A DNA stretch of 64,000 bases from an uncultured delta proteobacterium (GTDB lineage Bacteria; Desulfobacterota; Binatia; UBA9968): the NCBI GenBank assembly GCA_963840855.1, contig CAWJBB010000046.1, positions 96,001 through 160,000 of the forward strand. Direction: 5' to 3'. Positions 1 to 64,000 of this stretch are shown here, in pieces. The notes below the pieces were generated by a model. That model saw only the letters and a list, made by a program, of their open reading frames with translations, did not search any database and was not told the origin of the DNA. Both the position numbers and the translations under genes were made by a program. The stretch's first letter is position 1; each line of letters starts with the position of its first letter.

Positions 1-1
1 A

Positions 2-823
2 CAAATCAAGGACTACGACGAGTTTGAATCCGCAATCTTCGCTGATGCGGCAGACATCCTCATCGATCACGTGGAATTCCTGTACAAAGAAGCGGCAAAG
101 GGAAAGAAGGTTACATTCTTTTGCGCGCCAAAGATTGTGCGGGGATTACAGCTCGTAGTGCCGAAGGACCTAGAGGAGCTTGAAGTGTTTGCGGGAAAGA
201 CCATGGCTGTGCGAGACTCAGGCCGGCCGCACGCCATTAATCTATGGCTAAGAATGGTGGGATTGGAAAGCAAGGTAACGGTTGTGATCGTCAAGGATGA
301 TGAAGTTGGACGCTGGAGTCAGTGGAAGAAAGTCGCCAGCGGAGAATGTATCGCTTCCTTTATCGATCCGCTTTACGTCTCTGACGCCTTGCAGGCGGGC
401 CTAAAAGTTCTCGCAGTGCCGGATATCCCCGTAGTCGGGCATTACGCTCAGGCATGCACATCAGACTTCGCTCGCGAAAAATCGTCGCTACTGAGGTCGT
501 ATGTGAAGGCGGTGATCCATGCACTTTGCCTGATGAAGTATGACAAACCTGGAGCCCTCAGAATTGTGTCCGGAGAGCCGATGAAGCGCATGCGCATCGA
601 TGATCCACAGATCATGGGGCGGCACTTCGCTGCGATTGTGGAGAAGCTGCAAGTGAAGCCTTATCCGACGCCGGAAGCGATTAGCAATACCTACGAGATT
701 GCGGTGAAGGAGTACGGCGCCGCCGGAATAAACCCAATGACCCTGTGGGACCTGCACTGGGTAAAAGAACTGGACGATGAGGGATTTATCGACGGTTTGT
801 TGAAATGCATCGAGCCACAGTGA
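2..823 (+). CDS. ABC transporter substrate-binding protein (NMT1/SsuA-like), 5' end outside window
   Basis: Frame open from position 2. The C-terminal KPYPTPEAI...WDLHWVKELDDEGFID pattern is typical of this SBP group. Confidence 0.65.
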   Translation, partial: QIKDYDEFESAIFADAADILIDHVEFLYKEAAKGKKVTFFCAPKIVRGLQLVVPKDLEELEVFAGKTMAVRDSGRPHAINLWLRMVGLESKVTVVIVKDDEVGRWSQWKKVASGECIASFIDPLYVSDALQAGLKVLAVPDIPVVGHYAQACTSDFAREKSSLLRSYVKAVIHALCLMKYDKPGALRIVSGEPMKRMRIDDPQIMGRHFAAIVEKLQVKPYPTPEAISNTYEIAVKEYGAAGINPMTLWDLHWVKELDDEGFIDGLLKCIEPQ

Positions 824-1026
824 GGTTTTGTGATGATGCGTTCCAACCGAAGGCGCCCAGCTCAACCGCGCTAAAAAGTCGCAACCGCCCCTCAACGTCG
901 TATATAGGGTGAGATTCTTGACGGAAAATTTTCACTTTGATATTTATCAAAAGATTTATTTCAACTAGTCAAAGGGATTCACTGCAGCGTCGCTGGCCGC
1001 GAATTTCGTACCGTTAGGAGAAAACG

Positions 1027-2172
1027 ATGGAACAGGCGCGATTTTTTTCAGCCGACTCGCATGTTAATGAGCCGCCCGCCGCGTGGGAGCGTATTCCAAA
1101 AAATCTGCGCGCCCATGGCCCGCACTTTGTCCAAGATCCGCAGGGTCGCAAAGGCTTGTATATGGTATTTGACGGCCATGAGCCCGACCCGGTCGGAATG
1201 ACTTTTACCGCGGGGGTTCAGAAAGACGGCGGCGGCGTTCGCAAGATGATCGAAAATTTTACCTGGGAAACCTGGCGCGGACCCTGGGATCCGGTGGCGC
1301 GACTGGGCGATATGGACCTCGACGGCGTCAAGATGGAGGTTCTGTATCCCAGCATGGCGCGCAATTTTTACAGCCTCAAGGGCGAAGAGGTGCCGCTGCA
1401 GCAGGCGGGACTGCAGTCCTATAACGACTGGCTGCGCGAGTACTGCCTGGCAGCGCCTGACAGGCTCGTCGGTCTGGGGCTTCTGTCCGCTCTCGATGTC
1501 GATTGGTCCATCGAAGAGATGAAACGCTGCGCTAAACTCGGGCACAAGGGCGTGGTGCTGCCGTCGGGCCTCCCCGAAGGGAAGAGCTACGCTGATCCGG
1601 AGTTCGATCCACTGTGGACGGCCGCCCAGGACATGGACTTCCCGGTGCATTTTCACGTCAACATTCTGCAGGGCAGCGATCGCATGGCGGCGCGGTTAAA
1701 AGTCATCAGCAAGTTACAGCAGGGGCGAAATGCCGTTAAACGCGGCATCTTGGAACCTTTGAATTTGGTCACCGACTTGGTTTTTGGCGGCGTATTGAAC
1801 CGATTTCCCAAACTTCGCTTCGTGTTAGCAGAGTACGAGCTGTCCTGGCTCTTTCCCTTCTTCACCAAAATGGACGGCTCCGTGGCCCGAGCGCGCTCCG
1901 AAACCCCGGAATCCGCGACCATCGAGGCCCTGCCCAGCGAATCCATCAGACGGCAAGTTTACGTCACCTTCCAGGATGATCGGGTTGGTGTTCTCGGGTC
2001 GGAGGCTCTCAACCTGACGGACAACGTCATGTGGGCGAGCGACTATCCTCACGGCGGTGCCACCTGGCCCCACTCGAAAGAGATCGTCAAAGCCCAGTTC
2101 GCAGGCGTCTCCGACGAAGTCGAGAAAAAACTTACCTGGAAAAACGCGGCGAAATTTTACGGCGTTGAATAA
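1027..2172 (+). CDS. Amidohydrolase_2 family protein
   Basis: SADSHV metal motif, PVHFH, WASDYPH; AGGAG SD upstream. Confidence 0.9.
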   Translation: MEQARFFSADSHVNEPPAAWERIPKNLRAHGPHFVQDPQGRKGLYMVFDGHEPDPVGMTFTAGVQKDGGGVRKMIENFTWETWRGPWDPVARLGDMDLDGVKMEVLYPSMARNFYSLKGEEVPLQQAGLQSYNDWLREYCLAAPDRLVGLGLLSALDVDWSIEEMKRCAKLGHKGVVLPSGLPEGKSYADPEFDPLWTAAQDMDFPVHFHVNILQGSDRMAARLKVISKLQQGRNAVKRGILEPLNLVTDLVFGGVLNRFPKLRFVLAEYELSWLFPFFTKMDGSVARARSETPESATIEALPSESIRRQVYVTFQDDRVGVLGSEALNLTDNVMWASDYPHGGATWPHSKEIVKAQFAGVSDEVEKKLTWKNAAKFYGVE

Positions 2173-2208
2173 TGCAGCGCGCGGCTATGCACACGAATTA
2201 ATAGGACC

Positions 2209-3264
2209 ATGAGGGGGACTATATTGGTCGCGGCTATCGTAGTGTGCGCTGCCGTGGTTGTTTCCGCCTCGGCATTTGCCCAGACTGAGGGATTCTACAA
2301 GGGCAAAACGCTGCAAATAATCGTTGCCTCGGGCCCGGGCGCTGGCAACGACATCCAGACGCGCATTTTCGCCAGACACGCGGCGAGACATCTGCCCGGT
2401 AACCCGAATATAATCGTCGAGAATATGGCAGGCGCTGGCGGCCTGAGAGCGCGCAATCACGTCTACAACCTCGTCAAGCCTGATGGTTTGACCATCGCGC
2501 AGATTATCAGGGGTACGGAGCTCCAGGAAGCGGTCGGCGATCCCGGGGTGAAATATAAGTCCGATCGATTTAACTGGCTTGGCAACTTGAGCACCGGAGA
2601 CGCGGTGTGCATCGCGCGCATCGACCGTGCGGGATTAACGCTTCAAGAAGCCGTTAAGCGTTCCGCGGGAAACCCCCTGCGTAATGCTGAGTCTGGCAAC
2701 ACGACCATTGGCGCAGTGGCAGCGCTGCTGATCAAAGAATTCAGCGGGATTAATTTGAATGTTGTCGCTGGCTATCCCGGAGGCTCTGCGATGGATCTCG
2801 CCATCGAGAGAGGCGAGGCTGACATGCGTTGCGGTCTGATCTGGAGTTCGGCCAAGGCGCGTCACTCTGACTGGTTCAAGCAGCTCGGAGCGAAGAAACC
2901 TTTCGCGACGGTGATGGTCCAGATTGCCGACAAACGACTTCCCGAGCTGGCCGATGTGCCAACCCTTGTGGAACTGGCGCCGGATCCCAGCTGGCGCGCC
3001 GTCGCTGAAACCATCACGTTTACCTACGAGAATGCCTATCCCATGCTCGCCCCTCCGGGAATGCCCGAACCCTTGGTCAAAATGTTGCGCAAAGCCTTTT
3101 GGGATACGGTGCAGGATCCGCAGTATATCGCCGAAGCAAAAAAGGCGGGATTCGATGATAACGAGCCTTTGCCGGGAGAAAGGGTGCAGGGCGTGGTGAG
3201 GCGAATACTGGACATTCCCGACGAGGCGAAGTCCCGGCTGCGCAAGCTCCTCGGCCTCCACTAA
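2209..3264 (+). CDS. Tripartite tricarboxylate transporter substrate-binding protein (TctC/Bug family)
   Basis: Signal peptide; FYKGKT...IIVENMAGAGG, KPDGLTI, GYPGG...ERGE and LADVPT motifs. Confidence 0.85.
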   Translation: MRGTILVAAIVVCAAVVVSASAFAQTEGFYKGKTLQIIVASGPGAGNDIQTRIFARHAARHLPGNPNIIVENMAGAGGLRARNHVYNLVKPDGLTIAQIIRGTELQEAVGDPGVKYKSDRFNWLGNLSTGDAVCIARIDRAGLTLQEAVKRSAGNPLRNAESGNTTIGAVAALLIKEFSGINLNVVAGYPGGSAMDLAIERGEADMRCGLIWSSAKARHSDWFKQLGAKKPFATVMVQIADKRLPELADVPTLVELAPDPSWRAVAETITFTYENAYPMLAPPGMPEPLVKMLRKAFWDTVQDPQYIAEAKKAGFDDNEPLPGERVQGVVRRILDIPDEAKSRLRKLLGLH

Positions 3265-3374
3265 GGCGTTAATTGGCTGACAGACATAGGCAACCAAGAG
3301 CGAGACTTGTCTGGACAGAATCGACTCGCCCCAGGTCTTTAATTTTGCACCTCAGTATGCGATTTAGCTACTAT

Positions 3375-3413
3375 GCCCCCGTAGCTCAGGTGGATAGAGC
3401 ACAGGATTCCTAA
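3375..3413 (+). other. Orphan 5' half of tRNA-Arg(CCT) = attL of element 1
   Basis: 39 nt identical to 22688-22726 (GCCCCCGTAGCTCAGG...GGATTCCTAA), ending exactly at the end of the anticodon loop. Confidence 0.93.
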
Positions 3414-3509
3414 GCGTGCTCATCCGTTAAACTGAGTTCACTCCAGTTAATTTCAGCTAAGAAAATCAAGGTTCGAGTTGTGTTGAATGCAGTTGAGTTG
3501 AGTTGTGTT

Positions 3510-3527
3510 TGGCACGGGCGTGGCACA
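3510..3527 (+). repeat. Integrase arm-type repeats (TGGCAC x2) at attL1
   Basis: tggcacg and tggcaca 11 bp apart; same motif as the three repeats at 22620-22648. Confidence 0.65.
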
Positions 3528-3530
3528 ACA

Positions 3531-3872
3531 TCACTTAAACGGGAACACAAATACTTGATCGAACACGAGGCTCGCGTTAATCACACGAAAGCCAACAAAG
3601 TTTCCAGTTTGGCAAGCTGGTGTCAACAGGGCGATTGTAGCCACATCGGTCGTGAACCAAGTGCTGTTGTCCTCCCTAGCAACGAAAACAAACACGCCAG
3701 AAAAAGTTGCACAGGAAGACGCGTGATAGAAGTTAAAGCCAATAACAATCGCCTGTGTAGCGGGCCCCTCACTCGGTTCCCCCTTACCAAGTGTACCGTG
3801 TGGTTCGGAACTTTGAGCCGCCGCAATGCCAAGAGAACCAAGGACTAAAATCACTGCCAATACGATAGGCAT
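3531..3872 (-). CDS. Secreted hypothetical protein
   Basis: 113 aa, signal peptide, AGGAGG SD. Confidence 0.7.
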   Translation of the reverse strand: MPIVLAVILVLGSLGIAAAQSSEPHGTLGKGEPSEGPATQAIVIGFNFYHASSCATFSGVFVFVAREDNSTWFTTDVATIALLTPACQTGNFVGFRVINASLVFDQVFVFPFK

Positions 3873-4110
3873 GTTTGCCTCCTTTGAAAAATATAGTCTT
3901 TTGCCTCTACCATGCCCCGGCAGGGTGTCTGTCTAATATTGAACCAATGCTGAAAAGAATTATTACGAGTCCTGCGCGGGGCAGGCACACCCAGGGAGTA
4001 GGCAAACAAGTGAGAGTGATTTTTTATGGCTGATATTCACGAAACCAACCCGCTCCGCTTTCTAAGTTCAACTAAAGTTAACATCCCGCTTGAAGTCGCG
4101 TCATTATTTC

Positions 4111-4194
4111 ATACAGCACAGGATTTCTTAACCTGTGGCGTCGAAAAATATCAACGAATCTAAGGGCTTTAAAAACGCTGTGCCAAACCGTGCC
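4111..4194 (+). other. Degenerate att-like junction (tRNA-Arg core relic, IHF-like site, inverted arm repeats)
   Basis: atacagcacaggatttcttaacctgtggcg resembles atagagcacaggattcctaatcctggggcc; followed by tatcaacgaatct and ctgtgccaaaccgtgcc. Confidence 0.5.
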
Positions 4195-4514
4195 GACGAT
4201 AAGCCGGGAATCGAATTGAATCAGATCGAGTCAACCGTATCTCTTGAGCCCCGGAAAAAGCACCCATTCGGCAGAAACGCCCCTGGCGAAGTGACTCCAG
4301 GCCCGGCCCGGCATTTAAATATTCGATTTCGTCGTCATATAGCGGTGCCATGACCTCGCAACCAAATTTTTCAAAAAACATCAGCGTGGCAAGGAGCCTT
4401 ATTCATGAAACCCGCTCGCGGCGCACGTCAGAGAGGATCTAAAGACGCTGGGCCTTCCACATCACGTCAAGAGCACGAGTATTGGCGACCTGTTAAACGA
4501 GACCGCCGAGGAAC

Positions 4515-4781
4515 ATGAAGGCGGATAGCGCAAATGGGTTCGGCCAAACAGGATCGTTCGCCAGCGAGCCGTTAACGACTAGTGAGGGGCATTCTGGCAG
4601 GTGTCAGAACCCGTTCTGCAATTCCATCATTGAGCCTTTGCCGGATGGTGAATGGCGTAGGACAGAGCGGCGCTACTGTTGCGACCGTTGCCGAACTGAC
4701 GGCCATGTCTTGAGGCGGGCCAAGGCGATGATTGCCGAAGTTGGAATTGTCAAGTTTAACTCGTTCCTGGAAAAGTTTTAG
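4515..4781 (+). CDS. Small Cys-rich (putative Zn-binding) hypothetical protein
   Basis: CQNPFC and CCDRC motifs; GAGG SD. Confidence 0.5.
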   Translation: MKADSANGFGQTGSFASEPLTTSEGHSGRCQNPFCNSIIEPLPDGEWRRTERRYCCDRCRTDGHVLRRAKAMIAEVGIVKFNSFLEKF

Positions 4782-4887
4782 CGGCGCTTCATTTCTTATG
4801 TTGAAACAGCATTCAGTCTTGAAATCATAGGAAGAAGCAAAATCCAATTGGTGCCGATGTCCGAAAATGTCCCAGTAGGTTACGTCA

Positions 4888-5882
4888 TTAGTCTCTATTT
4901 TGACCCTCCCGCACAACCTCACGCGGGTCTTGGTCTTCGCGCAAGCCGACGAAAGCGGATTGCCGTAGATGCCCATCCGGCGTCCACTCGGCAAACTCAA
5001 TGTGGGCGACCGCTTCGGGCCTTACCCATTTGCAGTTTTTCATCTCTTCCTTCGTCAAGGCCCACTGTGTGCGCTTGCGCTCTGGCAGATTCGCAAATGG
5101 GCAGGTGGCAATTTCTAGTCCCCTGAGCTTGGCTGCTACCGCACGTCGGGTGTGCGGAACAAAGCCGTTTCGCACCTTGCCCGCATATAGCAGTGTGCCG
5201 TCTTGATAGTACCCGACGATGATGGAATCGATGGGGTTGCCGGAAACGTATCCGCCGATTACGAGTTCTTGGCCTCGGTTGATGCGATACTTGAGCCACG
5301 CACCGCTTCGTTTGCCGGATTCATAATACGAATCCCTCCGCTTCGCGAGGATTCCTCGAAGCCTAACTGTTTGGCGACGCGCACCAACTCGGTAGGCGTG
5401 GCATCTATCGTTTCTGACAGCTTTATGAGGGAATCTTTGCTCCTGACTTTTTCAAATATTTCATCAAGGACCTTTCGCCGCTCCTCAAGCGGTACGTTCA
5501 ATAAGTTCTTGCCCCGGCAGATGAGAACGTCGAAGGCGTAAAAGAGCAGCGCCTGTGCTTGTGAGCGGTGGTGCTGAATCAGATTGAATGAGACCCGACC
5601 GCTTTCATCGACTGCCACAACTTCGCCATCGAGCAACGTATCGGCTGGCAGCCGTTCGCAGGCGCGGGCAATATGCGGGAATTGGGCGGTGAAGAGATTT
5701 CCTCTCCGTGACCAAAGCGTTACGCCATCGTTGCGTTTACCAGCAAGGCATCGGTAGCCGTCGAATTTTACCTCATAAAGCCAGTCCTGGCCGTCGGGAA
5801 GCTGTCGCACCGCAAGCGCATACATCGGCTCGATGAAGCGGACGGCGGCTTCCGGCTGGCTGCTACGTTTGACTCTTCGCAT
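4888..5882 (-). CDS. ATP-dependent DNA ligase (LigD ligase domain), single frameshift near 5350
   Basis: YEVKFDGYR adenylation motif, LDGEVV, FYAFDVL. After the shift GFE(G)ILAKR...WLK continues to EFAEWTPDGHLRQSAFVGLREDQ. Confidence 0.85.
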
Positions 5883-5996
5883 TCATGCGCCGACAGTCGG
5901 GCGCGCCTGGTAACGAATTACCGACCCATTGCGGCCCGCCTGGCAAACGGTGATTCAATCCGCGAATTTGGCTGACGGGATCGATTTTAGCTCGTC

Positions 5997-6848
5997 CTAG
6001 TTATTATTGCCCGCGTCCGTGCCACCTGTGTAAGGAACGGCGACTCCGCTCGTCAGATTGTCCCGAAATTTTCCGCTTTGGACGGTGAACTCAATCCCCG
6101 ACGCCATGTTTGTAATGCGATTGTTAACGACCAACACATCAGACCCCGCAACGATAATACCCCCGGTGCGGGGCCTGGGAGGCGATATAGTATTGCTGAG
6201 GCGATTATTTTCTACGACGGCGTTATCGGCATTAACTGCAATCGCAAATGCGCCTCCAGTTCCTTGTGCGTTGGTGTCAGTCACGTCATTGTTGAGAGCG
6301 CGGACACCAGAACCGGAGAGAAATATGCCCGTGGACGAAGAACCTGGCAGGGACACGTTGCCTGGTCCCGTGCTTACGATCATGTTGTTGCGAATGATGC
6401 TGTGCCGGTTGCTAACACGGATACCTACCGATGTATTGAGGTCAACGCGGACATTTTCTATGACACACACAGAGCCGAAGCTGATGTTAATGGCAGTAAA
6501 AAATCCCCGCACCGTTCCGTTCTTGACCGTGATGTTATTGCGTAAAAACGCGAAAATCCCTTGAGCCTGTGTTCCTATATTTTCCGATGTCAGTTCGGTC
6601 AATCCTCCAAGAGTAAACCCGTTTAAGTCTATCACGACGTTGTCCGCCGCGATATTGATGGCATTGACAGTGGTGATCGGCGTGCTCAGGTCACGTTGGA
6701 GACAGTAAGCGCCCGGTATGGTGATAGTCACGGGGAGAAAGTCAATTTCGGTACAGTTTTCAGTCTGTGCTGAGGCAGTCGTCGCGCCAACTGCTACAAG
6801 CAAGGAACCACACAGAAAAGCCGCAGCTAATCGTCCTAAACTCTTCAT
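5997..6848 (-). CDS. Secreted right-handed parallel beta-helix protein
   Basis: Signal peptide; ITIPGAYCL, NVVIDLNGFTL, NITVKNGTVRGF and repeated xNNxI turns; GGAGG SD. Confidence 0.8.
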   Translation of the reverse strand: MKSLGRLAAAFLCGSLLVAVGATTASAQTENCTEIDFLPVTITIPGAYCLQRDLSTPITTVNAINIAADNVVIDLNGFTLGGLTELTSENIGTQAQGIFAFLRNNITVKNGTVRGFFTAINISFGSVCVIENVRVDLNTSVGIRVSNRHSIIRNNMIVSTGPGNVSLPGSSSTGIFLSGSGVRALNNDVTDTNAQGTGGAFAIAVNADNAVVENNRLSNTISPPRPRTGGIIVAGSDVLVVNNRITNMASGIEFTVQSGKFRDNLTSGVAVPYTGGTDAGNNN

Positions 6849-7550
6849 AGCGAACCTCCTTTAGACCAGAATGGTGAGGAGACTAACTATCGTCGTCGCG
6901 GCTGTCAATGAGAAAAGACTTCCGATGGGACGGGTGGCGTATGACAAGCGAGCAGCAATCCAGTTTCACTCGCAGCGGTAGTCGTACATAGCGTAATGCT
7001 GGCAGAATCGCAGATACTCAACTCGGCTGGAGAATTGGGACTGCTCGTAGACCAAGCGCGGGAAGGGGCCTGTCGAGCAACCGGCGAAAACAGCGGCGCT
7101 AAGAGCTACGGCAAGAACCATCGATGTAATATTCATGGTATTTTCCTTTCATCAAGCGGAGTGAATCAAATGAAAAACAAGATAAAACCCTAGAGCCGAA
7201 TAGACTATCGCTACGAAGGTCAAGCCCCGAAGCGGCACCATCGGTCGGTAACGACCAATCGAATACAATATAACGAGCAGAGCACAGACAAAGACCTTCC
7301 AATAGATCAACGCCCACAAGAGCCCCCAGGCGTCAATCGCGGCACTCACGAACGGGTTTAATTCGGCTTCGCCGCGAAACGTATGGCCTTTTATCCCTAA
7401 AGCCTGGAAGCAATCAAGCCTCGGAGAGATCGCCGAGGATTGACGGCGGTATAAAAGTTGTGGCACTAAACCGCGGACCCGCACGTAGGTTTGAACTGAA
7501 GCCACCTTGCGCGGACTTGGCGACTGAATGGTATCAGAAATTGACCGGGG

Positions 7551-7889
7551 TTATTTCTTGGCGGCTCTCTTCGCGGCCCAGTAGGCCCTCAATTTCGCGG
7601 ACAACTTTGCTCTCGTGGCCCGACTAAATGTCGTTTTCCTGGCTTTGGCAGCGGTTCTGCCGAAACGCGTTGCTGGTTTGGCTCGACGAAGGTTCGCCCA
7701 TCTCGCTTTTTGCGCAGCCGCAATCTTCCTTTTCACAGACGCGCTTATGGTCCGCTTTTTCGTCGAGTCACCTGCAGAGTTGCTTGACACACCGAGGATG
7801 CGGCCGAGCTCCTTGCTGAGCTTCTCGATTCGTTCTTTGATCGCGGCAGCCCGTTTAAGCTGGTTGACGGTCAGGTCGTATAGGTCCAT
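7551..7889 (-). CDS. Basic histone-like / nucleoid-associated protein
   Basis: N-terminal coiled coil and two SxxxR/KxK(I/L)xAxx(K/R)xWA repeats; very K/R/A-rich. Confidence 0.65.
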   Translation of the reverse strand: MDLYDLTVNQLKRAAAIKERIEKLSKELGRILGVSSNSAGDSTKKRTISASVKRKIAAAQKARWANLRRAKPATRFGRTAAKARKTTFSRATRAKLSAKLRAYWAAKRAAKK

Positions 7890-8037
7890 GCGGCAAGTAA
7901 GTATTCAAAAGCCGACAGAAATCAAGGGAAGTAAGACATTAATTTGCGCCAATGGTGATCTAACCGATGTCTGTGTCGGGATTTGTTAGAAGGAGAATTC
8001 AGTTCAATCCTGGCAGCGCCGCTTGCTTTTCTGCCCA

Positions 8038-8168
8038 TCACCTGATCACCTTATCCGCTCTCACCAGCACATTTGGCGGAATCGTCAGGCCGATCTGCTT
8101 TGCGGTCTTGAGATTTATCACCAGCTCGAACTTTGTCGGCTGCTCCACAGGCAGGTCGCCTGGCTTGC
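8038..8168 (-). pseudogene. C-terminal remnant of an ABC transporter substrate-binding protein
   Basis: Reads [42 protein letters not shown] with no upstream gene body. Confidence 0.8.
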
Positions 8169-8228
8169 AGTGGAGATGTGATGAGTTAGCATGAACAGAG
8201 CAATCCATCATTAATGCGGAGGTGATCT

Positions 8229-8540
8229 ATGCGATTTCTAGTCAAGGTGAACATTCCTGTCGAAGCCGGGAACAGGGCTGCGAAGGCGGGAAAGCTCGGC
8301 ACAACCATCCAATCTATACTGGCGGATTTGAAGCCCGAGGCCGTGTATTTCACGGACGACAATGGTCAACGGACGGCGTTTCTCTTCCTCGAAATGCAGG
8401 ACGCTTCGCTGATCCCCGCAATTGCGGAGCCGTGGTTCCTCGCGTTCAATGCGAGCATTGAGATTCACCCGGTGATGGTACCTGACGACCTTGCTAAGGC
8501 TGGAGGCGCGATCGAGCAAGCAGTCAAGAAATACGGCTGA
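8229..8540 (+). CDS. DUF3303-like small protein
   Basis: LKPEAVYF...GQRT...IPAIAEPWFLAFNASIEIHPVM; GGAGG SD. Confidence 0.7.
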   Translation: MRFLVKVNIPVEAGNRAAKAGKLGTTIQSILADLKPEAVYFTDDNGQRTAFLFLEMQDASLIPAIAEPWFLAFNASIEIHPVMVPDDLAKAGGAIEQAVKKYG

Positions 8541-8999
8541 TTGATCGGCGCCATCTAACCGCCGCGGGAGCCGATAATTGAGTATGCTGTTTTACTTAGT
8601 GACGACTCAACGCCATAGCGTTAGCCTTGAGATTGAAGTGAACGACGCAACGGACAAATCTCACAGGATTGAGTCGATGGAGAAATCAAGTTCGACGCCG
8701 AGAAAGCGGCTTTAAACTGGTTCGTGTACACTTCGACGGTTGGGACCTTTGGGGAATCAGGGGAAAGGTCAGGCTAGTATGGGGGATTCTGCTGAAAAAC
8801 CCTATCCTGATTTCGGGACAAGATCGAGAGTGTTCTCGGTTTCGACTGCCATGTCGATAAGTTCCTTTGGCGGCGTTCCCCACGTAACCAGCGCGCGATT
8901 GGACAAGGTAAGACCAAAAGATGTTTTTTTCTCTGACACGCCGTGAGCATAGGAAGAGGCCGCGTCATCTTTCAAGCGCTGCCTGTGCCGCTTTATAGA

Positions 9000-11696
9000 T
9001 CAGTTGTAGGGGATCATCTTGGATGATGTTCGTGAGTGTTCAATTAGAGACCCGACCTTTTCAACGAGGTCATCGACCGAATATGGTTTGTAAATGCAGT
9101 CCTTCACGCCGGCCTGGAAGAGTTCTGATTTCACTTGCGGCTCTAGATAACCGGTTGTGATGATAATCCTTATCCCCGGGTTTTGCTCCTTCAGCTCATG
9201 AATCACGTCAAAGCCGGTAATTTTGGGCAAGCCGAGATCGAGCACCACGATATCAATCTCTTCTTTATGATGGTGATAAAGATCTATCGCTTCTTCGCCG
9301 TCCATAGCAGTCAGGGTTTGGTAGCCCGCTTTCGACAAGACCTCTCTCAAAAGGCGAACCAGCGCCTCTTCGTCTTCGACCACGAGAACGGTTCCTCGAC
9401 CACTAGCGTATTTTCGACTGGCGCCTTCCCTTTTCACTATCTCATCAACCGACGATTTTCCTTCCGCCCGAAGCACCGGCAAATAGAGCCGAAACGTGGT
9501 GCCGCCTCCAGGCTTACTTTCCACATCGATGAAACCATTATGCTCTTTGACGATGCCGTAGACGATTGCGAGTCCCAGCCCCGTCCCTTCACCGATTCCT
9601 TTAGTAGTGAAGAACGGCTCGAAAATTCGCTCCCGGACTTCTTCTTTCATTCCCATCCCGGTATCGCTGATCACAATTGAGACATACGACTCCGTGCCGG
9701 CTTCGAGGCGGTGCTCCCGCGCTTTGTTTTCGTCGATCCTTTCCGTTCTGACTGTGAGTTTCCCGCCTGCCAGCATGGCGTCGCGCGCATTGACGCAAAT
9801 ATTGAGCAGCGCTTGGCTCAATTGATTTGAATCTGCCATTACCGACGGCAGCCCAGGGTCAAGATCCAATGCGACGTCAATAATTTTGGGAAACGATTGT
9901 TTGATCAGTTCGCTGATCGTCAAAACGAAGTCGTTGGCATCGATGGGAGCTAACTGCGCTTTCGTCCTGCGCGCCACGGTCAAAAGTTGCCGCACCATGG
10001 ACGTGCCGCGTTTGATTTGTTGGTCGATGGTTTTCAAACTTTTGTCAATCTCCTGCTCGGTTAACTGTTCCTCGCCGATGAGCTCAGCGTAACCTTGGAT
10101 AATAGTGAGGATATTGTTGAAATCATGCGCGATGCCGCCGGCCAGCGTCCCGATGCTTTCCATTTTTTGCGCGTGGCGGAGTTGCTCTTCAAGTTTTTTT
10201 TGCTCCTCGAAGGTTCTTAATAGAGCCGCGTTGGCTTGCTTCAAATCGGCCGTGCGCTCCTGAACTCGCCTTTCGAGCTCTTCGTTGGCTTTGACCAAAT
10301 CGCTTTTTGCTTGACGCACGAGTTCGTCCGCATGCTTTCGCTCCATAAACTGGCCGATCTGGCCGCCGATATCGCTGACCATTTGCAGGAAGCGATCGTC
10401 CGGTTCCCTAATCTCGCGGCTGAAGCATTCGATGACCCCAAGGGTCTTGTCTCCCAGTTTGATCGGGAAGCCAAAGGCACTATGTAGCCCCTCTTTGATC
10501 GCTACCGGCGCGCGTCTGAGATTGCTGTCCGTCGCCACATCGGGGATCCAGACCGCCCTGCCGGTGCTCCAAACTCGGCCTGGCAAATCAGTTTCACGAG
10601 TAAACCTGCCTTCTCTAGTGACGGCCTCGAACTGCGATGCTTGTATTGACGGCGGATGCCACACCTCAAAGCAGCGCAATTCACCGCTAGCTCGATCCAT
10701 GCTCCAAACGGCGCCCAGATCACATCCGGACCGTTCGCATAACACCTGGACGATTTTGGCGGCAGCCTCTTTGAGAGCTGGAGATTCTGCCAAGATACGG
10801 CTCACTGCATCTTGAACCTCTAGAAGATGCTCGGCCCGCCGGCCCTCGGAAATGACTGCAGCAAGCACCAACGCCGCAATGGCGATAGTGCCCATAAAGG
10901 ATTGCAGGTGCAGCAGCGATTCATTAGGGCTTGCATGGGCAAACGGACCAACGCCATTTAGCGTCCCGGCCAACGCGATCGCAGAGATGATAAACGCCGA
11001 AGTCACGGCGCCGCGCTGACCGAACCGGAACGCCGCCCACAAAAGCGGCAAGAGCAGTATGTATTCCGAGCTAGAAGGGATGCCTAGTAAAAACACAAGG
11101 TAGGCAAGCAAGATCAGCGATAGCAGCAAACCTGCAGCCTCAACGATCCATTTGGTTTTCAATTGAAAATAAGGCGGTGTCAGCCAAATCAGCAGGATGG
11201 GGGTAACGATCAAATCGCCGACTGCATCGCCCAGCCACCAGGTGAACCAGATGGCTGCGTACTGATTCCAGTGAGCGAAGCCACCCAGGGTCAAGCTGGT
11301 GACGCCGAAGGTCGCGCTAACCGCGGTGCTCAGAATCGGAGCGAGCAGGACGAACTTGAAAATGTTTCTCGCTCGTTCAAAGGCTTTCGTGCCATTGGCG
11401 AAGCGATTGATCGCCCAAGCGCCTAAAAGCGCCTCGAGCGTGTTACCGGCGGCAATGCCAAGTGTGGTTGCCACCGACCCTTGCGTGGTGATGTTCACCA
11501 GAAAGGCGCCGAGAAAAATTCCCGGCCAAAGTTTATATCCCCAGAGGAGCAGTGCCGCCAAAGCTAACCCGGTCGGGGGCCAAACCGCAGAGGCACTCGC
11601 GTGTATATACGCCCATGAAAGCCCGAGCTTGCCGGCGCAGAAATAAACCGCGGCGAGCGCCAAAATCTCTGTCAACGTGCGGAACCCTGATCTCAT
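9000..11696 (-). CDS. Hybrid sensor histidine kinase (MASE1-GAF-HisKA-HATPase-REC)
   Basis: VWPPTG/GNTLEA MASE1 region, [14 protein letters not shown]-box, GTGLGL, C-terminal receiver domain. Confidence 0.93.
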
Positions 11697-11782
11697 GTTT
11701 ACATCTTTGCCTGTGGCCCGCAGGAGCTTATTTGTAGAGAAAATCTCGATCTCAATTGCTGTTTGGAGCGAAAGACGGACAC

Positions 11783-12088
11783 TTACCGACGGCGCTCGTA
11801 AACTTTCCTACCGCTCGCGCTGTAGTGATAACGACCGCCACGCGGTCCAATGTATGTAACTAGAGCTTCCTGTGAACTAGACTTTCGCTCGCTCAAACTC
11901 GACTTGGATTTATCCGGTGATTCCGTTTCAGTGGCTTGGGCACGATGGCAATGATAACCGCCGTTCTTTCTGTCATGATGGCAGCCCTTTGCGTCAAGGC
12001 CTCCGCCGTGCGGGTAAGCCGGAAGTGCTAGAAACAACAAGAACAAAAAGTTAACAACAGACCAAAGGCACAACGAAGCTGGTTTCAT
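11783..12088 (-). CDS. YHYH domain-containing secreted protein
   Basis: HGGGLDAKGCHHDRKNGGYHCH and a C-terminal GPRGGRY...SGRKVY motif. Confidence 0.8.
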   Translation of the reverse strand: MKPASLCLWSVVNFLFLLFLALPAYPHGGGLDAKGCHHDRKNGGYHCHRAQATETESPDKSKSSLSERKSSSQEALVTYIGPRGGRYHYSASGRKVYERRR

Positions 12089-12804
12089 AGAGCCTGCTTT
12101 CGCTAAGTTGGCACACGTGAACAGTCGATTCTTATTTTTGGAATCGGAATCTTAAAATTTTTCTACCCTAATCGCCCAAGGGAAGGGCGAAGAAAAGGGG
12201 GAACTAACTTCTCGGTTTTTAGCTTCAGCAACCCGCTGCATGTCCGCAATCTTCTGTCCGTACACTGCCGTAGCATCTACGGACAACTTCTGAACATCTC
12301 GGGCAGTGAGCAAGAATCAGTTGCCCCCAAATCGCCAGCGTTGCGCGATCGGCAGCATGGTCTTTCTCTAGAGGTCAGAGATTTGTCAAAGCCCAGGTTT
12401 CACGAGGGGTAGTGGTTCGAGTGGATACTCTAACCAGAGTATCAAAAAATTAAAAAAATTCTCTAGTTTATATTGACATCTCATGACAAAGTGTTGCCTG
12501 TTGGCGCCAAATACGGCCCGGATCAGCACCCCATCTCCCTAACGACCCGCAGCCTATCTCCGTCAAAAACCAAACCGTTAGGATTGGAAAACGATGCCAA
12601 AGAACCCCGTGGCACAAAGGCAACCGCCGAGCTGGATGTCGGAGTAGAGGGCGCTTACCGCCCTTGGGGCGGCCGTCGATTACGCATTAGAGAGCCCGCC
12701 GGGATAACATCGTTGTTCGGATCCACGACCGGAAAGACAAGGGGTGTCTTTTTTACACACCCACGGTGTCGAAAAAGCCACCTTATCAATCTCCAGCGCG
12801 CAGA

Positions 12805-13467
12805 TCATTGATTCACTGATTGCTTCTTTATCATGGCAGCCTGCACCGAATCATAGTAGGTGCTCTTCTTGTCCTGCGGCTTTGCGTCTTCATGCTCCTT
12901 GGATAGTGGAACAGCTAAAACCCACAACACAGGCTTATCCTTAAGCAGGGGCTTGTCCCGATAAAATTTCGTCACCGCCTCAGCAAGATCGCCAAACGTG
13001 TGTCCTGCAATCACTGCCTCAATGCGTCCAGACAGTTTTGATTCAGCTTCCTGTGGTGCAGTGAAGCTGCTTGAGCCAAACTGATAATCCAAATTTCTAT
13101 TTTGCTTCTGAGCGTCCACCTCTTGGCTGGTAACAGCGTGAATGTTACCGAGTGCCATAGCGATTTCGCTAACCCCTCTTAGATACATAAGTCGGGCCAA
13201 CAGACCGTTTTCCATCCACCATTTGCCGTCTACCATTCCCACTACCGTTGAATTGCCCTTTTTATGTGCTTCCTCAATATCCTGTTTGTCTTTAGTGACG
13301 ACGCGATCAATGAGTGATTCGATAGACAATGTCACCGATTCAGGTATCTCGATAGTCTTTTGTGCCGTATTTGAAGGGTACTGTTGGGTTATCCGGTCGC
13401 AACCTAATTGGATGAGAGCAAAACTCAGAGCCAGACAAAACTCTACGAGCGATCGAACGAACTTCAT
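12805..13467 (-). CDS. Hypothetical lipoprotein
   Basis: 220 aa ORF with lipobox QLGC. Confidence 0.6.
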   Translation of the reverse strand: MKFVRSLVEFCLALSFALIQLGCDRITQQYPSNTAQKTIEIPESVTLSIESLIDRVVTKDKQDIEEAHKKGNSTVVGMVDGKWWMENGLLARLMYLRGVSEIAMALGNIHAVTSQEVDAQKQNRNLDYQFGSSSFTAPQEAESKLSGRIEAVIAGHTFGDLAEAVTKFYRDKPLLKDKPVLWVLAVPLSKEHEDAKPQDKKSTYYDSVQAAMIKKQSVNQ

Positions 13468-13605
13468 TGGGATACCTTCTGTAAAATAAACGGCCTCTCC
13501 ACGCCCCGATCAGCGAATGTTCATATCGTGGGTGGATTGGCGCACCTATATCGTAGCCGAGCGGACATGTTAGTGGCGTTGAACTCTAGGTTCATCCGCC
13601 GCGCT

Positions 13606-13920
13606 TCAAAGACCGGTGCATTGATAGGGGACTTTGACTATCCAACGATAACAGTCACCGCCCGATGCGTGAACGCACTGCCTCGTGGTTCCGCCGAACG
13701 CATGGGCATTTTCATAGCCCCATGCGCGGCACCTTTCTGCCGCCGTGGCAGCGGCGACATTTCTATCGACTTCCGGCTTCTCGAACATGCCGTACTCAAA
13801 ACCCATGCTCACGGTCCCGTCTGCGCGACTTCCGCCAAGCGGAACCATATCTTTTTGAACCGTACATCCGGCGCTGAGCATGAGCAGCATTGCTGCCATG
13901 ACGAGCTTGCGTCTTGTCAT
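13606..13920 (-). CDS. YecR-like lipoprotein
   Basis: Lipobox SAGC; GGSRADGTV...A..RC.AWGY..A.AFGG...YQC signature; AGGAG SD. Confidence 0.8.
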   Translation of the reverse strand: MTRRKLVMAAMLLMLSAGCTVQKDMVPLGGSRADGTVSMGFEYGMFEKPEVDRNVAAATAAERCRAWGYENAHAFGGTTRQCVHASGGDCYRWIVKVPYQCTGL

Positions 13921-14189
13921 TTTTTTCTCCTTTTCAACTGGACTCGCACGTTTGCATCGTGCAGCTCGCGCTCGGCGAGTTTTTGCACGCGCTCTGGGGT
14001 GAGGTAAGTTTCGGCGTCTTTGAGCGTAGCTGAGCAATTCAGGTGCCAGTTTTTTCGCAACGGGTCTTTAGAGGGAACTATGAGGAATGCGGGGCTACCA
14101 CTATCGCCGCGCGGCTATAGCAAACTGGAAGGTCGTCGTAATCAACGCAGGAATGAGAAAGGGTTTTTCGTATCGCCGGACGGCGATAG

Positions 14190-14403
14190 CAGCGTACAGG
14201 GGTTGTTGGGACTTGAGGCCGTACTTTTTGACGAGGCGGAAGAGAGCGTTCTGGTTCATCTTTAACAGAACCGCCGCCTTATAGACGTTGCCTTCGGTCA
14301 GAGCCAGGGCCGTTAGAACCCCAGTGACTTAGATTTCGGTCCTGTTAAATAAACACGTTGGAACCGCCGACCCGGTGATGAAATAGCCTTTGTAGTCTTC
14401 CAT
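14190..14403 (-). pseudogene. Remnant ORF including a Fis-type HTH fragment
   Basis: MEDYKGYFITGSAVP..., a stop, then in the same frame LALTEGNVYKAAVLLKMNQNALFRLVKKYGL. Confidence 0.4.
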
Positions 14404-14909
14404 AGCCGCCCGTCTATTATCGTCCAGCGGGCGGATGGTCAAGGCCCCCCTGCGCTGTCAAAGGGCCTCTTCCATGGTAAACATATTGAGAAACATTTTA
14501 CTGCAGGCGGAGGAGGGTTGGGGATGTGTTCTTTAACTCGGCTTGCCCTTCCGCTGAAAGCCGGGAGACCGACAGAAGGCAGCGATGCCACAGAAGAAAG
14601 CCGATCGCCTACAGCCTGAAAAATACGTAGGCAGCATTCGCGACCCAAACTATTCGTACGAAGAAAACCATTACGTTCTGACGCATTTTTTTCACGCTGG
14701 CCCTCACCCTCTGACGAGTGGAGTTTATAAACGTTGGGGGCACGGTCAGAGTGGAGACTCCCTTTTCACTATCGAGGAAAAGGAGGATCTCGCACGTTCT
14801 TACGCCAAGGAAATTGACCGGGTTCTCGGGCCCCCTTTTTCTCCAGAGGCAGGTTGCATTGACAGACCCCCCGCAAAGCCGCAAATTGAAGTCGAAAGGA
14901 AACCCGAAG

Positions 14910-15257
14910 GTGGACCCCCTAACGAACGCATACCTGCAGTGGATGTGCGACAACCAACCGGATTACGTCCGGGAGTTACTCCAGAAAAACCAGATAGGGG
15001 AACTGGACCGGGTGTTAGCCCTATCGGTGGACCCGGCGTGGAGGTTTTACCACCAGAGGAGGGCGGAGGGAAAGGAATACTCGGAGGCGATCGACCTGGC
15101 GATGGAGGCGTTGATACCGAGAGAAAACCCGGAACTGGGCGACCAGGAAGAGATGAGCCAAGAGGACCAGCAGTTAGTCAGGAAGAAACTCGAACGGAGA
15201 CAGGAGATCTGGGATTGGTTAACCGGGCTGCAAAGCCAACGACCCGGACAGGCGTAA
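14910..15257 (+). CDS. Small helical hypothetical protein overlapping a Pro/Gly-rich ORF in another frame
   Basis: GTG start after an AAAGGA SD; globular composition (AYLQWMCDNQPDYVRELLQ...). Confidence 0.45.
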   Translation: MDPLTNAYLQWMCDNQPDYVRELLQKNQIGELDRVLALSVDPAWRFYHQRRAEGKEYSEAIDLAMEALIPRENPELGDQEEMSQEDQQLVRKKLERRQEIWDWLTGLQSQRPGQA

Positions 15258-15300
15258 ACCACGCCCCTGGATTTCCGGCCTCTTGTCAGCTTGCCACGTT

Positions 15301-15748
15301 TCATTTCTCAGTTCCGCCCGGCACCGTCGGCGGTGGTATTTCAATGGGCAGCACTTCCTCGTCGGGACGAAGGGGTCTAAATCGCGCGGTTTCGGCGGGA
15401 TTTGGTGGATTCCACGTGATTGCCTGCCAAGCGCACTCGGCGGGAGTCATTAAGGCCATCTTGCGCCGTAGCGCAATTGTCACACGGTTCGATTGGTCGT
15501 TTAAGTTCTCCAAGATGCTCGTGCCTGCATCCAGGCCCTCTGGCCGCATGGTTTTAATCAGATCCAGTGCCAGCCGCCTAGCTTCACGAGAGTCGGCGCG
15601 CGCCTTCTCAATCAGGTACGGTCTTTGTCTCGCCTCTAGAATCCCGCACGGATGCGGCGAACCGAAAGAAGAACCATGTGAGGGCAAGGTAGGCCGCTAT
15701 AATTCCCACCATGCCGACGAACAAATGCTTCATTGTAATTTTGCCCAT
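15301..15748 (-). CDS. Membrane-anchored hypothetical protein (1-nt frameshift near 15665)
   Basis: MGKITMKHLFVGMVGIIAAYLALTWFFF joins GSPHPCGILEARQRPY... after a single-base shift. Confidence 0.5.
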
Positions 15749-15779
15749 GGGTCCGCGTGAGCCTTAAACCATGGCGGGC

Positions 15780-15809
15780 ATTCTCCCCCCGGAAACCAGC
15801 CCAGGTCAA
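15780..15809 (-). promoter_or_regulatory. Sigma70-type promoter for divergent cargo (element 1)
   Basis: TTGACC-N18-GAGAAT on the minus strand; same layout at 26451-26480. Confidence 0.55.
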
Positions 15810-15868
15810 CCTCAAATTCTGTTATTGATTTCTACCACCAAAAACTTCAAAGTCGCTTTGTAACCCAC

Positions 15869-15944
15869 GGGGTCTAGGGTAGCGCACCCGAAAAGCCGGT
15901 TAAAGGATGAACGCCAGTTCATCCCCTCCTGCCGGCCTGACCCC
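15869..15944 (+). ncRNA. Structured leader RNA (CI/C4-like candidate), element 1
   Basis: GGGGUC-U-AG/CUGACCCC closing stem, CACCCGAAAA junction, GCCGGU/GCCGGC stem, inner GGAUGAAC/GUUCAUCC hairpin; homologous to 26537-26594. Confidence 0.65.
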
Positions 15945-15978
15945 TTCATGAAAGCAGGAGGCCGTCAAGGAGGGCGGG

Positions 15979-16737
15979 ATGAAAACAACCAAGAATACAT
16001 TCGATGTAGAATCTGCTTTTGTCTGGGGCCCTTGGCAAAAACAGATCCAAGAAACCTTCGACAAGGCCGGACCCATCATCGAAAAACTCTCGCCTGAGAT
16101 TGACCCAGGATATATTTATTACCTACTTCGAGAGCAGACTTATATCGCCATGAACAGGGCCAATGCTGACCAGCGGAAAATTGAACAATCGTGGGTCAAG
16201 TTATGTCATGCACTAGAGACCTTTCTGTCATGCGCTTTCGGTAGTAAACCTTTGCGAGAAATCGAGCGAGCTTTGGCGGAAGCCGCGGGAGAAGAGAAGG
16301 CAAAGCTGAAGCTACAGGTGAGACCAGAAGAACTAGCCCCTACGCCCTCTAAAGAAATGCTGAAGGCATTGAATAGCTATGCAGATGAACTCGGACTTCT
16401 GCGCTACAAGTGGGTGGTTAGCGAAGACCGGGCAGGTGGTAGACCACCTGCTGAGTGGACTAATGACGTGGCTTTTGCCATGGAAGTGCACTTTACTGCG
16501 AAGTTGGGAACGCCGCAGCGAAGGGTTATCAGTCAACTCCTCTTCTGTGCCCCCGCGGCGGCCTCCATATCCATGGAACAAAAACAGATTCGCCAGAGAC
16601 TTTCTAAGAAAAGAAGAGAAAACAAAAAGCCCATATTGTCTAACATGGCCTACGATCTAGAACGTCCCTACCGCGAATGGGTTGAAGCAGGAGCTAAAGG
16701 ACCGTGTCCCTCTTTTTGTCCACCGGTCAATTTTTAG
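15979..16737 (+). CDS. Hypothetical protein, first gene of element 1 core operon
   Basis: 252 aa ORF with AGGAGG SD. Confidence 0.7.
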   Translation: MKTTKNTFDVESAFVWGPWQKQIQETFDKAGPIIEKLSPEIDPGYIYYLLREQTYIAMNRANADQRKIEQSWVKLCHALETFLSCAFGSKPLREIERALAEAAGEEKAKLKLQVRPEELAPTPSKEMLKALNSYADELGLLRYKWVVSEDRAGGRPPAEWTNDVAFAMEVHFTAKLGTPQRRVISQLLFCAPAAASISMEQKQIRQRLSKKRRENKKPILSNMAYDLERPYREWVEAGAKGPCPSFCPPVNF

Positions 16738-16925
16738 AAAGCCCACGTCTGATACTCGGTTATCTGAGGAAACTTTCACAAAACTCGCCACGAACCTGCA
16801 CCAAAAATACGCGCAACCAAGACAAAAATAGGGAGCGATAAACCAGTTAGGGTTTATCGCATCGTGACAAAGGGGCTGAGAGTGGTCAAACTGCTCTCAG
16901 CTTTTTTATTTTCACGAGGTGAAAG

Positions 16926-17105
16926 ATGATTGAAGAACCCATCGACCCCGAAGGTGCGGCCAAGGTGCTCGGGATCAAAACGATCACCGTATACAAGTGG
17001 GTGCATGAACGGAAGATCCCCTTCCTTAAAGTCGGCGGCGCTCTGAGGTTTCGGCCTTCGGCGCTTGAGGAGTGGCTGCGCCAACGCGAATTTTCACCGA
17101 AATAA
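16926..17105 (+). CDS. Excisionase/AlpA-like HTH_17 protein (59 aa, not in ORF track)
   Basis: MIEEPIDPEGAAKVLGIKTITVYKWVHERKIPFLKVGGALRFRPSALEEWL; GAGGTG SD. Confidence 0.85.
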   Translation: MIEEPIDPEGAAKVLGIKTITVYKWVHERKIPFLKVGGALRFRPSALEEWLRQREFSPK

Positions 17106-17164
17106 AGACAGCAGCGCCCCGGACATGCTGGCAGGCAGCCGAGGCGCGAAAAGGAGAGAATGCG

Positions 17165-17350
17165 ATGCAACAGATCAATAGCACAAACACGAACGGTGAT
17201 TCAATTCCAGCACCACGGGCACGCTGTATCGTCGAGTTTCTCGAGGGCGATACCAGTCGGCCGCCCATCGTTTATCCACTGGGGGGTTGCGACGAGATCG
17301 ACATGGCGATGTGCGATGCGATCTTGGAGAGGTGGGGAGCGCGGGAATGA
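17165..17350 (+). CDS. Small hypothetical protein upstream of rep
   Basis: AGGAG SD; ATGA overlap with rep; positional equivalent of 27761-27961. Confidence 0.5.
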   Translation: MQQINSTNTNGDSIPAPRARCIVEFLEGDTSRPPIVYPLGGCDEIDMAMCDAILERWGARE

Positions 17351-18183
17351 GCGTCAAAGTCATGACCCGCGTCTGGGAATATTCCCAGGCCAAACACTCG
17401 GAGCTTCTTATAATGCTCGCGCTGGCCGACTGGTCCGACGATGCCGGCGCGAGTTATCCGTCAATCCCAAAACTAGCCCGTAAGGCGAGACTCACAGGGC
17501 GCCAGACCAGGCGGGCACTCAATGAACTGGAAACTATAGGTGAGATTCACCGGAACAGGAGCAACGGTGGCCGGGATCGTCCAAATCACTACCTCATAAT
17601 CCTCACTGAAAACCCTGACAAAATTACCCTGAAAAAAATACAGGGTAAAAATTACCCTGAAAAAAACGACCAAGAAACCCTAGTAAAAATGTCAGGGGCT
17701 CTTATACGTCATAGAACCGTCAATAAGAAAGAGAGCACGGAATCAGACAAGCTGATTCCTGATTCTCTTTCCACCAAATCGAAGAGAAAACTTACCCGGC
17801 CGGCGCCTGACGATCGGGTTAAACCGTTCTTGACTTGGTTCGCCGAAGAGTACGAGAGGCGCATCGGCGGACCGTACGCCCCCAAGTGGGGTAAGGATGG
17901 CAAGCTCATCAAAGAGCTTCCTCCGGCTTTCGACCTGCCGAGGCTTAAAGACCTGGCCGTTCGCTTCTTTGAGTCTCCAGATCCATGGGTCCGGCAAAAC
18001 GGCGGGTTCACCGTTGGCGTTTTCATTAGTCAGATAAACAAGATCAGTTCCACCGGACCCGGCAGCAACGGCCACACCAAGCCCACCGAAGTGAAAGACT
18101 TGGACAACGGCATGGTTGAGGTCGATGGGCGGTCTATGGATCGGCGGACATACGAAAGGCGATATGGAAGCACAATCAACTGA
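17347..18183 (+). CDS. Phage-type replication initiator (N-terminal wHTH, lambda-O-like layout)
   Basis: MSVKVMTRVW...LIMLALADWSDDAG.SYPSI..LA.KARL; iteron cluster in the linker; followed by dnaB. Confidence 0.85.
   Translation: MSVKVMTRVWEYSQAKHSELLIMLALADWSDDAGASYPSIPKLARKARLTGRQTRRALNELETIGEIHRNRSNGGRDRPNHYLIILTENPDKITLKKIQGKNYPEKNDQETLVKMSGALIRHRTVNKKESTESDKLIPDSLSTKSKRKLTRPAPDDRVKPFLTWFAEEYERRIGGPYAPKWGKDGKLIKELPPAFDLPRLKDLAVRFFESPDPWVRQNGGFTVGVFISQINKISSTGPGSNGHTKPTEVKDLDNGMVEVDGRSMDRRTYERRYGSTIN
17609..17698. repeat. Iteron cluster / putative origin inside rep (element 1)
   Basis: 19-bp direct repeat aaaattaccctgaaaaaaa (17620, 17648), palindrome cagggtaaaaattaccctg, further ACCCT/AGGG half-sites. 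Confidence 0.75.
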
Positions 18184-19006
18184 ATCGGCCAAGTTTGTTA
18201 CCCAGGACGAAGCCCGTACCCGGTGGCTCAAATCTTTAGAGGCGCGCGACCATCGCCGCTATTTCAAATCAGGGTTCAAGGCACACGAGCAATCTGTAGG
18301 TGCATTCCTGCGCGGCTCATTCAATCTTTTTGCTGCGCGTCCAGGCGTCGGGAAAACTGCTTTCTTGTTCGCCCTCGCCTATCGCCAGGTGTTGGCCGGC
18401 GTAAGGGCTTATTTCTGCAATCTCGAAATGGGCGCCGAGCAAATGTGGAACCGGCTGGCATGTCTCCATGATGAGTCTCTAACGCTGCGCGAATTGAACG
18501 AAGGCGAAATAACCGACAACCGCGTCCAATACTTGACGGCGCTATCCGAAAAGCTGGCGGGGTTCTCGCCGTTGTTTTTCGAGAGCACCGAACTTAGGGC
18601 GCTGATTGCGGCGACCCAAGCGGAAATCAAGCCGTCGTCCGACTCGATCCTCTTTGTTGATTATATCGGCCTATTCACTGACAAGCGTTTAGGCCCGCAA
18701 GAGCGTTATTGGCTAATATCCGAATGCGCGAAGGCTCTAAAACTTCTCGCCCGTCAATTGGACATTCCCATCATCGCGGCTGTGCAACTCAACCGGCAGC
18801 TAGAAAACCGCAAAGATAAGACACCGACGCTGGCAGACTTAAGAGATTCGGGCGAACTCGAAAACCACGCTGATTCAGTATTCGCATTGACCCGCGAGGA
18901 TCGCGGCGTGTTGGAAATTGATTGCTTAAAAAATCGTCACGGTCCGCTTGCATCGTATTCCCTCCGATTCGACGGCCCGCGGGTGGCGCTGGAGGAATTT
19001 GATTGA
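18164..19006 (+). CDS. DnaB-like helicase, C-terminal (RecA-fold) domain only
   Basis: AARPGVGKT Walker A, LEM, VDY, QLNR, LRDSGELENHAD, LKNRHG; only ~280 aa. Confidence 0.88.
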   Translation: MEAQSTESAKFVTQDEARTRWLKSLEARDHRRYFKSGFKAHEQSVGAFLRGSFNLFAARPGVGKTAFLFALAYRQVLAGVRAYFCNLEMGAEQMWNRLACLHDESLTLRELNEGEITDNRVQYLTALSEKLAGFSPLFFESTELRALIAATQAEIKPSSDSILFVDYIGLFTDKRLGPQERYWLISECAKALKLLARQLDIPIIAAVQLNRQLENRKDKTPTLADLRDSGELENHADSVFALTREDRGVLEIDCLKNRHGPLASYSLRFDGPRVALEEFD

Positions 19007-19755
19007 TGCAATTCACCGCGCCTTACGCCCTAATCGGCGACAGTGCAAACCTTGCGTTGCATCTTCACCCGGATCATCTGGCAGACTTGCGAGCGTCAGG
19101 CCTGCGCGATGAGACAATCCGCGCCGCCGGCGTCTATTCGCTCGCGCCACGATTCATTGAGCACTTTTTCGGGAGTGTACCAGCCGAGGTTCAAACCGCG
19201 CTTTGCTTTCCTTATCCGGGCGGCGACTTCGCTCGGATCAAGCTCTTTCCCGCGTTAGGTAAGATGAAATATTCCCAACCGCCCAAAACTGGCGCCCGGC
19301 TTTACCTCCCCTTCGAGGTGAAGGACGGCTCGTTGTACGTGTGTGAAGGCGAGAAAAAGACGTTGGCCGCACATCAGGCCAGCATGAACGCGGCCGGGAT
19401 TGGTGGGCTTTGGAATTGGCTGACGAAAGGTGAGCCCATTGATGACCTAAAACTTATCGAGTGGGACGGCCGTGACGTTATCATCATTCCAGATTCTGAC
19501 GTGTTTCAACGCCAAGACTTACTTAGAGCGGTTTATGCCCTGGGCCGCGAGCTGAGAGGGCGCGGGGCGTCGGTCAGCGTCGCCGAGATCCCGCAACCGG
19601 GACAGGAGAAGATCGGACTTGATGACTACTTTGTGGCGGGCGGGCGCGTCGATGATCTGCAAACGTGCACTCTTGGCGGGCAAACCTTCCGGTCAGCGTC
19701 ATTCTGGTATGGGCAATGGAAAATAAAAACGGCGACATTAGCGACAGCGGCGTGA
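19003..19755 (+). CDS. DUF3854 / TOPRIM-like primase-related protein
   Basis: HLADLRASGL, KYSQP, VCEGEKK, GIGGLWNW, PDSD, KIGLDDY. Confidence 0.8.
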   Translation: MMQFTAPYALIGDSANLALHLHPDHLADLRASGLRDETIRAAGVYSLAPRFIEHFFGSVPAEVQTALCFPYPGGDFARIKLFPALGKMKYSQPPKTGARLYLPFEVKDGSLYVCEGEKKTLAAHQASMNAAGIGGLWNWLTKGEPIDDLKLIEWDGRDVIIIPDSDVFQRQDLLRAVYALGRELRGRGASVSVAEIPQPGQEKIGLDDYFVAGGRVDDLQTCTLGGQTFRSASFWYGQWKIKTATLATAA

Positions 19756-19799
19756 GGAGCAGGCGGCAACATAGGCGAGCGCAAGGAAGGGAAAAACCA

Positions 19800-20264
19800 A
19801 TGGAGGACGTGACTATGACTGACGCACAGGAGCTTTGGCTGATTGCCGAGAGGCGGAGAGCCTATGCTAAGAACGTGACGGCGCACGAGGTAGATTATAA
19901 CGTTGACGATGATGGGCTTGCGCACATCGTGGAGGACTCGATCAGCGAGTTTATCAGGTGTTGGTATACGTTCTACATCGAAGGCCAGACTTGCCGCCGT
20001 GATGCCGCTGTACTCGATTGGGCACCAATACGAGCGATGACGGCGGCGCTTCTCATGAATCCAGAGCGTCTACGCCGGGTCATCGAAGAGTTTCAAAAGA
20101 GGCACAAGTACAGGGAGGACGAGCTGTTCGACCCGGTAGTGGCGTTGATCAGCGAGAAGCTACTGGACGCAGCAGGTGCGATAAACGATGGTAATGAATG
20201 GACGGTGCCGCAGGATGTCATGGAGAAGCTGCGAGAAAATGCGCACCCAACGGTGCGGCATTGA
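19800..20264 (+). CDS. Hypothetical protein
   Basis: 154 aa ORF with a purine-rich SD, in operon orientation. Confidence 0.55.
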   Translation: MEDVTMTDAQELWLIAERRRAYAKNVTAHEVDYNVDDDGLAHIVEDSISEFIRCWYTFYIEGQTCRRDAAVLDWAPIRAMTAALLMNPERLRRVIEEFQKRHKYREDELFDPVVALISEKLLDAAGAINDGNEWTVPQDVMEKLRENAHPTVRH

Positions 20265-20356
20265 AAGCGGCGAGGGATGACTAGGCGGCGAATAGGCGGG
20301 CACTTTCTGAAGCCGATCCCGATTAAGCCTAACCAACGAAAAACCAACGAAAACCG

Positions 20357-20659
20357 ATGAAATTTCAGAGGGGCAACAAACTAGCCGCAGGCGGCCGACG
20401 CGATCCGGCAGGCGGGCGGCCTACAAGGGCAGCTCTCGAAGCGCAGGAAGCTAGACTCGCCGTCTGGCAAAAGGAATTGGAGAAAAACGAATTGATACTT
20501 GCGCGGCGCTACATCAAGCGAGCCATGAAATCAGACCGGGTTTTGATCGACGCTCGCAAGGCGACCGTACCGGATGCCAAGAAGGAGATCGAGCATTCCG
20601 GCGAGGTAGGCGTTCGGCCGTGGCTTGTCGATGCCTACGAGCCAAAGAAAAAGAAATGA
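20357..20659 (+). CDS. Terminase small subunit-like protein
   Basis: FQRGNKLAAGGRRDPAGGRP N-terminus and KEIEHSGEV C-terminus, both typical of TerS-type proteins; paralog at 24903. Confidence 0.6.
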   Translation: MKFQRGNKLAAGGRRDPAGGRPTRAALEAQEARLAVWQKELEKNELILARRYIKRAMKSDRVLIDARKATVPDAKKEIEHSGEVGVRPWLVDAYEPKKKK

Positions 20660-20852
20660 GGATGATTGCTCTTATTGGTCTGGGCCAGTTTTACGCGCCA
20701 AGCGCACAGATCGACTGCGACGCCGACCCGATAGCCCATGAGCGATAGATCGTCGTTTATGTACAGTGTGCACGCCGCAGAAATGCATCATTTGAAGGAA
20801 TGCTTCGCAATCAAATCATCGACGCCATGAAGGGTGGGCATAAGCGACTTCT

Positions 20853-21206
20853 ATGATCGAGCAAACCCTAAACCCGTTTGACCCGTTCTTCGAGAAGATC
20901 CGGGAAATTGTCCGCGAGGAGTTAAAGGCGGCCGGGAACGGGAACGGACACGGGGGCAATATTACCGAGACAGACAAAAAGGAACTGCAACGCTTGAAGG
21001 CTTTGGCGGCTGGAAAGGCGGCAGTCCAGGCAGGCGCATTGCTTACCGCCGAGCAATTGGCCGCGATGTTACAGGTCGACAAAGCGACGGTGTACGAACG
21101 AGTGAAGAAAAAAGCTATCCCTTTCTATCAGGCCGGGCGCTTTGTGCGATTCAATCTCGATGAAGTTTTAGAGAGTCAACGAAATAAAAACGACAATCCT
21201 TCTTGA
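20853..21206 (+). CDS. Excisionase-family HTH_17 DNA-binding protein
   Basis: IREIVREEL N-terminus; LLTAEQLAAMLQVDKATVYE...IPF...GRFVRF. Confidence 0.85.
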   Translation: MIEQTLNPFDPFFEKIREIVREELKAAGNGNGHGGNITETDKKELQRLKALAAGKAAVQAGALLTAEQLAAMLQVDKATVYERVKKKAIPFYQAGRFVRFNLDEVLESQRNKNDNPS

Positions 21207-21232
21207 CGGACTGTAAGTATTATGCTTATAGT
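21203..21232 (+). promoter_or_regulatory. Sigma70 promoter for xre-int (probably leaderless)
   Basis: TTGACG-N18-TATAGT ending 6 nt before GTG 21239; no SD. Confidence 0.6.
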
Positions 21233-21238
21233 GGGTTT

Positions 21239-21427
21239 GTGACTGGCAGGGACTTCAAGAAGATGCGGCTTGCGAAAGGCTACAGTCAATCACAGTTAGC
21301 GCGTGAACTGGACGTGCATGTGGTGACGGTTTCAAAGTGGGAGAGGGGAGTTGTACCGATCCCGCGCATGGCCGAGCTGGCGCTTTCGTCCTTAAAGCCC
21401 AGGTCAAAACCAAAGAAGGGGGTTTAG
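21239..21427 (+). CDS. XRE-family HTH transcriptional regulator
   Basis: KKMRLAKGYSQSQLARELDVHVVTVSKWERG. Confidence 0.85.
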   Translation: MTGRDFKKMRLAKGYSQSQLARELDVHVVTVSKWERGVVPIPRMAELALSSLKPRSKPKKGV

Positions 21428-21429
21428 CT

Positions 21430-22607
21430 ATGGCAGCAGTTTACAAAGTGGGCAAGAAGTGGCGCGCGGACTTTACCGACAAGGAAGGCTTTCGCCACCG
21501 CCAGAGGTTCAAAACGAAGGGGGAGGCGGACGCCTATCTCACCGAGAAAAAGTCGGAGCTTAAAGACGGCACCTATGTTTCACCCAAAGACATACCGACC
21601 TATGGTGCTCTAGCGGATTCGTGGATTGCGGGCAGGATCGAGCAGTCACGGACACCGGGGGCGGGCTATCGGCCGTCAACCCTGGCGCAGTGGCAAACCC
21701 ATGTTGCGCACATGAAAGCGTGTTTTGGCGAAAACAAGAAAGTTAACGACATCGACGCGCAGGCAATTGAAAGGGCAATCGGCAAACTCCGGCTTGCGAA
21801 AGAGCAGGGCGGCCGCGGGCTATCGGTCAAGACCGTGGGCAAGGTGCTTACCACCATGAGCCGGATCTTCAAGTTTGGGATCCGCAATAAATGCGGTATC
21901 CAGACCGATCCGACAAAGCTTATCGAGAAGGTAAAGGACAGTTCTGGCGAGCAGACAGAAACGGGCGAGCGGCTGAATGTCTTACATGAAGTCACGGAAA
22001 AGGAAGTGCTCACGCCCGAGGAAGCCAAGCGCGTGATCTTGGCGGCCAAGCCGGGGCTTTACAGGACTATCATTCAGACAGCGATCTACACCGGCGCAAG
22101 GATCAGCGAGCTCCTGGCGCTAAAATGGCCGGACGTGCACCTTGATGGCAGCGTTATCGACATTCGCCGAAGCGTATCAACGGCAAAGGTGAAAGGGGAG
22201 ATAACGCAAGAAAAGTACCGCTGGTTTGATCCCAAGACGAAGCGCGGGGTTAGAGAAATACCGATCCCCCCGCAGTTAGTCGCGGCGCTCAAGGAATGGA
22301 AAGAGAGGGGTCCGAAGAGCCGGCTTGATTTGGTATTCTGTAACGGGTTTGGCGAACCCTGCGAACGAACCGGAATGGGGCGCTATGGGCTAAAGCCGGC
22401 GCTTAAGCAGGCGGGTATTGATAAGGCGGTTACGCCGCACGGACTGAGACACACCTATGCGTCAATGCTCATTCTGCTCAAGAGACCGATAACGGAAATC
22501 TCTCACTACCTGGGCCACGCGGATGTTTCAATCACGATGCGCATTTCTTGAAGCCGAAGAAACAGGACACGATGAGCGACTTGGAAAGGCTTATCGAGAA
22601 TGGCTAG
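21430..22607 (+). pseudogene. Tyrosine integrase with a frameshifting deletion removing the catalytic Tyr
   Basis: TGARISE, HGLRHTY and LGH are present. After SITM the frame shifts at ~22539, and the other frame resumes AHFLKPKKQD...ENG*; the KVY seen in integrase 2 is missing. Confidence 0.85.
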
Positions 22608-22619
22608 CCAAAAGTTCTT

Positions 22620-22679
22620 TGGCACAGTTAGGCACAGTTTGACACAGAAGGGGAAAAATATAATTGTAAGTAGCTGATA
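22620..22679 (+). repeat. attR1 arm: three GGCACAG-type repeats plus an IHF site
   Basis: tggcacagtt-aggcacagtt-tgacacag at 10-bp period; 22667-22679 reverse complement TATCAGCTACTTA fits WATCARNNNNTTR. Confidence 0.7.
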
Positions 22680-22687
22680 TTGCTTAT

Positions 22688-22761
22688 GCCCCCGTAGCTC
22701 AGGTGGATAGAGCACAGGATTCCTAATCCTGGGGCCGCGTGTTCGAGTCACGCCGGGGGCA
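22688..22761 (+). tRNA. tRNA-Arg (anticodon CCT)
   Basis: Full cloverleaf: GCCCCCG/CGGGGGC acceptor, D arm, CAGGA-TTCCTAA-TCCTG anticodon arm, GCGTG-TTCGAGT-CACGC T arm; CCA not encoded. Confidence 0.96.
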
Positions 22762-22784
22762 TTTCTAAGTAATCAAATCTCAAG

Positions 22785-22812
22785 GGGAAAGCTGGAAACA
22801 GCTTTCCCTTTT
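22785..22812 (+). terminator. Rho-independent terminator after the tRNA
   Basis: GGGAAAGCTG-GAAA-CAGCTTTCCC-TTTT. Confidence 0.8.
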
Positions 22813-22832
22813 CTTTTGTCCAAGCGTCCAAT

Positions 22833-22850
22833 GTCTCTAAAATGTCTCTA
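22833..22850 (+). repeat. attL2 arm-type repeats (GTCTCTA x2)
   Basis: 11-bp spacing; same heptamer three times at 33984-34011. Confidence 0.7.
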
Positions 22851-22999
22851 TGGCGGCGCCCGGGCGCCCTTAGGCGGCGGTTTTCGTCGTTTATGGTGCT
22901 CCGGTAGCTACGTGTGGCTAAAACTTTGAGCTTGTCTGAGATACTCGCCAAGGACAACGACACGCCGGCCAACCGCAATGGCGCCGCGGATGGTGGACA

Positions 23000-23239
23000 A
23001 TGACAAATATTGAATTCGCTCAAGCATGGACACGCAAGCTTGAAGCGTTGGGAATCGTCCTGAATAACGGCATCGTGCTGACCGGCCCGGCAAGGTTCGT
23101 CGAGCGCCCGCTTCATCCACACCCGAGCCGTGGAAGGAAGAAAATTCACGCTTCTGGCTACGCGAGACTCAAAGCACACCGGTGGAGAAAGTCAGGCATC
23201 CGGATAAAGGTCACGGATGATAACGAAATAGGTTTGTAA
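23000..23239 (+). CDS. Small basic hypothetical protein
   Basis: GRKKIHASGYARLKAHRWRK basic motif. Confidence 0.45.
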   Translation: MTNIEFAQAWTRKLEALGIVLNNGIVLTGPARFVERPLHPHPSRGRKKIHASGYARLKAHRWRKSGIRIKVTDDNEIGL

Positions 23240-23703
23240 CTACCGAGATTGAAAGGAGAAAAAAGGGCCATTTTTCGCGTATGGCTATAACACCATTAAC
23301 CGGGGATTTTCGTTATCATTGAGGGCTCAACTGGCCACCATAGCTTAGTAGGACACAAATGGGCTTCTCCCGGAAGCATCAAAATTGCGGCGATGAATAT
23401 CAGACCGGTAAAGGTACCAGGCCATGAGCCTTTCGAAACGATCAGGGAAAAAATCCAGAATTGACGGCATTTAGGGAAAGATCGCCGAAGCGCCGTCCAG
23501 GTTTCATTTCGTTTATTTCCCTCTTGCCCTTCAAAGCTGTCAATCGAATGTCACCCATTGTCAAGACAAGCACGGCCGTTTAAAATGATTATTTCGGAAC
23601 CATGACCCAAGCAGATGCAAAAGAGGCACTAGAGAGATTTAACCGGGTACAGGGGGCATGAGCAGGAAGAAAATAGGTCCGAAATGGAGGAGAAAGGAAT
23701 CTA

Positions 23704-24765
23704 ATGAAGATATTCTTGGGTTTGGGTTTGGCGGCGGCGGTATTCCTAGCGAGCAGCGCCGGGGCAGCAGAGATTCCTCACAAGTTCAGGATTTTGGATA
23801 TTAAGATACCGGGGCAGGCTTGGCCCCGCGCAGCCCTGGTAGATATTAACAAGTGGGGCAAAGTGCTTGCCCACACGCCAATGTTAAACGGCGACACGGT
23901 GAGCATTTTGAGCGACGGCAAGACATCACACAAGCCTTTCGGCTGTAAGAAAGAAGCGGGCGAGACTCTAAGTTATACCTACGCAACAGCTTTGAATGAT
24001 AAGAACTATTCGGTAGGTAATTGTTATCTCTGGAATCCTACAACGGAAAGCTATCGGACGATTGCATTTCTGGCGACTCCGACAGGCCGGATAGTGGATC
24101 TGACGAGTCTCAATGTCGCGTACCAAGCTTTTAGCTTTTTACAACCACAAGGCATGAGTCCCGGCAGCCAATACATTACGGGGAATTTTTATAACGGCGT
24201 GGACTCATTTCCACATTGCTTCTTGATCGACAGAGTTGCGGGATCTTTTACCGACATCGCTTTTCCATCTCCGATACCGACGGCAGACGTGAATAGCAAC
24301 TGCGTTGGCGTCAATAAATTCGGACAGGTTCTTGGGGAATATGTCGCTAATGACCTAGCGACAAACGAGAGCTTGGAACACGGCTTTTTCCTATGGGACA
24401 AAGGCGTTTTTTCAATTCCATTGCCCTTGAGCCACGATATTGATGGCGGGCCATACACTATCGCTTATGACATAGAAGGGGATACTGACGCCCTTCTAGG
24501 ACTTTACAATGGCAACGACGGCACAGGGTATGCGGTTTTCTTCTTCGATGACGGGGTTAGCTACGGCATCGCCGAGCCCGCTAATTGGGCCGTAAATGAT
24601 CTTGGCGGCATGAGCACTCGGGGAACATTCGTCGGCAATGTCACAATTTTCAAAGGGCTAGATAAATTTTGTATGGAAGTTGTTGGCGACCCGGATTATT
24701 GCGCCATTGAAGAAAGCCACGGGTTTGTCGCCACGCCGGCGCCTATCAAGGTCGCTTCAAAGTGA
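23704..24765 (+). CDS. Secreted repeat protein (HAF-repeat / beta-propeller-like)
   Basis: Signal peptide; recurring xINxxG/GVNKFGQVLG and HGF/HCF blades; strong SD. Confidence 0.65.
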   Translation: MKIFLGLGLAAAVFLASSAGAAEIPHKFRILDIKIPGQAWPRAALVDINKWGKVLAHTPMLNGDTVSILSDGKTSHKPFGCKKEAGETLSYTYATALNDKNYSVGNCYLWNPTTESYRTIAFLATPTGRIVDLTSLNVAYQAFSFLQPQGMSPGSQYITGNFYNGVDSFPHCFLIDRVAGSFTDIAFPSPIPTADVNSNCVGVNKFGQVLGEYVANDLATNESLEHGFFLWDKGVFSIPLPLSHDIDGGPYTIAYDIEGDTDALLGLYNGNDGTGYAVFFFDDGVSYGIAEPANWAVNDLGGMSTRGTFVGNVTIFKGLDKFCMEVVGDPDYCAIEESHGFVATPAPIKVASK

Positions 24766-24902
24766 AGCTGCGAGGCCAGTTCGAGACAATAGGTGAAAAC
24801 GCAATCGAGTTTTTCAACAGGGTTTCAAGGAGTGGCTAATCGTGAGTAAAATCGTTCATATAAGGCGTAAAGCTTGGAACCCGCAAAACCAAAGGAGAAC
24901 CT

Positions 24903-25280
24903 ATGGCAGACGGACCGGGCGGTAGATTCACGAAGGGTCATAAACTTGCCAAAGGCGGGCTAAGGGATCCGCCTGGAGGCAGGCCAACCAAGGCGGAAGT
25001 GGCGCGCCGAGAATCGCTCAAGGAGGTTCTAGAACGTCTACGCGAGGAAGAGGCGAACACGTTAGCGGCCAGATACTACGAGATGGCCAAAGATGATCCG
25101 GCGACCATGCGGCACGCGGTTGACAAGGTTTTGCCCAACGCAAAGCAAGAGATAGGCGTTACCGGCGATGTCAACGTGGGCCTCAACCGCGAATCGATCA
25201 TCGCCTTGATGGCGACCAAGGAAGGGCGCGAGGCTGCATTGGCTATCACTAAGGCGCTGGCGGGGCAATCTAAGCCGTAA
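24903..25280 (+). CDS. Terminase small subunit-like protein
   Basis: GRFTKGHKLAKGGLRDPPGGRPT...KQEIGVTGDV; homologous to 20357-20659; AAGGAG SD. Confidence 0.6.
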   Translation: MADGPGGRFTKGHKLAKGGLRDPPGGRPTKAEVARRESLKEVLERLREEEANTLAARYYEMAKDDPATMRHAVDKVLPNAKQEIGVTGDVNVGLNRESIIALMATKEGREAALAITKALAGQSKP

Positions 25281-25388
25281 TGGAACCCGCCCAACGTTTA
25301 CCATACCGGCAATTATTAAAGCGGCGGCGGCAGAACGGCGAATGCTTCGAGTGCTTTTGCGGCAGTGGGCGGAGCAAGTGAAAAAAGT

Positions 25389-25607
25389 CTACTCTCTTAC
25401 TCGAAGGCAAGCAGTAGTAGAAGTGGTAGTAGCGCAAATCCATACGCGACCAGTCCAGTTGTCCATAACGTAAACCCCCGTATGACCCTCCGGGGTTATG
25501 ACGGCGGCCGTCATTCGATAACGAAAATCCAACGCAATAAGAAAAAGCATAATAATCGCTAAAGCCAAGACGAGCGCCTTCAATCTATCCAAAAGTTTTT
25601 CCTCCAT
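25389..25607 (-). CDS. Small membrane-anchored hypothetical protein
   Basis: N-terminal TM helix; YVMDNWTGRVWIC. Confidence 0.55.
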   Translation of the reverse strand: MEEKLLDRLKALVLALAIIMLFLIALDFRYRMTAAVITPEGHTGVYVMDNWTGRVWICATTTSTTACLRVRE

Positions 25608-25671
25608 GCCATACTCTCTTCAAAACATCTATTATTTGGACGCCCATTTTGTCCATGCTCTAAGCGCCTCT

Positions 25672-25884
25672 TCAATCGCCTTTGTGTCGCCGGTAGAGTG
25701 TTAGCCAGACGAGCCCGCAGATGATCCAGATTGCAAGCACAATGCTGACTTTCTCGACAATCCGGATCACAACGATCCCAGCTCCATACATCCGAACTTC
25801 AAGACCATCGGGCCAACCGACCATCAGAGTGACGATCGAAAGCAATCCGCCTACCCACAAAATTATCAGCTGGCCCCGTTTCAT
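25672..25884 (-). CDS. Small two-TM hypothetical protein
   Basis: Two hydrophobic segments in 70 aa. Confidence 0.5.
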   Translation of the reverse strand: MKRGQLIILWVGGLLSIVTLMVGWPDGLEVRMYGAGIVVIRIVEKVSIVLAIWIICGLVWLTLYRRHKGD

Positions 25885-25995
25885 CTAGAAGGCCGAGATG
25901 ATTTCCACTGTTCCGACGAACAAATGTTTCATTTTGTAATCTTGCCCACTGGGCTGCGTGCGCCTTAACCGATGGCACGCGCGACGGACGGCAGA

Positions 25996-26412
25996 TCAAA
26001 CGTCGTCATCGTGCCTCCATTCATCGTAGAGTCGGGCTCGCTCGTCTCTGGCCTTATCGATGCAGCGCAATACGATAGCGGCGCAAAGCCAGTAAAGTAC
26101 CGCCGCAAGTATACATCCGATGACCCCCGCTTCCTTACCGAATATTATGCCCACGAGGAAGCCGAGCATGAAAACTACAAAAACCCCAACGACGATCTCT
26201 CCCGAGAAGTGTGCGTCCGGTTCGAAGCGATCATCCAGATTGTGATATTTCTCTCTGAGCTTGATCCGCTCTTGCGCGCTGAGGTATCCAAAACGAATAA
26301 GCCGGCGCCGATCAAACTCACCTCTAAGGTGTCGTTGTTCCAGATCCGCCTTTTCTTCTTGCGTTAGTTCAGACCACGGTTTCATATGCCAGAATCTCCC
26401 AAGGGAGATCAT
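25996..26412 (-). CDS. Two-TM hypothetical protein
   Basis: Charged N-terminal domain and a TM hairpin; GGAGG upstream. Confidence 0.6.
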   Translation of the reverse strand: MISLGRFWHMKPWSELTQEEKADLEQRHLRGEFDRRRLIRFGYLSAQERIKLREKYHNLDDRFEPDAHFSGEIVVGVFVVFMLGFLVGIIFGKEAGVIGCILAAVLYWLCAAIVLRCIDKARDERARLYDEWRHDDDV

Positions 26413-26450
26413 TCACGACTGTCTAACACCTCCATGAATAGCCGGGTCGC

Positions 26451-26480
26451 ATTCTCGCGCAGGAAAGCAATCCCCGTCAA
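26451..26480 (-). promoter_or_regulatory. Sigma70-type promoter for divergent cargo (element 2)
   Basis: TTGACG-N18-GAGAAT on the minus strand. Confidence 0.55.
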
Positions 26481-26536
26481 ACGCATTTTTCGTTGCTTTT
26501 CCAGCCCAAATCCTTACATTGGGGAAGTGCATTCCT

Positions 26537-26594
26537 GGGGTCTAGGCTGATCACCGAAACGGCCCGGAGATTCTCACACGCCGGGCCTGGCCTC
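26537..26594 (+). ncRNA. Structured leader RNA (CI/C4-like candidate), element 2
   Basis: GGGGUCUAGG start, CACCGAAA junction, GGCCCGG/CCGGGCC stem, UGGCCUC closing strand; homologous to 15869-15944. Confidence 0.65.
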
Positions 26595-26632
26595 TTTCTC
26601 TGCCAAAGGTGTGAGAGAAACAGTGTGAGAGG

Positions 26633-26896
26633 ATGTCAAAACCTCCAAGCAAAGCGACCAAGCGTCGCACTCGAAAACCGCTCGATGCAAGCGAGTTCTC
26701 AGACCGCCAACTATTGATCCATTGGGGCCGTGTTCTACAGAGCCAGCAACTGTGGCTCGCGCAAATTATTCAAAGCCTCGGCGCACCGCTACTGCCAGGT
26801 ATACCCGAACGGCTCCGCCAGAACCTGTCTCGTGAACACTTGAGAGCTTGGCTGAATGATGGGGTTTCCGCTGAACTTAATCAGTGGGCTGCTTAA
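26633..26896 (+). CDS. Hypothetical protein, first gene of element 2 core operon
   Basis: 87 aa ORF directly after the leader RNA. Confidence 0.5.
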   Translation: MSKPPSKATKRRTRKPLDASEFSDRQLLIHWGRVLQSQQLWLAQIIQSLGAPLLPGIPERLRQNLSREHLRAWLNDGVSAELNQWAA

Positions 26897-27647
26897 GGCA
26901 TCTAACGAAGAAAGTTCAGTCAGGAAAGAGATAGCGGGAAGGCTGACAGGTGCGGTCGTGTCCAGATTGATCGATGTCCGCGGCGAGAAGGTCGGAAGGA
27001 GCGATAGCTTGCCGGATAACCTAAGAGAGATACGGCGGGCCTTCATGGTAGACAGGATTAAGGCAAAGCAATCCATACCTGATGATGAGGATGCCAGGAG
27101 CGATGTGTTTCTCGACGCCTGGACTGAGCTTAATCGACAGGCTGAGTCGATAATAAAAACTTCATGGCCCTTGCCGACAGCAGAAAGCGCCTTTGAAGCT
27201 GACTTATATGAGCGATGGCAAACAGACGTGCTATCGGCCTTGAAAAACCGCTGGATTGCTTTCCTTCCAATCTTGGTGGAACGAGAAGCGGTAAACTACA
27301 TGCCAGCAAGAATCAAGATGGATCAAATCGACAGGGCACGGTCTAAGGCAGCAAAGAAACGGAAAGGCATCGAAGTCGAGTATGATGAGACATTACACGA
27401 GGAGCCTTTGATGCCTGCCGGCGATAATTCAGAAGAAACCAAGCTCTTAGAATCAGAAGGTGTACGAAAACGGCTAAAAAAACTGGATGAGGCGGCAGAT
27501 AGATATGCCCCAGAAACGGGCCGAGCTATTCGATTGATTTTAAGAGAAGGTTATAGCCAAAAAAGAGCAGCCGAAGCTGAAGGCATCCCAGAATCTACCT
27601 TGAGTGAGAGGATCATAAGAGAAGAAATCGAAAAAAGTGACCTCTAA
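26856..27647 (+). CDS. Hypothetical protein with C-terminal HTH (sigma region-4-like); may be fused to the upstream ORF
   Basis: AIRLILREGYSQKRAAEAEGIPESTLSERI. Confidence 0.6.
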   Translation: MMGFPLNLISGLLKASNEESSVRKEIAGRLTGAVVSRLIDVRGEKVGRSDSLPDNLREIRRAFMVDRIKAKQSIPDDEDARSDVFLDAWTELNRQAESIIKTSWPLPTAESAFEADLYERWQTDVLSALKNRWIAFLPILVEREAVNYMPARIKMDQIDRARSKAAKKRKGIEVEYDETLHEEPLMPAGDNSEETKLLESEGVRKRLKKLDEAADRYAPETGRAIRLILREGYSQKRAAEAEGIPESTLSERIIREEIEKSDL

Positions 27648-27760
27648 CCCGTCCCATCAATCTTTTTCTCTGCCTATAAATCCTTCTTAAATCAATCGGT
27701 TATCCTAGCACCGGATTTCCCCTTCTGTTTTTCGAGTATCTATATCAGGAGGAGAAATTC

Positions 27761-27961
27761 ATGCTTGTCATTGAAATCGACCCGGCCGGAGGACAAATCG
27801 CTCAAGTGTTCGTGCGAGCGGCCAGCGTTGAAGCCGAGGATGCCGCGCTTCGCGCTTGGCAGAGCGTTAGGCCACTCGTCGACGCCATCGACCTTAAGTT
27901 GAGGCAAGACAACTCGCCGCGAACTATTACGGCTTCCCGGCCACTGGAGGCCGGGTTGTGA
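27761..27961 (+). CDS. Small hypothetical protein upstream of rep
   Basis: AGGAGG SD; GTGA overlap with rep. Confidence 0.6.
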   Translation: MLVIEIDPAGGQIAQVFVRAASVEAEDAALRAWQSVRPLVDAIDLKLRQDNSPRTITASRPLEAGL

Positions 27962-28737
27962 GCGTAAAAATCATGGCTAAAGTCTGGGCAAGTTCACACC
28001 GCAAGGACGGCGAGCTTCTTGTCATGCTTGCCCTGGCGGACTTTTCAAACGATGCCGGCGAGAGCTGGCCGTCAATCCCGACGCTCGCGCAGAAGGCTCG
28101 ACTAACTGAGCGGCAAACACGACGCGTCTTAAGGAAACTCGAAGAAGCTGGAGAGATCCGCCGAGTAAAGAGCAACGGCGGCCGGAATCGGCGGAATCAC
28201 TACTTCATTACCCTCACTGAAAACCCTGATAATATTACAGGGAAAGAATTACAGGGTAAAAATAACCCTGTTATTGGCGACACTAAACCCCTGACGCCCA
28301 TGTCAGGGGCATTAAACCATCATAGAACCGTCAATAAGAGCGGCGCTAAAGCGCCTTGTGATTCTTCTCCATCCCGAAGGGAAAGAAAGAATACCCGCGG
28401 CGCCAGCATCCCGCCCGAGCTTCAAGCCGCCGTTTCCCGCATCGTCGCCAAAATCAACGAACTGGGTGGCACTCGCTACCATGACGACAGCCCGGACGCT
28501 CTCCACAATTTGATTGCCCGTTTGCGCGATGGCCGGACCGAGGCCGAGTGCCTGGCCGTGGTAGAAGGCCGCCACGCGGCATGGGCGGACAAAAAAGAGA
28601 TGCAAGAGTATTTCCGCCCGAGCACGCTATTTGCCGCGGTGCACTTCGAGGATTATTTGCAGGCCGCGCAGAGACAGAGCAACGGCGCCGCCGAATCCAA
28701 CCCCGAACGGCGAAAGGAACTTTTTATCAATGCCTGA
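27958..28737 (+). CDS. Phage-type replication initiator (wHTH plus conserved phage C-terminal domain)
   Basis: N-terminus nearly collinear with the 17347 rep; C-terminal MQEYFRPSTLF...FEDYL (Phg_2220_C-like). Confidence 0.85.
   Translation: MSVKIMAKVWASSHRKDGELLVMLALADFSNDAGESWPSIPTLAQKARLTERQTRRVLRKLEEAGEIRRVKSNGGRNRRNHYFITLTENPDNITGKELQGKNNPVIGDTKPLTPMSGALNHHRTVNKSGAKAPCDSSPSRRERKNTRGASIPPELQAAVSRIVAKINELGGTRYHDDSPDALHNLIARLRDGRTEAECLAVVEGRHAAWADKKEMQEYFRPSTLFAAVHFEDYLQAAQRQSNGAAESNPERRKELFINA
28221..28309. repeat. Iteron cluster / putative origin inside rep (element 2)
   Basis: ttacaggg x2, palindrome cagggtaaaaataaccctg, inverted repeat cccctgac-N6-gtcagggg. Confidence 0.7.
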
Positions 28738-29602
28738 GAAGACTGCCCTGGAATACGTGGCGATGGCCGATGCCGTGCGCGATTTCGCCAAAGGCATGGA
28801 CGCGCAGACCGAAGACGACTTTTTCCCTACCGGGTTTCGGTCGCATGATTTAGCCCTCGGGCGGCTGCGCCGCGGATCCCTGACTTTTGTTGGCGCCAGG
28901 ACATCGATGGGGAAAACCGCCCTCATGCTCAATATGGCGCTGGCGCAGATGAAAGCGGGCGTACAAGTCTATTTCTTCACGCTCGAGATGCCGCGAAACG
29001 ATATGATTGCCCGCCTTGTGAGTATCGCAACCGGCATTCCCCTTTTGGATATCCTGCAAAATCGTGTTGACGAGAAACAGGTACGCGAGATCGGCGGCGC
29101 CCTACCGATTCTATCGCCGCTTCCTGGGAATTGGACCGAAGAGGGAAACCTAAAACGAATCGGCGAACTGTTCAGCCGGATTGAACCGAAGAGCAGAAGC
29201 ATCGTTTACGTCGACTTCCTGGGGCTTGTGCAAGTATCGGGACTAGACGCAACGCAGCAATACGCTGTGACGACCGAAGCCGGGTTATCGCTGAAGCGCG
29301 CCGCGATGGGGCTTCAGATTCCCGTGGTGGCCGGGGTGCAATTGAATCGCCAAGTCGAAGCCCGAAAAGAAAAGCATCCGCTTTTGTCAGACTTCAGGGA
29401 TAGCGGCCGGCTCGAAGAGATTGGCGATGTCTGCCTTGGGCTCTATCGCCCGGGCTTTTATGACAAGAACGCAGACACGGAGCTTCAGGTTTTTTGCCTG
29501 AAGAACCGTAACGGCCCGCGCGTCAACTATGTTTTGGAATGGTACGGACCATGCGCCAGGGCGACAGAGAAGCACAAACTGTCATGGCCGGAGGTTGCGT
29601 AG
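28730..29602 (+). CDS. DnaB-like helicase, C-terminal domain only
   Basis: PTGF..D, GARTSMGKT, LEM, QLNR, FRDSGRLEE.GD, LKNRNGP. Confidence 0.88.
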   Translation: MPEKTALEYVAMADAVRDFAKGMDAQTEDDFFPTGFRSHDLALGRLRRGSLTFVGARTSMGKTALMLNMALAQMKAGVQVYFFTLEMPRNDMIARLVSIATGIPLLDILQNRVDEKQVREIGGALPILSPLPGNWTEEGNLKRIGELFSRIEPKSRSIVYVDFLGLVQVSGLDATQQYAVTTEAGLSLKRAAMGLQIPVVAGVQLNRQVEARKEKHPLLSDFRDSGRLEEIGDVCLGLYRPGFYDKNADTELQVFCLKNRNGPRVNYVLEWYGPCARATEKHKLSWPEVA

Positions 29603-29606
29603 GTCG

Positions 29607-30359
29607 ATGCAATTCCAGGCGCCATACTCTCTTGTGCCTTTCGGTGAGCTTGCCTTACGCTTTCATCCGGACCACCTAGCCGACTTGCGGGCGTCGGGCT
29701 TGAGCGATGACACGATCCGGGCGGCCGGCGTGTATTCGATTCGCCCGCGCGACATCGCATTGTTTTTCAATTTGCGCCGCGGTGTCCCCTCTGAGATTGA
29801 AAGCGCTCTTTGTTTTCCGTACCAGGGCAGCGACTTCGCCCGACTGAAACTTTTTCCGCCAGTCGGAAAAATGAAATACTCGCAACCGCCAAAGACCGGC
29901 GCGCGTTTATACATGCCGTTTAAAATCGGCGACGGTCCCCTCTACGTTTGCGAAGGCGAGAAAAAAACCCTCGCGGCGTATCAGGCTGGGCTCAACGCAG
30001 GTGGCATCGGCGGCGTCTGGAATTGGCTAAGCGCCGGGCAACCTATCGACGATTTACGGTTGATTGACTGGGACGGGCGCGAAGTAACGCTGATTCCTGA
30101 TTCCGATGTATTCAACCGCCCGGACTTGCTTCGCGCCGTCTACGCCTTAGGGCGCGAGCTGCAATCCCAAAGCGCCCGCGTTTATGTTGCGCAGATCCCA
30201 CAAACCGGCTCGGCAAAAGTCGGGTTTGATGACTACTTAGTTTCGGGCGGCAAGGTTAATACCCTTGAAGTCTTTTCCTTGAGCCACAGCATTTTCAGGC
30301 GGCTTAGTTTTTGGCACAGCGAATGGAAATTCAAGAGAGCGCTAAGAGAGGCGGCATGA
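29607..30359 (+). CDS. DUF3854 / TOPRIM-like primase-related protein
   Basis: Close paralog of 19003-19755 (CEGEKK, PDSD, GFDDY). Confidence 0.8.
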   Translation: MQFQAPYSLVPFGELALRFHPDHLADLRASGLSDDTIRAAGVYSIRPRDIALFFNLRRGVPSEIESALCFPYQGSDFARLKLFPPVGKMKYSQPPKTGARLYMPFKIGDGPLYVCEGEKKTLAAYQAGLNAGGIGGVWNWLSAGQPIDDLRLIDWDGREVTLIPDSDVFNRPDLLRAVYALGRELQSQSARVYVAQIPQTGSAKVGFDDYLVSGGKVNTLEVFSLSHSIFRRLSFWHSEWKFKRALREAA

Positions 30360-30480
30360 TGGCGGCGGGGAATCGTAGAGACACCATAGAGACACAGGTC
30401 AAAAAGGCCAATGAAAACGCGGGCACAAAGCAGGGCGCAATATAAGCAATCCTGGGGCATTCGACGCGGGCGGGCGTGAA

Positions 30481-30771
30481 ATGAGCGAGCAAGCTAACAA
30501 TAGAATGCTTGTGACGTTGACGGTTGACGAACTGCGCGAGGTTATCCGGGCGGAAGTAGCGGCATCGAAAACAGCCGTTAAGCTACTTTATACGACCGAT
30601 GAAGCCGCCGAGCTTTGCAACGTCAAGCCGTCATGGTTGGCATGGGCCGCTAGAAACGGAAAGGTAAACTGCCGGCGCCTGGGACATAACGTGAGATTCG
30701 CCATTGTAGACTTAGAAGAGCTAATCGAGCAATCAAGGGCCGCGGGTGAAGAGGCGGAAAGAAAGTGCTAG
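30481..30771 (+). CDS. Excisionase-family HTH_17 protein
   Basis: LTVDELREVIR; LYTTDEAAELCNV...LGHNVRF. Confidence 0.8.
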   Translation: MSEQANNRMLVTLTVDELREVIRAEVAASKTAVKLLYTTDEAAELCNVKPSWLAWAARNGKVNCRRLGHNVRFAIVDLEELIEQSRAAGEEAERKC

Positions 30772-31098
30772 CACTCAAGGCCGCCAGAGCAGGTGGTCTT
30801 TCCTTGACAACCCCGTAGCAGTTGAGGTAAGCGAGGGCATTATTATAATGCCGACCGATTCTGGTTAGGCAATATCTGTGATCCAGTTTCTTTGAGCCCG
30901 ACCGGCTTCGTGCTAGTCGGGCTTTGTATTTAAGAGGGGATGCCCATGTTTGCCAGAGGCCCTCCGTTTATATAGAGAAAAGATTTTTTATCGTCGGCAT
31001 CTCTAAGAAGAGTCGGTGGGAGTACGATTCATTTACTTCTTTGCGCGAGCGGCTCAGTATGAGGCGCACCCACCATAACGCTTTAAAGGAGGATGCTC

Positions 31099-31980
31099 AT
31101 GGAGACTATAGAAAGTTTGCGTGACCGCTTAGAGGTATTAGAAAATCAGACCCATGCCCTTGCAGACCAGACACGTGCTGCTGAACGACGACTGCATTGT
31201 TGGCGACGGATTGCATATGGCTTGCTGATAGTGGGGCTGGTGAGCTTGCCACTGGCGTCGGGCATCACGGCGCAAGACGAATCGTCCGAGTATAGGGGGA
31301 TGAGGAAACGCCTCGCCGCCCTTGAGTACAAGCTCCAGTATATCAGTGGCGGTCCCAATGAGGTTGTCATCACTGGAGCGAACCTGCGGATCGTGAATGG
31401 CCTCGGCGCCACGCAAACCACCAACGGCTTGGGCAACCTGATCGTGGGCTATAACGAGCCGCGTCGAGTAGGGTTTCCGACCGTGCGCACGGGCTCGCAC
31501 AATGTTGTGGTAGGAGAAGCGCACAACTTCTCCCGCTTCGGAGGGATGGTGGTCGGGTTTCAGAATGAGATTAGCGGCGACTTCTCGTCCGTGAGTGGGG
31601 GGCTGGAGAACACGGCCAGTGGTGACTGGTCGTCGGTTAGCGGGGGACCTCACAACAGCGCCATCGGAACCTATTCGTCTGTCAGCGGAGGGCACGATAA
31701 CACCGCTAGCGGCCCCGGCGCCTCCGTGACTGGGGGGAGGAACAATACCGCCAGTGGCATTGAGGCCGTGGTTAGTGGGGGCCCTTTCAATACGGCCAGT
31801 GGCCACTGGTCGTCGGTTAGCGGGGGGCAGCAGAACACGGCTAGAGGAGAACGGTCCTCCATCAGCGGCGGGGAAGGCAACGAGGCGAGCGGGTTCGTCT
31901 CCTCGGTCAGCGGCGGACTCCAAAGGACCGCTCCCGGGACAAACAACTGGGCGGCTGGCCCCCTCTTCGCCGCGCAGTAA
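31099..31980 (+). CDS. Membrane-anchored protein with 14-aa SSVSGGxxNTASG repeats (beta-solenoid)
   Basis: Coiled coil and TM, GLGNLIVGYNE, about 8 repeats with 42-nt period; AAGGAGG SD. Confidence 0.8.
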   Translation: METIESLRDRLEVLENQTHALADQTRAAERRLHCWRRIAYGLLIVGLVSLPLASGITAQDESSEYRGMRKRLAALEYKLQYISGGPNEVVITGANLRIVNGLGATQTTNGLGNLIVGYNEPRRVGFPTVRTGSHNVVVGEAHNFSRFGGMVVGFQNEISGDFSSVSGGLENTASGDWSSVSGGPHNSAIGTYSSVSGGHDNTASGPGASVTGGRNNTASGIEAVVSGGPFNTASGHWSSVSGGQQNTARGERSSISGGEGNEASGFVSSVSGGLQRTAPGTNNWAAGPLFAAQ

Positions 31981-32224
31981 GGAGTTGGCGCACAAGTGAA
32001 TGGCCACAAGAACTGGGCCGAATATCACGAGGGAGGGGTCGAGCGTCAAGCGGCTCCTCCTTTGCGACTGCAAACAACACGGAGCGTAAGCTTCTTTTCC
32101 CAGTGGCGGGACAAACTGTGTTGACGCACAGCCCGCCCGTTTTTATTTCAGTCTAAGTAAACGGATTCGTTCCTGCCTCACAAAATTTGAGCCCGCCGGT
32201 TCCTAACCTGAATCGGCCTGTTGG

Positions 32225-32570
32225 TATTTCAATGAGGCTGCCGAGCTTTGCCGCGTTAATCCATCACTCCATTACTCCAACTGACATCCTTCATCGCAGT
32301 CCTTCGAGGTGGGTTTTGAAGTCCAGCGGATTTCACCAGGTTTTCTAGTGTCCCTAACTTTGAACGTTGAACCGAACTTTCGCCACTCGAAGTCTTGCTT
32401 CAGGGCGCCGATTCAGGTTCAAGCAACGGGGAAAGTGAAGTCATCATGGTTGGCATGGGCGGCGCGCAGCGGAAAAGTGAACTGCCGGCGCCTTGGGCAT
32501 AACGTAAGGTTCACCCTCGAAGATTTGGAAGCACTAATCGAGCAGTCGAAAACCACCGGCGACAATAAGA
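32225..32570 (+). pseudogene. Interrupted second copy of the excisionase gene
   Basis: YFNEAAELCRV at ~32225, a ~175-bp insert, then VKSSWLAWAARSGKVNCRRLGHNVRF...LIEQS, matching 30481-30771. Confidence 0.7.
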
Positions 32571-32582
32571 GAGAGATAGCGA

Positions 32583-32611
32583 TTGACATTCCACTCTTAA
32601 AATTATACGGT
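32583..32611 (+). promoter_or_regulatory. Sigma70 promoter for xre-int (element 2)
   Basis: TTGACA-N17-TACGGT, 7 nt before ATG 32619. Confidence 0.55.
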
Positions 32612-32618
32612 GAGGATA

Positions 32619-32804
32619 ATGATAGGCAAGCAGCTACGGGATGCAAGGCGCTATCTGAACCTTACACAAGGTGAGCTAGGCCGCCAATTGGGCATCCACT
32701 TAAATACGATTGCGCGCATGGAGCGCGACGAGTTAGCAATAGCGAAAGTCGTCGAGCTTGCCGTCAAATTCCTAACGTCCAAAAAACAAAGGGGGACACG
32801 CTAA
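32619..32804 (+). CDS. XRE-family HTH transcriptional regulator
   Basis: LRDARRYLNLTQGELGRQLGIHLNTIARMER; TAATG overlap with int. Confidence 0.85.
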   Translation: MIGKQLRDARRYLNLTQGELGRQLGIHLNTIARMERDELAIAKVVELAVKFLTSKKQRGTR

Positions 32805-33982
32805 TGGCAATCAATCAAACAGCGGCGGGGAAATGGGTTGTTGACTGGTGGTTTTTCAAGGATGGCAAGCGAAAGCGCAAAGAGAAAACCTTCGGCAAGA
32901 AAAAAGATGCGACGGCGTTTTATGAATCGACGCGGAGCAAGGTTAGAGACAACGAATACACGCCACCGTCGAAGCATACGGTTAAGGAAATGGCGGAATT
33001 GTACCTAGCAGCGACGAAGGCGAAAACCAAAATTCAAACACACGCGCAGTATAAGCGGCATATCGACGGCTACATCGTGCCGGCATTCGGCGAGCGGCGC
33101 ATGACCGAGCTAGGCTTTGAAGAAATAGAAGAGGCGGGGCGCAAATGGGCCAAAGAGAAGAAAATCAATCCGGTATCCGTCAATAAGATTTTCCGCACCC
33201 TGGGCGCCGTCTATAGCTACGCCAAGAAACACGGCGTCAACTACAATCCCATGACGAGAGTGGACCGCCAGCGTGATAACAAAACCCTTGAGGCGATAGA
33301 GGCCGAAGCGATCCGGGGCTTGACGCAGGTTGACGACGACGGGGCCGGCGACGGGCACCTACGCGCCGTGGGGCCGCACGAAGTCTACAGCGCAGAAGAG
33401 GTAAAGAAACTAATCGACGCGAGCGCGCCGGGCCTTGAGCGGGCGCTGCACATGACCGCGGTTATGACCGGCATGAGACACGGTGAGATAAACGGACTGC
33501 AATGGGATAGGGTAGATTTCGAGAAGTCGCGGATTTTTGTTTCACGCAGTTTGACCGAGCTTAAAGGCGGGGCGATCATCGAGCGGCCAAAGAGCCGGGC
33601 GGCATATCGTTATTTGCCCATGACACCCATGCTAGTTTCAGAGTTGAAGCGGTGGAAGTTGCAAAGCCCGGTAAACGAGCTTGACTTGGTTTTCGCCGAT
33701 CCGTTAGGCAGGGCATTGAACCGCAAGGCGAACAATCGGCGCCTGAAGCAGGCGGCCACGCGGGCGAAGGTCAAGGCGTTGTCGATGCACAATCTGAGGC
33801 ACACATACGCGAGTCAGCACTTGATGGCGGGAACGGCGCCAGCCGAGATTTCGCAGCTAATGGGCCATGCCGATGTCGCGATAACTTTGAAGGTTTATTC
33901 ACACTGGACGCAAAGAGACTATGCAGGCTCCGCGGCGGCGCTAGAATCGCGCTACTTCGCAAGCGCAACGGCGGGCGAATGA
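32804..33982 (+). CDS. Tyrosine integrase (intact)
   Basis: TGMRHGE, HNLRHTY, MGH and ITLKVY give the full catalytic set. Confidence 0.95.
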   Translation: MAINQTAAGKWVVDWWFFKDGKRKRKEKTFGKKKDATAFYESTRSKVRDNEYTPPSKHTVKEMAELYLAATKAKTKIQTHAQYKRHIDGYIVPAFGERRMTELGFEEIEEAGRKWAKEKKINPVSVNKIFRTLGAVYSYAKKHGVNYNPMTRVDRQRDNKTLEAIEAEAIRGLTQVDDDGAGDGHLRAVGPHEVYSAEEVKKLIDASAPGLERALHMTAVMTGMRHGEINGLQWDRVDFEKSRIFVSRSLTELKGGAIIERPKSRAAYRYLPMTPMLVSELKRWKLQSPVNELDLVFADPLGRALNRKANNRRLKQAATRAKVKALSMHNLRHTYASQHLMAGTAPAEISQLMGHADVAITLKVYSHWTQRDYAGSAAALESRYFASATAGE

Positions 33983-33983
33983 A

Positions 33984-34067
33984 GTCTCTAAAAGTCTCTA
34001 CGAGGTCTCTATAACCTGCGCAAATGTGGGGTAAGGTAGGATAAAAGAAAAGTGCAAACCCTTGATT
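33984..34067 (+). repeat. attR2 arm: GTCTCTA x3 plus an IHF site
   Basis: Heptamers at 33984, 33994 and 34005; 34055-34067 reverse complement AATCAAGGGTTTG fits the IHF consensus. Confidence 0.7.
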
Positions 34068-34116
34068 TTTCAACACTGGAAACGTACAGAAAAGACTGGA
34101 TAATCGCTCCCGCACA

Positions 34117-34159
34117 ATTCCTAATCCTGGGGCCGTGAGTTCGAATCTCGCCGGGGGCA
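34117..34159 (+). other. Orphan 3' half of tRNA-Arg(CCT) = attR of element 2
   Basis: ATTCCTAATCCTGGGGCCGTGAGTTCGAATCTCGCCGGGGGCA; 4 differences from the intact tRNA, with T-stem pairing preserved. Confidence 0.93.
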
Positions 34160-34205
34160 ATTTAAAAGCGTAAGATCGTAAGCTCTGATTGGGAGGGAAG
34201 TTATA

Positions 34206-34946
34206 ATGCCGTTATCGGGTCAAGCGTTTGTGAAAGAAATAGAAGGAATGGTGCAGAAAAAGCACTCGAAAGATCATCCGATTATTGGCATGATCGAAAA
34301 CGGCGAGCTGACGCGCGAACAATTAAAAGGTTTCGTCGGACAGTTCTATCTCTTTTTCCCAAAGCCGTTTCCCAAACCCATCGCCGCCATGCTCAGCCGC
34401 TGCCCGGATGATCCCGAGTTGGAAAAGATGTGGATCGAAAACGTCGTCGAAGAGGGAACCGGCGAGATCACGGGCACCGATAGCCATAAAGGGCTTTTCA
34501 TTCGATTCGCCAAAGCTTGCGGATTTTCTCGGGAAGAACTCGATAAGGTTGAGCCTACGCCGGAAGCCCAGGCGTTTCTCGACTGGCGGGAATTGCTCAT
34601 GTACCAGCGCACCTGGCTGGAGCTCTTTGCCTGCCAGGGATTTTGCCTCGAAGGGACGGCGAATCCGCGCATGACCCGCATCGTCAACGGTCTGACCAAG
34701 CACTACGGCTTCGACCGGGAATCGGAAGATATCCGCTACTGGACGCTACATATGGGCGTTGACGAAGAACATATGAAAGTGGGACCGCTGACCGTGGAAC
34801 GTTACGCCACGACGGACTTTCAGCAAAATCAAGTGCGCGCCGCCGTGCAGAAGACGCTGGATCAGTTTTGGCTCGCCTTCGACGGCATCAAGCGCGCGTT
34901 CGTCGACAAAGATCCGCTCTACGCCCGTTGGCGCAACGGAAATTAA
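34206..34946 (+). CDS. Heme-oxygenase-like diiron enzyme (CADD/PqqC/TenA fold)
   Basis: ENVVEE...H, CLEG and YWTLHMGVDEEH metal ligands. Confidence 0.8.
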   Translation: MPLSGQAFVKEIEGMVQKKHSKDHPIIGMIENGELTREQLKGFVGQFYLFFPKPFPKPIAAMLSRCPDDPELEKMWIENVVEEGTGEITGTDSHKGLFIRFAKACGFSREELDKVEPTPEAQAFLDWRELLMYQRTWLELFACQGFCLEGTANPRMTRIVNGLTKHYGFDRESEDIRYWTLHMGVDEEHMKVGPLTVERYATTDFQQNQVRAAVQKTLDQFWLAFDGIKRAFVDKDPLYARWRNGN

Positions 34947-34959
34947 GGAGGTTGATTCC

Positions 34960-35616
34960 ATGGAACTGGTCGATCTCTCGCGTGTAATTTATGACAGCAT
35001 GCCGAAGATTCCCATTTTGCCCGACGTGCACGTGCGAAAGTTTTTCGACTTGGACAAGGGACATCCACTCAACGTCACCGAACTGTCGCTGCCTTGTCAC
35101 GCCGGCACCCACGTGGACGCGCCGATTCATATCGTCCCAAACGGCAAGTCGATTGAAGAGTTGCCGCTGGACGCTTTCGTCGGCAACGGCGCGACGATCT
35201 CCGTAAATAAGAGCGGCGGCGAGGAAATCACCGCAGCCGACTTGGAAAACTCCGGCGTGCCCGTGAATAAGGGTGATATTTTGATGTTGCACACGGGTTG
35301 GGACGCGAAATTCGAAACTGCGGATTACAACATGCATCCCTATTTTTCGGTGGACGCCGCGGAGTGGATGGTCAAGAAGGGGATCAAGATGGTCTGCATC
35401 GACTGTATCACGGTGGATTTGCCGACACCGCTTCGTCCCAAAGGCTTTGCATTTCCGGTTCACAAGACGCTCCTCGGCAACGAAGTGCTAATCGCCGAGA
35501 ACCTGGCGAACATCGGCAGCATCGTTGGCAAGAAGACCCGGATCATGGCGTTGCCGCTGCGCGTTAAGGGCAGCGATGCGGGACACGCGAGAATCGTCGC
35601 GGAGGTTTTGAACTAA
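34960..35616 (+). CDS. Cyclase family protein (kynurenine formamidase-like)
   Basis: HAGTHVDAPIH, LHTGW, VH..LL....IAENL. Confidence 0.9.
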   Translation: MELVDLSRVIYDSMPKIPILPDVHVRKFFDLDKGHPLNVTELSLPCHAGTHVDAPIHIVPNGKSIEELPLDAFVGNGATISVNKSGGEEITAADLENSGVPVNKGDILMLHTGWDAKFETADYNMHPYFSVDAAEWMVKKGIKMVCIDCITVDLPTPLRPKGFAFPVHKTLLGNEVLIAENLANIGSIVGKKTRIMALPLRVKGSDAGHARIVAEVLN

Positions 35617-35621
35617 ACGTC

Positions 35622-36590
35622 ATGGCAGCCACGAAACCGATCAAAGGAATCATCGGCGCCTGTCTGACGCCGTTCGACGACAACGACAGGGTAGATTACA
35701 AGGCGTTGGAAAAAGAAATCGAGTTTCTCGTTCCGGATTGCGACGCCGTAACCATTGCGGCCGTCGAAGCCGCCGAGTACACGATGCTGTCGCGCGACGA
35801 GCGCAAAGAAGTCTTGCGCGTCGCCACGGAAATGGTAAATCACCGCGTCCCCGTCATCCTCGGTTGTTCGAGCCCGTCGCCAAAAGAGGTCATAGAATTG
35901 GCCGAATACTCCGCGAAAGTCGGCGGCGATTTTGTCCAGGTCCTCATGCCGCTTCGTCCCTGGGGCGGCCAGCCGACCATCGCAGAATTAATGGAGTTCT
36001 ATACTCAGGTGGCGACCGCGAGTCCGCTGCCGGTGACTTGCTATCACAACCCAGGTCCAGGAGCCGATCCACCTCAAGACGCATTCGTCAAAATCAGCGA
36101 AGTCGACAATATCCGCTATTTCAAGGAAAGCTCGCGAGATATTACAAAAATATCTAGACTCATTGAACAAATAGATCTCGCAGGGCGTGGACATTACTTC
36201 ACCACTATGCAGCCGCTGTTGATTACTTTGATGCTCGGGGGATCGGGCGCCACCATGCCGCCGCCGGGCACCAGGATCGGCGCGCAAGTGGTCAGGGCGT
36301 TCAGAGCCGGCGACCTGGATCGAGCGCGTTTCTGGGCGCGTTGTTTCGCGCTCTTCCCTGGCAAGTGGGCCGCTTACGGCCTGCCGCCGGTGATGAAATC
36401 GGCAATGAAGCACTTCGGTGTCGATATCGGCAATCCGGCGCGCCCCTACGCGCCGGTGAGCCCGCGGGACCACGCGCAAATCGGCCAGTTTCTTCAACAG
36501 GTCGGTTTGATTGGGGAAGCCGGGCCGACACCGCAATCATTGCTTGACGCCGGCGAAAAGCTGCGCCAGGAAGACACTTTTCTGAGATAG
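35622..36590 (+). CDS. Dihydrodipicolinate synthase family aldolase/lyase
   Basis: LTPFD...VD, YHNP, Schiff-base Lys in YFKESS. Confidence 0.85.
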   Translation: MAATKPIKGIIGACLTPFDDNDRVDYKALEKEIEFLVPDCDAVTIAAVEAAEYTMLSRDERKEVLRVATEMVNHRVPVILGCSSPSPKEVIELAEYSAKVGGDFVQVLMPLRPWGGQPTIAELMEFYTQVATASPLPVTCYHNPGPGADPPQDAFVKISEVDNIRYFKESSRDITKISRLIEQIDLAGRGHYFTTMQPLLITLMLGGSGATMPPPGTRIGAQVVRAFRAGDLDRARFWARCFALFPGKWAAYGLPPVMKSAMKHFGVDIGNPARPYAPVSPRDHAQIGQFLQQVGLIGEAGPTPQSLLDAGEKLRQEDTFLR

Positions 36591-36859
36591 CTAACGGGTA
36601 TAATTCTGAGTGCGGTGATAGGCCGGAAATCAACGCTTCGGCGAAGTCTTATATGGAATTTTTAAAGCACCTTTCAGATGAATTTCTCATCTGGTTTCTT
36701 AAATCTACTTCCGGCTTCGGGCGAGAGCTGACGAGGGTGGGCCGGCACGAACAGAACTTGTGGCGCGAGCGCCGGCTGCGCGATCTCAAAGGGTTATCGA
36801 TCATGTCAAAACAGCGCTACTCAAAAAAAACGGACCCGGTGTAAACAGGGCAACCGGCA

Positions 36860-38017
36860 ATGTTCAGACTCAACGGGCGAAAACAGATCGTCATTCTTGG
36901 CGGTGGCAGCGGTGGGGTGGTCGCCGCGACCCATCTGGGGCGCAGCCTAGGCGATCGCCATGACGTCATCCTGATCGATAAGCGACCGGATCACCTGTTC
37001 ATGCCGGCTTTTCTTTTCGTCATGGTCGGCGAGCGCCAGTCCAATGACGTGAGTAGAAGCTTGAAACTCTTGGAGCGACGGAACGTTAAATTCATTCAGT
37101 CCGAGGTTTTGGGAATTGATCCTTCCAGGCAAGAAATTCATGTTCAAAAAGAATCCATTAACTACGATTATCTGATCGTTTCTCTCGGTTTACAGACCAG
37201 GCCGGACCTCGTGCCAGGTTTTGCTGAGGCGTCGGTGCATCCTTGGGAGCTGGATGGCGCCTTGGAATTGCGCGACAAAATAACGGCTTTTAGAAGCGGC
37301 CGTGTAGTGGTCGGCGTTCCGCTCGGTCCGTATCGTTGCCCGCCCGCGCCCTATGAAGCACAGTGGATGTTGGACGATTATTTCAGGCGCAAAGGTATTC
37401 GCGAACGCGTGCAGATGGATTATTTCACCCGCGACCCTGAGCCGGCCGGAGAGCAGCGCACGCCTGCGGTCTGGATGGACGCTGAAAGCCGGCGGCGCAA
37501 TATCAAGCAGCACTATGAATTCGTCGTGCGTTCGATTGATGCCGAAGCCAAAACGGTGTCAGGGCTTTACGGCTATAAGATTCCATACGATCTGCTCGTT
37601 ATGGTGCCGCCGCACCGGCCCGCTCAGGTGCTTTCGGATTGCGGTCTGGCCGACACTGAGAACGGTATCCGCGTTGACTATGAAACGCTGAAAACCAAGT
37701 GGGATAATGTATACGCCATCGGTGACTGCGCCGATTTGCCGGCGTCTAAATCCGGTGGTGTGGCGCACCAGGAGGCCGACGTCGTCGCGCATAATCTCAC
37801 GGCTGAAATCACTGGAAAGGGCCGGCCCGTGGATCTCTGGCTCCACACCATATGACTGCTGGCGTTCGGCGCGGGCCGCGCCGCCGCAAATCGCACGACT
37901 TATCCAGGTGGCTGGCCGCCATTCGGCGCTACCGAAGCTCGAACTTGGGGGCCTTCGCGTCTGATTTACTGGGCTAAGGTAGGGTTTGAGAAGTGGTGGC
38001 TCTGGCGCTATTTCTAA
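36860..38017 (+). CDS. Sulfide:quinone oxidoreductase/FCSD-family flavoprotein, predicted selenocysteine at TGA 37853-37855
   Basis: ILGGGSGG, YRCPPAPYE, AIGD. The frame continues past TGA for 53 aa to the family-typical PSRLIYWAKVGFEKWWLWRYF* end. Confidence 0.8.
37857..37888 (+). promoter_or_regulatory. Bacterial SECIS-like hairpin
   Basis: UGC-U-GGC-GUUC-GGCGCG-[GGC]-CGCGCC-GCC-GCA; upper stem starts 12 nt after UGA and the loop begins with G. Confidence 0.65.
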
Positions 38018-38023
38018 CTTAGT

Positions 38024-38066
38024 TGTTCCAATCGTTCAAAACGTTCAAGTAGTTCCAATCGTTTGA
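38024..38066. repeat. Intergenic 9-mer repeat (GTTC(C/A)AxN)
   Basis: gttccaatc gttcaaaac gttcaagta gttccaatc; related arrays at 59688 and 60280-60359. Confidence 0.6.
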
Positions 38067-38198
38067 AGAATCGAATCTGTGCGTCGAAAAATGATGAGCA
38101 CTTCGGCAGTTCGCTTCTTTTTGATGCTTTGAATAGCTGAGGAGAGGAGGCTGAGGATAGGAGCGGAAGATTGATTGGCAAATTGAAGCTTGCTCGAT

Positions 38199-38226
38199 AG
38201 TTGACATAATATATCTTATCAGACGT
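38199..38226 (-). other. dif site (XerC/XerD)
   Basis: Minus strand ACGTCTGATAA-GATATA-TTATGTCAACT, 11-6-11 layout (cf. E. coli GGTGCGCATAA-TGTATA-TTATGTTAAAT); intergenic between convergent genes. Confidence 0.8.
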
Positions 38227-38238
38227 TATAGTCTAACC

Positions 38239-38923
38239 CTATTTTACGCTGGGTTGAGCGCCGGCTTTTGCCTCTAGATCTGCAAGCTTCACGGTTACGG
38301 CGGCTTCAGGATCATCCTTTAAATAGTCGCGATAACTCGCGATGGCTGATTGGATATCACCCATCTGTTCAGCGCAGCGCGCCTTCCCGAGGCGCGCCTC
38401 CTGTTGCAAGGCATTTTTGATCTTCTCCGCTTCGCCGTAGCGCGCAGTTGCTTGCTTGCATAGGTTTTGTTGTTCTTCGACGGCGGCAACCGTTATCAGA
38501 GCTATCTGGCGAAAAAGCGTATCCGGGCCGGTTGCCGCTAAGAAACGCTGCGCCGGCGCGGCCGCTTTAGCGGTTTCACCGAGACTGAGATAGCTATTCG
38601 CTTCATAGAGATATCCCAACACCGCGTAACGCGACCACCGGTAGCCCTGGACCTTTTGAAACTCCGCGATGGCTTCGCGGATATTTTTGCGCCTGATAAA
38701 GGGATAACGCGCCCCCGAACTCCCTGCTCGCCGCGGCGTTGTGGCGCGCCTTGAAAAGCTGCCACCCAGAGACAACCAAGAGAAGGACTCCCAGGGCGGC
38801 CAGTCCGCCAAGTACCTTCACGCGGTGTTGGGTGAAGAGGTCGAGAGCTTTTTCAGTCGTTACTTGGAACCAGTCGGGCCGACGTAGCTCCTTGCGGGTG
38901 ATTCTCTTACTCGACGTGGCCAT
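38239..38923 (-). CDS. YfgM-like TM/TPR protein (1-nt frameshift ~38680)
   Basis: RITRKELRRPDWF N-terminus, a TM helix, then TPR helices in the adjacent frame. Confidence 0.75.
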
Positions 38924-38965
38924 TGCGGTAGAGCGGCGAACGGATAAACAGCGCGGCGGGCAAGT

Positions 38966-39493
38966 TCATGTCTTGTATTTGAAGTCCTGCGGCGTCATTT
39001 TTTCGAGGATTTCTCCCCATTTTTCCTGGGAAACGTTGGAGATATTCTCCACCGGTGCTTCCCTGTTTTCTTCGTTCTGTTGCAGTACGCTCGACGCTTC
39101 CAAAACCGCTTTCGCTACGTAGATCGGACTTTTGGTTCGAAGCGCCAGAGCAATGGCGTCACTGGGACGGGAATCGATGTTCAACTGCCGGCCCGCTATG
39201 TTGAGCCGCACCGAAGCGTAATAAGTGTTCTCCTTAAGCTCCGTGATTTCAATGGACTCTACCGCGCAGCCGACTTCTCCCAAAATGTTGCGCAAAAGGT
39301 CGTGGGTCATGGGCCGGGCCATCTTGACCCCTTCAATCTCCGTGGCCATGGCGGTGGCCTCCAACAGACCGATCCAGATTGGCAGATTAAGTTTGTTGTC
39401 CGGGTCTTTGAGAATGACGATGGGTGTTTTCGTGACCGGGTCCAACGTTAAACCGCCAACTGACATCTCAATGGTGTCTTCCCTTTTCGTCAT
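38966..39493 (-). CDS. Bifunctional nuclease family protein (DUF151)
   Basis: LPIWIG..EA, RPMTHDL, IDSRPSDAIALA. Confidence 0.92.
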   Translation of the reverse strand: MTKREDTIEMSVGGLTLDPVTKTPIVILKDPDNKLNLPIWIGLLEATAMATEIEGVKMARPMTHDLLRNILGEVGCAVESIEITELKENTYYASVRLNIAGRQLNIDSRPSDAIALALRTKSPIYVAKAVLEASSVLQQNEENREAPVENISNVSQEKWGEILEKMTPQDFKYKT

Positions 39494-40854
39494 GCCGTTT
39501 CCCCTTCTGCGTAGATATCGGTCTGGGCCGTGGTATTTAAAATTTCTGCTAAGAGCGAGTTCGCCGTGGCGCCCGTGATTCGAACCGTCTGAAATGTTCC
39601 AAGCAATTTTTCCGCACCCATTGCGTTAACGATTCTATTGCCGCGCGTGCGGCCCATGATCTGACCGTTCTTGAGCCTTGAGTTGCCCTCTACCAATATT
39701 GTTTCTATGTCGCCTATCCTTTCCCTATTCTTTCTCAGAGATATATCCCTTTGCAAGGACTGAACAGCCGTCAAACGCTCTTTTTTGACCTGTTCCGGAA
39801 TATCGTCATTGTAAAGTTTCGCGGAAACCGTCTGCGGCCGCGGTGAATATGTGAACGAGTAGATTTCATTATACTCTAGACTACTCAGCAATTCTAGCGT
39901 GGCTTCGAATTCGCTCTCGGTTTCGCCGGGAAAACCGACGATGATATCCGTGCTAAGCGAGATTTCCGGACAACGTTCGCGCAGTCGGTCGATGCGGCCG
40001 AGATATTCGGCGCGCGTGTAGCCACGGCGCATCCGCGCCAGCACGGAATCCGAACCGGATTGCACGGGCAGGTGCAAGTGCTCGCAAAGCTTTCCCAGTG
40101 TCGCGAAGGCCTCGGTCAGTTCCGGCGACAGGTCTTGCGGATGAGAAGTGGTGAAGCGAATGCGTCGAATGCCGTCGACTTGATCGACTCGGCGCAACAG
40201 TTCGGCGAAGTGGATTTCACCGGGCATGGTCTTGCCGTAAGAATTGACGTTTTGGCCGAGCAGCATCACTTCCTTTACGCCCTGGCGCGCCAATGTTTCC
40301 ACCTCAGCGATGATTCTGGAGCTGGGCCGGCTAATTTCTCGCCCACGCACATGCGGCACGATACAAAAACTGCAAACTTTGTTGCAGCCCTGCATGATCG
40401 TGACAAACGCCTTGGCGCCCTGCACCTGGACGCGCTCCTCGGGATCTTCAAGGTACGATGGATCGCGGTAAAAAGCAGTCTCCATCGGGCGCGCGCTGTA
40501 GGTTTCTACCTGCTCGATCATTTCCGGGAGCTTGTGAATGTTCTGCGTCCCAAAGACGAAATCGAGATGCGGCATACGTTGGAGCAAGCGTTCGCCTTCC
40601 TGTTGAGCCACGCAGCCGCCGACGCCGATGATCACGCCCTCGCGATGCTCCTTGATTTCTTTCCATGTCCCCAGCGCGCTGTAGACTTTTTGTTCCGCCT
40701 TGTCGCGCACGCTGCACGTATTGAGCAGAATGAGATCGGCGCTCTCGATGCGATCTGTAGGGATGTAATCAAACCGACCCAGCACCCGGGCGATGCGCTC
40801 GGAATCGTACTGATTCATCTGGCAGCCGTAGGTCTGGATGTAAAGCTTCTTCAT
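39490..40854 (-). CDS. miaB: tRNA-2-methylthio-N6-dimethylallyladenosine synthase
   Basis: TYGCQMN, NTCSVR, CNKVCSFC radical SAM motif, HLPVQSGS, TRAM domain. Confidence 0.95.
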   Translation of the reverse strand: MKKLYIQTYGCQMNQYDSERIARVLGRFDYIPTDRIESADLILLNTCSVRDKAEQKVYSALGTWKEIKEHREGVIIGVGGCVAQQEGERLLQRMPHLDFVFGTQNIHKLPEMIEQVETYSARPMETAFYRDPSYLEDPEERVQVQGAKAFVTIMQGCNKVCSFCIVPHVRGREISRPSSRIIAEVETLARQGVKEVMLLGQNVNSYGKTMPGEIHFAELLRRVDQVDGIRRIRFTTSHPQDLSPELTEAFATLGKLCEHLHLPVQSGSDSVLARMRRGYTRAEYLGRIDRLRERCPEISLSTDIIVGFPGETESEFEATLELLSSLEYNEIYSFTYSPRPQTVSAKLYNDDIPEQVKKERLTAVQSLQRDISLRKNRERIGDIETILVEGNSRLKNGQIMGRTRGNRIVNAMGAEKLLGTFQTVRITGATANSLLAEILNTTAQTDIYAEGETA

Positions 40855-42257
40855 GGCGCGATCAAATCGACGATCTTGTAAAGCTGGCTGATACTGCGGC
40901 ATTCCTCGGCGACGTCGCAATGGGGAGCGTAGCGCGGCATCTCGCTGTCGCCGACGCCCCAGGTCATGCGGCTTTCGGGGTTGAGCCAAATCAGCTGTTT
41001 GGCCTTGCGTTGGATCTCCCGGAGCACCCAATCGTTGGGGCGATTATAATTGTTACGCCCGTCGCCAATAATCAGCACCGTGGTCTTGGAGTCAACGGCG
41101 GACAGATAATTTTTGTGAAACAGTTCGAAGGCGCGCCCGAAATTGGAGTGGGAAAAGACGTCAATCACGTCGCCCTTTAGCGCCGCTTCCACCGCCCGAT
41201 GGATCTCGTTTTCTTCAAACAGTTTGGTAACTTCGCCGATGTCGCTGACGAAGACGAAACTGCGCACCTTGGCATAAAGATCCTGGATTGAATAGACGAA
41301 TTGCAGCATGAAGCGAGAGGCATTCAACACGGAGTCCGAAATATCGCACAGCACCATGACCTGGGGTTTGGTTTTCTTGCGGCGGTCGAGCATGATCTCA
41401 AAGGGCACACCGCCATATTGAAGATTCTTGCGCAGCGTCTTTTTTACGTCGAAGCGGCCGCGCGCCGCTTTTTTTCGCCTTACCGACAGGCGGTTCTTCA
41501 GACGCTGGGCGAGGCGGGTGACGGCGTCGTTCATGCGCCGGATATCATCCTCGCTGTAGAATGCGAAACTCTTGTCGGCCAGCGAGCTGCGCGCGCTGGA
41601 GTCGCGCGGCTCATGTCCCTGTTTGCGTTGTTCCTGCTGAATAGCCTCGCGTAGCAAGCGGTTTAAATTGCGCAGGCGCTCGTCCAGATAGCGCATGATG
41701 TTCTTGAGATCGTCGCCGTTTTCGCCAAGCATCTGGAGCAGCGCTTTGAAACGCTCGATTTCACTTTGTACTCGCTCCAGTTCAAGGCGCGCCCCCAACC
41801 TCATGTAAGGCGTGAAACGGAAGCCGTCGAGACCGCCGCTATCCAGCTCCTGGCGCGCCGCCTCCCGGAAGAGTCGTTCCAGCTCGGCGTGGTTGGCGGT
41901 CAAGAGCGCTTTAGTCAGATCGGATAAATCCCCTTCCATTTGCCGCAAGAGCTGTTGGATATGCTCGAGCATCCTTTGGTACTGCTCGGGGGACAGTCCG
42001 AGCTCTTCCATCATGCGCCGGTCGAGAGCGTCGATGGCCTGGCCGAGGCCCAAAAAGAAAAAGTCAAAAAGTTCTTCGAAGGGTTGAATGTCGCCGACGC
42101 GTTTGACCAGCGTCGCCCGCAAGGCGTCCCTGAATAGCTGTTGGTCTTCGATGCCGAGGCGCTGCAACGCGCGGAACACGTCCATGTTTTCCGAAAGCGA
42201 CACCCGCACGCCGTTTCGGCGCAGCACATTGGCGAATTCGATGATGCGTTCTTCCAT
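40851..42257 (-). CDS. VWA domain protein (CoxE-like)
   Basis: LCDISDS MIDAS, GDGRNN, IWLNPE...WGVGDS. Confidence 0.88.
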   Translation of the reverse strand: MEERIIEFANVLRRNGVRVSLSENMDVFRALQRLGIEDQQLFRDALRATLVKRVGDIQPFEELFDFFFLGLGQAIDALDRRMMEELGLSPEQYQRMLEHIQQLLRQMEGDLSDLTKALLTANHAELERLFREAARQELDSGGLDGFRFTPYMRLGARLELERVQSEIERFKALLQMLGENGDDLKNIMRYLDERLRNLNRLLREAIQQEQRKQGHEPRDSSARSSLADKSFAFYSEDDIRRMNDAVTRLAQRLKNRLSVRRKKAARGRFDVKKTLRKNLQYGGVPFEIMLDRRKKTKPQVMVLCDISDSVLNASRFMLQFVYSIQDLYAKVRSFVFVSDIGEVTKLFEENEIHRAVEAALKGDVIDVFSHSNFGRAFELFHKNYLSAVDSKTTVLIIGDGRNNYNRPNDWVLREIQRKAKQLIWLNPESRMTWGVGDSEMPRYAPHCDVAEECRSISQLYKIVDLIAP

Positions 42258-42277
42258 GACGGCGCGCGATTTCGGTC

Positions 42278-43237
42278 CTAATGTAGATGATCCTCGTCGC
42301 CGCCCCTGGTCGCGCCGCGCTGGGCTTTGCGCTCGGCGAGATAAGCCTTAAGCTCCTGGTGCGCTTTGCGGATATCGGCTTCGTACTTCATAAGCACGGA
42401 CAGCGTCTGGTCTACCAGGTCGTGGTCCAGTTGTTTGATATTGAGCAGGGCAAGCGCTTTTACCCAGTCGAGAGATTCGCTGATGCTGGGAGTTTTCTTC
42501 AAGTCTAGCTTGCGCACCCGCTGGAGCAGACGCACGACTTCCTGCACGAGCTGGCTGCCAACCCCGGGAACTTTGAGCTTGATGATTTCCATCTCCCGCT
42601 CGCTGTCGGGAAAATCCAGATACAAATGGAGGCAGCGCCGTTTGAGCGCGTCGGACATTTCCCGGCTATTGTTGCTGGTTAGAACGACCAGCGGGATATG
42701 TTTCGCCTTGAGAGTGCCGATTTCCGGGACGGTGATTTGAAAATCGCTCAACACCTCGAGCAAAAACGCTTCAAACTCGGCGTCCGACTTGTCGACTTCG
42801 TCGATCAACAGGACCGTGGGTTTCTCGGCTAACAGAGCGCGCAAGAGCGGCCGGGGCAACAGGAAACGGTCCGAAAAAAACACCCCGTCCTGGGCGGCGA
42901 TGGAGTTCACCGCTTCCTGCAACGTCTCGGAGCCTTTGGTGATCTCACCGATCTTGTCTTTCAGGATCTGCGTGTAGAGCAGCTGCTTGGCGTATTCCCA
43001 CTCATAGAGCGCCTTGGCTTCATCGAGTCCCTCGTAACATTGAAGCCGGATCAGCTCCAAACCCAAGGAGCCGGCCAGCACTTTTCCCAGCTCGGTCTTT
43101 CCCACACCGGCCGGTCCTTCCACGAGAATCGGCTTTTGCAGCGCCGCGCCGAGATATACCACTGTGGCCACGCTCTTGCCGCAAATATAATTTTGCCCGC
43201 CCAACCCAGCGATTACGTCATCCACTGTCTGAAACAT
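42278..43237 (-). CDS. MoxR-family AAA+ ATPase (CoxD-like)
   Basis: EGPAGVGKT, RLQCYEGLD, LLIDEVDK, DALKRRC. Confidence 0.92.
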   Translation of the reverse strand: MFQTVDDVIAGLGGQNYICGKSVATVVYLGAALQKPILVEGPAGVGKTELGKVLAGSLGLELIRLQCYEGLDEAKALYEWEYAKQLLYTQILKDKIGEITKGSETLQEAVNSIAAQDGVFFSDRFLLPRPLLRALLAEKPTVLLIDEVDKSDAEFEAFLLEVLSDFQITVPEIGTLKAKHIPLVVLTSNNSREMSDALKRRCLHLYLDFPDSEREMEIIKLKVPGVGSQLVQEVVRLLQRVRKLDLKKTPSISESLDWVKALALLNIKQLDHDLVDQTLSVLMKYEADIRKAHQELKAYLAERKAQRGATRGGDEDHLH

Positions 43238-43336
43238 GGTTTTCCTTTCCAATTTGCCGAAACTAACATAATCGTTTGGCGACAACAATAAAGCATGTTT
43301 GCACATAGCCGGGGCTTTCTGTAGTAAACGAGGTGG

Positions 43337-44097
43337 ATGTGTACTCTGGCGCTCTTTTTTGATGTTTTTGACAGATATCCCCTGCTGATAGGCTGCCAAC
43401 CGCGACGAGCGCTACGACCGCCCCGCAACGCCGCCGGGCTTGATCGCCGCCAACCCCAAAATCATCGCAGGCAAGGATCTGCGCGCCGGCGGCACATGGT
43501 TGGGAATCAATGAATATGGACTTCTGGTCGGAATCCTCAATCGCCGCGCCAATGGCGCGACACCCATTCATGCCCAACCCCCGTTCGCGGGGGTTGCTCT
43601 GTATGGATCTGCTCGCTCTCCGAAGCGCAGCGGAGGCCCGCGAGTTCCTTGGCCGCCATGAGGAAAACTACAATCCGTTCACCGTGGTTTACGTCGATCC
43701 GGAAGGCGCCGGCGTGGCCTTCAATGACAAGGAGAGCATCACGGTACGCGCGCTGAACGCCGGGCTCCATGTATTCAGCAGCGCCGCGGCAGTCGATACC
43801 GCATCGGGTAAGGCCGATCGTGCCTACGGCCGATTTCTTAGCTGGGCCACCGGGTCGCCCGCGCAAAAACAATCGGGCGATTGGCTCGGCGGGCTCAAGC
43901 GGCTGCTCGGCGACCATAGTGTGCTTAGCGACGACGATCCCCGGGACGCTATCTGCGTTCATGGCACGGAGTCGGGGACGGTTTCGTCAAGCATCATTCA
44001 TTTCTCGGCAATACAGAGACGTTTTGAGAGTTACTACTGCGCCGGCGCGCCATGCCAAAACTCTTTCGCCGCGCCCCTGGCGCTGGTTGTTTCATGA
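43337..44097 (+). CDS. NRDE (TANGO2) family protein, two 1-nt frameshifts
   Basis: MCTL start, (A)ANRDE, GKDLRAGGTWLGIN, RSRG.L, GTVSSS spread over three frames. Confidence 0.8.
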
Positions 44098-44807
44098 TTC
44101 AAAAACCGCGCCTCGCAGCCACTGTAATATTGCTCAGGGCGGCCGAGCCGCGCGGCTTCGAGGTGTTTCTCACGCGCCGCCCCGAAGGCATGGCTTTTCT
44201 CGGCGGCATGTATTGCTTTCCCGGTGGCACGCTGCGCACCGAAGATTTCTCCGACGCCATGCTGAGCCGGTGCGCAGGAATGACTCCCGAGCAGGCGCAA
44301 AAAATCATCGGCGCCGAGTTTGCTCCGCGCCAAGCGCTTGGGCTGTGGATCGCCACGATTCGCGAATTGTTCGAAGAGACGGGGATTCTACTCGCGGTCA
44401 ACGGCGCGGGCGAACGGATTCTTGCGAACACCGGGCTTGCAAGCCGCCTTACCGAAAAGCATGCCCGCTTGCTCGGCAAGACGTTAAGCTTTTACTCGGT
44501 CCTCGAATCAGAAGGACTTTTCTGCGACCTCGCCGCGTTGGCCCACTTTTCCCACTGGCAAACACCGGCGCAAGTTTCCATGCGCTTTGACACCCATTTT
44601 TTTCTGGCATCTTTGCCAGCGGATCAATCTCCCCTGCCGACATCATCTGAAGTCACCCAGAGCGTGTGGTTGACACCCGACGCAGCGCTGCGCTTGTTCG
44701 GCAAGAATGAGCTGCCGATGATTTTTCCGACGTTCGCGTCGCTCAGAACTTTGGCCGACTTCGATTCTTTGGAAAGGGTGTTTAAAGAATATTGCGTCGG
44801 CAGCTAA
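44094..44807 (+). CDS. NUDIX hydrolase
   Basis: AATVILLR, FPGG, IRELFEETG, WQTP...RFDTHFF, FPT. Confidence 0.88.
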   Translation: MIQKPRLAATVILLRAAEPRGFEVFLTRRPEGMAFLGGMYCFPGGTLRTEDFSDAMLSRCAGMTPEQAQKIIGAEFAPRQALGLWIATIRELFEETGILLAVNGAGERILANTGLASRLTEKHARLLGKTLSFYSVLESEGLFCDLAALAHFSHWQTPAQVSMRFDTHFFLASLPADQSPLPTSSEVTQSVWLTPDAALRLFGKNELPMIFPTFASLRTLADFDSLERVFKEYCVGS

Positions 44808-44860
44808 ATCATGACCCTGGCTGGGGGTCCACTAAAAGCCCCTATTACCTTACTACCGCA

Positions 44861-45532
44861 TTACTTTTTTGCCTGCCCCTTACGCGTCAAACTCGATGTC
44901 TGCATCAGGTTGTTGCCATCAAAAATGTACGACGCGCAAAGAGCAGTGCTCTTGGAATTGACCGAGCTGCAATACGTCAGTTGATTGCCTGAGAGCTGGT
45001 CTGGTTGACCCCCAGGACCGCTGGCGAGGCGCGATTTTTCTGTGCCGTCTTTGTGGCGCACCCGGACTCGATGGAGACCGCCTCGACCATCAACCCGGAA
45101 AAACTCCACCTCATCCCCATTGCAGTTTTGGTACTGGGATATGGTGATGAGACGCCCGCTACTTTCCGGAAAGCGGATCTCCTTGATTTCTTCGCCTCGA
45201 TTTTCGGTAAAAACTCGTTTACCCACGGGGAGCGCAACGTGAAAAGTTCTATTCTTCAGACTGACGATCTGGTAGTTGCCCGTATACCTTTTGCTGCCGC
45301 TTTTTCCCCCGCAGGAGTCGGTCCGCAGGATTTCCATCTTCTCGTCATCGGCGTGAATGAACACCTCGATCAAGATGGGACCAACCGTGAATGCGATCCG
45401 CGCGCGGCTGTGCTCTCTGAGTGACTTGATTTCAGGGTCGGTTTCTTGCGGCGCGGCGGCCATAGCGCCATGGTAGGCCCCAAACAACGATACCGTGAGT
45501 AAAACGATGGAAAACATTGTATGTCGTTTCAT
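44861..45532 (-). CDS. Secreted hypothetical protein
   Basis: Signal-peptide-like N-terminus and paired Cys; start uncertain. Confidence 0.55.
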   Translation of the reverse strand: MKRHTMFSIVLLTVSLFGAYHGAMAAAPQETDPEIKSLREHSRARIAFTVGPILIEVFIHADDEKMEILRTDSCGGKSGSKRYTGNYQIVSLKNRTFHVALPVGKRVFTENRGEEIKEIRFPESSGRLITISQYQNCNGDEVEFFRVDGRGGLHRVRVRHKDGTEKSRLASGPGGQPDQLSGNQLTYCSSVNSKSTALCASYIFDGNNLMQTSSLTRKGQAKK

Positions 45533-45618
45533 CAGAGTCACAGACGGATGACCGTTGACATGCCGATCACACGGTCGCTGGACGTAGTGCGCCGGGTTAT
45601 GAATGTTTTTATTCTCAG

Positions 45619-45904
45619 TCACCACTGCTTTAAAACGTCATCGAGCTTTTTGCGGTCTCCGTCGGGGATATCTTCGCGCGGTCGCTGCGCGGGCAGAGGG
45701 CCGCGGTTTTTACCGGCTTCCTGATCCCGTGGCGAACTTGCACCTGGATCGGGTAGTGGCTTTGCCCGGAGCGACCAGCCGTATGATGTCGTGCCAAAAA
45801 AGCCAGATAAGGAAAGCAAGAAACCATAGGCTCAGCGGCGTTATAATAAAAAGAAAAAGCGACCGGAGCCAACGATGCGTCTTTCTTCTTCTGCTCTGAG
45901 CCAC
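45619..45904 (-). CDS. Small single-TM hypothetical protein (frameshift ~45765)
   Basis: A TM segment in one frame joins ...REDIPDGDRKKLDDVLK in another. Confidence 0.45.
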
Positions 45905-45915
45905 TGCGACATGTG

Positions 45916-46000
45916 GTTCAAAGTTCAAGGTTCAACGTTTCAGATTCGGACTTTCCGATTCGAGAATCGGACCTTGAACTTTGAACGTTGAATCTTGAAC
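45916..46000. repeat. Intergenic palindromic 7-mer array
   Basis: (GTTCAAN)x3, a spacer, then (NTTGAAC)x4; same layout at 53777-53874. Confidence 0.65.
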
Positions 46001-46006
46001 GTGACA

Positions 46007-46957
46007 TCAGTAGTTGGGTTTGTGCTCGAAGAAGTGCGTCGCGTTGATGACGCGGACCGTGCGGGTCTTGGAGCGCATCACCACCGACTGGGTTGTGGCG
46101 CCGCCGGAGAAAAAGTGCACACCTTGGAGGTAGTCGCCGTCGGTGACGCCGGTGGCGGCGAACATCACGTCGCCGGCGGCCAGTTCGTCGATCTTGAACT
46201 TTTTATTGATGTCGGTCACGCCCATTTTCATGGCCCGCTCTATTTCTTCGTTGTTGCGCGGTTTCAAGCGGCCGTGAAACTCACCGCCGACGCAACGCAG
46301 CGCCGCAGCCGCCAGCACTCCTTCGGGCGCGCCGCCGATGCCGAGCAGGAGATCGATTCCAGTTTCCGGCTTGGTCGTGGCGATGGCGGCGGAAACGTCG
46401 CCATCGCCGATCAAGCGAATCCGCGCGCCGGCCTTGCGGACTTCTTGAATGAGGGCATCGTGGCGCGGCCGCGCAAGGATAATGACCATGAGATCTTCCA
46501 CCCTGCAGCCCTTCGCTTCGGCCAGCGCGTGCAAATTTTGCGTCGGCGTCTTGTCGAGATCAACGACGCCTTGGCCGATGGGTCCAGCGGCGATCTTTTC
46601 CATATAGGTGTCGGGACAATTGAGCAGGTTGCCGCCGTCGCCCATGGCGATGACGGCGAGCGCGTTGGGCGCGCCAGTGGCACAGATTGTAGTGCCTTCC
46701 AGAGGGTCGAGAGCGATATCGACTTTAGGACCGCCGCATCCGACTTTCTCGCCGATGTAGAGCATCGGCGCTTCGTCCCGCTCGCCTTCGCCGATCACCA
46801 CCGTGCCATCGATGGCCAGGGCGTCGAAAGCTTTGCGCATGGCGTCCACGGCGGCCTGATCAGCGGCCTTTTCGTCGCCCCGACCCGTCCAACGGGCACA
46901 ATTAAGGGCCGCCGCTTCCGTTACACGCACGGCTTCGAGAGCTAAGTTTCGGTCCAC
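46007..46957 (-). CDS. glpX: Class II fructose-1,6-bisphosphatase
   Basis: RVTEAAA, VIGEGERDEAPMLYIGE, DPLEGT, DGDV, GAPEGV, AATGVTDG. Confidence 0.96.
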   Translation of the reverse strand: MDRNLALEAVRVTEAAALNCARWTGRGDEKAADQAAVDAMRKAFDALAIDGTVVIGEGERDEAPMLYIGEKVGCGGPKVDIALDPLEGTTICATGAPNALAVIAMGDGGNLLNCPDTYMEKIAAGPIGQGVVDLDKTPTQNLHALAEAKGCRVEDLMVIILARPRHDALIQEVRKAGARIRLIGDGDVSAAIATTKPETGIDLLLGIGGAPEGVLAAAALRCVGGEFHGRLKPRNNEEIERAMKMGVTDINKKFKIDELAAGDVMFAATGVTDGDYLQGVHFFSGGATTQSVVMRSKTRTVRVINATHFFEHKPNY

Positions 46958-48163
46958 GTTTGCCTCCCTTCGATGAGGGCCTCCATCAATCTGAAAGCCT
47001 CCTTCGCCACTATCCCTGTCTTGGCGGCATCTTTTTCGTTATATCCCACGGCGCCGTTGTTGCGCGGCTGGAGGGCGGAGTAGAGCACGAATGGCACTGG
47101 CTCGGCGACATGAGTCTTCAACGCAATGGACGTGGGATGATCGGGCATCAGCAAGACGCGCCAGTCCTTTCGATGCTCCATGCCTTTGAGCACGGTGCCC
47201 ACGACCTTTTCATCGAAATCTTCGAGGGCTTGAATTTTTGCCTTCACGTCACCCATATGGCCGGCCTCGTCGGTGGCTTCGACATGAATAAAAACAAAAT
47301 CGTTTTTTTCAAGCGAGCGAACACCATACTCGCCCTTGCCCTTGTAATTGGTATCGAGAAAGCCGGTGATGCCCGGAACATCGATGCGTTCCAAACCGGC
47401 GTAGACACCTAAGCCGTGAATAATATCGACGGCGGAGATCACCCCGCCCGTGATGCCGAAACGTTTGGTCAGCAAAGGCAGCTGTGGCGCCCTCCCCTGC
47501 CCCCAGAGCCAGATCGACGTTGCTTTTCGCCGCCCTTCAGCCTCGCGCTTTCTGTTCACGGCATGCTCGGCGAGAATGTTGCGTGATGCTTCCATGAGCT
47601 TGAGCAGGCGATCGGCGCCGTCACCGGTAGGAAGATAACCGGCGATTTTCTGCCCCGTGATGTCGTGGGGCGGAGTGGTCGTCATTTTTTCTTTGCCATC
47701 GCGCCAGACCATCAGGTGGCGGTAGCTCACGCCGGGAAAAAACTCGATGTCGTCGCCGCCGAGCTTGCGTCGCGATGTCATCGATGATTTCTTTGGCTTC
47801 CTCGCTGGAGATATGGCCGGCGGTGAAGTCTTCCATACTGGTTTCATGACCGCCACCGCTGAAGCTGACGAGGTTACAGCGGAACGCGATATCGTTCGGA
47901 CCGAGAGCAACGCCCATGCTCGCCGCTTCGAGCGGTGAACGCCCGGTGTGATAGACCGCGGGATCATAGCCCATGATGCTCATATTGCCCACGTCGCTAC
48001 CCGGCGGAAAGCCCTCGGGAATCACATGCGCCAGGCCAAATACGCCCCGCTGGGCGAGCCAATCCATGTTGGGCGTGCGGGCGGCTTCCAGAGGCGTTAT
48101 CCCGCCTAGAACTTCCAGCGGATAGTCCGCCATGCCGTCGCCTTGCAGGATGATGTACTTCAC
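46942..48163 (-). CDS. apgM: Cofactor-independent phosphoglycerate mutase (ApgM type), 1-nt frameshift ~47775
   Basis: [40 protein letters not shown]. Confidence 0.88.
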
Positions 48164-49545
48164 TTTGCTCCCCAGATCGGAAACCAAACCGGATCAACTA
48201 GGATATAGTCTCGATTGCTGAGAGAATCCAGAGCCTTGCGCATTTGCCGGACCGTAGCCCGCTCGAGTGTCATCACGAAAGGCAAAACTTCCTGCAGTCT
48301 TTGTTTAAGTTTGTAACTTTGCGCGAGCCAGCGCACTTCTTCTTCGGTATGCCGCATTTGCCAAATCTCCGATATGTTAACGCCGATGCGGCCGAAGGTC
48401 CGACCGATATCGCCGACGATGCCGGCGCGGTCCCTAACGACTAAACGGAGGTAAAAGGAACCGTCGATTTCATCATCGGACTGAATTTTCAAAGTTCCCG
48501 GCGGGATCAGACTGGGGGCGCCGGAGGACTTACGCCCGCCGCGTGCCAATTCACAAACGTCGCCGAGCACCGCCACCGCGGTCGGCCCTCCACCCGCCCC
48601 AGGACCGACGAGAACATAATCGCAGTCACGCTCGCCGCGGCCGCCGCTGCTGCTCCTGGCGGCAAAACAGACCGCATTCGTCGCGCCGTCAATGCTCGCC
48701 AGAATATTGTCTCGCGGCACCAACACTGGAGAAACAAAGGCCTGGACGGACTGGTTGTTTCGTCGGGCCACGGCAAGCTGTTTGATCGTGCTCGGACCGA
48801 TTCTCTGGGCGTAGCGAAAATCCACCGCGTGAATCTCTTCAATGCTTTTTCGCCAAATCGTCCCCGGTTGGATTTGCAATCCAAACGCGACGAATAAAAG
48901 CAGTAGCAACTTTGCTTCGGCGTCACTGCCGTTAACATCCGATGCCGGATTAGTTTCGGCGTAACCCTTTTGCTGCGCTTCCCGCAACGCTTCGGCGTAC
49001 GCTTTCCCGCCCTTTTCCATTTGCGAGAGGATGTAATTGCAAGTGCCGTTGACTATGCCGAAGACCGCTTCCGGCGTTTCCACGGCGAAGCTTTCGCTCA
49101 AAGAGCGAATGACCGGGATACCCCCACCGACGCAGGCTTCAAACCGGAGTTGCTGGCCACTTTTTTGCGCCGCCGCCCAGATCTCTTTGCCGTAGCGCGC
49201 CAAGACGGCCTTGTCAGAGGTTACGACGGATTTGCCGTTGCGGAAAGCCCGCAGCAAATAATCTCTGAACACCGGCAATTGCGATGGGCTCTGAAATCCC
49301 AGCGCTTCAATCACGATGTCGACGCTTGGATCGTCCAGCACATGCTCCGCTTTATTGGTAAAAAGCGCGGGCCGCTTCGAAAACCATTTTTTGCGCTTAG
49401 GACTGCGCGTATAGATTTTTCTGATTACGAGATCGACGTCGGCGCCCACTTCGCCCTTGAGGTCGTGAAACAGAATGTCCTGGATCGCTTCGCCGACGAC
49501 TCCCGAACCGAGCAAACCGATGCCGATCTTGCGACGTTTGTTCAC
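48160..49545 (-). CDS. hom: Homoserine dehydrogenase with ACT domain
   Basis: [44 protein letters not shown]. Confidence 0.92.
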
Positions 49546-49599
49546 GGGTGCCTATACCTAAATCCGGAGCGAATTGGAGTATTATGTTAGCGCCGCCTG

Positions 49600-50778
49600 C
49601 TAGTCCAGTAGTTTGCCCAACGCCCGCTTGATGTTGCGCACCGCCTGCTTGGTGCGATGCTCGTTTTCAATGAGCGCGAAGCGCACATGCTCGTCGCCGT
49701 ACTGGCCGAAGCCGATGCCCGGTGAGACCGCCACCTTCGCTTCTTGCAAAAGATATTTCGAAAATTCAACGGAACCCATTTTTTTCGCCGGCTCGGGAAT
49801 CTCCGCCCACACGAACATGGTGCCTTTGGGTTTATCTATTTTCCACCCCGCGCGGTCCAGGCCGTCGATCAGGGAGTCGCGCCGTTTTTGGTACATGAGG
49901 CGGATCTCTTCGACGCAATCCTGCGGGCCGTTGAGCGCCTGGATCGCGGCGATCTGCACCGGTTGAAAGATCCCATAGTCGAGATAACTCTTGATGCGCG
50001 CCAGAGCGTGGATAACGTTTTTATTGCCCACGGCGAATCCGACCCGCCAGCCGGGCATGTTGTAACTCTTCGAAAGCGAGAAAAATTCCACGCCGACATC
50101 CTTGGCGCCCGCTACCTGCAGAAAACTCGGCGCTTGGTAGCCGTCGAAGGTCAGATCGGCGTAGGCGAAATCATGGACGACGATAAAACCATGCTCCCGC
50201 GCTGCGCGCACCACGCGCTCGAAGAAATTCAGCTCGACGACTTCCGTCGTCGGGTTATGCGGAAAACTGATGATCAGCATCTTCGGCTTCGGCCAGGTCT
50301 GCTTGATCGCCTCTTCGAGGTGGGCGAAAAAAGCCTCGCTGGTCGTCAACGGCAGGCAACGCAGATCACCGCCGGCCAAGATCACGGCGAATTGGTGGAT
50401 CGGGTAAGTCGGGCTCGGGCATAAGACCACGTCGCCAGGGTCGATGGTGGCCCAGGCGAGATGCGACAGGCCTTCCTTGGCGCCGATGGTGACGATGGCT
50501 TCAGCGTCGGGATCGACATCAACCCGATAGCGGCGCTTGTACCAGGCGCAGATCGCAACTCGCAATTTATATATGCCGCGCGATACTGAGTAGCGGTGGT
50601 TTTGCGGCTTGGCTGCGGCTTCAACCAGCTTGGCCACCACATGGGGCGGCGTTGGCAGGTCTGGGTTGCCCATGCCGAAATCGACGATATCCTCACCCCG
50701 GTGGCGCGCCGCCATTTTCATGCCGTCGATGATGCTGAAAACGTAGGGTGGGAGCCTCTTGATCCGCTGGAATTCCAC
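49600..50778 (-). CDS. PLP-dependent class I/II aminotransferase (AlaC-like)
   Basis: [38 protein letters not shown]. Confidence 0.9.
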
Positions 50779-50972
50779 GCGCCGCTACCTTGACCTTTCT
50801 AAAACGACGATATTTTTCAAAACTATAAGGCATGATGGTAATTCCTGCAACTATGTCTTGCCGCTGTACGCTCCCGCCTCTTTCCTCTCCTGCTTGCAGG
50901 ATGAAGGACGAGGATCACCGCACGACCGTAGTGTTCATCGAGGATTTGGCGGAATTTTCTCCCGAACCTAAC

Positions 50973-51428
50973 TCAATGCCGTTGTATTTCATGCAGAGCT
51001 TTCAGGAGTCCGGGGCCATCGGCGACGCTCAACTCAAGAAGCTCTTCGGCGCCGGTTCGATGGCGATATCGAATGGCCACCCGTGTGCTAAGAGAATTCT
51101 TTTCGCTTTCACGAGTCTCTAGGATAGTTCTTCCAGGAACCCGGTGATCCCATCCAAAGCCTTCGGCGAAAAACATCAAATTAAAAGGGAAGTGTGGGCT
51201 GACATGCAACGTGTCTTTCGTTACCGCCACCCAGAGAATATGATTGGCGCTCACCAGCCGGGCCAGAAGGCTGCGATCGGATCGTCCAGAGCGCCATGTT
51301 TCAGAAAAACGAAGCTCGGCGAATTGCGGCCGCAAAATCGGCTTTGCGTTATGCAGTCGATAGACGATCGAGCCGGTTGCCAATGCACAGCAGAATATCG
51401 CGCCCAGGCCTATCAGTTTAAAGAACAT
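50973..51428 (-). CDS. Membrane-anchored hypothetical protein
   Basis: N-terminal TM; FSETWRSGRS...LHVSPHFPFNL. Confidence 0.6.
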   Translation of the reverse strand: MFFKLIGLGAIFCCALATGSIVYRLHNAKPILRPQFAELRFSETWRSGRSDRSLLARLVSANHILWVAVTKDTLHVSPHFPFNLMFFAEGFGWDHRVPGRTILETRESEKNSLSTRVAIRYRHRTGAEELLELSVADGPGLLKALHEIQRH

Positions 51429-51570
51429 TGGAACGACGGATTGAGACGACTTTTCAAGTCGTCTCAATCCTTGTGGGCCGGCACTGATTCACGGATAGAG
51501 TAACGGTCTAACGAGACGGGGCGGTTGGAGAGACTGTTGTAGAGGCCAAATCCAACCGTTGCGAAACTCT

Positions 51571-52195
51571 TCACCCGATGTTTGTTCTGCGCAGTCTTCT
51601 CATCATAGCCATTACCCCAAGACCTGTTCCCAATAGCAAGAACGTTGCGGGCTCCGGAAGGGTTTCCGCCCTGGTGTTCGTGAAGAAAAATTTGAGATCG
51701 TCGTAATCCAGATCCCCGCCACCGAAGACATCTTCGAAACCTACATAGGTAGCATTCAGTGCATACTGGCCATCCACGAACGCATGAGCAATACTATCCG
51801 GGTTGCGGCTCGCCGCGCCCGTGAAGTAGTTCCGCGGCGTGAGGTCCCCTTTCCCGCTCTCGTGACGCATAGAGCCGAAATAGCAGCTCTGTGCCCGCAG
51901 TGAATGTCCCCAGGTTAAACGTCGTGCCAACGGGGGTGGTATGGTTGTTAAAAATGAGGCCCATGCCGTTGGTCGGGCTACCGAGATAAAGATCGTTCGA
52001 TATGCGCGCGGTGTGTCCCAGATAAGTGGCCGTCACATTGCCAGTGGTGTTGACGATCACGTTGGCGCCGAGTATCGGGACCGCCATAGACTCGGTGTGC
52101 CAAGCCACCGTACCGAAAGCCATCAAAGCGATCACCGTGGCACGGATTCCAGTTAGTAAGCTCATTAAACCTCGAATTGTCAAATACGTTGTCAT
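51571..52195 (-). CDS. PEP-CTERM sorting domain protein (frameshift ~51868)
   Basis: Signal peptide; VGFEDVFGGGDLDYDD; LPEPATFLLLGTGL...RRLRR C-terminus. Confidence 0.8.
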
Positions 52196-52239
52196 GCTGC
52201 CTTCCAGCTCAGTGTGAAAAGTTCTTGCACTTGCTTTAG

Positions 52240-52255
52240 AGCAAAAGGACGGCCA
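52240..52255 (-). promoter_or_regulatory. Sigma54 -24/-12 promoter
   Basis: TGGC-CGTCCTT-TTGCT about 45 bp upstream of the PEP-CTERM gene; this class is known to be sigma54/PrsR-linked. Confidence 0.55.
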
Positions 52256-52746
52256 CCCATCCCAGGTGGCCATTTATTGACTCGCGAAATTGGCACACTC
52301 GACTAGGAATATGATGGCAAAATTTGCCTTCTTACTTTCTTATCCGTGTCCAAACTTAAATCAAATAAAACAATGATTTATACTGTAAAGGAGATGTAAC
52401 TGTTGCGTGAAATTTTCCGCCAGAACTCGGTTATCAGCTTGTACGTGTAACTTATTGAATTAGCGTGCCTCGTGATTAGCTTGGGCGGCGGCTAAGTGAT
52501 AACACAGTATACGCTATGCGAGGTCTTACAGGCGGGTATGCTAGCCCGGATCGCACTCGATCTTTGTAATTCGGGTGAAAATGTATCGATGTTTTAAAGT
52601 TTACCCGATTAGGATGCGATTTTTTGCGTGGTCCAAGTCATGCGGATCAAACAACGTGCCGAGGGCTACTCGTGATATAAGTCTTTTACCCAGTTGAGGA
52701 ATTCGTGGCGGTGTGGGGGTGAGATAAAATCTTGGATGTCCCGCCC

Positions 52747-53760
52747 TCAGCGGAAGGCCGGCATCACTTCTTTGGCAAAAAGCCGCATCGACTTTGTGAT
52801 CACAGCATGGGGGATACCGCCGAAATTGAAAGTCGTCGTGAGGGTGTCAAAGTAATAATGTGCCGTGGCGTTGTGAATGCCCTGGATGACCTGGTCGGGA
52901 GTCCCGTAATTGTTGCGCCCGGTGGCGAGCATCATGTCCCAATCATACTCGGCTGGTGTTACAGTTGACGATCTACGCCCGATGCGTGAAATCGCGTCGT
53001 AGCGGCTGATGGCAGATGTGGCGATCGCCTTTGCGCGTTCGTCACTTTCATTTACATGTGTGCGCACGTGAAATTGGCAATGTTTCTGTTTCGGATCGAA
53101 GCCGGCTTCGATTAACCCTTGTTTCCAGGCTTCAACCGCAGGTCGTACCTTCTCCGGCGCATGCGGATGGCCCACAGTCATGATGTTATAACCGTTTCGT
53201 CCGGCCCATCCCAATCCTTCCGCCGAAGTGCCCGCCACCCAGATCGGCGGATGGGGCTGCTGCATCGGCCTCGGGTAAAGTGTCAGTTCTTCGAACTGCC
53301 AGAAATTTCCCCGGTGGCTTGCCCGCTCGTTGCCCCATGTTTTTAGGATCACATCCAGGGCTTCGTGCAACCGCTGCCGGTCGTTTTCCCGAGTGACACC
53401 GAACACCCTATAGTCCATCTCGGTATTGCCGGATCCGATGCCGAACTCCAGCCGCCCACCTGAAATGGCATCCACCATGGCGTAGTCTTCGGCGCTGACC
53501 AGCGGATGGCGCAACGGCAAAATCGCAATGCACGGTCCCAGGCGGATGCGTGTGGTGCGCGCGGCAGCCGCAGCCAGAAGTACCGCCGGATTGGCGACCA
53601 GCCCGCCGTAGCCGAGAAAATGGTGCTCGTTGAACATGAAACATTCCCACCCTAACTCCTCGGCTAATTCCACCTCTTCGAGCACCTGCCGATAATAAAC
53701 ATCGTAGGACGGATCGATCTCAGGATGGTAGGTGGTCAGAATATTGATATAGAAACGCAC
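52747..53760 (-). CDS. LLM class flavin-dependent oxidoreductase
   Basis: AEELGW...EHHF, TTRIRLG, SGGRLEFGIGSG, PMQQPHPPIW. Confidence 0.9.
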   Translation of the reverse strand: MRFYINILTTYHPEIDPSYDVYYRQVLEEVELAEELGWECFMFNEHHFLGYGGLVANPAVLLAAAAARTTRIRLGPCIAILPLRHPLVSAEDYAMVDAISGGRLEFGIGSGNTEMDYRVFGVTRENDRQRLHEALDVILKTWGNERASHRGNFWQFEELTLYPRPMQQPHPPIWVAGTSAEGLGWAGRNGYNIMTVGHPHAPEKVRPAVEAWKQGLIEAGFDPKQKHCQFHVRTHVNESDERAKAIATSAISRYDAISRIGRRSSTVTPAEYDWDMMLATGRNNYGTPDQVIQGIHNATAHYYFDTLTTTFNFGGIPHAVITKSMRLFAKEVMPAFR

Positions 53761-53776
53761 AAGCGACCTTTCGCTG

Positions 53777-53874
53777 GTTCAAAGTTCAACGTTCAAGGTT
53801 CAAAGTTAGGAATACGGGCAACGGCTCGATAAAGCTCCGAAGTACGTTGAACATTGAACCTTGAACGTTGAACC
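53777..53874. repeat. Intergenic palindromic 7-mer array
   Basis: (GTTCAAN)x4 ... (NTTGAAC)x4. Confidence 0.65.
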
Positions 53875-53945
53875 GCCATGGCGCCTTTGCTGTGTGAGAT
53901 TCGGCTTTGTATCTGCACGGCACGTGACCGTTTACAATAGGTAGA

Positions 53946-54891
53946 TCACCTAGGGCAAGCCATGGCGATGACTTCCTTGGCCATCCACTCCATCCGTTCG
54001 AGGGTTTCGGTGATATTTGGACGGCGCACATCAAAAATCATCGTGTCCACGCCCACGTCGCGGTATGCGCAAATGTCGGATGCGATCTCTTCAGCGCTGC
54101 CCATGAAACGCCGCCTGCGCCCTTCTATCTTCTTTTCTTTGTCGAACAGAGATCCTTTAAGCGCGACGCGGATCTTTTTTGGGTCTCGTCCGGCGGCTTT
54201 GGCGAATTCGGCGAGCAGCGTGAGATCCCGATTCATGTCTTCGGGTTCCAGCGGAATCGTCGGCACACCGCCGATGGGATGCCAGCCATCGCCGAGTCGG
54301 GCGGCGCGGCGAATCGCCTGCCTGCTATGGCCGCCGATCCAAATGGGAATTGCCGGTTGCTGCACCGGTTTGGGAAGAAAAATAACATCGGAGAAGTTGC
54401 AGTATTTGCCGTCAAACGAAGGGTTGTCCTTGGTCCATAGCTCGCGGAACGCCTGAATATACTCATCGGTCACTTTGCCGCGGTCCGCGAAAGCTTGGCG
54501 CTTGCAGGTTTTCGAACTCTTCCTTCATCCAGCCGACGCCGAGACCGACAATCACCCTGCCCTGCGACAACACGTCGAGGCTCGCGAGCATCTTAGCGGT
54601 GATAATCGGATTACGATACGGCGCGATCATGACGCTGGTGATAAATCGGATCCGATGGGTCGCGCCGGCCAGAAAGCCCATCGTCATCAGCGCTTCGAGA
54701 TGATAACCGGTGCCGGGATACTTGCCGTCAACGGTATAAGGGTAAGGGACCGAGATATTTTTTGGCACGATCACATGGTCGGCGACGGTGATGCAATAAA
54801 AGCCCAGCGCTTCGGCGTTCTGGGCAAAACGAATCAGATCTGCCGCTTTCACGCCGGCGCTTGAGGCGGGCAAATGCAGTCCAAACTCCAT
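53946..54891 (-). CDS. LLM class (F420-dependent-type) oxidoreductase, 1-nt frameshift ~54495
   Basis: VADHVIVP, LDVLSQGR...GVGWMKEEF, then PKPVQQP.IPIWIGG..RRAARLGDGW. Confidence 0.85.
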
Positions 54892-54932
54892 GCGAAGTCT
54901 CCTGTTGTGCGTGGGGTAGTGGATTTAGCCGG

Positions 54933-55496
54933 TTAAACGGATATCGTTTCGCGAGTTTCAGTCGCAAGCACAATTGGGTCACCGACTCGAATCAGGCCGT
55001 CGCTTATGATGGCGGCTTTGAGGCCGCTGCGATGTTCCAACGCTTTGAAAATACCCGGCAGGCCGGAAAGCTTCGCCAGATGGCCGCAGGGCTCAAACAG
55101 CCTTATGCCGCGCAAGCGCACGTGGCCGACGGTAAACTCACGTTGCAGCAAGTCGACCAGTGGCACGCCGCGAGTGACGATATTGCGCCGGCTAATTTGC
55201 GCCAAAGATTCGACGCCCAGTTCAGCCGCCACGGCGTCGAGGGTTTCCGCTTCGATCAGGCTCACCGCTTTATCGGGGCGGTTGAGCGCCTGCCATGAGT
55301 CGCGAAAAAATCGATCCCCTTCAAGGCCGCGGTCGGCGAAGGCCCGCACCTGCGGCACCGAAACCATCTCTTCGGCGGCCCTGGGGGTGATAAAAATCGC
55401 GACCACGCTTGCTTGCCAATTTGCCGTTGAGCATTTAAAGCCGCGCCAAATCTCCGGCGGGGTTTCCCAAGGATACTCTTGCTCACTTTGCGCCAT
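54933..55496 (-). CDS. MOSC domain-containing protein
   Basis: GLEGDR, RRNIVTRG, EPCGHL, GLKA.I...G.IRVGD. Confidence 0.88.
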   Translation of the reverse strand: MAQSEQEYPWETPPEIWRGFKCSTANWQASVVAIFITPRAAEEMVSVPQVRAFADRGLEGDRFFRDSWQALNRPDKAVSLIEAETLDAVAAELGVESLAQISRRNIVTRGVPLVDLLQREFTVGHVRLRGIRLFEPCGHLAKLSGLPGIFKALEHRSGLKAAIISDGLIRVGDPIVLATETRETISV

Positions 55497-55512
55497 GTTC
55501 CACCTCCAAAAC

Positions 55513-55547
55513 GACACAGGCCACTGAGGAGTTCAGTGGCCTGTGTC
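55513..55547 (-). terminator. 15-bp inverted repeat, probable terminator
   Basis: GACACAGGCCACTGA-GGAGT-TCAGTGGCCTGTGTC, followed by GTTTT on the minus strand. Confidence 0.55.
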
Positions 55548-55695
55548 CAGGTCGTTGATTTCTCGCGATGACTGCGAGTGCTGTCGCTCATCCGGCCGAG
55601 TCGGCGAAATACCGCGTATCCTCGACCGGCGGCACCGTTTTGTTCTCCGCGGAATCCGCCGGTTGCATGGATGCTCCCCTCAATTTCTGGACCTA

Positions 55696-56754
55696 TTAGT
55701 TAATACCGTCAACCTTCAGGTGATAGAGGTCGATGACGTTGTTGCGCACAACTTTGTCGATGGTCGCCTTGGGCAAGTGTCCCAGTTCTCTCGCGATCAC
55801 GCTGCGTGAGTGCGGCCAGGTCGATGCCGCGTGGGGATAGTCGCTCGACCACATGAAGTTATCCTGGCCGAAATCTTCCATTAAACGGCCGCCCGCCGGA
55901 TCGCTGAAGAACGTCGCGAAAACTTGCTCTTGGACGTATTCGCTGGGCAGCTTCTTCATATAGGGAAGCGGCGCTTTGGGACTATGACGGACGTAGTATT
56001 TGTCCCACTCGTGACAATAGAACGGGATCCAGCCCACTTCGTTTTCGACATAGACAAGTTTCAGTTTGGGGTAGCGCGCCAGAGCGCCGCCAAACACGAA
56101 ATCGAACAAAACATTCGCCGCATCCGCGAGCTTCTGGTTTACCGTCATGCGGTACGTATCCAAGCCCTTGCGATCGAAGCGGCTGTAATTAAACCCGGTC
56201 AATATATGCACGTTGACCGGCATGTCGAGTTCCGACGCCGCTTCCCAGAAGGGATAGTAGTAGTCGCTGGTAAACGGTAAATGATCGGGCGGCACCTGCC
56301 AGATCATGCAACCGATCATGCCGGCTTTCTTGCAGCGTTCGAGCTCCTTGATGGCGTTCGGGATGTTGTACATCGAGATACTCGGAATACCAAAAAGTCG
56401 GCCCGGGGCGACTTTGCAATAGTCGCTCATCCAGTCGTTGGCGATCTGAAAACAGCTTTCCTGCAGTTCGGCGTCTTCCAAGGCATAGAGGCGAAGCCCA
56501 AAGGTCGGATATAAAACTTCGGCGCTGACGCCATCCACAGCCATCTCATCCAAGCGCGCTGTTGGATTCCAGCCCCCGGGTTTCTCGCCGGGCGAGTTGC
56601 GCGGTGGAAACTTAGGAAATTTAGCTCGTAACGAAGGTGTAAGACTCTTTTCCCAGAGATCGACCGGCTCCATGATATGGGAATCCGACGAGACGATTTT
56701 GTCGTTACCGAGTACCTGTTCCGCCGTTCTGGTGGCGTGGGTGGCTGTGCTCAT
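55696..56754 (-). CDS. Amidohydrolase_2 family protein
   Basis: SSDSHIME, PVNVH, WSSDYPH. Confidence 0.9.
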   Translation of the reverse strand: MSTATHATRTAEQVLGNDKIVSSDSHIMEPVDLWEKSLTPSLRAKFPKFPPRNSPGEKPGGWNPTARLDEMAVDGVSAEVLYPTFGLRLYALEDAELQESCFQIANDWMSDYCKVAPGRLFGIPSISMYNIPNAIKELERCKKAGMIGCMIWQVPPDHLPFTSDYYYPFWEAASELDMPVNVHILTGFNYSRFDRKGLDTYRMTVNQKLADAANVLFDFVFGGALARYPKLKLVYVENEVGWIPFYCHEWDKYYVRHSPKAPLPYMKKLPSEYVQEQVFATFFSDPAGGRLMEDFGQDNFMWSSDYPHAASTWPHSRSVIARELGHLPKATIDKVVRNNVIDLYHLKVDGIN

Positions 56755-56898
56755 AGTGTTGCCCTCCTGTGATTAAAGCTTATTGTTTCCCACTTTTATT
56801 CCTTTTAATTTTAATTGTCCAGGGTAACCTACGCGTGTCGGCAAAATCCCGAACGCAATTGGACAATCACCCTGCCTTGCGTTAAACCTTTTCTAAAC

Positions 56899-57750
56899 AT
56901 GACAGGAAAATTTTGCTTTCTTTGGCTGTATCTTTGCTTGTTCGCCTTGGGATTCCCATCCTTGGGGCTGCCCGGGGTGGCGGAAAACGCCTTCAACGAC
57001 GGCGTTAAGCTTTACCGGGCGGGCAAGTATAAAGATGCCATCGCCGCCTATGACCGTGCCATCAAGGCCGCGCCGAACTACGCCGATGCGTACAACCAGC
57101 GGGGCCTGGCTTATTTCAAGCTTGGCGACTACGCTAACGCGATAAAAAACTCCGAGCAAGCGCTGAAGCTCGACCCAAAACTCATCGACGCGCAGGTCAA
57201 TCGCGGCAACGCGCACTTCGGCCAAAAACAATATGATCGCGCGATAAAAGACTATGACGAAATTGTCAAACAGAAACCACAAGCGCCTGGACTATACTTC
57301 CAGCGCGGCTTGGCTTACTCCGCTTTGGGTCAGCATGAAAAAGCGATCCAAGATTTCAACCAGGCGCAAAAACTCGATCCCAAAGACCCCGATGTTTATC
57401 AGAGCCGCGGCCTCGCCTACCGCCGCATCGGGCGTCATGAAGACGCGATCAAAGACTACAGTGAAGCGATCAGGCTCGATGCCAAAAATGCCGAATCCTA
57501 CAATAACCGCGCCAACGTCTACTCCCTTTTGGGCAAATACGATCTCGCGCTTAAAGACTTTGATGAAGCCGTTAAAATCGATTCAAAAAACGCCAGGATT
57601 TTCGCCAACCGCGGCGCGATAAAACTCCGGCTCGGCAGGGTCGGCGAAGCCGAGAAAGATCTCAAGCGGGCCATAGAGCTGGACCCAAGTCTCAAGGACA
57701 AGCTTGAAGCGCTCACGAGCGAGACAAAAGCGCCATCCGAGAAACGGTGA
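56899..57750 (+). CDS. Secreted TPR repeat protein
   Basis: Signal peptide and ~7 34-aa AY.NRG...AI.D...AI.L.P repeats. Confidence 0.9.
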   Translation: MTGKFCFLWLYLCLFALGFPSLGLPGVAENAFNDGVKLYRAGKYKDAIAAYDRAIKAAPNYADAYNQRGLAYFKLGDYANAIKNSEQALKLDPKLIDAQVNRGNAHFGQKQYDRAIKDYDEIVKQKPQAPGLYFQRGLAYSALGQHEKAIQDFNQAQKLDPKDPDVYQSRGLAYRRIGRHEDAIKDYSEAIRLDAKNAESYNNRANVYSLLGKYDLALKDFDEAVKIDSKNARIFANRGAIKLRLGRVGEAEKDLKRAIELDPSLKDKLEALTSETKAPSEKR

Positions 57751-58820
57751 CAACTATGCAACGAGCGATCGCCGGGCTCATTCTAATGTCTTTACTCTCT
57801 TGGTTGGACTTCGCGCCGACGTGGGCTGCGCAAACTCAGGGGGAGCTCGATGCCCTCAATGAAGGGCTCAAATTGCACGAGGCCGGAAAACCTAAGGAAG
57901 CGATCCGTGAGTACGACCGCGCCATCAAAGCCAATCCTAAACTTGCCGAGGCTTATTTCAACCGGGGCAATGCTCACTATGACCTCGGCCAAAACATGCA
58001 AGCGTTGCGGGACTACAACGAAGTCCTGCGTTTCAATCCGAAAGACGTTGAAGCGTTGTACAACCGGGGCAATACTAACCGGCGCCTCAAAAAAGATGAT
58101 TTAGCTTTGAAGGACTTCGACGCCGCTATCAAGCTCAACCCCGATGACGCGAAAATTTACGTCAATCGCGGTGCCATCCATTTCGACGCGAAACACTACG
58201 ATCTGGCGGTAAAGGATTACAGCGAGGCGATCCGCCTGGATCCGAACAACCCTGAAAATTATTATAACCGGGGCAACGGCCTTCTGGCGCTGGACAAGAA
58301 AGAAGATGCCATCAAAGACTACGACCAGGCGCTCAACCTCGATGCCGCGTTAACGGAGGCGTATTACAATCGCGGCATCGCCCGCGCCGACGCCGGCCAG
58401 TTTGACCGAGCGATTCAGGACTTCAACCAGGTGTTGAATCTGAATCCCAAGTCGGCCCATGCTTTTTACAATCGCGCTTTAGCCAAAACAAAGTTGGGCC
58501 ACCATGAAGCGGCGATCGAGGACTATAGCGAAGTCATCCGCCTCGATCCCAAAGATCCGGAAGCTGTTTTCAATCGCGGGCTCGCTTATTTGAAAACTGA
58601 AAAATACGATCGCGCCGCGCGGGATTTCACCGAAGTGATCCGCATGCAGCCGAGCAACGCCGATGCGCATATCTACCGGGGCGTACTTAGACTCTACCAG
58701 AACAAAGACAAAGACGCGGAGGCGGACTTTAAGAAAGCATTTCAGCTTAACCCTGGGCTCAAGAAAAAGTTACAGCCGTTCATCGACGAGGCCAGAGCCA
58801 AGGCTCGAGCAAAGGATTGA
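57747..58820 (+). CDS. Secreted TPR repeat protein
   Basis: Signal peptide and ~9 TPR repeats; GTGA overlap with the upstream paralog. Confidence 0.9.
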   Translation: MTTMQRAIAGLILMSLLSWLDFAPTWAAQTQGELDALNEGLKLHEAGKPKEAIREYDRAIKANPKLAEAYFNRGNAHYDLGQNMQALRDYNEVLRFNPKDVEALYNRGNTNRRLKKDDLALKDFDAAIKLNPDDAKIYVNRGAIHFDAKHYDLAVKDYSEAIRLDPNNPENYYNRGNGLLALDKKEDAIKDYDQALNLDAALTEAYYNRGIARADAGQFDRAIQDFNQVLNLNPKSAHAFYNRALAKTKLGHHEAAIEDYSEVIRLDPKDPEAVFNRGLAYLKTEKYDRAARDFTEVIRMQPSNADAHIYRGVLRLYQNKDKDAEADFKKAFQLNPGLKKKLQPFIDEARAKARAKD

Positions 58821-58945
58821 ATCCGATGATCATCGGTTTAGATCGTCACGCGTACGGCGCAGCACCGGTAGAACGGCGTCCATTGACTTGTCATGGGGTT
58901 TTCCGATAGCTATCGAACACAACTCATAGATACGGGAGGTGTGTC

Positions 58946-59614
58946 ATGGGACAAATCGTCACTTTCAAACGGCCGGACGGCAATGATTGTAACGGCTATC
59001 TCGCCAGTCCCGCCGCCGGCGATCAAGGGCCGGGGGTGGTTGTCATTCAAGAGTGGTGGGGTCTCAACGATCAGATCAAGGGCGTTGCCGATAGATTCGC
59101 GGCCCTCGGTTATCGCGCTTTGGTGCCGGACCTATACAAAGGAAAAGTGGCCCTCGATGTCGCCGAGGCCAAACACATGATGACCAACCTCAACTTCGGC
59201 GACGCGGCCACTCAAGATGTTCGCGGGGCGACACAATATTTGAAGCAATCCAGCCCCAAGGTCGGCGTGGTCGGATTCTGCATGGGCGGCGCCCTCACTG
59301 TGCTGGCGGCGATGTATGTTAAAGAAGCGAACGCCTGCTCGTCGTGGTATGGATTTCCACCCGAACAAGCGGGCGACGTGAAGACCATCACGACACCGTT
59401 GCAGTTGCACTTTGCGGAGCAAGACCAGTCGTTCAGCCCGGAGGGGGCGCGCGGCCTGGAAGCCAAGCTCAAAGAAGGCAAAGTCCCTTTTGAGTCCTAC
59501 TGGTATAATGCCGGCCACGCCTTTTTCAACGAAAAAGGGCCGAACTATAACGCGGAAAGCGCCAAGCTCGCCTGGGACCGCACCGTCGCCTTTTTCGCCA
59601 AACATTTAAAGTAA
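58946..59614 (+). CDS. Dienelactone hydrolase family protein
   Basis: QEWWGL, PDLY, GFCMGG, AGHAFFN. Confidence 0.93.
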   Translation: MGQIVTFKRPDGNDCNGYLASPAAGDQGPGVVVIQEWWGLNDQIKGVADRFAALGYRALVPDLYKGKVALDVAEAKHMMTNLNFGDAATQDVRGATQYLKQSSPKVGVVGFCMGGALTVLAAMYVKEANACSSWYGFPPEQAGDVKTITTPLQLHFAEQDQSFSPEGARGLEAKLKEGKVPFESYWYNAGHAFFNEKGPNYNAESAKLAWDRTVAFFAKHLK

Positions 59615-59744
59615 GCTAGTGGTTCAATTTAGTTTCAACTGGCCCCCGCTTCATTCCCGCGACGCGGGGGGATGAAGGAGGGGGATTAAACGGCTTGAAC
59701 GATTGAAACTTTTTGCACGGGCGCAGTGACACTCCTATATAACA

Positions 59745-60242
59745 ATGACCAAGATCAAAAAAATTCTCGCGCCGGCGGATTTGTCCGAACTTTCAACCTC
59801 GGGGCTGCGCTACGCATTGGACCTGGCGGAGTGGCAGCAGAGCGAGGTCGTCATTTACCATATCATCACCGTCGAGGAGACCCCATTTCCGCAAGGCAAG
59901 GAAGATTGGGTCACGACGCAAGCCGAACACCCAAAAGTCAAAAGAATTCTTGAGCAGCGCCGCAAGCGGCTCGATGCTTTTGTGCGGGCGAATTTCCCCG
60001 ATGGGCTCCCCAACGGCAAAGTGCGCCAGGAGGTAGCCATCGGCACACCATATAAAGCGATCGTTGACGCCGCTGTGGCTGAAGGCGTGGACCTGATCGT
60101 CATGTCCACCCATGGCCGCACCGGCCTCGCGCATATGCTCATCGGCAGCGTCACGGAAAGAGTTTTGCGCCGTGCCCCCTGCCCCGTCCTTGCCGTCCCC
60201 CCGCCGATGAAAGCGAAACGGCCGACCAAACAGACCTCTTGA
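59745..60242 (+). CDS. Universal stress protein
   Basis: ILAPADLS, DLIVMSTHGRTG...GSVTERVLRRAPCPVL. Confidence 0.93.
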   Translation: MTKIKKILAPADLSELSTSGLRYALDLAEWQQSEVVIYHIITVEETPFPQGKEDWVTTQAEHPKVKRILEQRRKRLDAFVRANFPDGLPNGKVRQEVAIGTPYKAIVDAAVAEGVDLIVMSTHGRTGLAHMLIGSVTERVLRRAPCPVLAVPPPMKAKRPTKQTS

Positions 60243-60413
60243 ATTCCGAAATAACCGCACAAAGAAGCTGCGCGCAGCCGGTTCAAGTAGTTCAAGCCGT
60301 CCGAAGCGAAAAGAGTTTATTGAACAATGAACGTATTGAACGATTTGAACGTTTGGAACATACCCGAGCGGAAGGCGTGCCTTCGTGGTGAGACTAGTCA
60401 ACACGGCCGGTTT

Positions 60414-61574
60414 TTATCCGTCTCTAACTACACTCCCTGCGCTCGTGCGCACGAGGGCCGCCTTCGCCGGGTCGCGAATGATCCCTTTTGGGTCCGTGCC
60501 CGCCCGCGCCGCCTGTATGGCCTCGCGCAAGATTCTCCGGAACATAATCACACCCTTGTCCGAAGTGACCAAATGCTCTAGACCATGCAGCGCGATGGGC
60601 CCCTGGCCCTCGACGGCCTCTTTGTCGTCGGGGTGACGCTGCGTGTATTCGTAACTTACATCTCGGCGTCCGCCTGGCGCCAATTGCTCCCGGCCGCTCA
60701 GTTGATCCTGCCCGTGTTCGGGCAGCCAACGGATGCTCGCCCCTAATTGATGGGTATCGTCGACGGGCACGCAGTAGGTTACCGCATGGACGCGTGCCGT
60801 TTTGGGCTCATCGGTATAGACGAGATGAACGTTGAGCGGCATGAGCATTTCCCAGATAAGCTCCCACCATTTGCCGTTGGGCAGTTTGCGCGTGAGCACG
60901 AAGCGCATGCCCATTTCTGTTTCTTCATACTTGAGCTCCTGGGGATCGATGCCATAAGCGGGTGACGGAAACTGAGGTTTGCTGTGCAGCGTGTGCAGCC
61001 AAAAAGTATGCAGCGCGTCCATCAGGTTTTCTTCCGCCTGGAGCCAATTGCAGTTAACCGGCCCGCCAACCCGAGGCCCTATGCGCGCCTTCAACATGCC
61101 GCCATCGTTGCGCCAGATGTCATAGATCGGAAACTCGGGAATCTTTTCCGGCGGTCCCATGTACGCGAAGAGCAAGCCGCTGAATTCGCGCACCGGATAA
61201 CAGGGGTGTTGAAGCTGTTTGAGGAAGGGGTTGTTGGGCGGCTCCAGAGGCATGTCAAGAATGTTGCCTTCGACGTCGTAGAGCCAGCCGTGATAGCAGC
61301 ACCTAAGCCCGCGCTCTTCCACCTTGCCGTACTCCAACGAAGCGCCGCGGTGGCTGCAGCGAAAAAAGAGCAATCCCGCCCTGCCCCTGCCGTCGCGAAA
61401 CGCGACCAATTCCTCGCCGAGAACCAGCACGCGCTTGGGCAAATCGGTTAGCTCCGCAGACAGACACACCGGCTGCCAGTAACGGCGCATCAGCTCGCCG
61501 CAAGGCGTCCCCGGACCCACCCGAGTCAGCTCGGGATCGGGCTCGGGAACTCTTAAGCCATAGGCGCTCTTCAT
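60414..61574 (-). CDS. Rieske non-heme iron oxygenase alpha subunit (phthalate 4,5-dioxygenase-like)
   Basis: VGPGTPCGELMRRYW, CSH...CCYH Rieske motif, EN.MD..H...LH. Confidence 0.9.
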   Translation of the reverse strand: MKSAYGLRVPEPDPELTRVGPGTPCGELMRRYWQPVCLSAELTDLPKRVLVLGEELVAFRDGRGRAGLLFFRCSHRGASLEYGKVEERGLRCCYHGWLYDVEGNILDMPLEPPNNPFLKQLQHPCYPVREFSGLLFAYMGPPEKIPEFPIYDIWRNDGGMLKARIGPRVGGPVNCNWLQAEENLMDALHTFWLHTLHSKPQFPSPAYGIDPQELKYEETEMGMRFVLTRKLPNGKWWELIWEMLMPLNVHLVYTDEPKTARVHAVTYCVPVDDTHQLGASIRWLPEHGQDQLSGREQLAPGGRRDVSYEYTQRHPDDKEAVEGQGPIALHGLEHLVTSDKGVIMFRRILREAIQAARAGTDPKGIIRDPAKAALVRTSAGSVVRDG

Positions 61575-61785
61575 CGGGTTTCCTCCCGGGTAATTGATTC
61601 GATGGGTTGTGGCCGAGGGGATCACAAACAACATACATCTCCTGAATTCTTGTTGCCAAGCGGCCAACCGGTTTCTTACACAGCGTTTCTACATTTGATA
61701 ATGCCGGCGATAATCCATATAGAGGAGTTGATGGATCTCACCATGCCGCGAACCGTCGTAACACTTCACCGGAGGATGAACGCCG

Positions 61786-63366
61786 ATGGGTGAGACCCGC
61801 GTCGACCTCTTACATCTCCTCGAAGACCTGCGGGATGCTTATCCCGGCTCCCTCGAGGAGACGATTCTCACCGAGATCATGGCCAATTCCCTGGACTCGG
61901 GAGCGACGAACATTTCCTTTGACAGCGATCCGGCGGCGCGCACTCTCACCGCCGTGGACAATGGCAGCGGCATGCAGCGGCGCGAGCTGGCGCGCTTTCA
62001 CGACATCGCGGCGAGCACCAAGAAGCGCGGCCAGGGCATCGGCTTTGCCGGCGTCGGCATCAAGCTTGGCCTGCTCGTGTGCGAGGAGGTATACGCCGAG
62101 ACGCGCCGGAAAAAAACCCATGTGGCAAGTTCCTGGCGGTTGTCGTCGCGCCATCGCGCGCCGTGGAAATGGGCGCCGCCCGCCGGCTTGGTCTCGGAGC
62201 GCGGCACGGCGGTCCGGCTCAAGCTGCAGAACGCGCTGTCGCCCCTGCTCGATCCCGGATTTCTGGAAACCATACTGCGCCGCCACTTCCAACCGCTGCT
62301 CGACCCGGCTTTCGATGAATTCTTGTCGGCACACTATCCGAAGGGCATTGCTATCAGAGTCAACGGTCAACCGCTGGATAAGCAATCATGGACCGCCGCG
62401 CACCATGCGCCCTTGGAAATTCGCATGCTGCGCAAGCGCAAGCCTTCCGCGCTTGGTTACCTTAACCGGGAAGAGCTGCCTGTTTCGGAGGATCGGCGCG
62501 GCATCGCCGTCAGCACATTCGGCAAAGTCATCAGGCGCGGTTGGGACTGGATGGGGATGACGCCCGCCACCCCGGAACGCATCGGTGGCCTGATCGAAGT
62601 GCCGGATTTAGCGGCTTGCTTGACACTCAATAAAGGCGACTTTATCCGCGCCGGCGCCCGCGGCGCCACTTATCTGGCGTTTCGCAAAGTGATTCAAGAA
62701 GCGGTTTCCCGGCAACTCGCCACCTGGGGCGACGCACCGTCGTCTAGCGCGGAAGCGCCGCCGCGGGAAGTGCGACCGTTGCAGCGCGACCTGACGCATA
62801 TGCTCGAGGACCTCGCGGCCGATTTTCCCCTGCTCGCGTCGCTCGTGGAGCAACGCGCCGGCGGGCAAAAAAAGCTCCCCCTCGGCGGCAATGGCGACGC
62901 CCAAGCGGCTCGCTCTTTCATGGCTGCGTCGGTCATCCAACGCGCGGAAGACGTGAGCCAAAATGGCGACGCGGCCGCTCCTGAATCCAACGGTGGTGAG
63001 GGTTCTACCGAAACGATAGCAGAGGCGCAAGCCGCCCAGGAGGCTTCGCCCTTACGATTGCCAGCCAGGGGAGGCAGCCGCCGCCCGGCGCATTACGGTC
63101 TCGTCATAGAATTTGAAGACCGCGCCGAGGATGCGGAGATCGGCCGTCTGGTGGATTCCACCGTCTGGGTCAACCGCGCGCACCCCGCTTACCGGCGCGC
63201 TCTGGCCTCGCGCTCCATCGGCTATCACATTGCCCTAGCCGTCGCCATGGCGCTGGCTCCTTTGGCAGTTGAAGCGGCTAACGAACATCGTTTCGTCACC
63301 GCGTTTCTGTCGTGCTGGGGGGCGGTGGTCGATAGGCCCGGCGCGCGCAGCCGGGCAAGGGCGTAA
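61786..63366 (+). CDS. GHKL (HATPase_c) ATP-binding protein of unknown function
   Basis: TEIMANSLDSGA, DNGSGM, GFAGVGIK, GT.V motifs; C-terminal VNRAHP.Y. Confidence 0.8.
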   Translation: MGETRVDLLHLLEDLRDAYPGSLEETILTEIMANSLDSGATNISFDSDPAARTLTAVDNGSGMQRRELARFHDIAASTKKRGQGIGFAGVGIKLGLLVCEEVYAETRRKKTHVASSWRLSSRHRAPWKWAPPAGLVSERGTAVRLKLQNALSPLLDPGFLETILRRHFQPLLDPAFDEFLSAHYPKGIAIRVNGQPLDKQSWTAAHHAPLEIRMLRKRKPSALGYLNREELPVSEDRRGIAVSTFGKVIRRGWDWMGMTPATPERIGGLIEVPDLAACLTLNKGDFIRAGARGATYLAFRKVIQEAVSRQLATWGDAPSSSAEAPPREVRPLQRDLTHMLEDLAADFPLLASLVEQRAGGQKKLPLGGNGDAQAARSFMAASVIQRAEDVSQNGDAAAPESNGGEGSTETIAEAQAAQEASPLRLPARGGSRRPAHYGLVIEFEDRAEDAEIGRLVDSTVWVNRAHPAYRRALASRSIGYHIALAVAMALAPLAVEAANEHRFVTAFLSCWGAVVDRPGARSRARA

Positions 63367-63480
63367 AGCAGAAGAGTTATGTTACAGGATCTCCTCCAGG
63401 CAATTTTTCTTGACAGGTTTAACTCGGAGCACTAGCTTCAAATATCGGCTCCGTCCCCGACCGCGAAAGGAAGCAATCCA

Positions 63481-64000
63481 ATGGCCAACTCATTTCCCAT
63501 CATCGATGCTGACGCCCATGTAATCGAAACCGAGCATACTTGGGATTATCTGGGGACATCCGAACGCAAGTATCGACCGATGCTGTTCTCCACGCCCGAG
63601 GACGCGACGCGCCAGTATTGGGTGATCGACGATAAGATCGCCGGTTTCCGTTTTCTCACGCTCAACGAGCGCGAGCTCCACGAATTCGCCCAGCGTGCCG
63701 GGCGAAATTTCGAGACGCCCCAGGCCGCCCGCGAACTGGACGATGTCGATTTGCGCCTAAAGCACATGGACGAACTGGGCATCGACGTGCAGGTGCTGCA
63801 CAACACCTTTTGGATCGAGCGCATCACCACCAGACCCGAGGCCGAAGTCGCCCTGTGCCGTAGTTGGAACCGATGGTTGGCGGATATTTCCAAGAAAAGC
63901 CGCGGTCGCTTGTTTTACTCCTGCGTGGTGCCGGCGATGAACATCGACGAAGCGATCGAGGAGGTCAAGTTCGCCAAGGAGAACGGCGGCGCGGCCGTTT
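63481..64000 (+). CDS. Amidohydrolase_2 family protein, truncated by window end
   Basis: MANSFPIIDADAHVIE...RLKHMDELGIDVQVL; AAGGA SD. Confidence 0.85.
   Translation, partial: MANSFPIIDADAHVIETEHTWDYLGTSERKYRPMLFSTPEDATRQYWVIDDKIAGFRFLTLNERELHEFAQRAGRNFETPQAARELDDVDLRLKHMDELGIDVQVLHNTFWIERITTRPEAEVALCRSWNRWLADISKKSRGRLFYSCVVPAMNIDEAIEEVKFAKENGGAAV

Follow-up and report, generated by a model that had tools for sequence, protein, structure and literature searches.

Williams reportedly set out in 2002 the classes of tyrosine-integrase insertion in tRNA genes, which are said to include insertion into the anticodon loop with restoration of the 3′ part of the gene. Small integrative self-replicating elements and phage satellites have a layout of int, excisionase/AlpA and primase/helicase-rep genes. 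Integration that restores the 5′ half of a tRNA gene is also already known. The Islander database report (PMC4383910) lists 2083 islands with anticodon-centred sites, 3760 islands with a 3′ fragment against 159 of the 5′ type, and 125 tandem arrays of two or more islands. In the literature searched, we found no description of a tRNA gene occupied from both sides.

The tRNA-Arg(CCT) gene examined here lies in a 64-kb stretch of bacterial DNA (the window, meaning the whole stretch analysed) and appears to be occupied in this way. Very probably, two sibling elements, E1 and E2, each used a tyrosine integrase to recombine into the loop TTCCTAA of this single-copy gene, together rebuilding it. This two-sided arrangement follows from known integrase biology, and it recurs surprisingly often in the soil bacterial family studied.

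Like 3′-restoring islands and prophages, E2 has an internal integrase, a far 3′ fragment in the same orientation, a repeat block starting from the anticodon loop and arm repeats at both ends. It is alike in full in these respects, but its integrase lies at the far end, beside the displaced fragment and reading toward it, rather than beside the rebuilt tRNA. A convergent layout is also present among relatives of the same integrase family (G051 and G049). E1 resembles 5′-restoring elements: ahead of the full gene, and oriented like it, lies a 5′ fragment, and the 5′ half and upstream DNA of the full gene are brought by E1. Such elements are rare among the Islander counts given above, but in the studied family the two types are nearly equally frequent at tRNA-Arg(CCT), with 17 of 90 genomes carrying 5′-type fragments and 19 carrying 3′-type fragments. 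As in tandem arrays at one tRNA, two elements of one integrase family share a crossover in one gene. Arrays usually place both elements 3′ of the gene and exchange nothing but its 3′ part, however, whereas E1 and E2 lie on opposite sides. The middle gene would thus be wholly element-derived, serving simultaneously as attR for E1 and attL for E2, so that all 74 nt and both flanks would be element DNA.

In gene content, E1 and E2 resemble small integrative elements and phage satellites, with a rep-like gene, a DnaB-like helicase, a DUF3854 protein, an HTH_17 gene and an integrase. They differ from phage satellites and PICI-like elements, since among the ORFs tested against Pfam and PHROG we found no packaging, capsid, capsid-redirecting or mobilisation genes. 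Conjugation and virion genes were likewise not detected in either element with these databases, and nine of ten unassigned ORFs tested had no PHROG match.

Three pieces of one tRNA gene

The locus contains three pieces of tRNA-Arg(CCT), all on the plus strand:

3375-3413, plus strand: displaced 5′ half, ending in the loop TTCCTAA (3407-3413), putative attL of E1 (42-nt identity)
22688-22761, plus strand: intact tRNA-Arg(CCT) (ARAGORN), putative attR of E1 and attL of E2, with the 5′ half from E1 and the 3′ half from E2
34118-34159, plus strand: displaced native 3′ half, putative attR of E2 (allele and downstream flank as in the intact tRNA of G002)

The central copy is the single tRNA that ARAGORN calls in the window (22687-22762). 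It is also the sole Arg(CCT) among the 39 tRNAs found on the 93 contigs of the assembly, so the genome-wide search for another copy proposed in an earlier, sequence-only reading of this DNA returned none.

The 5′ piece is part of an exact 42-nt identity (3372-3413 with 22685-22726) that comprises three upstream bases and the entire 5′ half, and that ends precisely after TTCCTAA. On the other side, an exact 19-nt block (34117-34135 with 22719-22737) begins 1 nt before the loop. From there the match continues to the tRNA end (34159) with four differences, at tRNA positions 51, 53, 60 and 63. The three pieces have only the 7-nt loop in common (3407-3413, 22720-22726 and 34118-34124). Exact repeats of 39-42 nt cannot be attained by chance in 64 kb. 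The order of 5′ half, intact tRNA and 3′ half proposed in the sequence-only reading is therefore confirmed by the ARAGORN call and the identity blocks, and the blocks meet only at TTCCTAA, where all three breaks had been placed. That reading started the third piece at 34117; the piece is real, but its loop begins at 34118, the preceding base being one further shared nucleotide.

The T stems of the two versions differ, with GTGAG/CTCGC in the outer 3′ piece and GCGTG/CACGC in the central copy. Positions 53 and 63 change as a compensatory pair, and the change at position 51 turns a G-U into a G-C pair. The joined outer pieces and the central tRNA adopt the same cloverleaf fold, in agreement with the earlier proposal of a T arm that differs yet stays paired. 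When joined, the outer pieces give exactly the intact tRNA that ARAGORN calls in G002, a genome of the same genus, and also that of G058.

Two related elements and the proposed insertions

The interval between the first and second pieces is assigned to E1:

3414-22687, plus strand: E1, 19.3 kb, restoring the 5′ half; bounded by the 5′-half repeat, with backbone genes and integrase within
3510-3527, plus strand: left-arm repeats TGGCACG (3510) and TGGCACA (3521), 11 bp apart
9000-11696, minus strand: cargo, hybrid sensor kinase, MASE1-GAF-HisKA-HATPase-REC (Pfam)
17287-18183, plus strand: replication-initiator-like gene, HTH_36; 59% identity to its E2 counterpart
18116-19006, plus strand: DnaB-like helicase, DnaB_C; 35% identity to its E2 counterpart
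19003-19755, plus strand: DUF3854 protein; 65% identity to its E2 counterpart
20853-21206, plus strand: HTH_17 gene, excisionase/AlpA-type (Pfam, E 1.6e-10)
21337-22551, plus strand: Int1, tyrosine integrase ORF stopping just short of the catalytic Tyr, a broken gene (Pfam PF00589, E 5.8e-23)
22552-22606, plus strand: remainder of the Int1 C terminus in another frame (nucleotide alignment to homologues reading ...YAHFLKPKKQD.MSDLERLI.NG*)
22620-22646, plus strand: right-arm repeats TGGCACA (22620), AGGCACA (22630) and TGACACA (22640), with 10-bp spacing

The interval between the second and third pieces is assigned to E2:

22762-34117, plus strand: E2, 11.4 kb, restoring the 3′ half; bounded by the 3′-half repeat
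22782-22811, plus strand: terminator-like hairpin 3′ of the tRNA, within E2; 13 pairs and a T tail
22833-22850, plus strand: left-arm repeats GTCTCTA, two copies (22833, 22844)
27958-28737, plus strand: replication-initiator-like gene, HTH_36 and Phg_2220_C
28631-29602, plus strand: DnaB-like helicase
29529-30359, plus strand: DUF3854 protein
30481-30771, plus strand: HTH_17 gene, preceded by an inverted GTCTCTA pair (30376/30387)
32309-32674, plus strand: excisionase-like gene, weak match (PHROG 1840 excisionase, E 9.8e-5)
32804-33982, plus strand: Int2, full-length tyrosine integrase with Tyr in frame (…ITLKVYSHW…), Pfam PF00589, E 3.5e-24, and an N-terminal SAM-like domain
33984-34011, plus strand: right-arm repeats GTCTCTA, three copies (33984, 33994, 34005)
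34055-34067, minus strand: only exact IHF-consensus match in the stretch from the E2 arm repeats to the core, not above chance

Each element combines a full tRNA, a cognate fragment in the same orientation (5′ and upstream for E1, 3′ and downstream for E2) and an integrase between them. The order of the backbone is the same in both (HTH_36 rep, DnaB_C helicase, DUF3854, HTH_17 and integrase), with the integrase at the right end on the strand of the tRNA. Int1 and Int2 are 29% identical (E 2e-44), and both match the PF00589 catalytic domain above the Pfam cut-off. Both translations contain TGxR..E, H.LRHTYAS and GHADV, which we take to hold the catalytic Arg, His-x-x-Arg and His residues. This homology of integrase and backbone, with TTCCTAA common to both, upholds the idea of two related elements sharing one 7-bp crossover site.

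Separate arm repeats had been proposed for each element, and they do lie at both ends of each, TGGCAC-type in E1 and GTCTCTA in E2. Of 14 GTCTCTA copies in the window, 7 fall in three clusters, the third being the inverted pair at 30376/30387. An IHF-type site had also been claimed for each element. This holds in part for E2, whose arm contains one exact match to the consensus WATCAANNNNTTR, and fails for E1, whose arms contain none; the E2 match is the only one in an att arm, and the 3 matches in the window compare with 1.57 expected and are reached in 20 of 100 shuffles.

The elements differ in the state of their integrases. The Int1 ORF ends in ...ITMRIS*, where Int2 reads LKVYSHW and homologues read MRVYAHF (all ...Y(A/S)H). 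A 10-nt gap relative to four homologues (L089, L083, L048 and L058) leaves the catalytic Tyr and the C terminus out of frame, and at E≤1e-30 the genome contains no second Int1-like gene. E1 is thus probably fixed in place, its integrase having lost the catalytic Tyr, and the suggestion that either element can excise is not supported. E2, with intact integrase and excisionase-like genes, looks able to move.

We propose that the attachment site of E1 held an upstream region and a tRNA 5′ half between the integrase-side arm repeats and the crossover. The arrival of E1 would have moved the earlier 5′ half leftward by 19.3 kb and given the gene an E1 front. The attachment site of E2 would have held a 3′ half and terminator just past the crossover, and its arrival would have shifted the native 3′ half rightward by 11.4 kb, to its place beside a haem-oxygenase-like (HDO) gene, and given the tRNA gene an E2 back. 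Either order of insertion is compatible with the sequence, from which we infer the recombination events themselves. The hairpin at 22782-22811, the arm repeats and the identity blocks all agree with the earlier assignment of the 5′ half and upstream region to element 1 and of the 3′ half and terminator to element 2.

A consensus scan found no sigma-70-like promoter upstream of either 5′ half. Since all DNA upstream of the intact tRNA belongs to E1, and its final ∼30 nt are conserved among E1-like elements, E1 may supply the promoter of the rebuilt tRNA, which would then be transcribed from E1 DNA.

Recurrence, flanks and alternative explanations

The three-piece order is present on one contig in two other genomes (G072 and G074) of the 90 in the family. 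Of the metagenome contigs with an E1-type right end, 23 show 60 nt or more of downstream sequence, and nine of these carry an E2-like left end. The left end of E2 itself is homologous to post-tRNA DNA in nine metagenome contigs and G072, and the left arm of E1 to DNA after displaced 5′ halves in G045, G074, G075 and G072. The E1-type order, with integrase, arm repeats and 5′ half on one strand, recurs in L036/L039, L038, L042, L043, L048, L051 and L058, and all five checked genomes with this order also have the 5′-only fragment. Elements occur singly as well, with E2-type geometry in G018 and E1-like elements in L071, L084 and L092, where HDO directly follows the tRNA. The E1 attP-form pattern was found in no contig of metagenome_contigs or viral_contigs, and no public sequencing run was found to contain the locus (best share of words 0.09). 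The contigs that aligned to it were pieces of other organisms, and neither an excised or circular form nor an empty attB turned up for this strain.

Formally, the outer pieces amount to one gene cut cleanly at the loop, and the interval contains a complete tRNA, as would also be expected of a single 30.7-kb composite element that carried its own complete tRNA-Arg(CCT), split the host gene without restoring it at either junction and left the internal copy to work. The attP of such an element would pair the right arm of E2 (GTCTCTA, three copies) with the left arm of E1 (TGGCAC, two copies), but instead each half has matching repeats at its two ends, one set being beside the central tRNA. Two integrases and two full backbones are also present in the interval, and the single E1-like and E2-like elements described above argue further against a composite, which we consider very improbable. 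We give equally little credence to an artefact of assembly or binning. The metagenome-assembled genome does consist of 93 contigs with 8.27% estimated contamination; however, the repeats (19-42 nt) are shorter than reads, so mis-joins are not expected from them, and chromosomal genes flank both sides on a 177,676-base contig. The order was moreover found independently in G072 and G074, and the junction of E1 right end, tRNA and E2 left end in the nine metagenome contigs. Insertion of two elements from opposite sides is the preferred reading. The flanking genes are:

2209-3264, plus strand: tctC-family gene, left flank today but not the tRNA's ancestral neighbour (Pfam TctC, E 2.3e-11)
34206-34946, plus strand: HDO gene, conserved right flank (Pfam)

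HDO is found downstream of the tRNA, or of its 3′ half, in G002, G001, G072 and the metagenome contigs L071, L084 and L092, a synteny that extends in G072 to another genus. G002, whose intact tRNA carries the outer allele and immediately precedes the HDO orthologue, identifies the displaced 3′ half as the native allele. In the nearest relative, G001, whose HDO region is 95% identical, a damaged copy with the central-type T arm adjoins HDO, so the allele next to HDO is unstable within the genus. The claim that the original host gene lies split 30.7 kb apart stands for the 3′ half, by allele and flank, but is not established for the 5′ half beside tctC. In the empty-site comparison to which the sequence-only reading had pointed, with tctC, tRNA-Arg and HDO in a row, G002 has the outer T-arm allele before HDO, but its upstream neighbour is a tRNA-Lys/tRNA-Glu pair rather than tctC.

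With a non-ancestral left flank, the fragment at 3375-3413 may be something other than the original host 5′ half in place. It could have been left by an older, erased 5′-restoring element, or its upstream DNA could have been swapped by the rearrangement that brought the block of secreted-protein, amidohydrolase and tctC genes; we regard this variant of the main scheme as a serious possibility, somewhat below an even chance. The tctC orthologue lies elsewhere in all three relatives that have one (G002, G003 and G021), as do the amidohydrolase-tctC orthologues. In G002 the divergent tRNA-Lys/tRNA-Glu pair is 202 bp upstream of tRNA-Arg, whereas in the studied genome 5 kb separate it from the displaced 5′ half, which lies to its right; homology to G002 ends 74 bp before the tRNA is reached. 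The upstream motif native to the family, GATGGTAACAAAT, lies 58-63 nt upstream of the displaced 5′ halves of G072 and G075, and 55-58 nt before tRNAs not rebuilt on the 5′ side in G051 and G049, but is absent before the displaced 5′ half in the window. The 110 nt upstream of this half match nothing in the compared loci, and G074 has elements stacked on the 5′ side. On the other hand, these 110 nt contain no integrase remnant or arm repeat, and the motif is likewise missing, at up to 3 mismatches, from same-genus G004. Being identical everywhere, the 5′ halves carry no allele information.

Implications of the proposed two-sided occupancy

Two-sided occupancy means that a housekeeping tRNA gene can be replaced piecewise until no host DNA is left, including what drives and ends its transcription, while its sequence and fold remain almost unchanged. 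For island-finding software, a left 5′ fragment and a right 3′ fragment around one tRNA indicate two elements, not one large one. Caution is also needed with ‘host’ tRNA alleles, as the T-arm allele found here changes, inside a single genus, with the last resident element.

In this family, related integrases form natural pairs that share one overlap but accept the target in either orientation, and these could help to explain what sets the direction of integration. Tentatively, and with a chance we put at only slightly less than even, a single integrase family may have taken all four attP layouts around the 7-nt anticodon-loop overlap of tRNA-Arg(CCT) (half near to or far from the integrase, 5′ or 3′), flipping between 5′ and 3′ among close relatives as the symmetric anticodon stem would permit. 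The gene would then be routinely mosaic and two-sided, with decayed 5′-restoring elements becoming its permanent upstream region and front half. Many E1-type copies survive only as an integrase C-terminal fragment with arm repeats and a 5′ half.

Three tRNA pieces and the elements between them

The single tRNA gene of the window is a tRNA-Arg(CCT) at 22687-22762 (ARAGORN). A genome-wide look found no Arg(CCT) besides this copy among the 39 tRNAs of the assembly (93 contigs, 7.1 Mb); other contigs carry those for Arg(TCT), Arg(TCG) and Arg(ACG). To its left, 3372-3413 is identical to 22685-22726, which spans the complete 5' half including the anticodon loop, and identity ends immediately past TTCCTAA. 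To its right, 34117-34135 is identical to 22719-22737, and beyond that block the match reaches the tRNA 3' end (34159), broken by four mismatches at positions 51, 53, 60 and 63. The three pieces share nothing but the 7-nt loop. The T stem is GTGAG/CTCGC in the outer pieces and GCGTG/CACGC in the central tRNA, within the same cloverleaf. A previous sequence-only reading had described three pieces breaking at this loop and T arms that differ yet remain paired; both observations are borne out, the former by ARAGORN and by identity blocks that meet at the loop, with the loop start of the 3' piece corrected to 34118. Its overall interpretation, a working tRNA assembled from two mobile elements, holds at its core, with three details wrong or open.

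The intervals between the pieces, E1 (19.3 kb, 3414-22687, restoring the 5' half) and E2 (11.4 kb, 22762-34117, restoring the 3' half), each have a tyrosine-integrase gene at the right end, on the tRNA's strand. The two integrases are 29% identical (E 2e-44). The gene order 5' of the integrase is alike in both elements: HTH_36, DnaB-C helicase, DUF3854 and HTH_17, with identities of 59% for the replication-initiator-like HTH_36 genes, 35% for the helicases and 65% for the DUF3854 proteins, and with an excisionase/AlpA-type HTH_17 gene present in each. Comparison of 10 unassigned ORFs with PHROG gave a sole match, a weak excisionase one (E2, 32309-32674). E1 carries extra cargo, comprising a MASE1-GAF hybrid sensor kinase, a NosD-like gene, a YecR lipoprotein and a DNA-ligase-domain ORF; the profile matches of the ORFs examined included no conjugation or virion gene in either element. 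The DNA-ligase-domain ORF (5259-5882, minus strand) is 63% identical to an ORF in the E2-like element of a relative, G072 (L062 9932-10324), and cargo therefore moves between element types.

Integrase genes and arm repeats of E1 and E2
21337-22551, tRNA's strand: Int1, integrase of E1, PF00589 match
32804-33982, tRNA's strand: Int2, integrase of E2, PF00589 match
3510 and 3521: E1 left-arm repeats, TGGCAC(A/G)
22620-22646: E1 right-arm repeats, three related copies
22833 and 22844: E2 left-arm repeats, GTCTCTA
33984, 33994 and 34005: E2 right-arm repeats, GTCTCTA

Origin of the displaced halves

In G002, a genome of the same genus, an intact tRNA-Arg(CCT) lies immediately before the orthologue of HDO, the haem-oxygenase-like gene of the right flank; joining the window's outer pieces reproduces the sequence of that tRNA. 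The tRNA-then-HDO order is also present in G072, which belongs to another genus, and in three metagenome contigs. The match of the G002 tRNA to the joined outer pieces and the kept order show that the displaced 3' half (34118-34159) is native and that the central 3' half was brought by E2, as the sequence-only reading had proposed. The central T-arm allele followed by an E2-like left end is also found in metagenome contigs L088 and L091, a pattern that fits an allele travelling with the element. The nearest relative, G001, whose HDO region is 95% identical, carries, adjoining HDO, a damaged copy whose T arm is of the central type; within the genus, the T-arm allele at the HDO-adjoining position has thus not been stable. 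This remnant (L016, G001:C487 150-215) starts GCCCCCG, lacks the D arm, has one stem-breaking change in the T arm and looks like a decayed copy.

On the left side, G002 has a divergent tRNA-Lys/tRNA-Glu pair 202 bp upstream of tRNA-Arg. The same pair lies at 94139-94296 of the window's contig (C46), with the displaced 5' half 5 kb to its right, and homology to G002 ends 74 bp before the expected tRNA start. The intervening ∼5 kb (G000:C46:94139-99374, including window 1-3374) holds a secreted-protein gene, an amidohydrolase and tctC. An empty site with the order tctC-tRNA-HDO, as previously proposed, was not found in the genomes searched, and the amidohydrolase-tctC orthologues of G002, G003 and G021 sit at other loci. 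Natively headed tRNAs in G051, G049 and G002, the last with 2 mismatches, have the motif GATGGTAACAAAT 55-63 nt upstream. G072 and G075 carry it at the same distance 5' of their displaced 5' halves, a placement that a 5'-restoring insertion would predict. The motif is missing upstream of the window's displaced 5' half, which may not be the host's original 5' half in its original place.

Outside the window, the 18.5 kb adjoining tRNA-Glu (G000:C46:75571-94139) is missing from the syntenic G002 region. We rejected a second island here, as neither a tRNA fragment nor an integrase was found in the stretch.

Arm repeats, integrase layouts and the state of Int1

Short repeats with 10-11-bp spacing lie ∼100 nt from the loop at both ends of each element, TGGCAC type in E1 and GTCTCTA type in E2, confirming that each element has its own set. 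The TGGCAC repeats were considered as sigma-54 sites and rejected as such, since their spacing and their presence on both E1 ends resemble arm-type sites. Of the IHF-type sites earlier assigned to the two elements, an exact consensus match is present in the right arm of E2, where it is not above chance, and absent from the arms of E1. A T-tailed hairpin of 13 pairs (22782-22811) lies inside E2, 3' of the tRNA, and a promoter scan 5' of the displaced and central 5' halves found no site. Within E2, an inverted GTCTCTA pair (30376-30393, minus strand), ∼90 nt upstream of the HTH_17 gene (30481-30771), may bind the integrase or serve in regulation.

Integrases of this family adopt four layouts around tRNA-Arg(CCT).

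Layouts of family integrases around tRNA-Arg(CCT)
A: integrase, arm repeats, 5' half and tRNA on one strand; Int1 of the window and seven others
B: integrase adjoins displaced 3' half; Int2 and G018
C: integrase convergent on intact tRNA; G051 and G049
D: integrase adjoins displaced 5' half, on the other strand; G081

A tree of 10 intact ORFs, taken from genome matches at E<=1e-30, groups A with C and B with D, each pair in its own clade; it omits the broken genes L036/L039, L040, L042, L048, L052, L053 and L058, the partial genes L050 and L054, and L047 from the unpublished G046. As a lead from a small sample, this suggests that target orientation flipped between layouts, as the symmetric anticodon stem would allow.

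Int1 ends ...ITMRIS and a stop, where Int2 reads ...ITLKVYSHW and Int1 homologues read ...TMRVYAHFLK.KKQD.MSDLERLI.NG and a stop. Alignment to four homologues (L089, L083, L048 and L058) reveals 10 nt missing at this point in the window (22540-22550), which puts the catalytic tyrosine and the remaining C-terminus out of frame. The genome has no second Int1-like gene at E<=1e-30, and the arm repeats of the Int2 element are unlike those of E1. Considered together, these features indicate that E1 probably cannot excise, provided that the 10-nt gap is no assembly error, and the claim that either element can leave is not supported. Many Int1-like genes are C-terminal fragments or carry stops, and E1-type elements seem to decay in place with the right end kept. 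An E1 attP-form pattern gave 0 matches in metagenome contigs and 0 in viral contigs. Among public sequencing runs the best share of the window's sampled words was 0.09, and four such runs yielded short contigs from other organisms, with no usable junctions.

Recurrence of two-sided occupancy

Islander (PMC4383910) records a 3' fragment for 3760 islands and a 5' fragment for 159, together with 125 tandem arrays. In a review, 5'-distal recombination is described as "considerably less frequent", with reference to Zhao & Williams 2002; both insertion kinds and stacking at one tRNA are thus already known. In the literature searched there was no account of a tRNA occupied from both sides with the whole working gene element-derived, though a prior description may exist, and none of a lineage where 5'-type insertions match 3'-type ones in frequency. 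Within one family of soil bacteria, two-sided occupancy recurs.

A census of 90 family genomes, the window's own (G000) included, used the 74-nt tRNA as query. Such 5'-only fragments are present in 17 genomes (16 if the unpublished G067 is left out) and 3'-only fragments in 19 (18 if the unpublished G015 is left out), counts from rows inspected in part, G072 and G074 among them, with one row at a contig end and diverged 3' halves perhaps missed. Five genomes have both kinds, and in three (G000, G072 and G074) these flank an intact tRNA on one contig. The order in G072 is 5' half, 2.5-kb E1-like remnant, tRNA, 12.7-kb E2-like element, 3' half and HDO; this is the window layout, with an E2-like integrase 56% identical to Int2. 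A 5' fragment accompanies the Int1-like gene adjoining the tRNA in all five further genomes inspected. A search of genome contigs for related loci, with Int1 as the sole query, found one relative.

The E1 right-end signature followed by the 5' half is found in 32 metagenome contigs, and the 3' half comes next in 29. Where at least 60 nt downstream is seen (23 contigs), an E2-like left end follows in nine, four of them near-identical to one another, HDO directly in three and other DNA in 11. The other three contigs, L066, L085 and L093, have an E1-type right end and 5' half, then non-tRNA DNA; they may represent an attP-like form, an array of stacked elements or a broken gene.

Two relatives carry further variants. 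In G003 (L028, G003:C12, 7749-8444), only ∼150 bp of E1-like right end, with an integrase C-terminal remnant, TGGCAC repeats and the 5' half, precede the tRNA. An integrase fragment lies past the tRNA on the minus strand, and the HDO cluster is ∼620 bp off on the opposite strand, an orientation that suggests inversion or deletion at a hot spot. In G074 (L059, G074:C9), TGGAGACATTTTGGAGACAT, the reverse complement of an E2-type arm repeat, lies ∼50-70 nt before the displaced 5' half and hints at the stacking of another element, of layout D, on the 5' side.

What the first reader, a model, noticed from the sequence alone, without database searches (positions are those of the whole stretch)
15869..26635. 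Paired leader RNAs whose variable segment co-varies with a duplicated target over the first gene's ribosome-binding site
Seen: both elements start their core operon with the same scaffold (GGGGUCUAGG...CACC(C)GAAA, a GC stem and a closing stem) at 15869-15944 and 26537-26594. The variable segment inside the GC stem differs, but each matches its own downstream leader twice. Element 1: CCUCCUGC / CCCUCCU (15924-15932) is complementary to GCAGGAGG (15954-15961) and AGGAGGG (15968-15974, the SD of ORF 15979). Element 2: UCUCACAC (26572-26579) is complementary to GUGUGAGA at 26609-26616 and 26623-26630, just before ATG 26633. Known: P4 CI, P1/P7 C4 and N15 CA RNAs are leader-derived structured RNAs that pair with targets in the same transcript to give immunity. 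Inference: an RNA-based, element-specific immunity or lysogeny switch with a constant scaffold and a reprogrammable guide, letting sibling elements coexist. I cannot tell whether the scaffold is already in Rfam.
Basis: partly seen in the sequence, partly recalled or inferred. Interest (0 to 1): 0.85.

Follow-up and report, generated by a model that had tools for sequence, protein, structure and literature searches.

The report
Guide-loop leader RNAs of mobile elements
Two neighbouring integrated mobile elements each begin their replication operon with a small structured RNA of a known but unexplained family, and one loop of that RNA matches two sites at the first gene's ribosome-binding site, which suggests a programmable RNA off-switch.

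Summary
Both scaffolds (15867-15947 and 26535-26597) are divergent copies of Rfam RF02996, the int-alpA RNA motif. That family was found by bioinformatics; I found no function reported for it in two literature searches. Against the Rfam model, element 1 scores 34.4 bits (cut-off 35.8) and element 2 scores 16.1. A model built only from relatives gives 47.5 and 36.2 bits, and these are the only two hits in the window.

I examined 100 unique related loci: 69 from this lineage and 31 canonical copies on viral contigs, which include E. coli satellite-like islands with capsid genes. In 88 of them the loop of hairpin P3 is complementary to two boxes in the leader. The second box ends a median of 6 nt before the start codon.

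Loop and boxes co-vary across 26 and 12 loop classes. None of 100,000 permutations reached the observed match. The P2 region used as a control shows no signal.

The most likely mechanism is antisense occlusion of the ribosome-binding site. This works like the P4 CI and P1 C4 RNAs, but the RNA is not a member of their family. Whether it acts in cis, in trans, or both is untested, as is any immunity role.

The parts
15867..15947 (+). Element 1 int-alpA-type scaffold. P1 is 15869-15874 paired with 15939-15944. P2 is 15877-15880 paired with 15886-15889. P3 is 15895-15899 paired with 15932-15936. A hairpin is inserted inside P3, at 15905-15912 paired with 15917-15924.
   Evidence: RF02996 scores 34.4 bits, E 1.1e-5. 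The lineage model R1 scores 47.5 bits, E 4.9e-9.
15924..15932 (+). Element 1 guide, CCCUCCUGC. It sits on the 3' side of an internal loop of the extended P3 arm.
   Evidence: Sequence, fold. The same loop sequence recurs in relatives.
15954..15961 (+). Element 1 box 1, GCAGGAGG, complementary to the guide.
   Evidence: own duplex -14.3 kcal/mol.
15968..15974 (+). Element 1 box 2, AGGAGGG. It is the Shine-Dalgarno sequence of ORF 15979. It is flanked by CCG (15962-15964) and CGG (15975-15977), which could form a 3-bp stem.
   Evidence: The flanking stem is read by eye. It is not in the minimum-energy fold.
15979..16737 (+). Element 1 first gene, 252 aa, with no family match. It heads the operon running to the integrase at 21337-22551.
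17287..22551 (+). Rest of the element 1 operon: replication initiator (HTH_36), DnaB_C helicase, DUF3854 primase-like protein, HTH_17 excisionase-like protein, integrase.
26535..26597 (+). Element 2 int-alpA-type scaffold. P1 is 26537-26542 paired with 26589-26594. P2 is weak. P3 is 26561-26567 paired with 26581-26587.
   Evidence: RF02996 scores only 16.1 bits, E 0.55. The lineage model R1 scores 36.2 bits, E 2.1e-6.
26568..26580 (+). Element 2 P3 loop, AGAUUCUCACACG. The guide core UCUCACAC is at 26572-26579.
26609..26617 (+). Element 2 box 1, GUGUGAGAG.
26623..26631 (+). Element 2 box 2, GUGUGAGAG. It ends 1 nt before the ATG at 26633 and contains the only Shine-Dalgarno-like GAGAGG.
26633..33982 (+). 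Element 2 operon. The first gene is 87 aa (26633-26896). It is followed by a 263-aa HTH protein, a replication initiator, DnaB_C helicase, DUF3854, an excisionase-like protein (30481-30771) and an integrase (32804-33982).
22687..22762 (+). tRNA-Arg (CCT) between the two elements. Its 3' part (22719-22764) is repeated at 34117-34162 with 89% identity. These are the likely attachment sites of element 2.

Best explanation
Each element begins its rightward replication, excision and integration operon with an int-alpA-type leader RNA. The scaffold is a three-way junction with conserved junction bases: P1, then CUAG, P2, CGAAA(A)G, P3, CUG.

The scaffold displays a short single-stranded guide on P3. 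The same transcript then carries two copies of the guide's complement. Box 1 starts about 9 nt after P1. Box 2 overlaps the Shine-Dalgarno sequence, about 6 nt before the start codon, and usually sits in the loop of a small hairpin.

I propose that guide-box pairing, a loop-loop 'kissing' contact at box 2, blocks 30S ribosome binding to the first gene. By loss of translational coupling or by polarity, this would keep the downstream replication, excisionase and integrase genes low.

Specificity lies in 6-9 nt that can change if loop and both boxes change together. The system works like the C4 and CI antisense RNAs of P1/P7 and P4.

Shown: scaffold homology, the anatomy, and loop-box covariation. 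Inferred: translational repression, and the state being controlled. Open: whether the guide acts within its own transcript, as a released RNA in trans, or both.
For: 1. Family. RF02996 matches both scaffolds (34.4 and 16.1 bits).
- At E <= 0.01, 15 of 151 related genomes have RF02996 matches, and 9 are above the cut-off.
- Model R1 was built from 43 scaffolds from outside the window. It finds exactly these two sites in the window (47.5 and 36.2 bits). They are also the only two in the genome among the 150 of 4909 candidates scored.
- On alignment A5, 91.5% of cells in P1-P3 pair and 9 pairs change on both sides. None of 500 shuffles reach this.

2. Covariation, sampled without constraining the loop.
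- 66 metagenome loci came from a scaffold pattern in which the loop was N.
- 18 genome hits came and 44 viral-contig loci.
- Own-loop against own-leader longest Watson-Crick run: sum 151 against a permuted mean of 114.2 (sd 5.3), over 26 loop classes. 0 of 100,000 permutations reach it.
- The same k-mer present at two sites: 127 against 93.9, 0 of 100,000.
- RNAduplex energy: -305 against -236, 0 of 100,000.
- The independent viral set of 12 classes gives 0, 0 and 13 of 100,000 for the three measures.
- The P2 region used as a negative control shows no signal: 26,229 of 50,000 and 27,511 of 50,000 permutations reach the observed value.

3. Matched changes in loop and both boxes.
- Element 2 has loop ...UCUCACACG with GUGUGAGA twice. 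L032 has loop ...UCUCCCACG with GUGGGAGA twice.
- L096 has loop ...CCUUCA with UGAAGG twice. L097 has loop ...CCUUCG with CGAGGGG and CGAAGGA.
- Loop CUCUCCUG goes with CAGGAGA twice, where loop CCCUCCUG goes with CAGGAGG.

4. Anatomy.
- 88 of 100 unique loci have two non-overlapping helices within 60 nt.
- Box 1 starts a median of 9 nt after P1, and the gap between boxes has a median of 7 nt.
- Box 2 ends a median of 6 nt before the start codon (n = 77).
- The box 2 core is unpaired inside a hairpin in 71 of 88 minimum-energy folds.

5. No terminator-like site lies between scaffold and first gene in either element.

6. The two window elements are predicted to be orthogonal. Own duplexes are -14.3 and -13.5 kcal/mol. 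Cross duplexes are -7.4 and -4.8.

7. Context is the same elsewhere. The RNA is followed by an unannotated first ORF, then primase or helicase genes, with an integrase nearby.
Against: - There are no expression or RNA-end data. No RNA run was listed for this stretch.
- 12 of 100 unique loci lack two sites: L024, L033, L054 and L065 (truncated copies or leaders without boxes), L061 (a likely false pattern hit), and L015, L017, L029, L049, L090, L092 and L125 (one site or weak sites).
- Several of the 88 automatic two-site calls are spurious: L016, L030, L037, L053 and L060, and the sites picked for element 1.
- With a permissive measure that allows G-U pairs, and 13 coarse classes, the best-helix signal is weaker. 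Between 572 and 4245 of 100,000 permutations reach it.
- Loop classes are related by descent, so the permutation counts are not true probabilities.
- The element 2 scaffold does not fold better than shuffles, and its box 2 has no convincing flanking stem.
- A U-tract after P1 that could release a short RNA is not general: 25 of 67 and 4 of 31 loci have one.
- The hairpin-loop count for box 2 has no shuffle control.
Confidence: 0.68

Rival explanations
1. The element is a purely intramolecular leader switch. The guide pairs only with box 1 or box 2 of its own transcript, as a pseudoknot or kissing contact, to set translation of the first gene. Box 1 could act as a decoy that frees the Shine-Dalgarno sequence. 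No RNA is released, and there is no immunity between elements.
For: - Guide and boxes are always on the same transcript, and box 1 starts a median of only 9 nt after P1.
- No terminator lies between scaffold and first gene, and there is no general U-tract after P1.
- Genome G019 carries two elements with the same guide.
- The Rfam model itself includes box 1 as a 3' tail whose consensus complements the loop consensus.
Against: - Guides have diversified well beyond a plain anti-Shine-Dalgarno sequence, for example UCUCACAC, CUCGUCA and CGCUCCG. That is easier to explain if specificity matters between molecules.
- Presenting box 2 in a hairpin loop is typical of fast two-molecule antisense recognition (established knowledge, recalled).
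- A cis action does not exclude a trans action.
Confidence: 0.3
2. The three copies of the motif, one inverted in the loop and two direct in the leader, are DNA operator sites for an element-encoded regulator. The RNA complementarity would then be a by-product.
For: - The region lies next to promoter-like sites.
- Both elements encode HTH proteins.
- My attempt to separate RNA-level from DNA-level conservation through wobble-compatible differences between the boxes was uninformative.
Against: - The inverted copy always falls exactly in the P3 loop of a conserved structured RNA, in loci from a 'delta proteobacterium'-titled lineage through to E. coli.
- Box 2 tracks the Shine-Dalgarno position and a hairpin whose stem varies in sequence while staying complementary, by eye.
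- Several box variants keep pairing only through G-U. Examples are loop CCUUCCUG with CAGGGGG, and AAUCCCUUG with AAGGGGU.
- The P2 region shows no such relation.
Confidence: 0.05
3. The match is a composition artefact. Pyrimidine-rich loops will always find purine-rich ribosome-binding sites.
For: - For element 1 the guide is simply an anti-Shine-Dalgarno sequence, and CAGGAGG is not over-represented in the window.
- Off-diagonal loop-leader pairs still reach a mean run of 4.3.
Against: - Permuting leaders among loop classes keeps composition, yet never reaches the observed values.
- Element 2 and many other loci use boxes that are not Shine-Dalgarno-like.
Confidence: 0.02

Closest known systems
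int-alpA RNA motif (Rfam RF02996; from the 224-motif comparative study, PMC5737381)
   Same: - Same three-way junction and the same junction bases CUAG, CGAAAAG and CUG.
- Same position at the head of an operon beside an integrase and an AlpA-type HTH gene in integrated mobile elements.
- Same 3' tail that ends in box 1.
   Different: - Element 1 is 1.4 bits under the curated cut-off. It carries a 30-31-nt hairpin inserted into P3, so the guide sits in an internal loop.
- Element 2 scores only 16.1 bits and has a 7-bp P3 and a weak P2.
- The paper's main text does not mention the motif: 0 occurrences of 'alpA'.
- Only 2 papers in the library contain the term 'int-alpA'. One lists the RNA in a table; the other uses the words for a gene order. 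Neither gives a function.
C4 / CI antisense RNAs of P1/P7 and satellite P4 (Rfam RF01695)
   Same: - A leader-derived structured RNA with an outer stem enclosing two hairpins.
- The loop of the second hairpin is complementary to two sites in the same transcription unit.
- It controls early replication genes of a temperate or satellite element.
- The P4 description, CI pairing with seqA and seqC, comes from passages of PMC4825925. The C4 consensus structure is seen.
   Different: - No sequence or structure homology is detectable. RF01695 gives no match to either window region at E <= 10, yet hits P4 at 74.9 bits. P4 has no RF02996 match at the gathering threshold.
- P1 here is 6-8 bp, against 17 bp in C4.
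- Both targets lie downstream here, whereas P4's seqA is upstream.
- The target here is the ribosome-binding site. For P4 the reported outcome is transcription termination.
- RNase P processing of C4 and CI is recalled from memory and untested here.
Kissing-loop antisense control of plasmids (for example CopA/CopT of R1; recalled, not tested here)
   Same: A short guide loop meets a target that is presented in a hairpin loop at or near a ribosome-binding site.
   Different: Those antisense RNAs are transcribed from the opposite strand of their target. Here guide and targets are on the same strand and in the same leader.

Membership tests
int-alpA RNA (RF02996) | Covariance-model score at or above the curated gathering score of 35.8 bits | tested here: not met
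   Element 1 scores 34.4 bits (E 1.1e-5, full-length 1-71). Element 2 scores 16.1 bits (E 0.55). Neither was listed in the gathering-mode scan of the window. Relatives with the same scaffold do pass: 9 of 151 genomes and L012 at 38.9 bits.
int-alpA RNA (RF02996) | Three-way junction P1/P2/P3 with conserved junction bases CUAG, CGAAA(A)G and CUG | tested here: met
   Alignments to the Rfam consensus. Model R1, built from 43 scaffolds from outside the window, scores 47.5 and 36.2 bits. Pair counts on A5: 91.5% of cells paired, 0 of 500 shuffles reaching this. For 33 of the 43 rows, P3 and the 5' half of P1 were fixed by the retrieval pattern, so only the 3' strand of P1 and P2 are free evidence there.
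int-alpA RNA (RF02996) | Location in an integrated mobile element beside integrase and AlpA-type HTH genes | tested here: met
   Element 1 has HTH_17 at 20853-21206 and an integrase at 21337-22551. Element 2 has an excisionase-like gene at 30481-30771 and an integrase at 32804-33982. The canonical E. coli copy lies between the integrase and a hypothetical-protein/HTH regulator operon.
int-alpA RNA (RF02996) | 3' tail of the model ending in a purine box (consensus uaAgGG) complementary to the P3 loop consensus (CCuUua) | tested here: met
   The consensus is printed. Element 1 box 1 and element 2's AAAGG align to that tail. Loop-box complementarity was tested.
C4 / CI antisense RNA (RF01695) | Covariance-model match | tested here: not met
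   No RF01695 match at E <= 10 in 15750-16050 or 26430-26700. As a positive control, P4 CI scores 74.9 bits.
C4 / CI antisense RNA (RF01695) | A loop of the RNA is complementary to repeated targets in its own transcription unit | tested here: met
   This is a likeness of mode of action, not of descent.
C4 / CI antisense RNA (RF01695) | Mature RNA released from the leader by processing (RNase P for C4 and CI; recalled) and acting in trans | not testable with these tools
   No RNA run is listed for this stretch. There is no general U-tract after P1.

The most novel reading that the evidence does not exclude
int-alpA RNAs would be a widespread, programmable antisense immunity module of satellite-like integrative elements. 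They occur from E. coli islands that carry capsid genes to soil lineages whose records are titled 'delta proteobacterium'. On this reading the scaffold is a constant chassis. A 6-9-nt guide loop, together with two matching boxes at the first gene's ribosome-binding site, defines dozens of mutually orthogonal specificities. The released RNA would keep the element's replication and excision operon silent, and would cross-silence incoming elements of the same specificity. This would be an independent invention of the C4/CI principle. It would also be a candidate answer to how the early operon of Gram-negative phage-inducible islands is held off.
Probability: 0.35. Interest if true: 0.85.

Novelty: new member of a known kind. 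Interest (0 to 1): 0.7.

Why it matters
The int-alpA motif has sat in Rfam without a function. I found no paper that assigns one in the library searches. The data here give it a concrete, testable mechanism.

The mechanism is a guide loop that co-varies with two boxes over the ribosome-binding site of the first gene. That gene heads the replication and excision operon of satellite-like elements, including E. coli islands with capsid genes.

If confirmed, this would add a second, unrelated scaffold to the small set of leader-derived antisense repressors (C4, CI). It would also bear on how such islands stay quiet and how related islands tell each other apart. It would offer a compact natural set of orthogonal RNA regulators as well.

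Tried and rejected
- Rfam at gathering threshold over the whole window found only tRNA-Arg. The family showed up only in E-value mode.
- A protein-based search for related elements with the helicase alignment A2 in genome contigs gave only 2 loci. Both are cut off upstream of where the RNA would lie.
- The lineage pattern in viral contigs gave 0 hits.
- The first MAFFT alignment (A3) misaligned the 3' halves and was not used. Alignment A4 had wrong start coordinates for four plus-strand loci, which was my slip. It was replaced by A5.
- A permissive helix measure allowing G-U pairs, with single-linkage 6-mer classes, lumped 51 loci into one class and gave a weaker signal. I replaced it with Watson-Crick and energy measures on 26 classes. 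Both results are reported.
- Intrinsic terminator after P1: the U-tract is not general (25 of 67 and 4 of 31 loci). I therefore do not claim release by termination.
- The test of wobble-compatible differences between box 1 and box 2 was uninformative: 26 positions where both pair, 226 where one pairs, 116 where neither pairs, out of 368 differing positions.
- Expression: no RNA holder was listed.
- The supplement of PMC5737381, where the motif is presumably described, could not be read. It may already note a pseudoknot or Shine-Dalgarno complementarity.
- The first genes of both elements have no Pfam or PHROG match. I ran no further search on them.
- The statement that int-alpA RNAs were proposed to act as small RNAs near integrase and alpA genes is recalled from memory, not from a call.

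Unpublished genomes: L007 (from G082) and L008 (from G044) come from genomes flagged as unpublished. They entered. L008 is also one of the 43 rows of A5 and so of model R1. Without them the permutation result is unchanged: 67 loci, 25 classes, 0 of 100,000.

Full report
**What is in the window**

In element 1 the scaffold runs from about 15867 to 15947.
- P1 is GGGGUC (15869-15874) paired with GACCCC (15939-15944).
- After the junction bases UA comes a short hairpin P2, GGGU-AGCGC-ACCC.
- The linker GAAAA follows, and then P3 (GCCGG paired with CCGGC).
- P3 is interrupted by an inserted 8-bp hairpin at 15905-15924.
- As a result CCCUCCUG(C), at 15924-15932, sits in an internal loop.

This three-way junction is the minimum-energy fold (-38.5 kcal/mol, z -4.65).

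Downstream lie GCAGGAGG (15954-15961), AGGAGGG (15968-15974) and the ATG at 15979.

In element 2 the scaffold runs from 26535 to 26597.
- It has the same GGGGUCUAGG start, a weak P2 and the linker CCGAAAC.
- P3 is 7 bp with a 13-nt loop, AGAUUCUCACACG.
- It closes with CCUGGCCUC.
- GUGUGAGAG then occurs twice, at 26609-26617 and 26623-26631. The second copy ends 1 nt before the ATG at 26633.
- The octamer GTGTGAGA occurs 4 times in the window on both strands, against 1.01 expected. Three of the four lie within these 59 nt.
- The element 2 scaffold on its own does not fold better than shuffles.

**The surroundings**

Each RNA heads a rightward operon. The gene order is:
- one or two first genes with no family match;
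- an HTH_36 / O-like replication initiator;
- a DnaB_C helicase (35% identity between the two elements);
- a DUF3854 primase-like protein;
- an excisionase-like HTH protein;
- a tyrosine integrase.

A tRNA-Arg (CCT) lies between the elements. Its 3' part is repeated after the element 2 integrase (22719-22764 and 34117-34162, 89% identity). Element 2 is therefore an island integrated at a tRNA gene.

No terminator-like site separates either scaffold from its first gene. Both scaffolds are preceded by conserved sequence that includes a leftward promoter-like TTGACS-N18-GAGAAT.

**What the scaffold is**

In E-value mode, Rfam's int-alpA model (RF02996) aligns full-length to both scaffolds.
- Element 1 scores 34.4 bits (E 1.1e-5; cut-off 35.8). 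The P3 insertion is its only large departure from the model.
- Element 2 scores 16.1 bits (E 0.55).

Among 151 related genomes, 15 have RF02996 matches at E <= 0.01 and 9 are above the cut-off.

I built a covariance model (R1) from 43 scaffolds that do not include the window.
- It finds exactly two sites in the 64-kb window, 15867-15947 (47.5 bits, E 4.9e-9) and 26535-26597 (36.2 bits, E 2.1e-6).
- It finds the same two in the whole assembly, among the 150 of 4909 candidates that were scored.
- On that alignment, 91.5% of cells in P1-P3 form pairs and 9 pairs change on both sides. None of 500 shuffles reach this, and structures slid by a few columns do much worse.
- P3 and the 5' strand of P1 were fixed by the retrieval pattern in 33 of the 43 rows. 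There, the free evidence is mainly the 3' strand of P1 and P2.

The family comes from the 224-motif study (PMC5737381).
- Its main text never mentions the motif: 0 occurrences of 'alpA'.
- Only two papers in the library contain the term 'int-alpA'. One lists the RNA in a table; the other uses the words for a gene order. Neither gives a function.

**The guide-target relation, tested on relatives**

I collected homologues in ways that do not constrain the loop or the leader.
- 18 RF02996 hits in related genomes.
- 66 metagenome contigs matching a scaffold pattern in which the loop was N{6,36}.
- 44 viral contigs matching the canonical core taken from the Rfam consensus.

After removing duplicates there are 69 lineage loci and 31 viral loci. 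Two loci, L046 and L073, were dropped because the contig ends inside the leader.

The same plan recurs. The P3 loop is complementary to two boxes downstream. Examples:
- CCCUCCUGC with GCAGGAG and CAGGAGG (the commonest);
- CACUCUCA with UGAGAG and GGAGAG;
- UUCCCGA with UCGGGG and CGGGAG;
- UAACUCCGCA with UGCGGAG and GCGGGG;
- UCUCCCAC with GUGGGAGA twice;
- AAUCCCUUG with CAAGGG and AAGGGGU;
- AAGCUUCC with GGAAGC twice;
- CCGCUCCG with CGGAGCG and UGGAGCG;
- CCCUCUCGC with GCGAGAG and GAGAGG;
- in the enterobacterial copies, AAACCCUA with UAGGG and AGGGU.

Some neighbouring variants differ by one loop base, with the matching change in both boxes.
- Element 2 (…UCUCACACG; GUGUGAGA twice) against L032 (…UCUCCCACG; GUGGGAGA twice).
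- L096 (…CCUUCA; UGAAGG twice) against L097 (…CCUUCG; CGAGGGG and CGAAGGA).

**Statistics**

I used one representative per loop class (Levenshtein distance <= 1; 26 classes). Failures were kept in the test. Results:
- Longest Watson-Crick run between own loop and own leader: sum 151, against 114.2 (sd 5.3) when leaders are permuted. 0 of 100,000 permutations reach it.
- A complementary k-mer present at two sites: 127 against 93.9. 0 of 100,000.
- RNAduplex energy: -305 against -236 kcal/mol. 0 of 100,000.

Three random draws of representatives gave the same result.

The independent viral set of 12 classes gave 0, 0 and 13 of 100,000.

Leaving out the two loci from unpublished genomes changes nothing.

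I used the P2 region of the same RNAs as a negative control, and it shows no preference for its own leader. 26,229 of 50,000 and 27,511 of 50,000 permutations reach the observed value, against 0 of 50,000 for P3 in the same runs.

An earlier, looser measure that allowed G-U pairs, with 13 coarse classes, was weaker. For the best helix, 572-4245 of 100,000 permutations reach it. For the second helix, 1-18 of 100,000 do.

Classes share ancestry. These counts show a strong association, not exact probabilities.

**Anatomy across loci**

- 88 of 100 unique loci have two non-overlapping helices (at least 5 bp, at least 4 of them Watson-Crick) within 60 nt after P1.
- Box 1 starts a median of 9 nt after P1 (range 5-26).
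- The gap between boxes has a median of 7 nt.
- Box 2 ends a median of 6 nt before the start codon of the first ORF (n = 77, range 1-17). That is the Shine-Dalgarno position.
- In 71 of 88 minimum-energy folds of the segment from box 1 to the start codon, the core of box 2 is unpaired inside a small hairpin.
- By eye, the stem of that hairpin differs between loci while staying complementary. Examples are UCCG/CGGA, GUUG/CAAC, CUCG/CGAG, GCCA/UGGC, GGUC/GACC, CGCAC/GUGCG, GCGUC/GACGC, CCGCG/CGCGG, and CGUU/AACG in E. coli. This count has no shuffle control.

The 12 loci without two sites fall into four groups.
- L024 (with its duplicate L045), L033 and L065 are truncated scaffolds. L054 keeps its scaffold, but its leader carries no boxes.
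- L061 is a likely false pattern hit.
- L029 and L049 have one site.
- L015, L017, L090, L092 and L125 have weak or no sites.

Some automatic two-site calls are spurious: L016, L030, L037, L053, L060 and element 1. In element 1 the long insertion misled the picker, so my reading of it is manual.

**How it most likely works**

Shown:
- a conserved scaffold that presents one variable single-stranded segment;
- two complementary boxes on the same strand just downstream;
- the second box on the Shine-Dalgarno sequence;
- co-variation of all three.

Inferred:
- pairing of the guide with box 2, a loop-loop contact in most loci, blocks ribosome binding to the first gene;
- this lowers expression of the replication, excision and integration genes behind it, keeping the element quiescent.

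The role of box 1 is open. It could be a second binding site that makes repression cooperative, as with the two targets of P4 CI. It could instead be an intramolecular partner that competes with box 2.

Whether the guide acts within its own transcript or as a released RNA is also open. I found no general terminator-like U-tract after P1, and no RNA data.

The two window elements are predicted not to cross-react. Own duplexes are -14.3 and -13.5 kcal/mol, and cross duplexes are -7.4 and -4.8. Of four genomes with two copies, however, G019 has the same guide in both, and G035 and G096 differ only partly. Orthogonality of co-resident elements is therefore not a rule.

**Comparison with what is known**

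Mode of action. The closest systems are the C4 RNAs of P1/P7 and the CI RNA of satellite P4. Passages of PMC4825925 describe CI as processed from an untranslated leader. [quoted passage not shown]

Membership. The window RNAs are not C4/CI.
- RF01695 gives nothing on either window region at E <= 10.
- It hits P4's CI at 74.9 bits.
- P4 has no RF02996 match at the gathering threshold.

The two families share a topology. An outer stem encloses two hairpins, and the guide is in the loop of the second. They differ in stem lengths and junction sequences, and Rfam does not place them in one clan.

The canonical int-alpA copies score 61.9 and 67.4 bits. They lie in E. coli between an integrase and an operon of a hypothetical protein, an AlpA-like HTH regulator, a KilAC antirepressor, an Icd-like protein and a DUF927 primase, followed by capsid and protease genes. 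I read this as the layout of a capsid-forming phage-inducible island. An 800-nt query from this region matched 46 of 5426 complete E. coli genomes.

Two metagenome loci of the window's lineage show the same order, with an integrase nearby. The order is RNA, an unannotated first ORF, then a primase or primase-helicase.

**Novelty and verdict**

The scaffold is a known, curated RNA family. The two window copies are divergent new members. Element 1 has an unusual insertion that moves the guide to an internal loop. Element 2 is far below the Rfam cut-off.

It turns out to be a property of the whole family, from E. coli islands to this soil lineage.

I could not find this stated in print. I also could not read the supplement where the motif is described. 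The Rfam model does include box 1 as a 3' tail, so the original authors may have noticed part of it.

Repression, processing, trans action and immunity remain to be shown.

Noticed in passing
window 22719-22764 and 34117-34162: A 46-nt direct repeat (89% identity) covers the 3' part of tRNA-Arg (CCT). It brackets element 2, whose integrase (32804-33982) sits at the far end. Element 1 ends with its integrase just before the same tRNA. I found no left-hand repeat for element 1 in the window.
   Followed up: partly
window 15691-15734 and 25890-25933; 15780-15809 and 26451-26480: A conserved 44-nt stretch (82% identity) reads on the minus strand as the start of a small hydrophobic ORF (MKHLFVG...). 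A conserved leftward promoter-like TTGACS-N18-GAGAAT lies left of each RNA. Together they suggest a divergent leftward gene in both elements.
   Followed up: no
window 17620-17638 and 17648-17666: There are two exact 19-nt copies of AAAATTACCCTGAAAAAAA, with starts 28 nt apart, inside the replication-initiator gene of element 1. They may be iteron-like origin repeats.
   Followed up: no
window 30481-30771, 31093-31980, 32309-32674: In element 2 the excisionase-like region is partly duplicated (30599-30749 against 32232-32562, 76-80% identity). The two copies flank a gene with beta-roll / ice-binding-like repeats (PF21300). This looks like a cargo insertion.
   Followed up: no
L024, L045, L033, L053, L065 (metagenome loci): In these scaffold copies, homology stops right after the 3' strand of P3 (…CCGGCCTG). 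The 3' strand of P1 and both boxes are missing. They look like recurrent truncations or recombination junctions at one point inside the RNA gene.
   Followed up: no
P2 of many loci (for example window 15881-15885; L025, L023, L022; E. coli L088): The P2 loop region very often contains a short palindrome (GAUC, GGCC, AGCU, GCGC, GUCGAC). Such palindromes could allow loop-loop dimerisation of two scaffolds. They could also simply reflect a short irregular hairpin.
   Followed up: no
L132 (P4, X51522) 8420-8507 and 8615-8692, minus strand: As a control, P4's CI RNA is recognised as Rfam C4 (74.9 bits). The upstream seqA region is recognised as isrK (60.8 bits).
   Followed up: yes

Follow-up and report, generated by a model that had tools for sequence, protein, structure and literature searches.

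The question raised by this locus is whether the TGA at positions 37853-37855 of the window (the whole stretch of 64,000 nucleotides of an uncultured Binatia genome analysed here) ends a gene or encodes an amino acid. The open reading frame listing gives a frame on the plus strand at 36860..37855, which encodes 331 aa and ends at this TGA. When the TGA is read as selenocysteine (U), the frame continues as ...LHTI-U-LLAFGAGRAAANRTTYPGGWPPFGATEARTWGPSRLIYWAKVGFEKWWLWRYF up to the TAA at 38015-38017, leading to a protein of 385 residues with no other stop. The first-pass annotation had already extended the frame in this way and had proposed a selenocysteine-containing enzyme of the sulfide:quinone oxidoreductase (SQR) family; the extension was borne out in full. 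Globally, the data make it very probable that this TGA is a selenocysteine (Sec) codon and, with nearly the same confidence, that the window encodes a presumably membrane-associated SQR/FCSD-family flavoprotein of 385 residues whose second active-site Cys is replaced by a SECIS-directed Sec.

The SQR/FCSD-family flavoprotein gene (36860..38017, plus strand), with its single in-frame UGA (Sec332), is delimited by the frame, the Pyr_redox_2 (4.8e-21) and FCSD_central (6.6e-09) profile matches of the protein and an AF2 model (pLDDT 94.7, pTM 0.93) whose best structural matches are the human, Aquifex and Acidithiobacillus SQRs (TMq 0.83-0.87). The Pyr_redox_2 and NAD_binding_8 profiles span residues 9-44, and both the sequence and the profile matches place an N-terminal dinucleotide (FAD) binding motif, ILGGGSGG, at residues 12-19 (36893..36916, plus strand), in which G14, G16 and G19 are invariant or nearly so in the alignment. 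The best NCBIfam match is NF049943 (262.1 bits in the protein search, 255.7 bits in the DNA search, below the cut-off of 525), over residues 8-377 of the protein and positions 1-381 of the 406 of the profile, whereas true members of the NF049943 clade (P0149, P0171, P0191 and P0192) score 534-627 bits.

Both redox positions of the family can be recognized in the protein. The catalytic CPxAPYE motif announced by the first-pass annotation is present as CPPAPYE, and its Cys160 (TGC codon at 37337..37339, plus strand), the first redox Cys, is a Cys in 56/62 aligned rows. The UGA (37853..37855, plus strand), assigned to Sec332 of an H-T-I-U motif, falls at the second catalytic Cys position, as had been claimed: the column is a Cys in 57/62 aligned rows and in 55/60 remote full-length homologues, and HMMER pairs U332 with the Cys of 'YTSC', a catalytic Cys, and C160 with the Cys of 'VKCAGAP', both from human SQOR. 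In the AF2 model, U332 belongs to the first strand (E328-337) of the C-terminal domain. This domain finishes with a helix of high pLDDT at residues 367-384 (37958..38011, plus strand; ...SRLIYWAKVGFEKWWLWRY), rich in W, F, K and R and conserved in sequence among relatives. It is likely a membrane-binding amphipathic helix, by analogy with SQR structures as far as these are described in the available sources, and it is made only if the UGA is read through. The same genome encodes a Cys-type FCSD paralogue (contig C76), which carries a TAT signal, unlike the protein encoded by the window.

The UGA is conserved among relatives to the extent that no exception was found: a TGA occupies the column in all 73 genome loci and all 78 metagenome loci that cover it (151/151 related loci). 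These loci are found in records labelled Binatia, Acidobacteriota, Chloroflexota, Verrucomicrobiota, Eisenbacteria and Rubrobacteraceae. Query coverage is only 84-86% in 119 of the 120 best database matches, which means that these end at the UGA. The 53 codons located 3' of it are open and conserved as protein; within codons 342-354, the amino acid is kept in at least 90% of the sequences, while the third positions vary by 0.95-1.89 bits. A homologue with 70% identity, P0023, carries a Cys opposite the UGA; the metagenome scan with P0023 aimed at its codon missed its own contig (best match 76% identity). As for the possibility that the codon is in fact a TGC or TGT, the contigs from three other soil metagenome runs that cover it display no difference at this position among the differences listed (12 being unlisted). 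No sequencing run searched for the source reads contained more than 0.43 of the words of the window, and the RNA run X15 covers 37300-37726 and 37962-38019, leaving the UGA itself uncovered.

Just downstream of the UGA, the first-pass annotation had seen a GC hairpin with a G-initiated loop starting 12 nt after the codon, and had likened it to a bacterial SECIS. The hairpin is there (37867..37883, plus strand), within the coding sequence. It includes a 5' arm at 37867-37872 (CGGCGC), a loop at 37873-37877 (GGGCC) and a 3' arm at 37878-37883 (GCGCCG), i.e. 6 bp; the 5' arm begins 11 nt past the codon, a distance that becomes 12 nt without its first C-G pair, and the UGA-to-loop distance is 17 nt. 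The consensus of the apical loop is N-G-G-N-C, the first base being a G here. The likeness to a SECIS also stands: the hairpin agrees with the published bSECIS rules, and its synonymous sites are constrained. Indeed, the third positions of stem codons 337, 340 and 341 have entropies of 0.12, 0.07 and 0.25 bits, which rank them 1 to 3 for constraint among the 105 fourfold sites of the gene (median 1.63 bits), whereas those of the loop have 1.69 and 1.80 bits. As only C or T is found at the stem third positions, the pairing is kept; across 74 sequences, 99.2% of the cells are paired, whereas slid partners reach 20-73%. The alifold consensus energy is -10.98 kcal/mol, with 12 one-sided changes, every one of them to G-U, and 3 broken cells.

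Other approaches were less informative on the hairpin. Its fold energy was no better than that of shuffles of this GC-rich region (z +1.04 over 68 nt and z -0.19 over 40 nt), and therefore the support for the hairpin comes from conservation and not from energy. None of the hairpin pairs has changes on both sides, so that covariation is not demonstrated. The shuffle control on pairing was uninformative, 500/500 shuffles reaching the observed value, and an Rfam scan of 36400-38300 (E<=1) returned no match.

The proposed decoding implies that the genome carries selA, selB, selC and selD, and this expectation of the first-pass annotation was borne out in part. The genome profile search detected a whole selA (616 bits) and a whole selD, itself of Sec type with a UGA at '...KAAG-U-AAKLGP', and a further in-frame TGA occurs in an FDH-like gene. 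The selB gene is present too, but its reading frame is broken in two by a 1-nt insertion, a C within C1:39950-40020 that three relatives lack; as further genes of the same assembly are also fragmented, an assembly indel in selB is plausible. As for selC, no tRNA-Sec was found in the MAG, which is 94% complete, by the Rfam model, ARAGORN, a motif scan or blastn. The best Rfam score was 43 bits for a cut-off of 47, with 150 of the 901 candidates scored; ARAGORN gave no tRNA-Sec by default and only coding-like false positives at lowered thresholds; none of the 8 matches of the motif scan was tRNA-like; and blastn with the tRNA-Sec of relatives gave matches of at most 16 nt. A tRNA-Sec was detected at 66-77 bits in all five relatives carrying the orthologue, and in four genomes it is nearly identical, with a length of 91 nt. 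The MAG carries 39 tRNA genes, and several standard tRNAs are absent from it.

Three readings compete with Sec at this codon. The TGA could be a true stop, resulting from a nonsense mutation, belonging to a pseudogene or ending a genuine 331-aa protein, with a downstream frame that is left over or due to chance. Gene callers and public records do give 331-aa proteins and the energy of the hairpin does not exceed that of shuffles, but a stop hardly explains a TGA kept at the exact column in 151/151 loci from many lineages, nor 53 downstream codons whose amino acids are conserved while their synonymous sites vary; furthermore, a 331-aa product would be deprived of one catalytic residue as well as of the C-terminal domain found in remote homologues. 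This explanation is close to refuted. It is also very improbable that the UGA is decoded as Trp, Cys or Gly, through near-cognate read-through or an alternative code, or that it is a sequencing error for TGC or TGT. A UGA followed by a C is a leaky read-through context and a C follows the UGA in 72/74 sequences, but the homologues carry a Cys, and neither Trp nor Gly, at this column, the carriers belong to several standard-code phyla and possess a tRNA-Sec, and the constraint on the hairpin points to SelB-type recoding. An error gains some room from the fact that no run holds more than the above fraction of the words of the window; however, the same error cannot recur across 151 independent assemblies, and the contigs of the three other studies disclose none among their listed differences.

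The third reading concedes the selenoprotein by descent and supposes that Sec decoding is broken in this very organism, which would then make an inactive product ending at residue 331. The split selB is in its favour, as is the failure to find a tRNA-Sec that its near-identity among four relatives should make easy to detect. Against it, the MAG is incomplete and misses several standard tRNA genes, fragmented genes elsewhere make an indel credible, selA and selD are whole, and the Sec gene itself is otherwise intact, like selD, and has 97% identity with that of the nearest relative. A loss of decoding is thus improbable, although less so than a true stop or an error, and the Sec codon remains the preferred reading. 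The UGA at 37853-55 would be recoded by SelB and Sec-tRNA(Sec) under the direction of the hairpin at 37867-37883. Sec332 and Cys160 would form a redox-active (poly)sulfide or selenenylsulfide bridge at the flavin, and electrons would flow from a sulfur substrate to the Sec332/Cys160 pair, then to FAD and to a quinone, as in known SQRs. The quinone may bind beside the Sec-flanking Ile331 and Leu333 and the C-terminal helix, and Sec might provide a centre that is more nucleophilic and less prone to over-oxidation.

What the enzyme oxidizes is a distinct question, on which the gene neighbourhood has to be heard. Upstream of the Sec gene and on the same strand lie a Haem_oxygenas_2/TenA/CADD-like gene (34206..34946) and a cyclase/arylformamidase-like gene (34960..35616), both assigned by profile search, a DHDPS-family (class I aldolase-like) gene (35622..36590; PF00701, 7.4e-31) and, between the latter and the Sec gene, a small ORF of 63 aa (36653..36844), recognized by its amino-acid conservation (...LWREQRLRNLKGL...) and devoid of any Pfam or NCBIfam match. 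The small ORF is found upstream on the same strand in 59/63 and 66/68 loci with enough flank, the DHDPS-family gene in 57/58 and 45/45, and the CADD-like and cyclase-like genes in 41/49 and 45/53 genome loci with enough flank. The DHDPS-family gene and the small ORF stay together in loci of Acidobacteriota and Chloroflexota as well, where the remaining neighbours are not the same. None of the neighbour genes reached an NCBIfam equivalog, and therefore the pathway of the module is left unnamed; nor was any rhodanese, TusA/DsrE, persulfide dioxygenase or sulfite exporter gene seen near the Sec gene.

On balance, family and fold slightly favour a true sulfide:quinone reductase, a point against it being the NF049943 score, half of the cut-off. 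A rather unlikely but serious possibility is that Sec is right and that the enzyme is not an SQR but the redox component of the conserved module (CADD/PqqC-like di-iron enzyme, cyclase/arylformamidase-like hydrolase, DHDPS-family aldolase and ~60-aa protein), acting on another thiol, a persulfide or an organic substrate. The near-constant presence of the DHDPS-family gene and of the small ORF, including where the remaining neighbours differ, and the lack of nearby sulfur-metabolism genes speak for it; by contrast, a studied type III SQR shares, according to the accessible part of its description, an operon with TusA- and DsrE2-like genes. However, the protein resembles SQRs in both catalytic positions, in its fold and in its C-terminal helix, and its top family match is a model of type III SQRs; besides, SQR genes are often found singly, and a shared neighbourhood among mostly related genomes may simply be inherited synteny. 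A more speculative proposal, to which only a low probability can be given, is that this nearly all-Sec branch gained its catalytic Sec independently of NF049943 and, instead of being a stand-alone sulfide detoxifier, supplies the redox function to a fixed module with the DHDPS-family enzyme and the ~60-aa protein, in front of which a CADD/PqqC-like di-iron enzyme and a cyclase-like hydrolase are usually encoded. In soil Binatia, Acidobacteriota and other groups, this module would carry out a transformation that depends on selenium.

Whatever its substrate, the protein is cut at residue 331 in the public annotation of far more than 100 assemblies from soil and groundwater. Since a catalytic residue and the probable membrane-binding tail are lost with this cut, the enzyme is either absent from metabolic reconstructions of Binatia, Acidobacteriota and neighbouring groups or listed there as defective. 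Reading the UGA as Sec would add to the Sec-type SQRs, predicted only recently, a large and distinct branch beyond the reach of the NCBI model, and it flags a constant gene module of uncharacterised chemistry. It also provides a very clean natural case of a coding-region SECIS seen purely through synonymous-site constraint, while leaving knowledge of the Sec decoding mechanism unchanged. In the literature searched on selenocysteine with SQR, sulfide oxidation or Binatota, the branch is undescribed beyond the deep-Sep paper and a 2026 review; the study of groundwater MAG selenoproteins by Deng et al. 2026 (Cell Rep) may bear on this novelty.

Three known systems allow the locus to be placed. 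The bSECIS rules comprise a loop of 3-9 nt, a stem of 4-16 bp, a spacing of 16-37 nt, the pattern N1-G-[G|U]-N-N2 and an energy below -7.5 kcal/mol (PMC13188914). The stem-loop described here, located in the coding sequence just 3' of the UGA, fits this consensus (PMC13188914) by its 5-nt loop, its 6-bp stem, its 17-nt spacing and its energy, and positions 2 and 3 of its loop are invariant G; it differs from bSECIS elements by a short, pure GC helix without compensatory changes, and its binding by SelB is predicted only. The Cys-type SQRs of solved structure, namely human SQOR (6oi5) and those of Aquifex aeolicus (3hyv) and Acidithiobacillus ferrooxidans (3t31), share with the protein the two-Rossmann fold and the C-terminal domain, the filled columns of the CP.AP..E Cys and of the C-terminal-domain Cys, the terminal helix and, on either side of the second catalytic position, apolar residues like those that the available part of the literature places at the quinone site. 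They differ by a Cys, replaced here by Sec, at the second position, and identity is only 20-25%. For 3t31, PDB titles name the variants C160A and Cys356Ala.

The closest known system is the "type III SQR, selenoprotein subtype" of NF049943, whose Sec form was, as far as the available text goes, predicted first in 2025 by deep-Sep (PMC12013277) and whose motif is given as HxxU in the accessible part of Zhang et al. 2026 (PMC13188914). The first-pass annotation had left it undecided whether the family was already catalogued as a selenoprotein; from the available text of these two papers (PMC12013277, PMC13188914), it has been since 2025, but for another branch. In a quick unrooted tree (SH-aLRT), NF049943 and many Cys-type proteins fall together in a clade with 99% support, from which the clade of the window's protein is set apart by a long branch; judged from its sequence, the gene appears as a branch separate from the catalogued one, and the label 'type III' would come to it only from the name of the best NCBIfam model. 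Both groups share the superfamily and the fold, one Sec per protein, a SECIS directly 3' and, in a comparison by eye, the HxxU motif, whose Sec takes the place of the second catalytic Cys; the U also stands in the same local context in the published Desulfosediminicola sequence, again judged by eye. By contrast with NF049943, the sequence past the Sec is unlike (LLAFGAGRAAANRT), the protein is shorter (385 versus about 407-420 aa), the public records of the branch stop at 331 aa, and the gene is embedded in a different and constant neighbourhood.

A flavoprotein gene of SQR fold carries, at its second catalytic position, an in-frame UGA that is almost certainly a Sec codon and is followed by an in-frame SECIS-like hairpin. 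In the window, ORF calling ends the forward-strand frame 36860..37855 after 331 aa at the TGA 37853-37855; when this TGA is read as U, the frame remains open for 53 further codons, without any other stop, up to the TAA at 38015-38017. The product therefore has 385 residues, as the first-pass annotation had read, and carries the CPxAPYE motif that it had reported, in the form CPPAPYE with Cys at residue 160 (TGC 37337-37339, + strand).

The same interruption is found throughout the close relatives. Among the best 120 matches considered from a set of 5.8 billion proteins, 119 (76-100% identity) span only 84-86% of the query, indicating that gene calling truncated them at this very codon. The exception, the metagenome protein P0023 (385 aa, 70% identity), carries Cys at the Sec column and is the only full-length Cys form found within an otherwise all-Sec branch; its contig was not recovered in the metagenome scan. 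At the DNA level, TGA stands at this column in 73/73 genome loci covering it (from 75 loci, the two matching residues 4-60 or 357-385 only being left out of the count) and in 78/78 metagenome loci covering it (from 80), giving 151/151. The records of the carriers are labelled Binatia, 'delta proteobacterium', Syntrophobacter(aceae), Acidobacteriota, Chloroflexota, Verrucomicrobiota and Eisenbacteria, with Rubrobacteraceae at 44% identity, bin labels that may be imperfect. Contigs of three other soil studies also span the UGA, and none differs at this codon among the differences listed. Translation past the UGA is indicated by codons 342-354, where at least 90% of sequences retain the amino acid and third positions vary (0.95-1.89 bits).

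Remote homologues point to the residue replaced. The Sec column is Cys in 55 of 60 full-length homologues with 28-37% identity, chosen among the 150 that an exhaustive HMMER search listed, and in most of the five others the first Cys is missing too. In the HMMER alignment with human SQOR, U332 faces the Cys of 'YTSC' and C160 that of 'VKCAGAP', presumably Cys379 and Cys201, respectively; the corresponding pair of the Acidithiobacillus SQR is named C160 and Cys356 in PDB titles. The first-pass proposal that the UGA takes the place of the second catalytic Cys is supported, both by the Cys found opposite it in homologues, P0023 included, and by its retention in relatives.

A GC hairpin lies 3' of the UGA on the + strand, its arms CGGCGC (37867-37872) and GCGCCG (37878-37883) enclosing the loop GGGCC (37873-37877), so that the G-initiated loop noticed from the sequence alone is confirmed. 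Bacterial SECIS elements are constrained to a loop of 3-9 nt with G in the first two loop positions, a stem of 4-16 bp, a distance of 16-37 nt from the UGA and an MFE <= -7.5 (PMC13188914). The hairpin, 17 nt from the UGA, agrees with all of these values. Aligned with 73 loci (74 distinct rows in all), the window yields a consensus fold of -10.98 kcal/mol with a 6-bp helix and a 5-nt loop N-G-G-N-C; the base 3' of the UGA is C in 72/74 sequences. The six pairs show 12 one-sided changes, every one to G-U, and three broken cells, one in locus L084 and two in the divergent L090, which by inspection can form the hairpin displaced by two bases. Of the cells of the five core pairs, 99.2% are paired, versus 20-73% with slid partners. 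No compensatory double change occurs in the 74 rows, so that classical covariation is not demonstrated, and the shuffle control was uninformative; the fold energy of the region is no better than that of shuffles of this GC-rich sequence.

The decisive evidence for the hairpin is the constraint on synonymous sites. After filtering (one stop, >=55% ungapped identity), 124/152 sequences passed, of which 122 distinct, ungapped, full-length ones were used, with 105 conserved fourfold-degenerate codons. Third-position entropy is lowest at codons 340 (0.07 bits), 337 (0.12) and 341 (0.25), whose third positions are exactly the three that fall in the stem, against a median of 1.63 bits over the gene and 1.69 and 1.80 bits at the two third positions within the loop. 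By simple arithmetic, the chance that three named sites rank 1-3 of 105 is about 1 in 187,000. These stem positions carry C or T only, and therefore retain pairing with G.

The assignment to the SQR family made at first reading holds at the level of family and fold. The product matches Pyr_redox_2 (4.8e-21) and FCSD_central (6.6e-09), and among proteins of solved structure human SQOR is the nearest in sequence (1e-33), ahead of SQRs from archaea and bacteria and of FCSD flavoproteins. An AlphaFold2 model, for which 62 aligned rows were used, has high confidence (pLDDT 94.7, pTM 0.93), and its top structural matches are the human, Aquifex and Acidithiobacillus SQRs (TMq 0.83-0.87), with FCSD next. 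The model places residue 332 in the strand 328-337, the first of the C-terminal domain, and predicts a C-terminal helix 367-384 with many Trp, Phe, Lys and Arg. According to PMC9666304, the conserved C-terminal Cys of SQRs sits in that strand, flanked by apolar residues of the quinone site; here, Ile331 and Leu333 flank residue 332. By analogy with the family, Sec332 and Cys160 would form a redox-active bridge beside the FAD, on which the substrate sulfur would be oxidised. Electrons would then travel via FAD to a quinone located next to residues 331 and 333 and the C-terminal helix. Because Sec is the stronger nucleophile and leaves more readily, it would accelerate sulfur transfer or guard the site against over-oxidation.

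The Sec machinery (selA, selB, selC and selD), proposed as a check by the first-pass annotation, is found in part in the MAG of origin (7.1 Mb, 93 contigs, 94% complete, 8% contamination). Contig C1 carries a selA-selB-selD cluster, with selA scoring 616 bits and selD containing an in-frame TGA ('...TVKAAG-U-AAKLGPADL') at what we take to be the known Sec/Cys site of SelD. However, selB lies in two frames because this assembly has one C more than three relatives (95%, 87% and 78% identical; C1:39950-40020), the additional base being either genuine or an assembly error, and tRNA-Sec was not found in this MAG by any of four approaches. Since no more than 39 tRNA genes are in the bin, with several of the standard set absent, tRNA-Sec may simply have been left out of it. 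A clear tRNA-Sec is present in all five well-assembled relatives with a UGA orthologue (66-77 bits, cut-off 47), almost identical in four of them. A further candidate selenoprotein gene (C40:300544-303526) resembles formate dehydrogenase alpha and contains a single in-frame TGA within the N-terminal third; a formate-dehydrogenase-like gene on C89 is, like selB, in two pieces.

A DHDPS-family gene precedes the Sec gene in 57/58 genome loci and 45/45 metagenome loci with enough flank, and the two stay together in loci of Acidobacteriota and Chloroflexota that otherwise have different neighbours. Between them, the 270-nt 'gap' contains a 63-aa ORF (36653-36844, +), present in 59/63 and 66/68 related loci, with the conserved pattern ...SDKLIIWFLR.TSGFGKELT..G..EQ.LWREQRLRNLKGL... 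and no Pfam or NCBIfam match; in three loci (L068, L072, L092) it reaches further upstream into a hydrophobic stretch. In the window, the DHDPS-family gene (322 aa) belongs to a tightly spaced co-oriented set (34206-36590, +) with Haem_oxygenas_2/CADD/PqqC-like (246 aa) and cyclase/arylformamidase-like (218 aa) genes, found further upstream in 41/49 and 45/53 genome loci, respectively; no equivalog-level name was reached for this set, and no sulfur-metabolism genes were seen near the Sec gene. Just upstream of the set lie a tyrosine recombinase (Phage_integrase, 392 aa; 32804-33982, +) and a beta-roll 'LbR_Ice_bind' repeat protein (31093-31980, +). Right behind the Sec-gene stop codon, at 38021-38065, a dispersed repeat of about 40 nt contains GTTCCAATCGTT twice. 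It has 29 more full or partial matches in the same genome. Its depth in contigs of other soil metagenomes is very high (66-133), where the sequences to either side of it are unrelated, and it may be a REP-like intergenic element.

The genome also encodes a Cys-type FCSD-like paralogue of 414 aa (C76:12872-14116, minus strand), which bears the twin-arginine signal RRKFLK and the sequence YRCPPGPYE and whose second catalytic column holds Cys (GNTCYS). Sec-type SQRs with an HxxU motif have been known by prediction since 2025, as NCBIfam NF049943 ("type III SQR, selenoprotein subtype"), which is the top NCBIfam match of the window protein; no characterised one was found in the literature searched. 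The Sec gene reads H-T-I-U, and a published NF049943-type sequence, compared by eye, has U in the same local context. Membership nevertheless fails on score, the match (residues 8-377) reaching 262 bits versus a cut-off of 525; the nearest remote relatives of the window protein score 210-255 bits, and four proteins of the NF049943 clade, all Cys-type (P0149, P0171, P0191, P0192), 534-627 bits. In a quick unrooted tree with SH-aLRT support only, the window clade has a long branch and falls outside a clade with 99% support in which the NF049943 group stands among many Cys-type proteins, making separate Cys-to-Sec replacements in the two lineages plausible. Public records cut the proteins of the window branch at 331 aa, under names that include 'FAD/NAD(P)-binding oxidoreductase'. 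This branch is large, almost entirely Sec (every DNA locus, with the single Cys protein P0023) and beyond the NCBI model; what could prove new here is its constant gene module.
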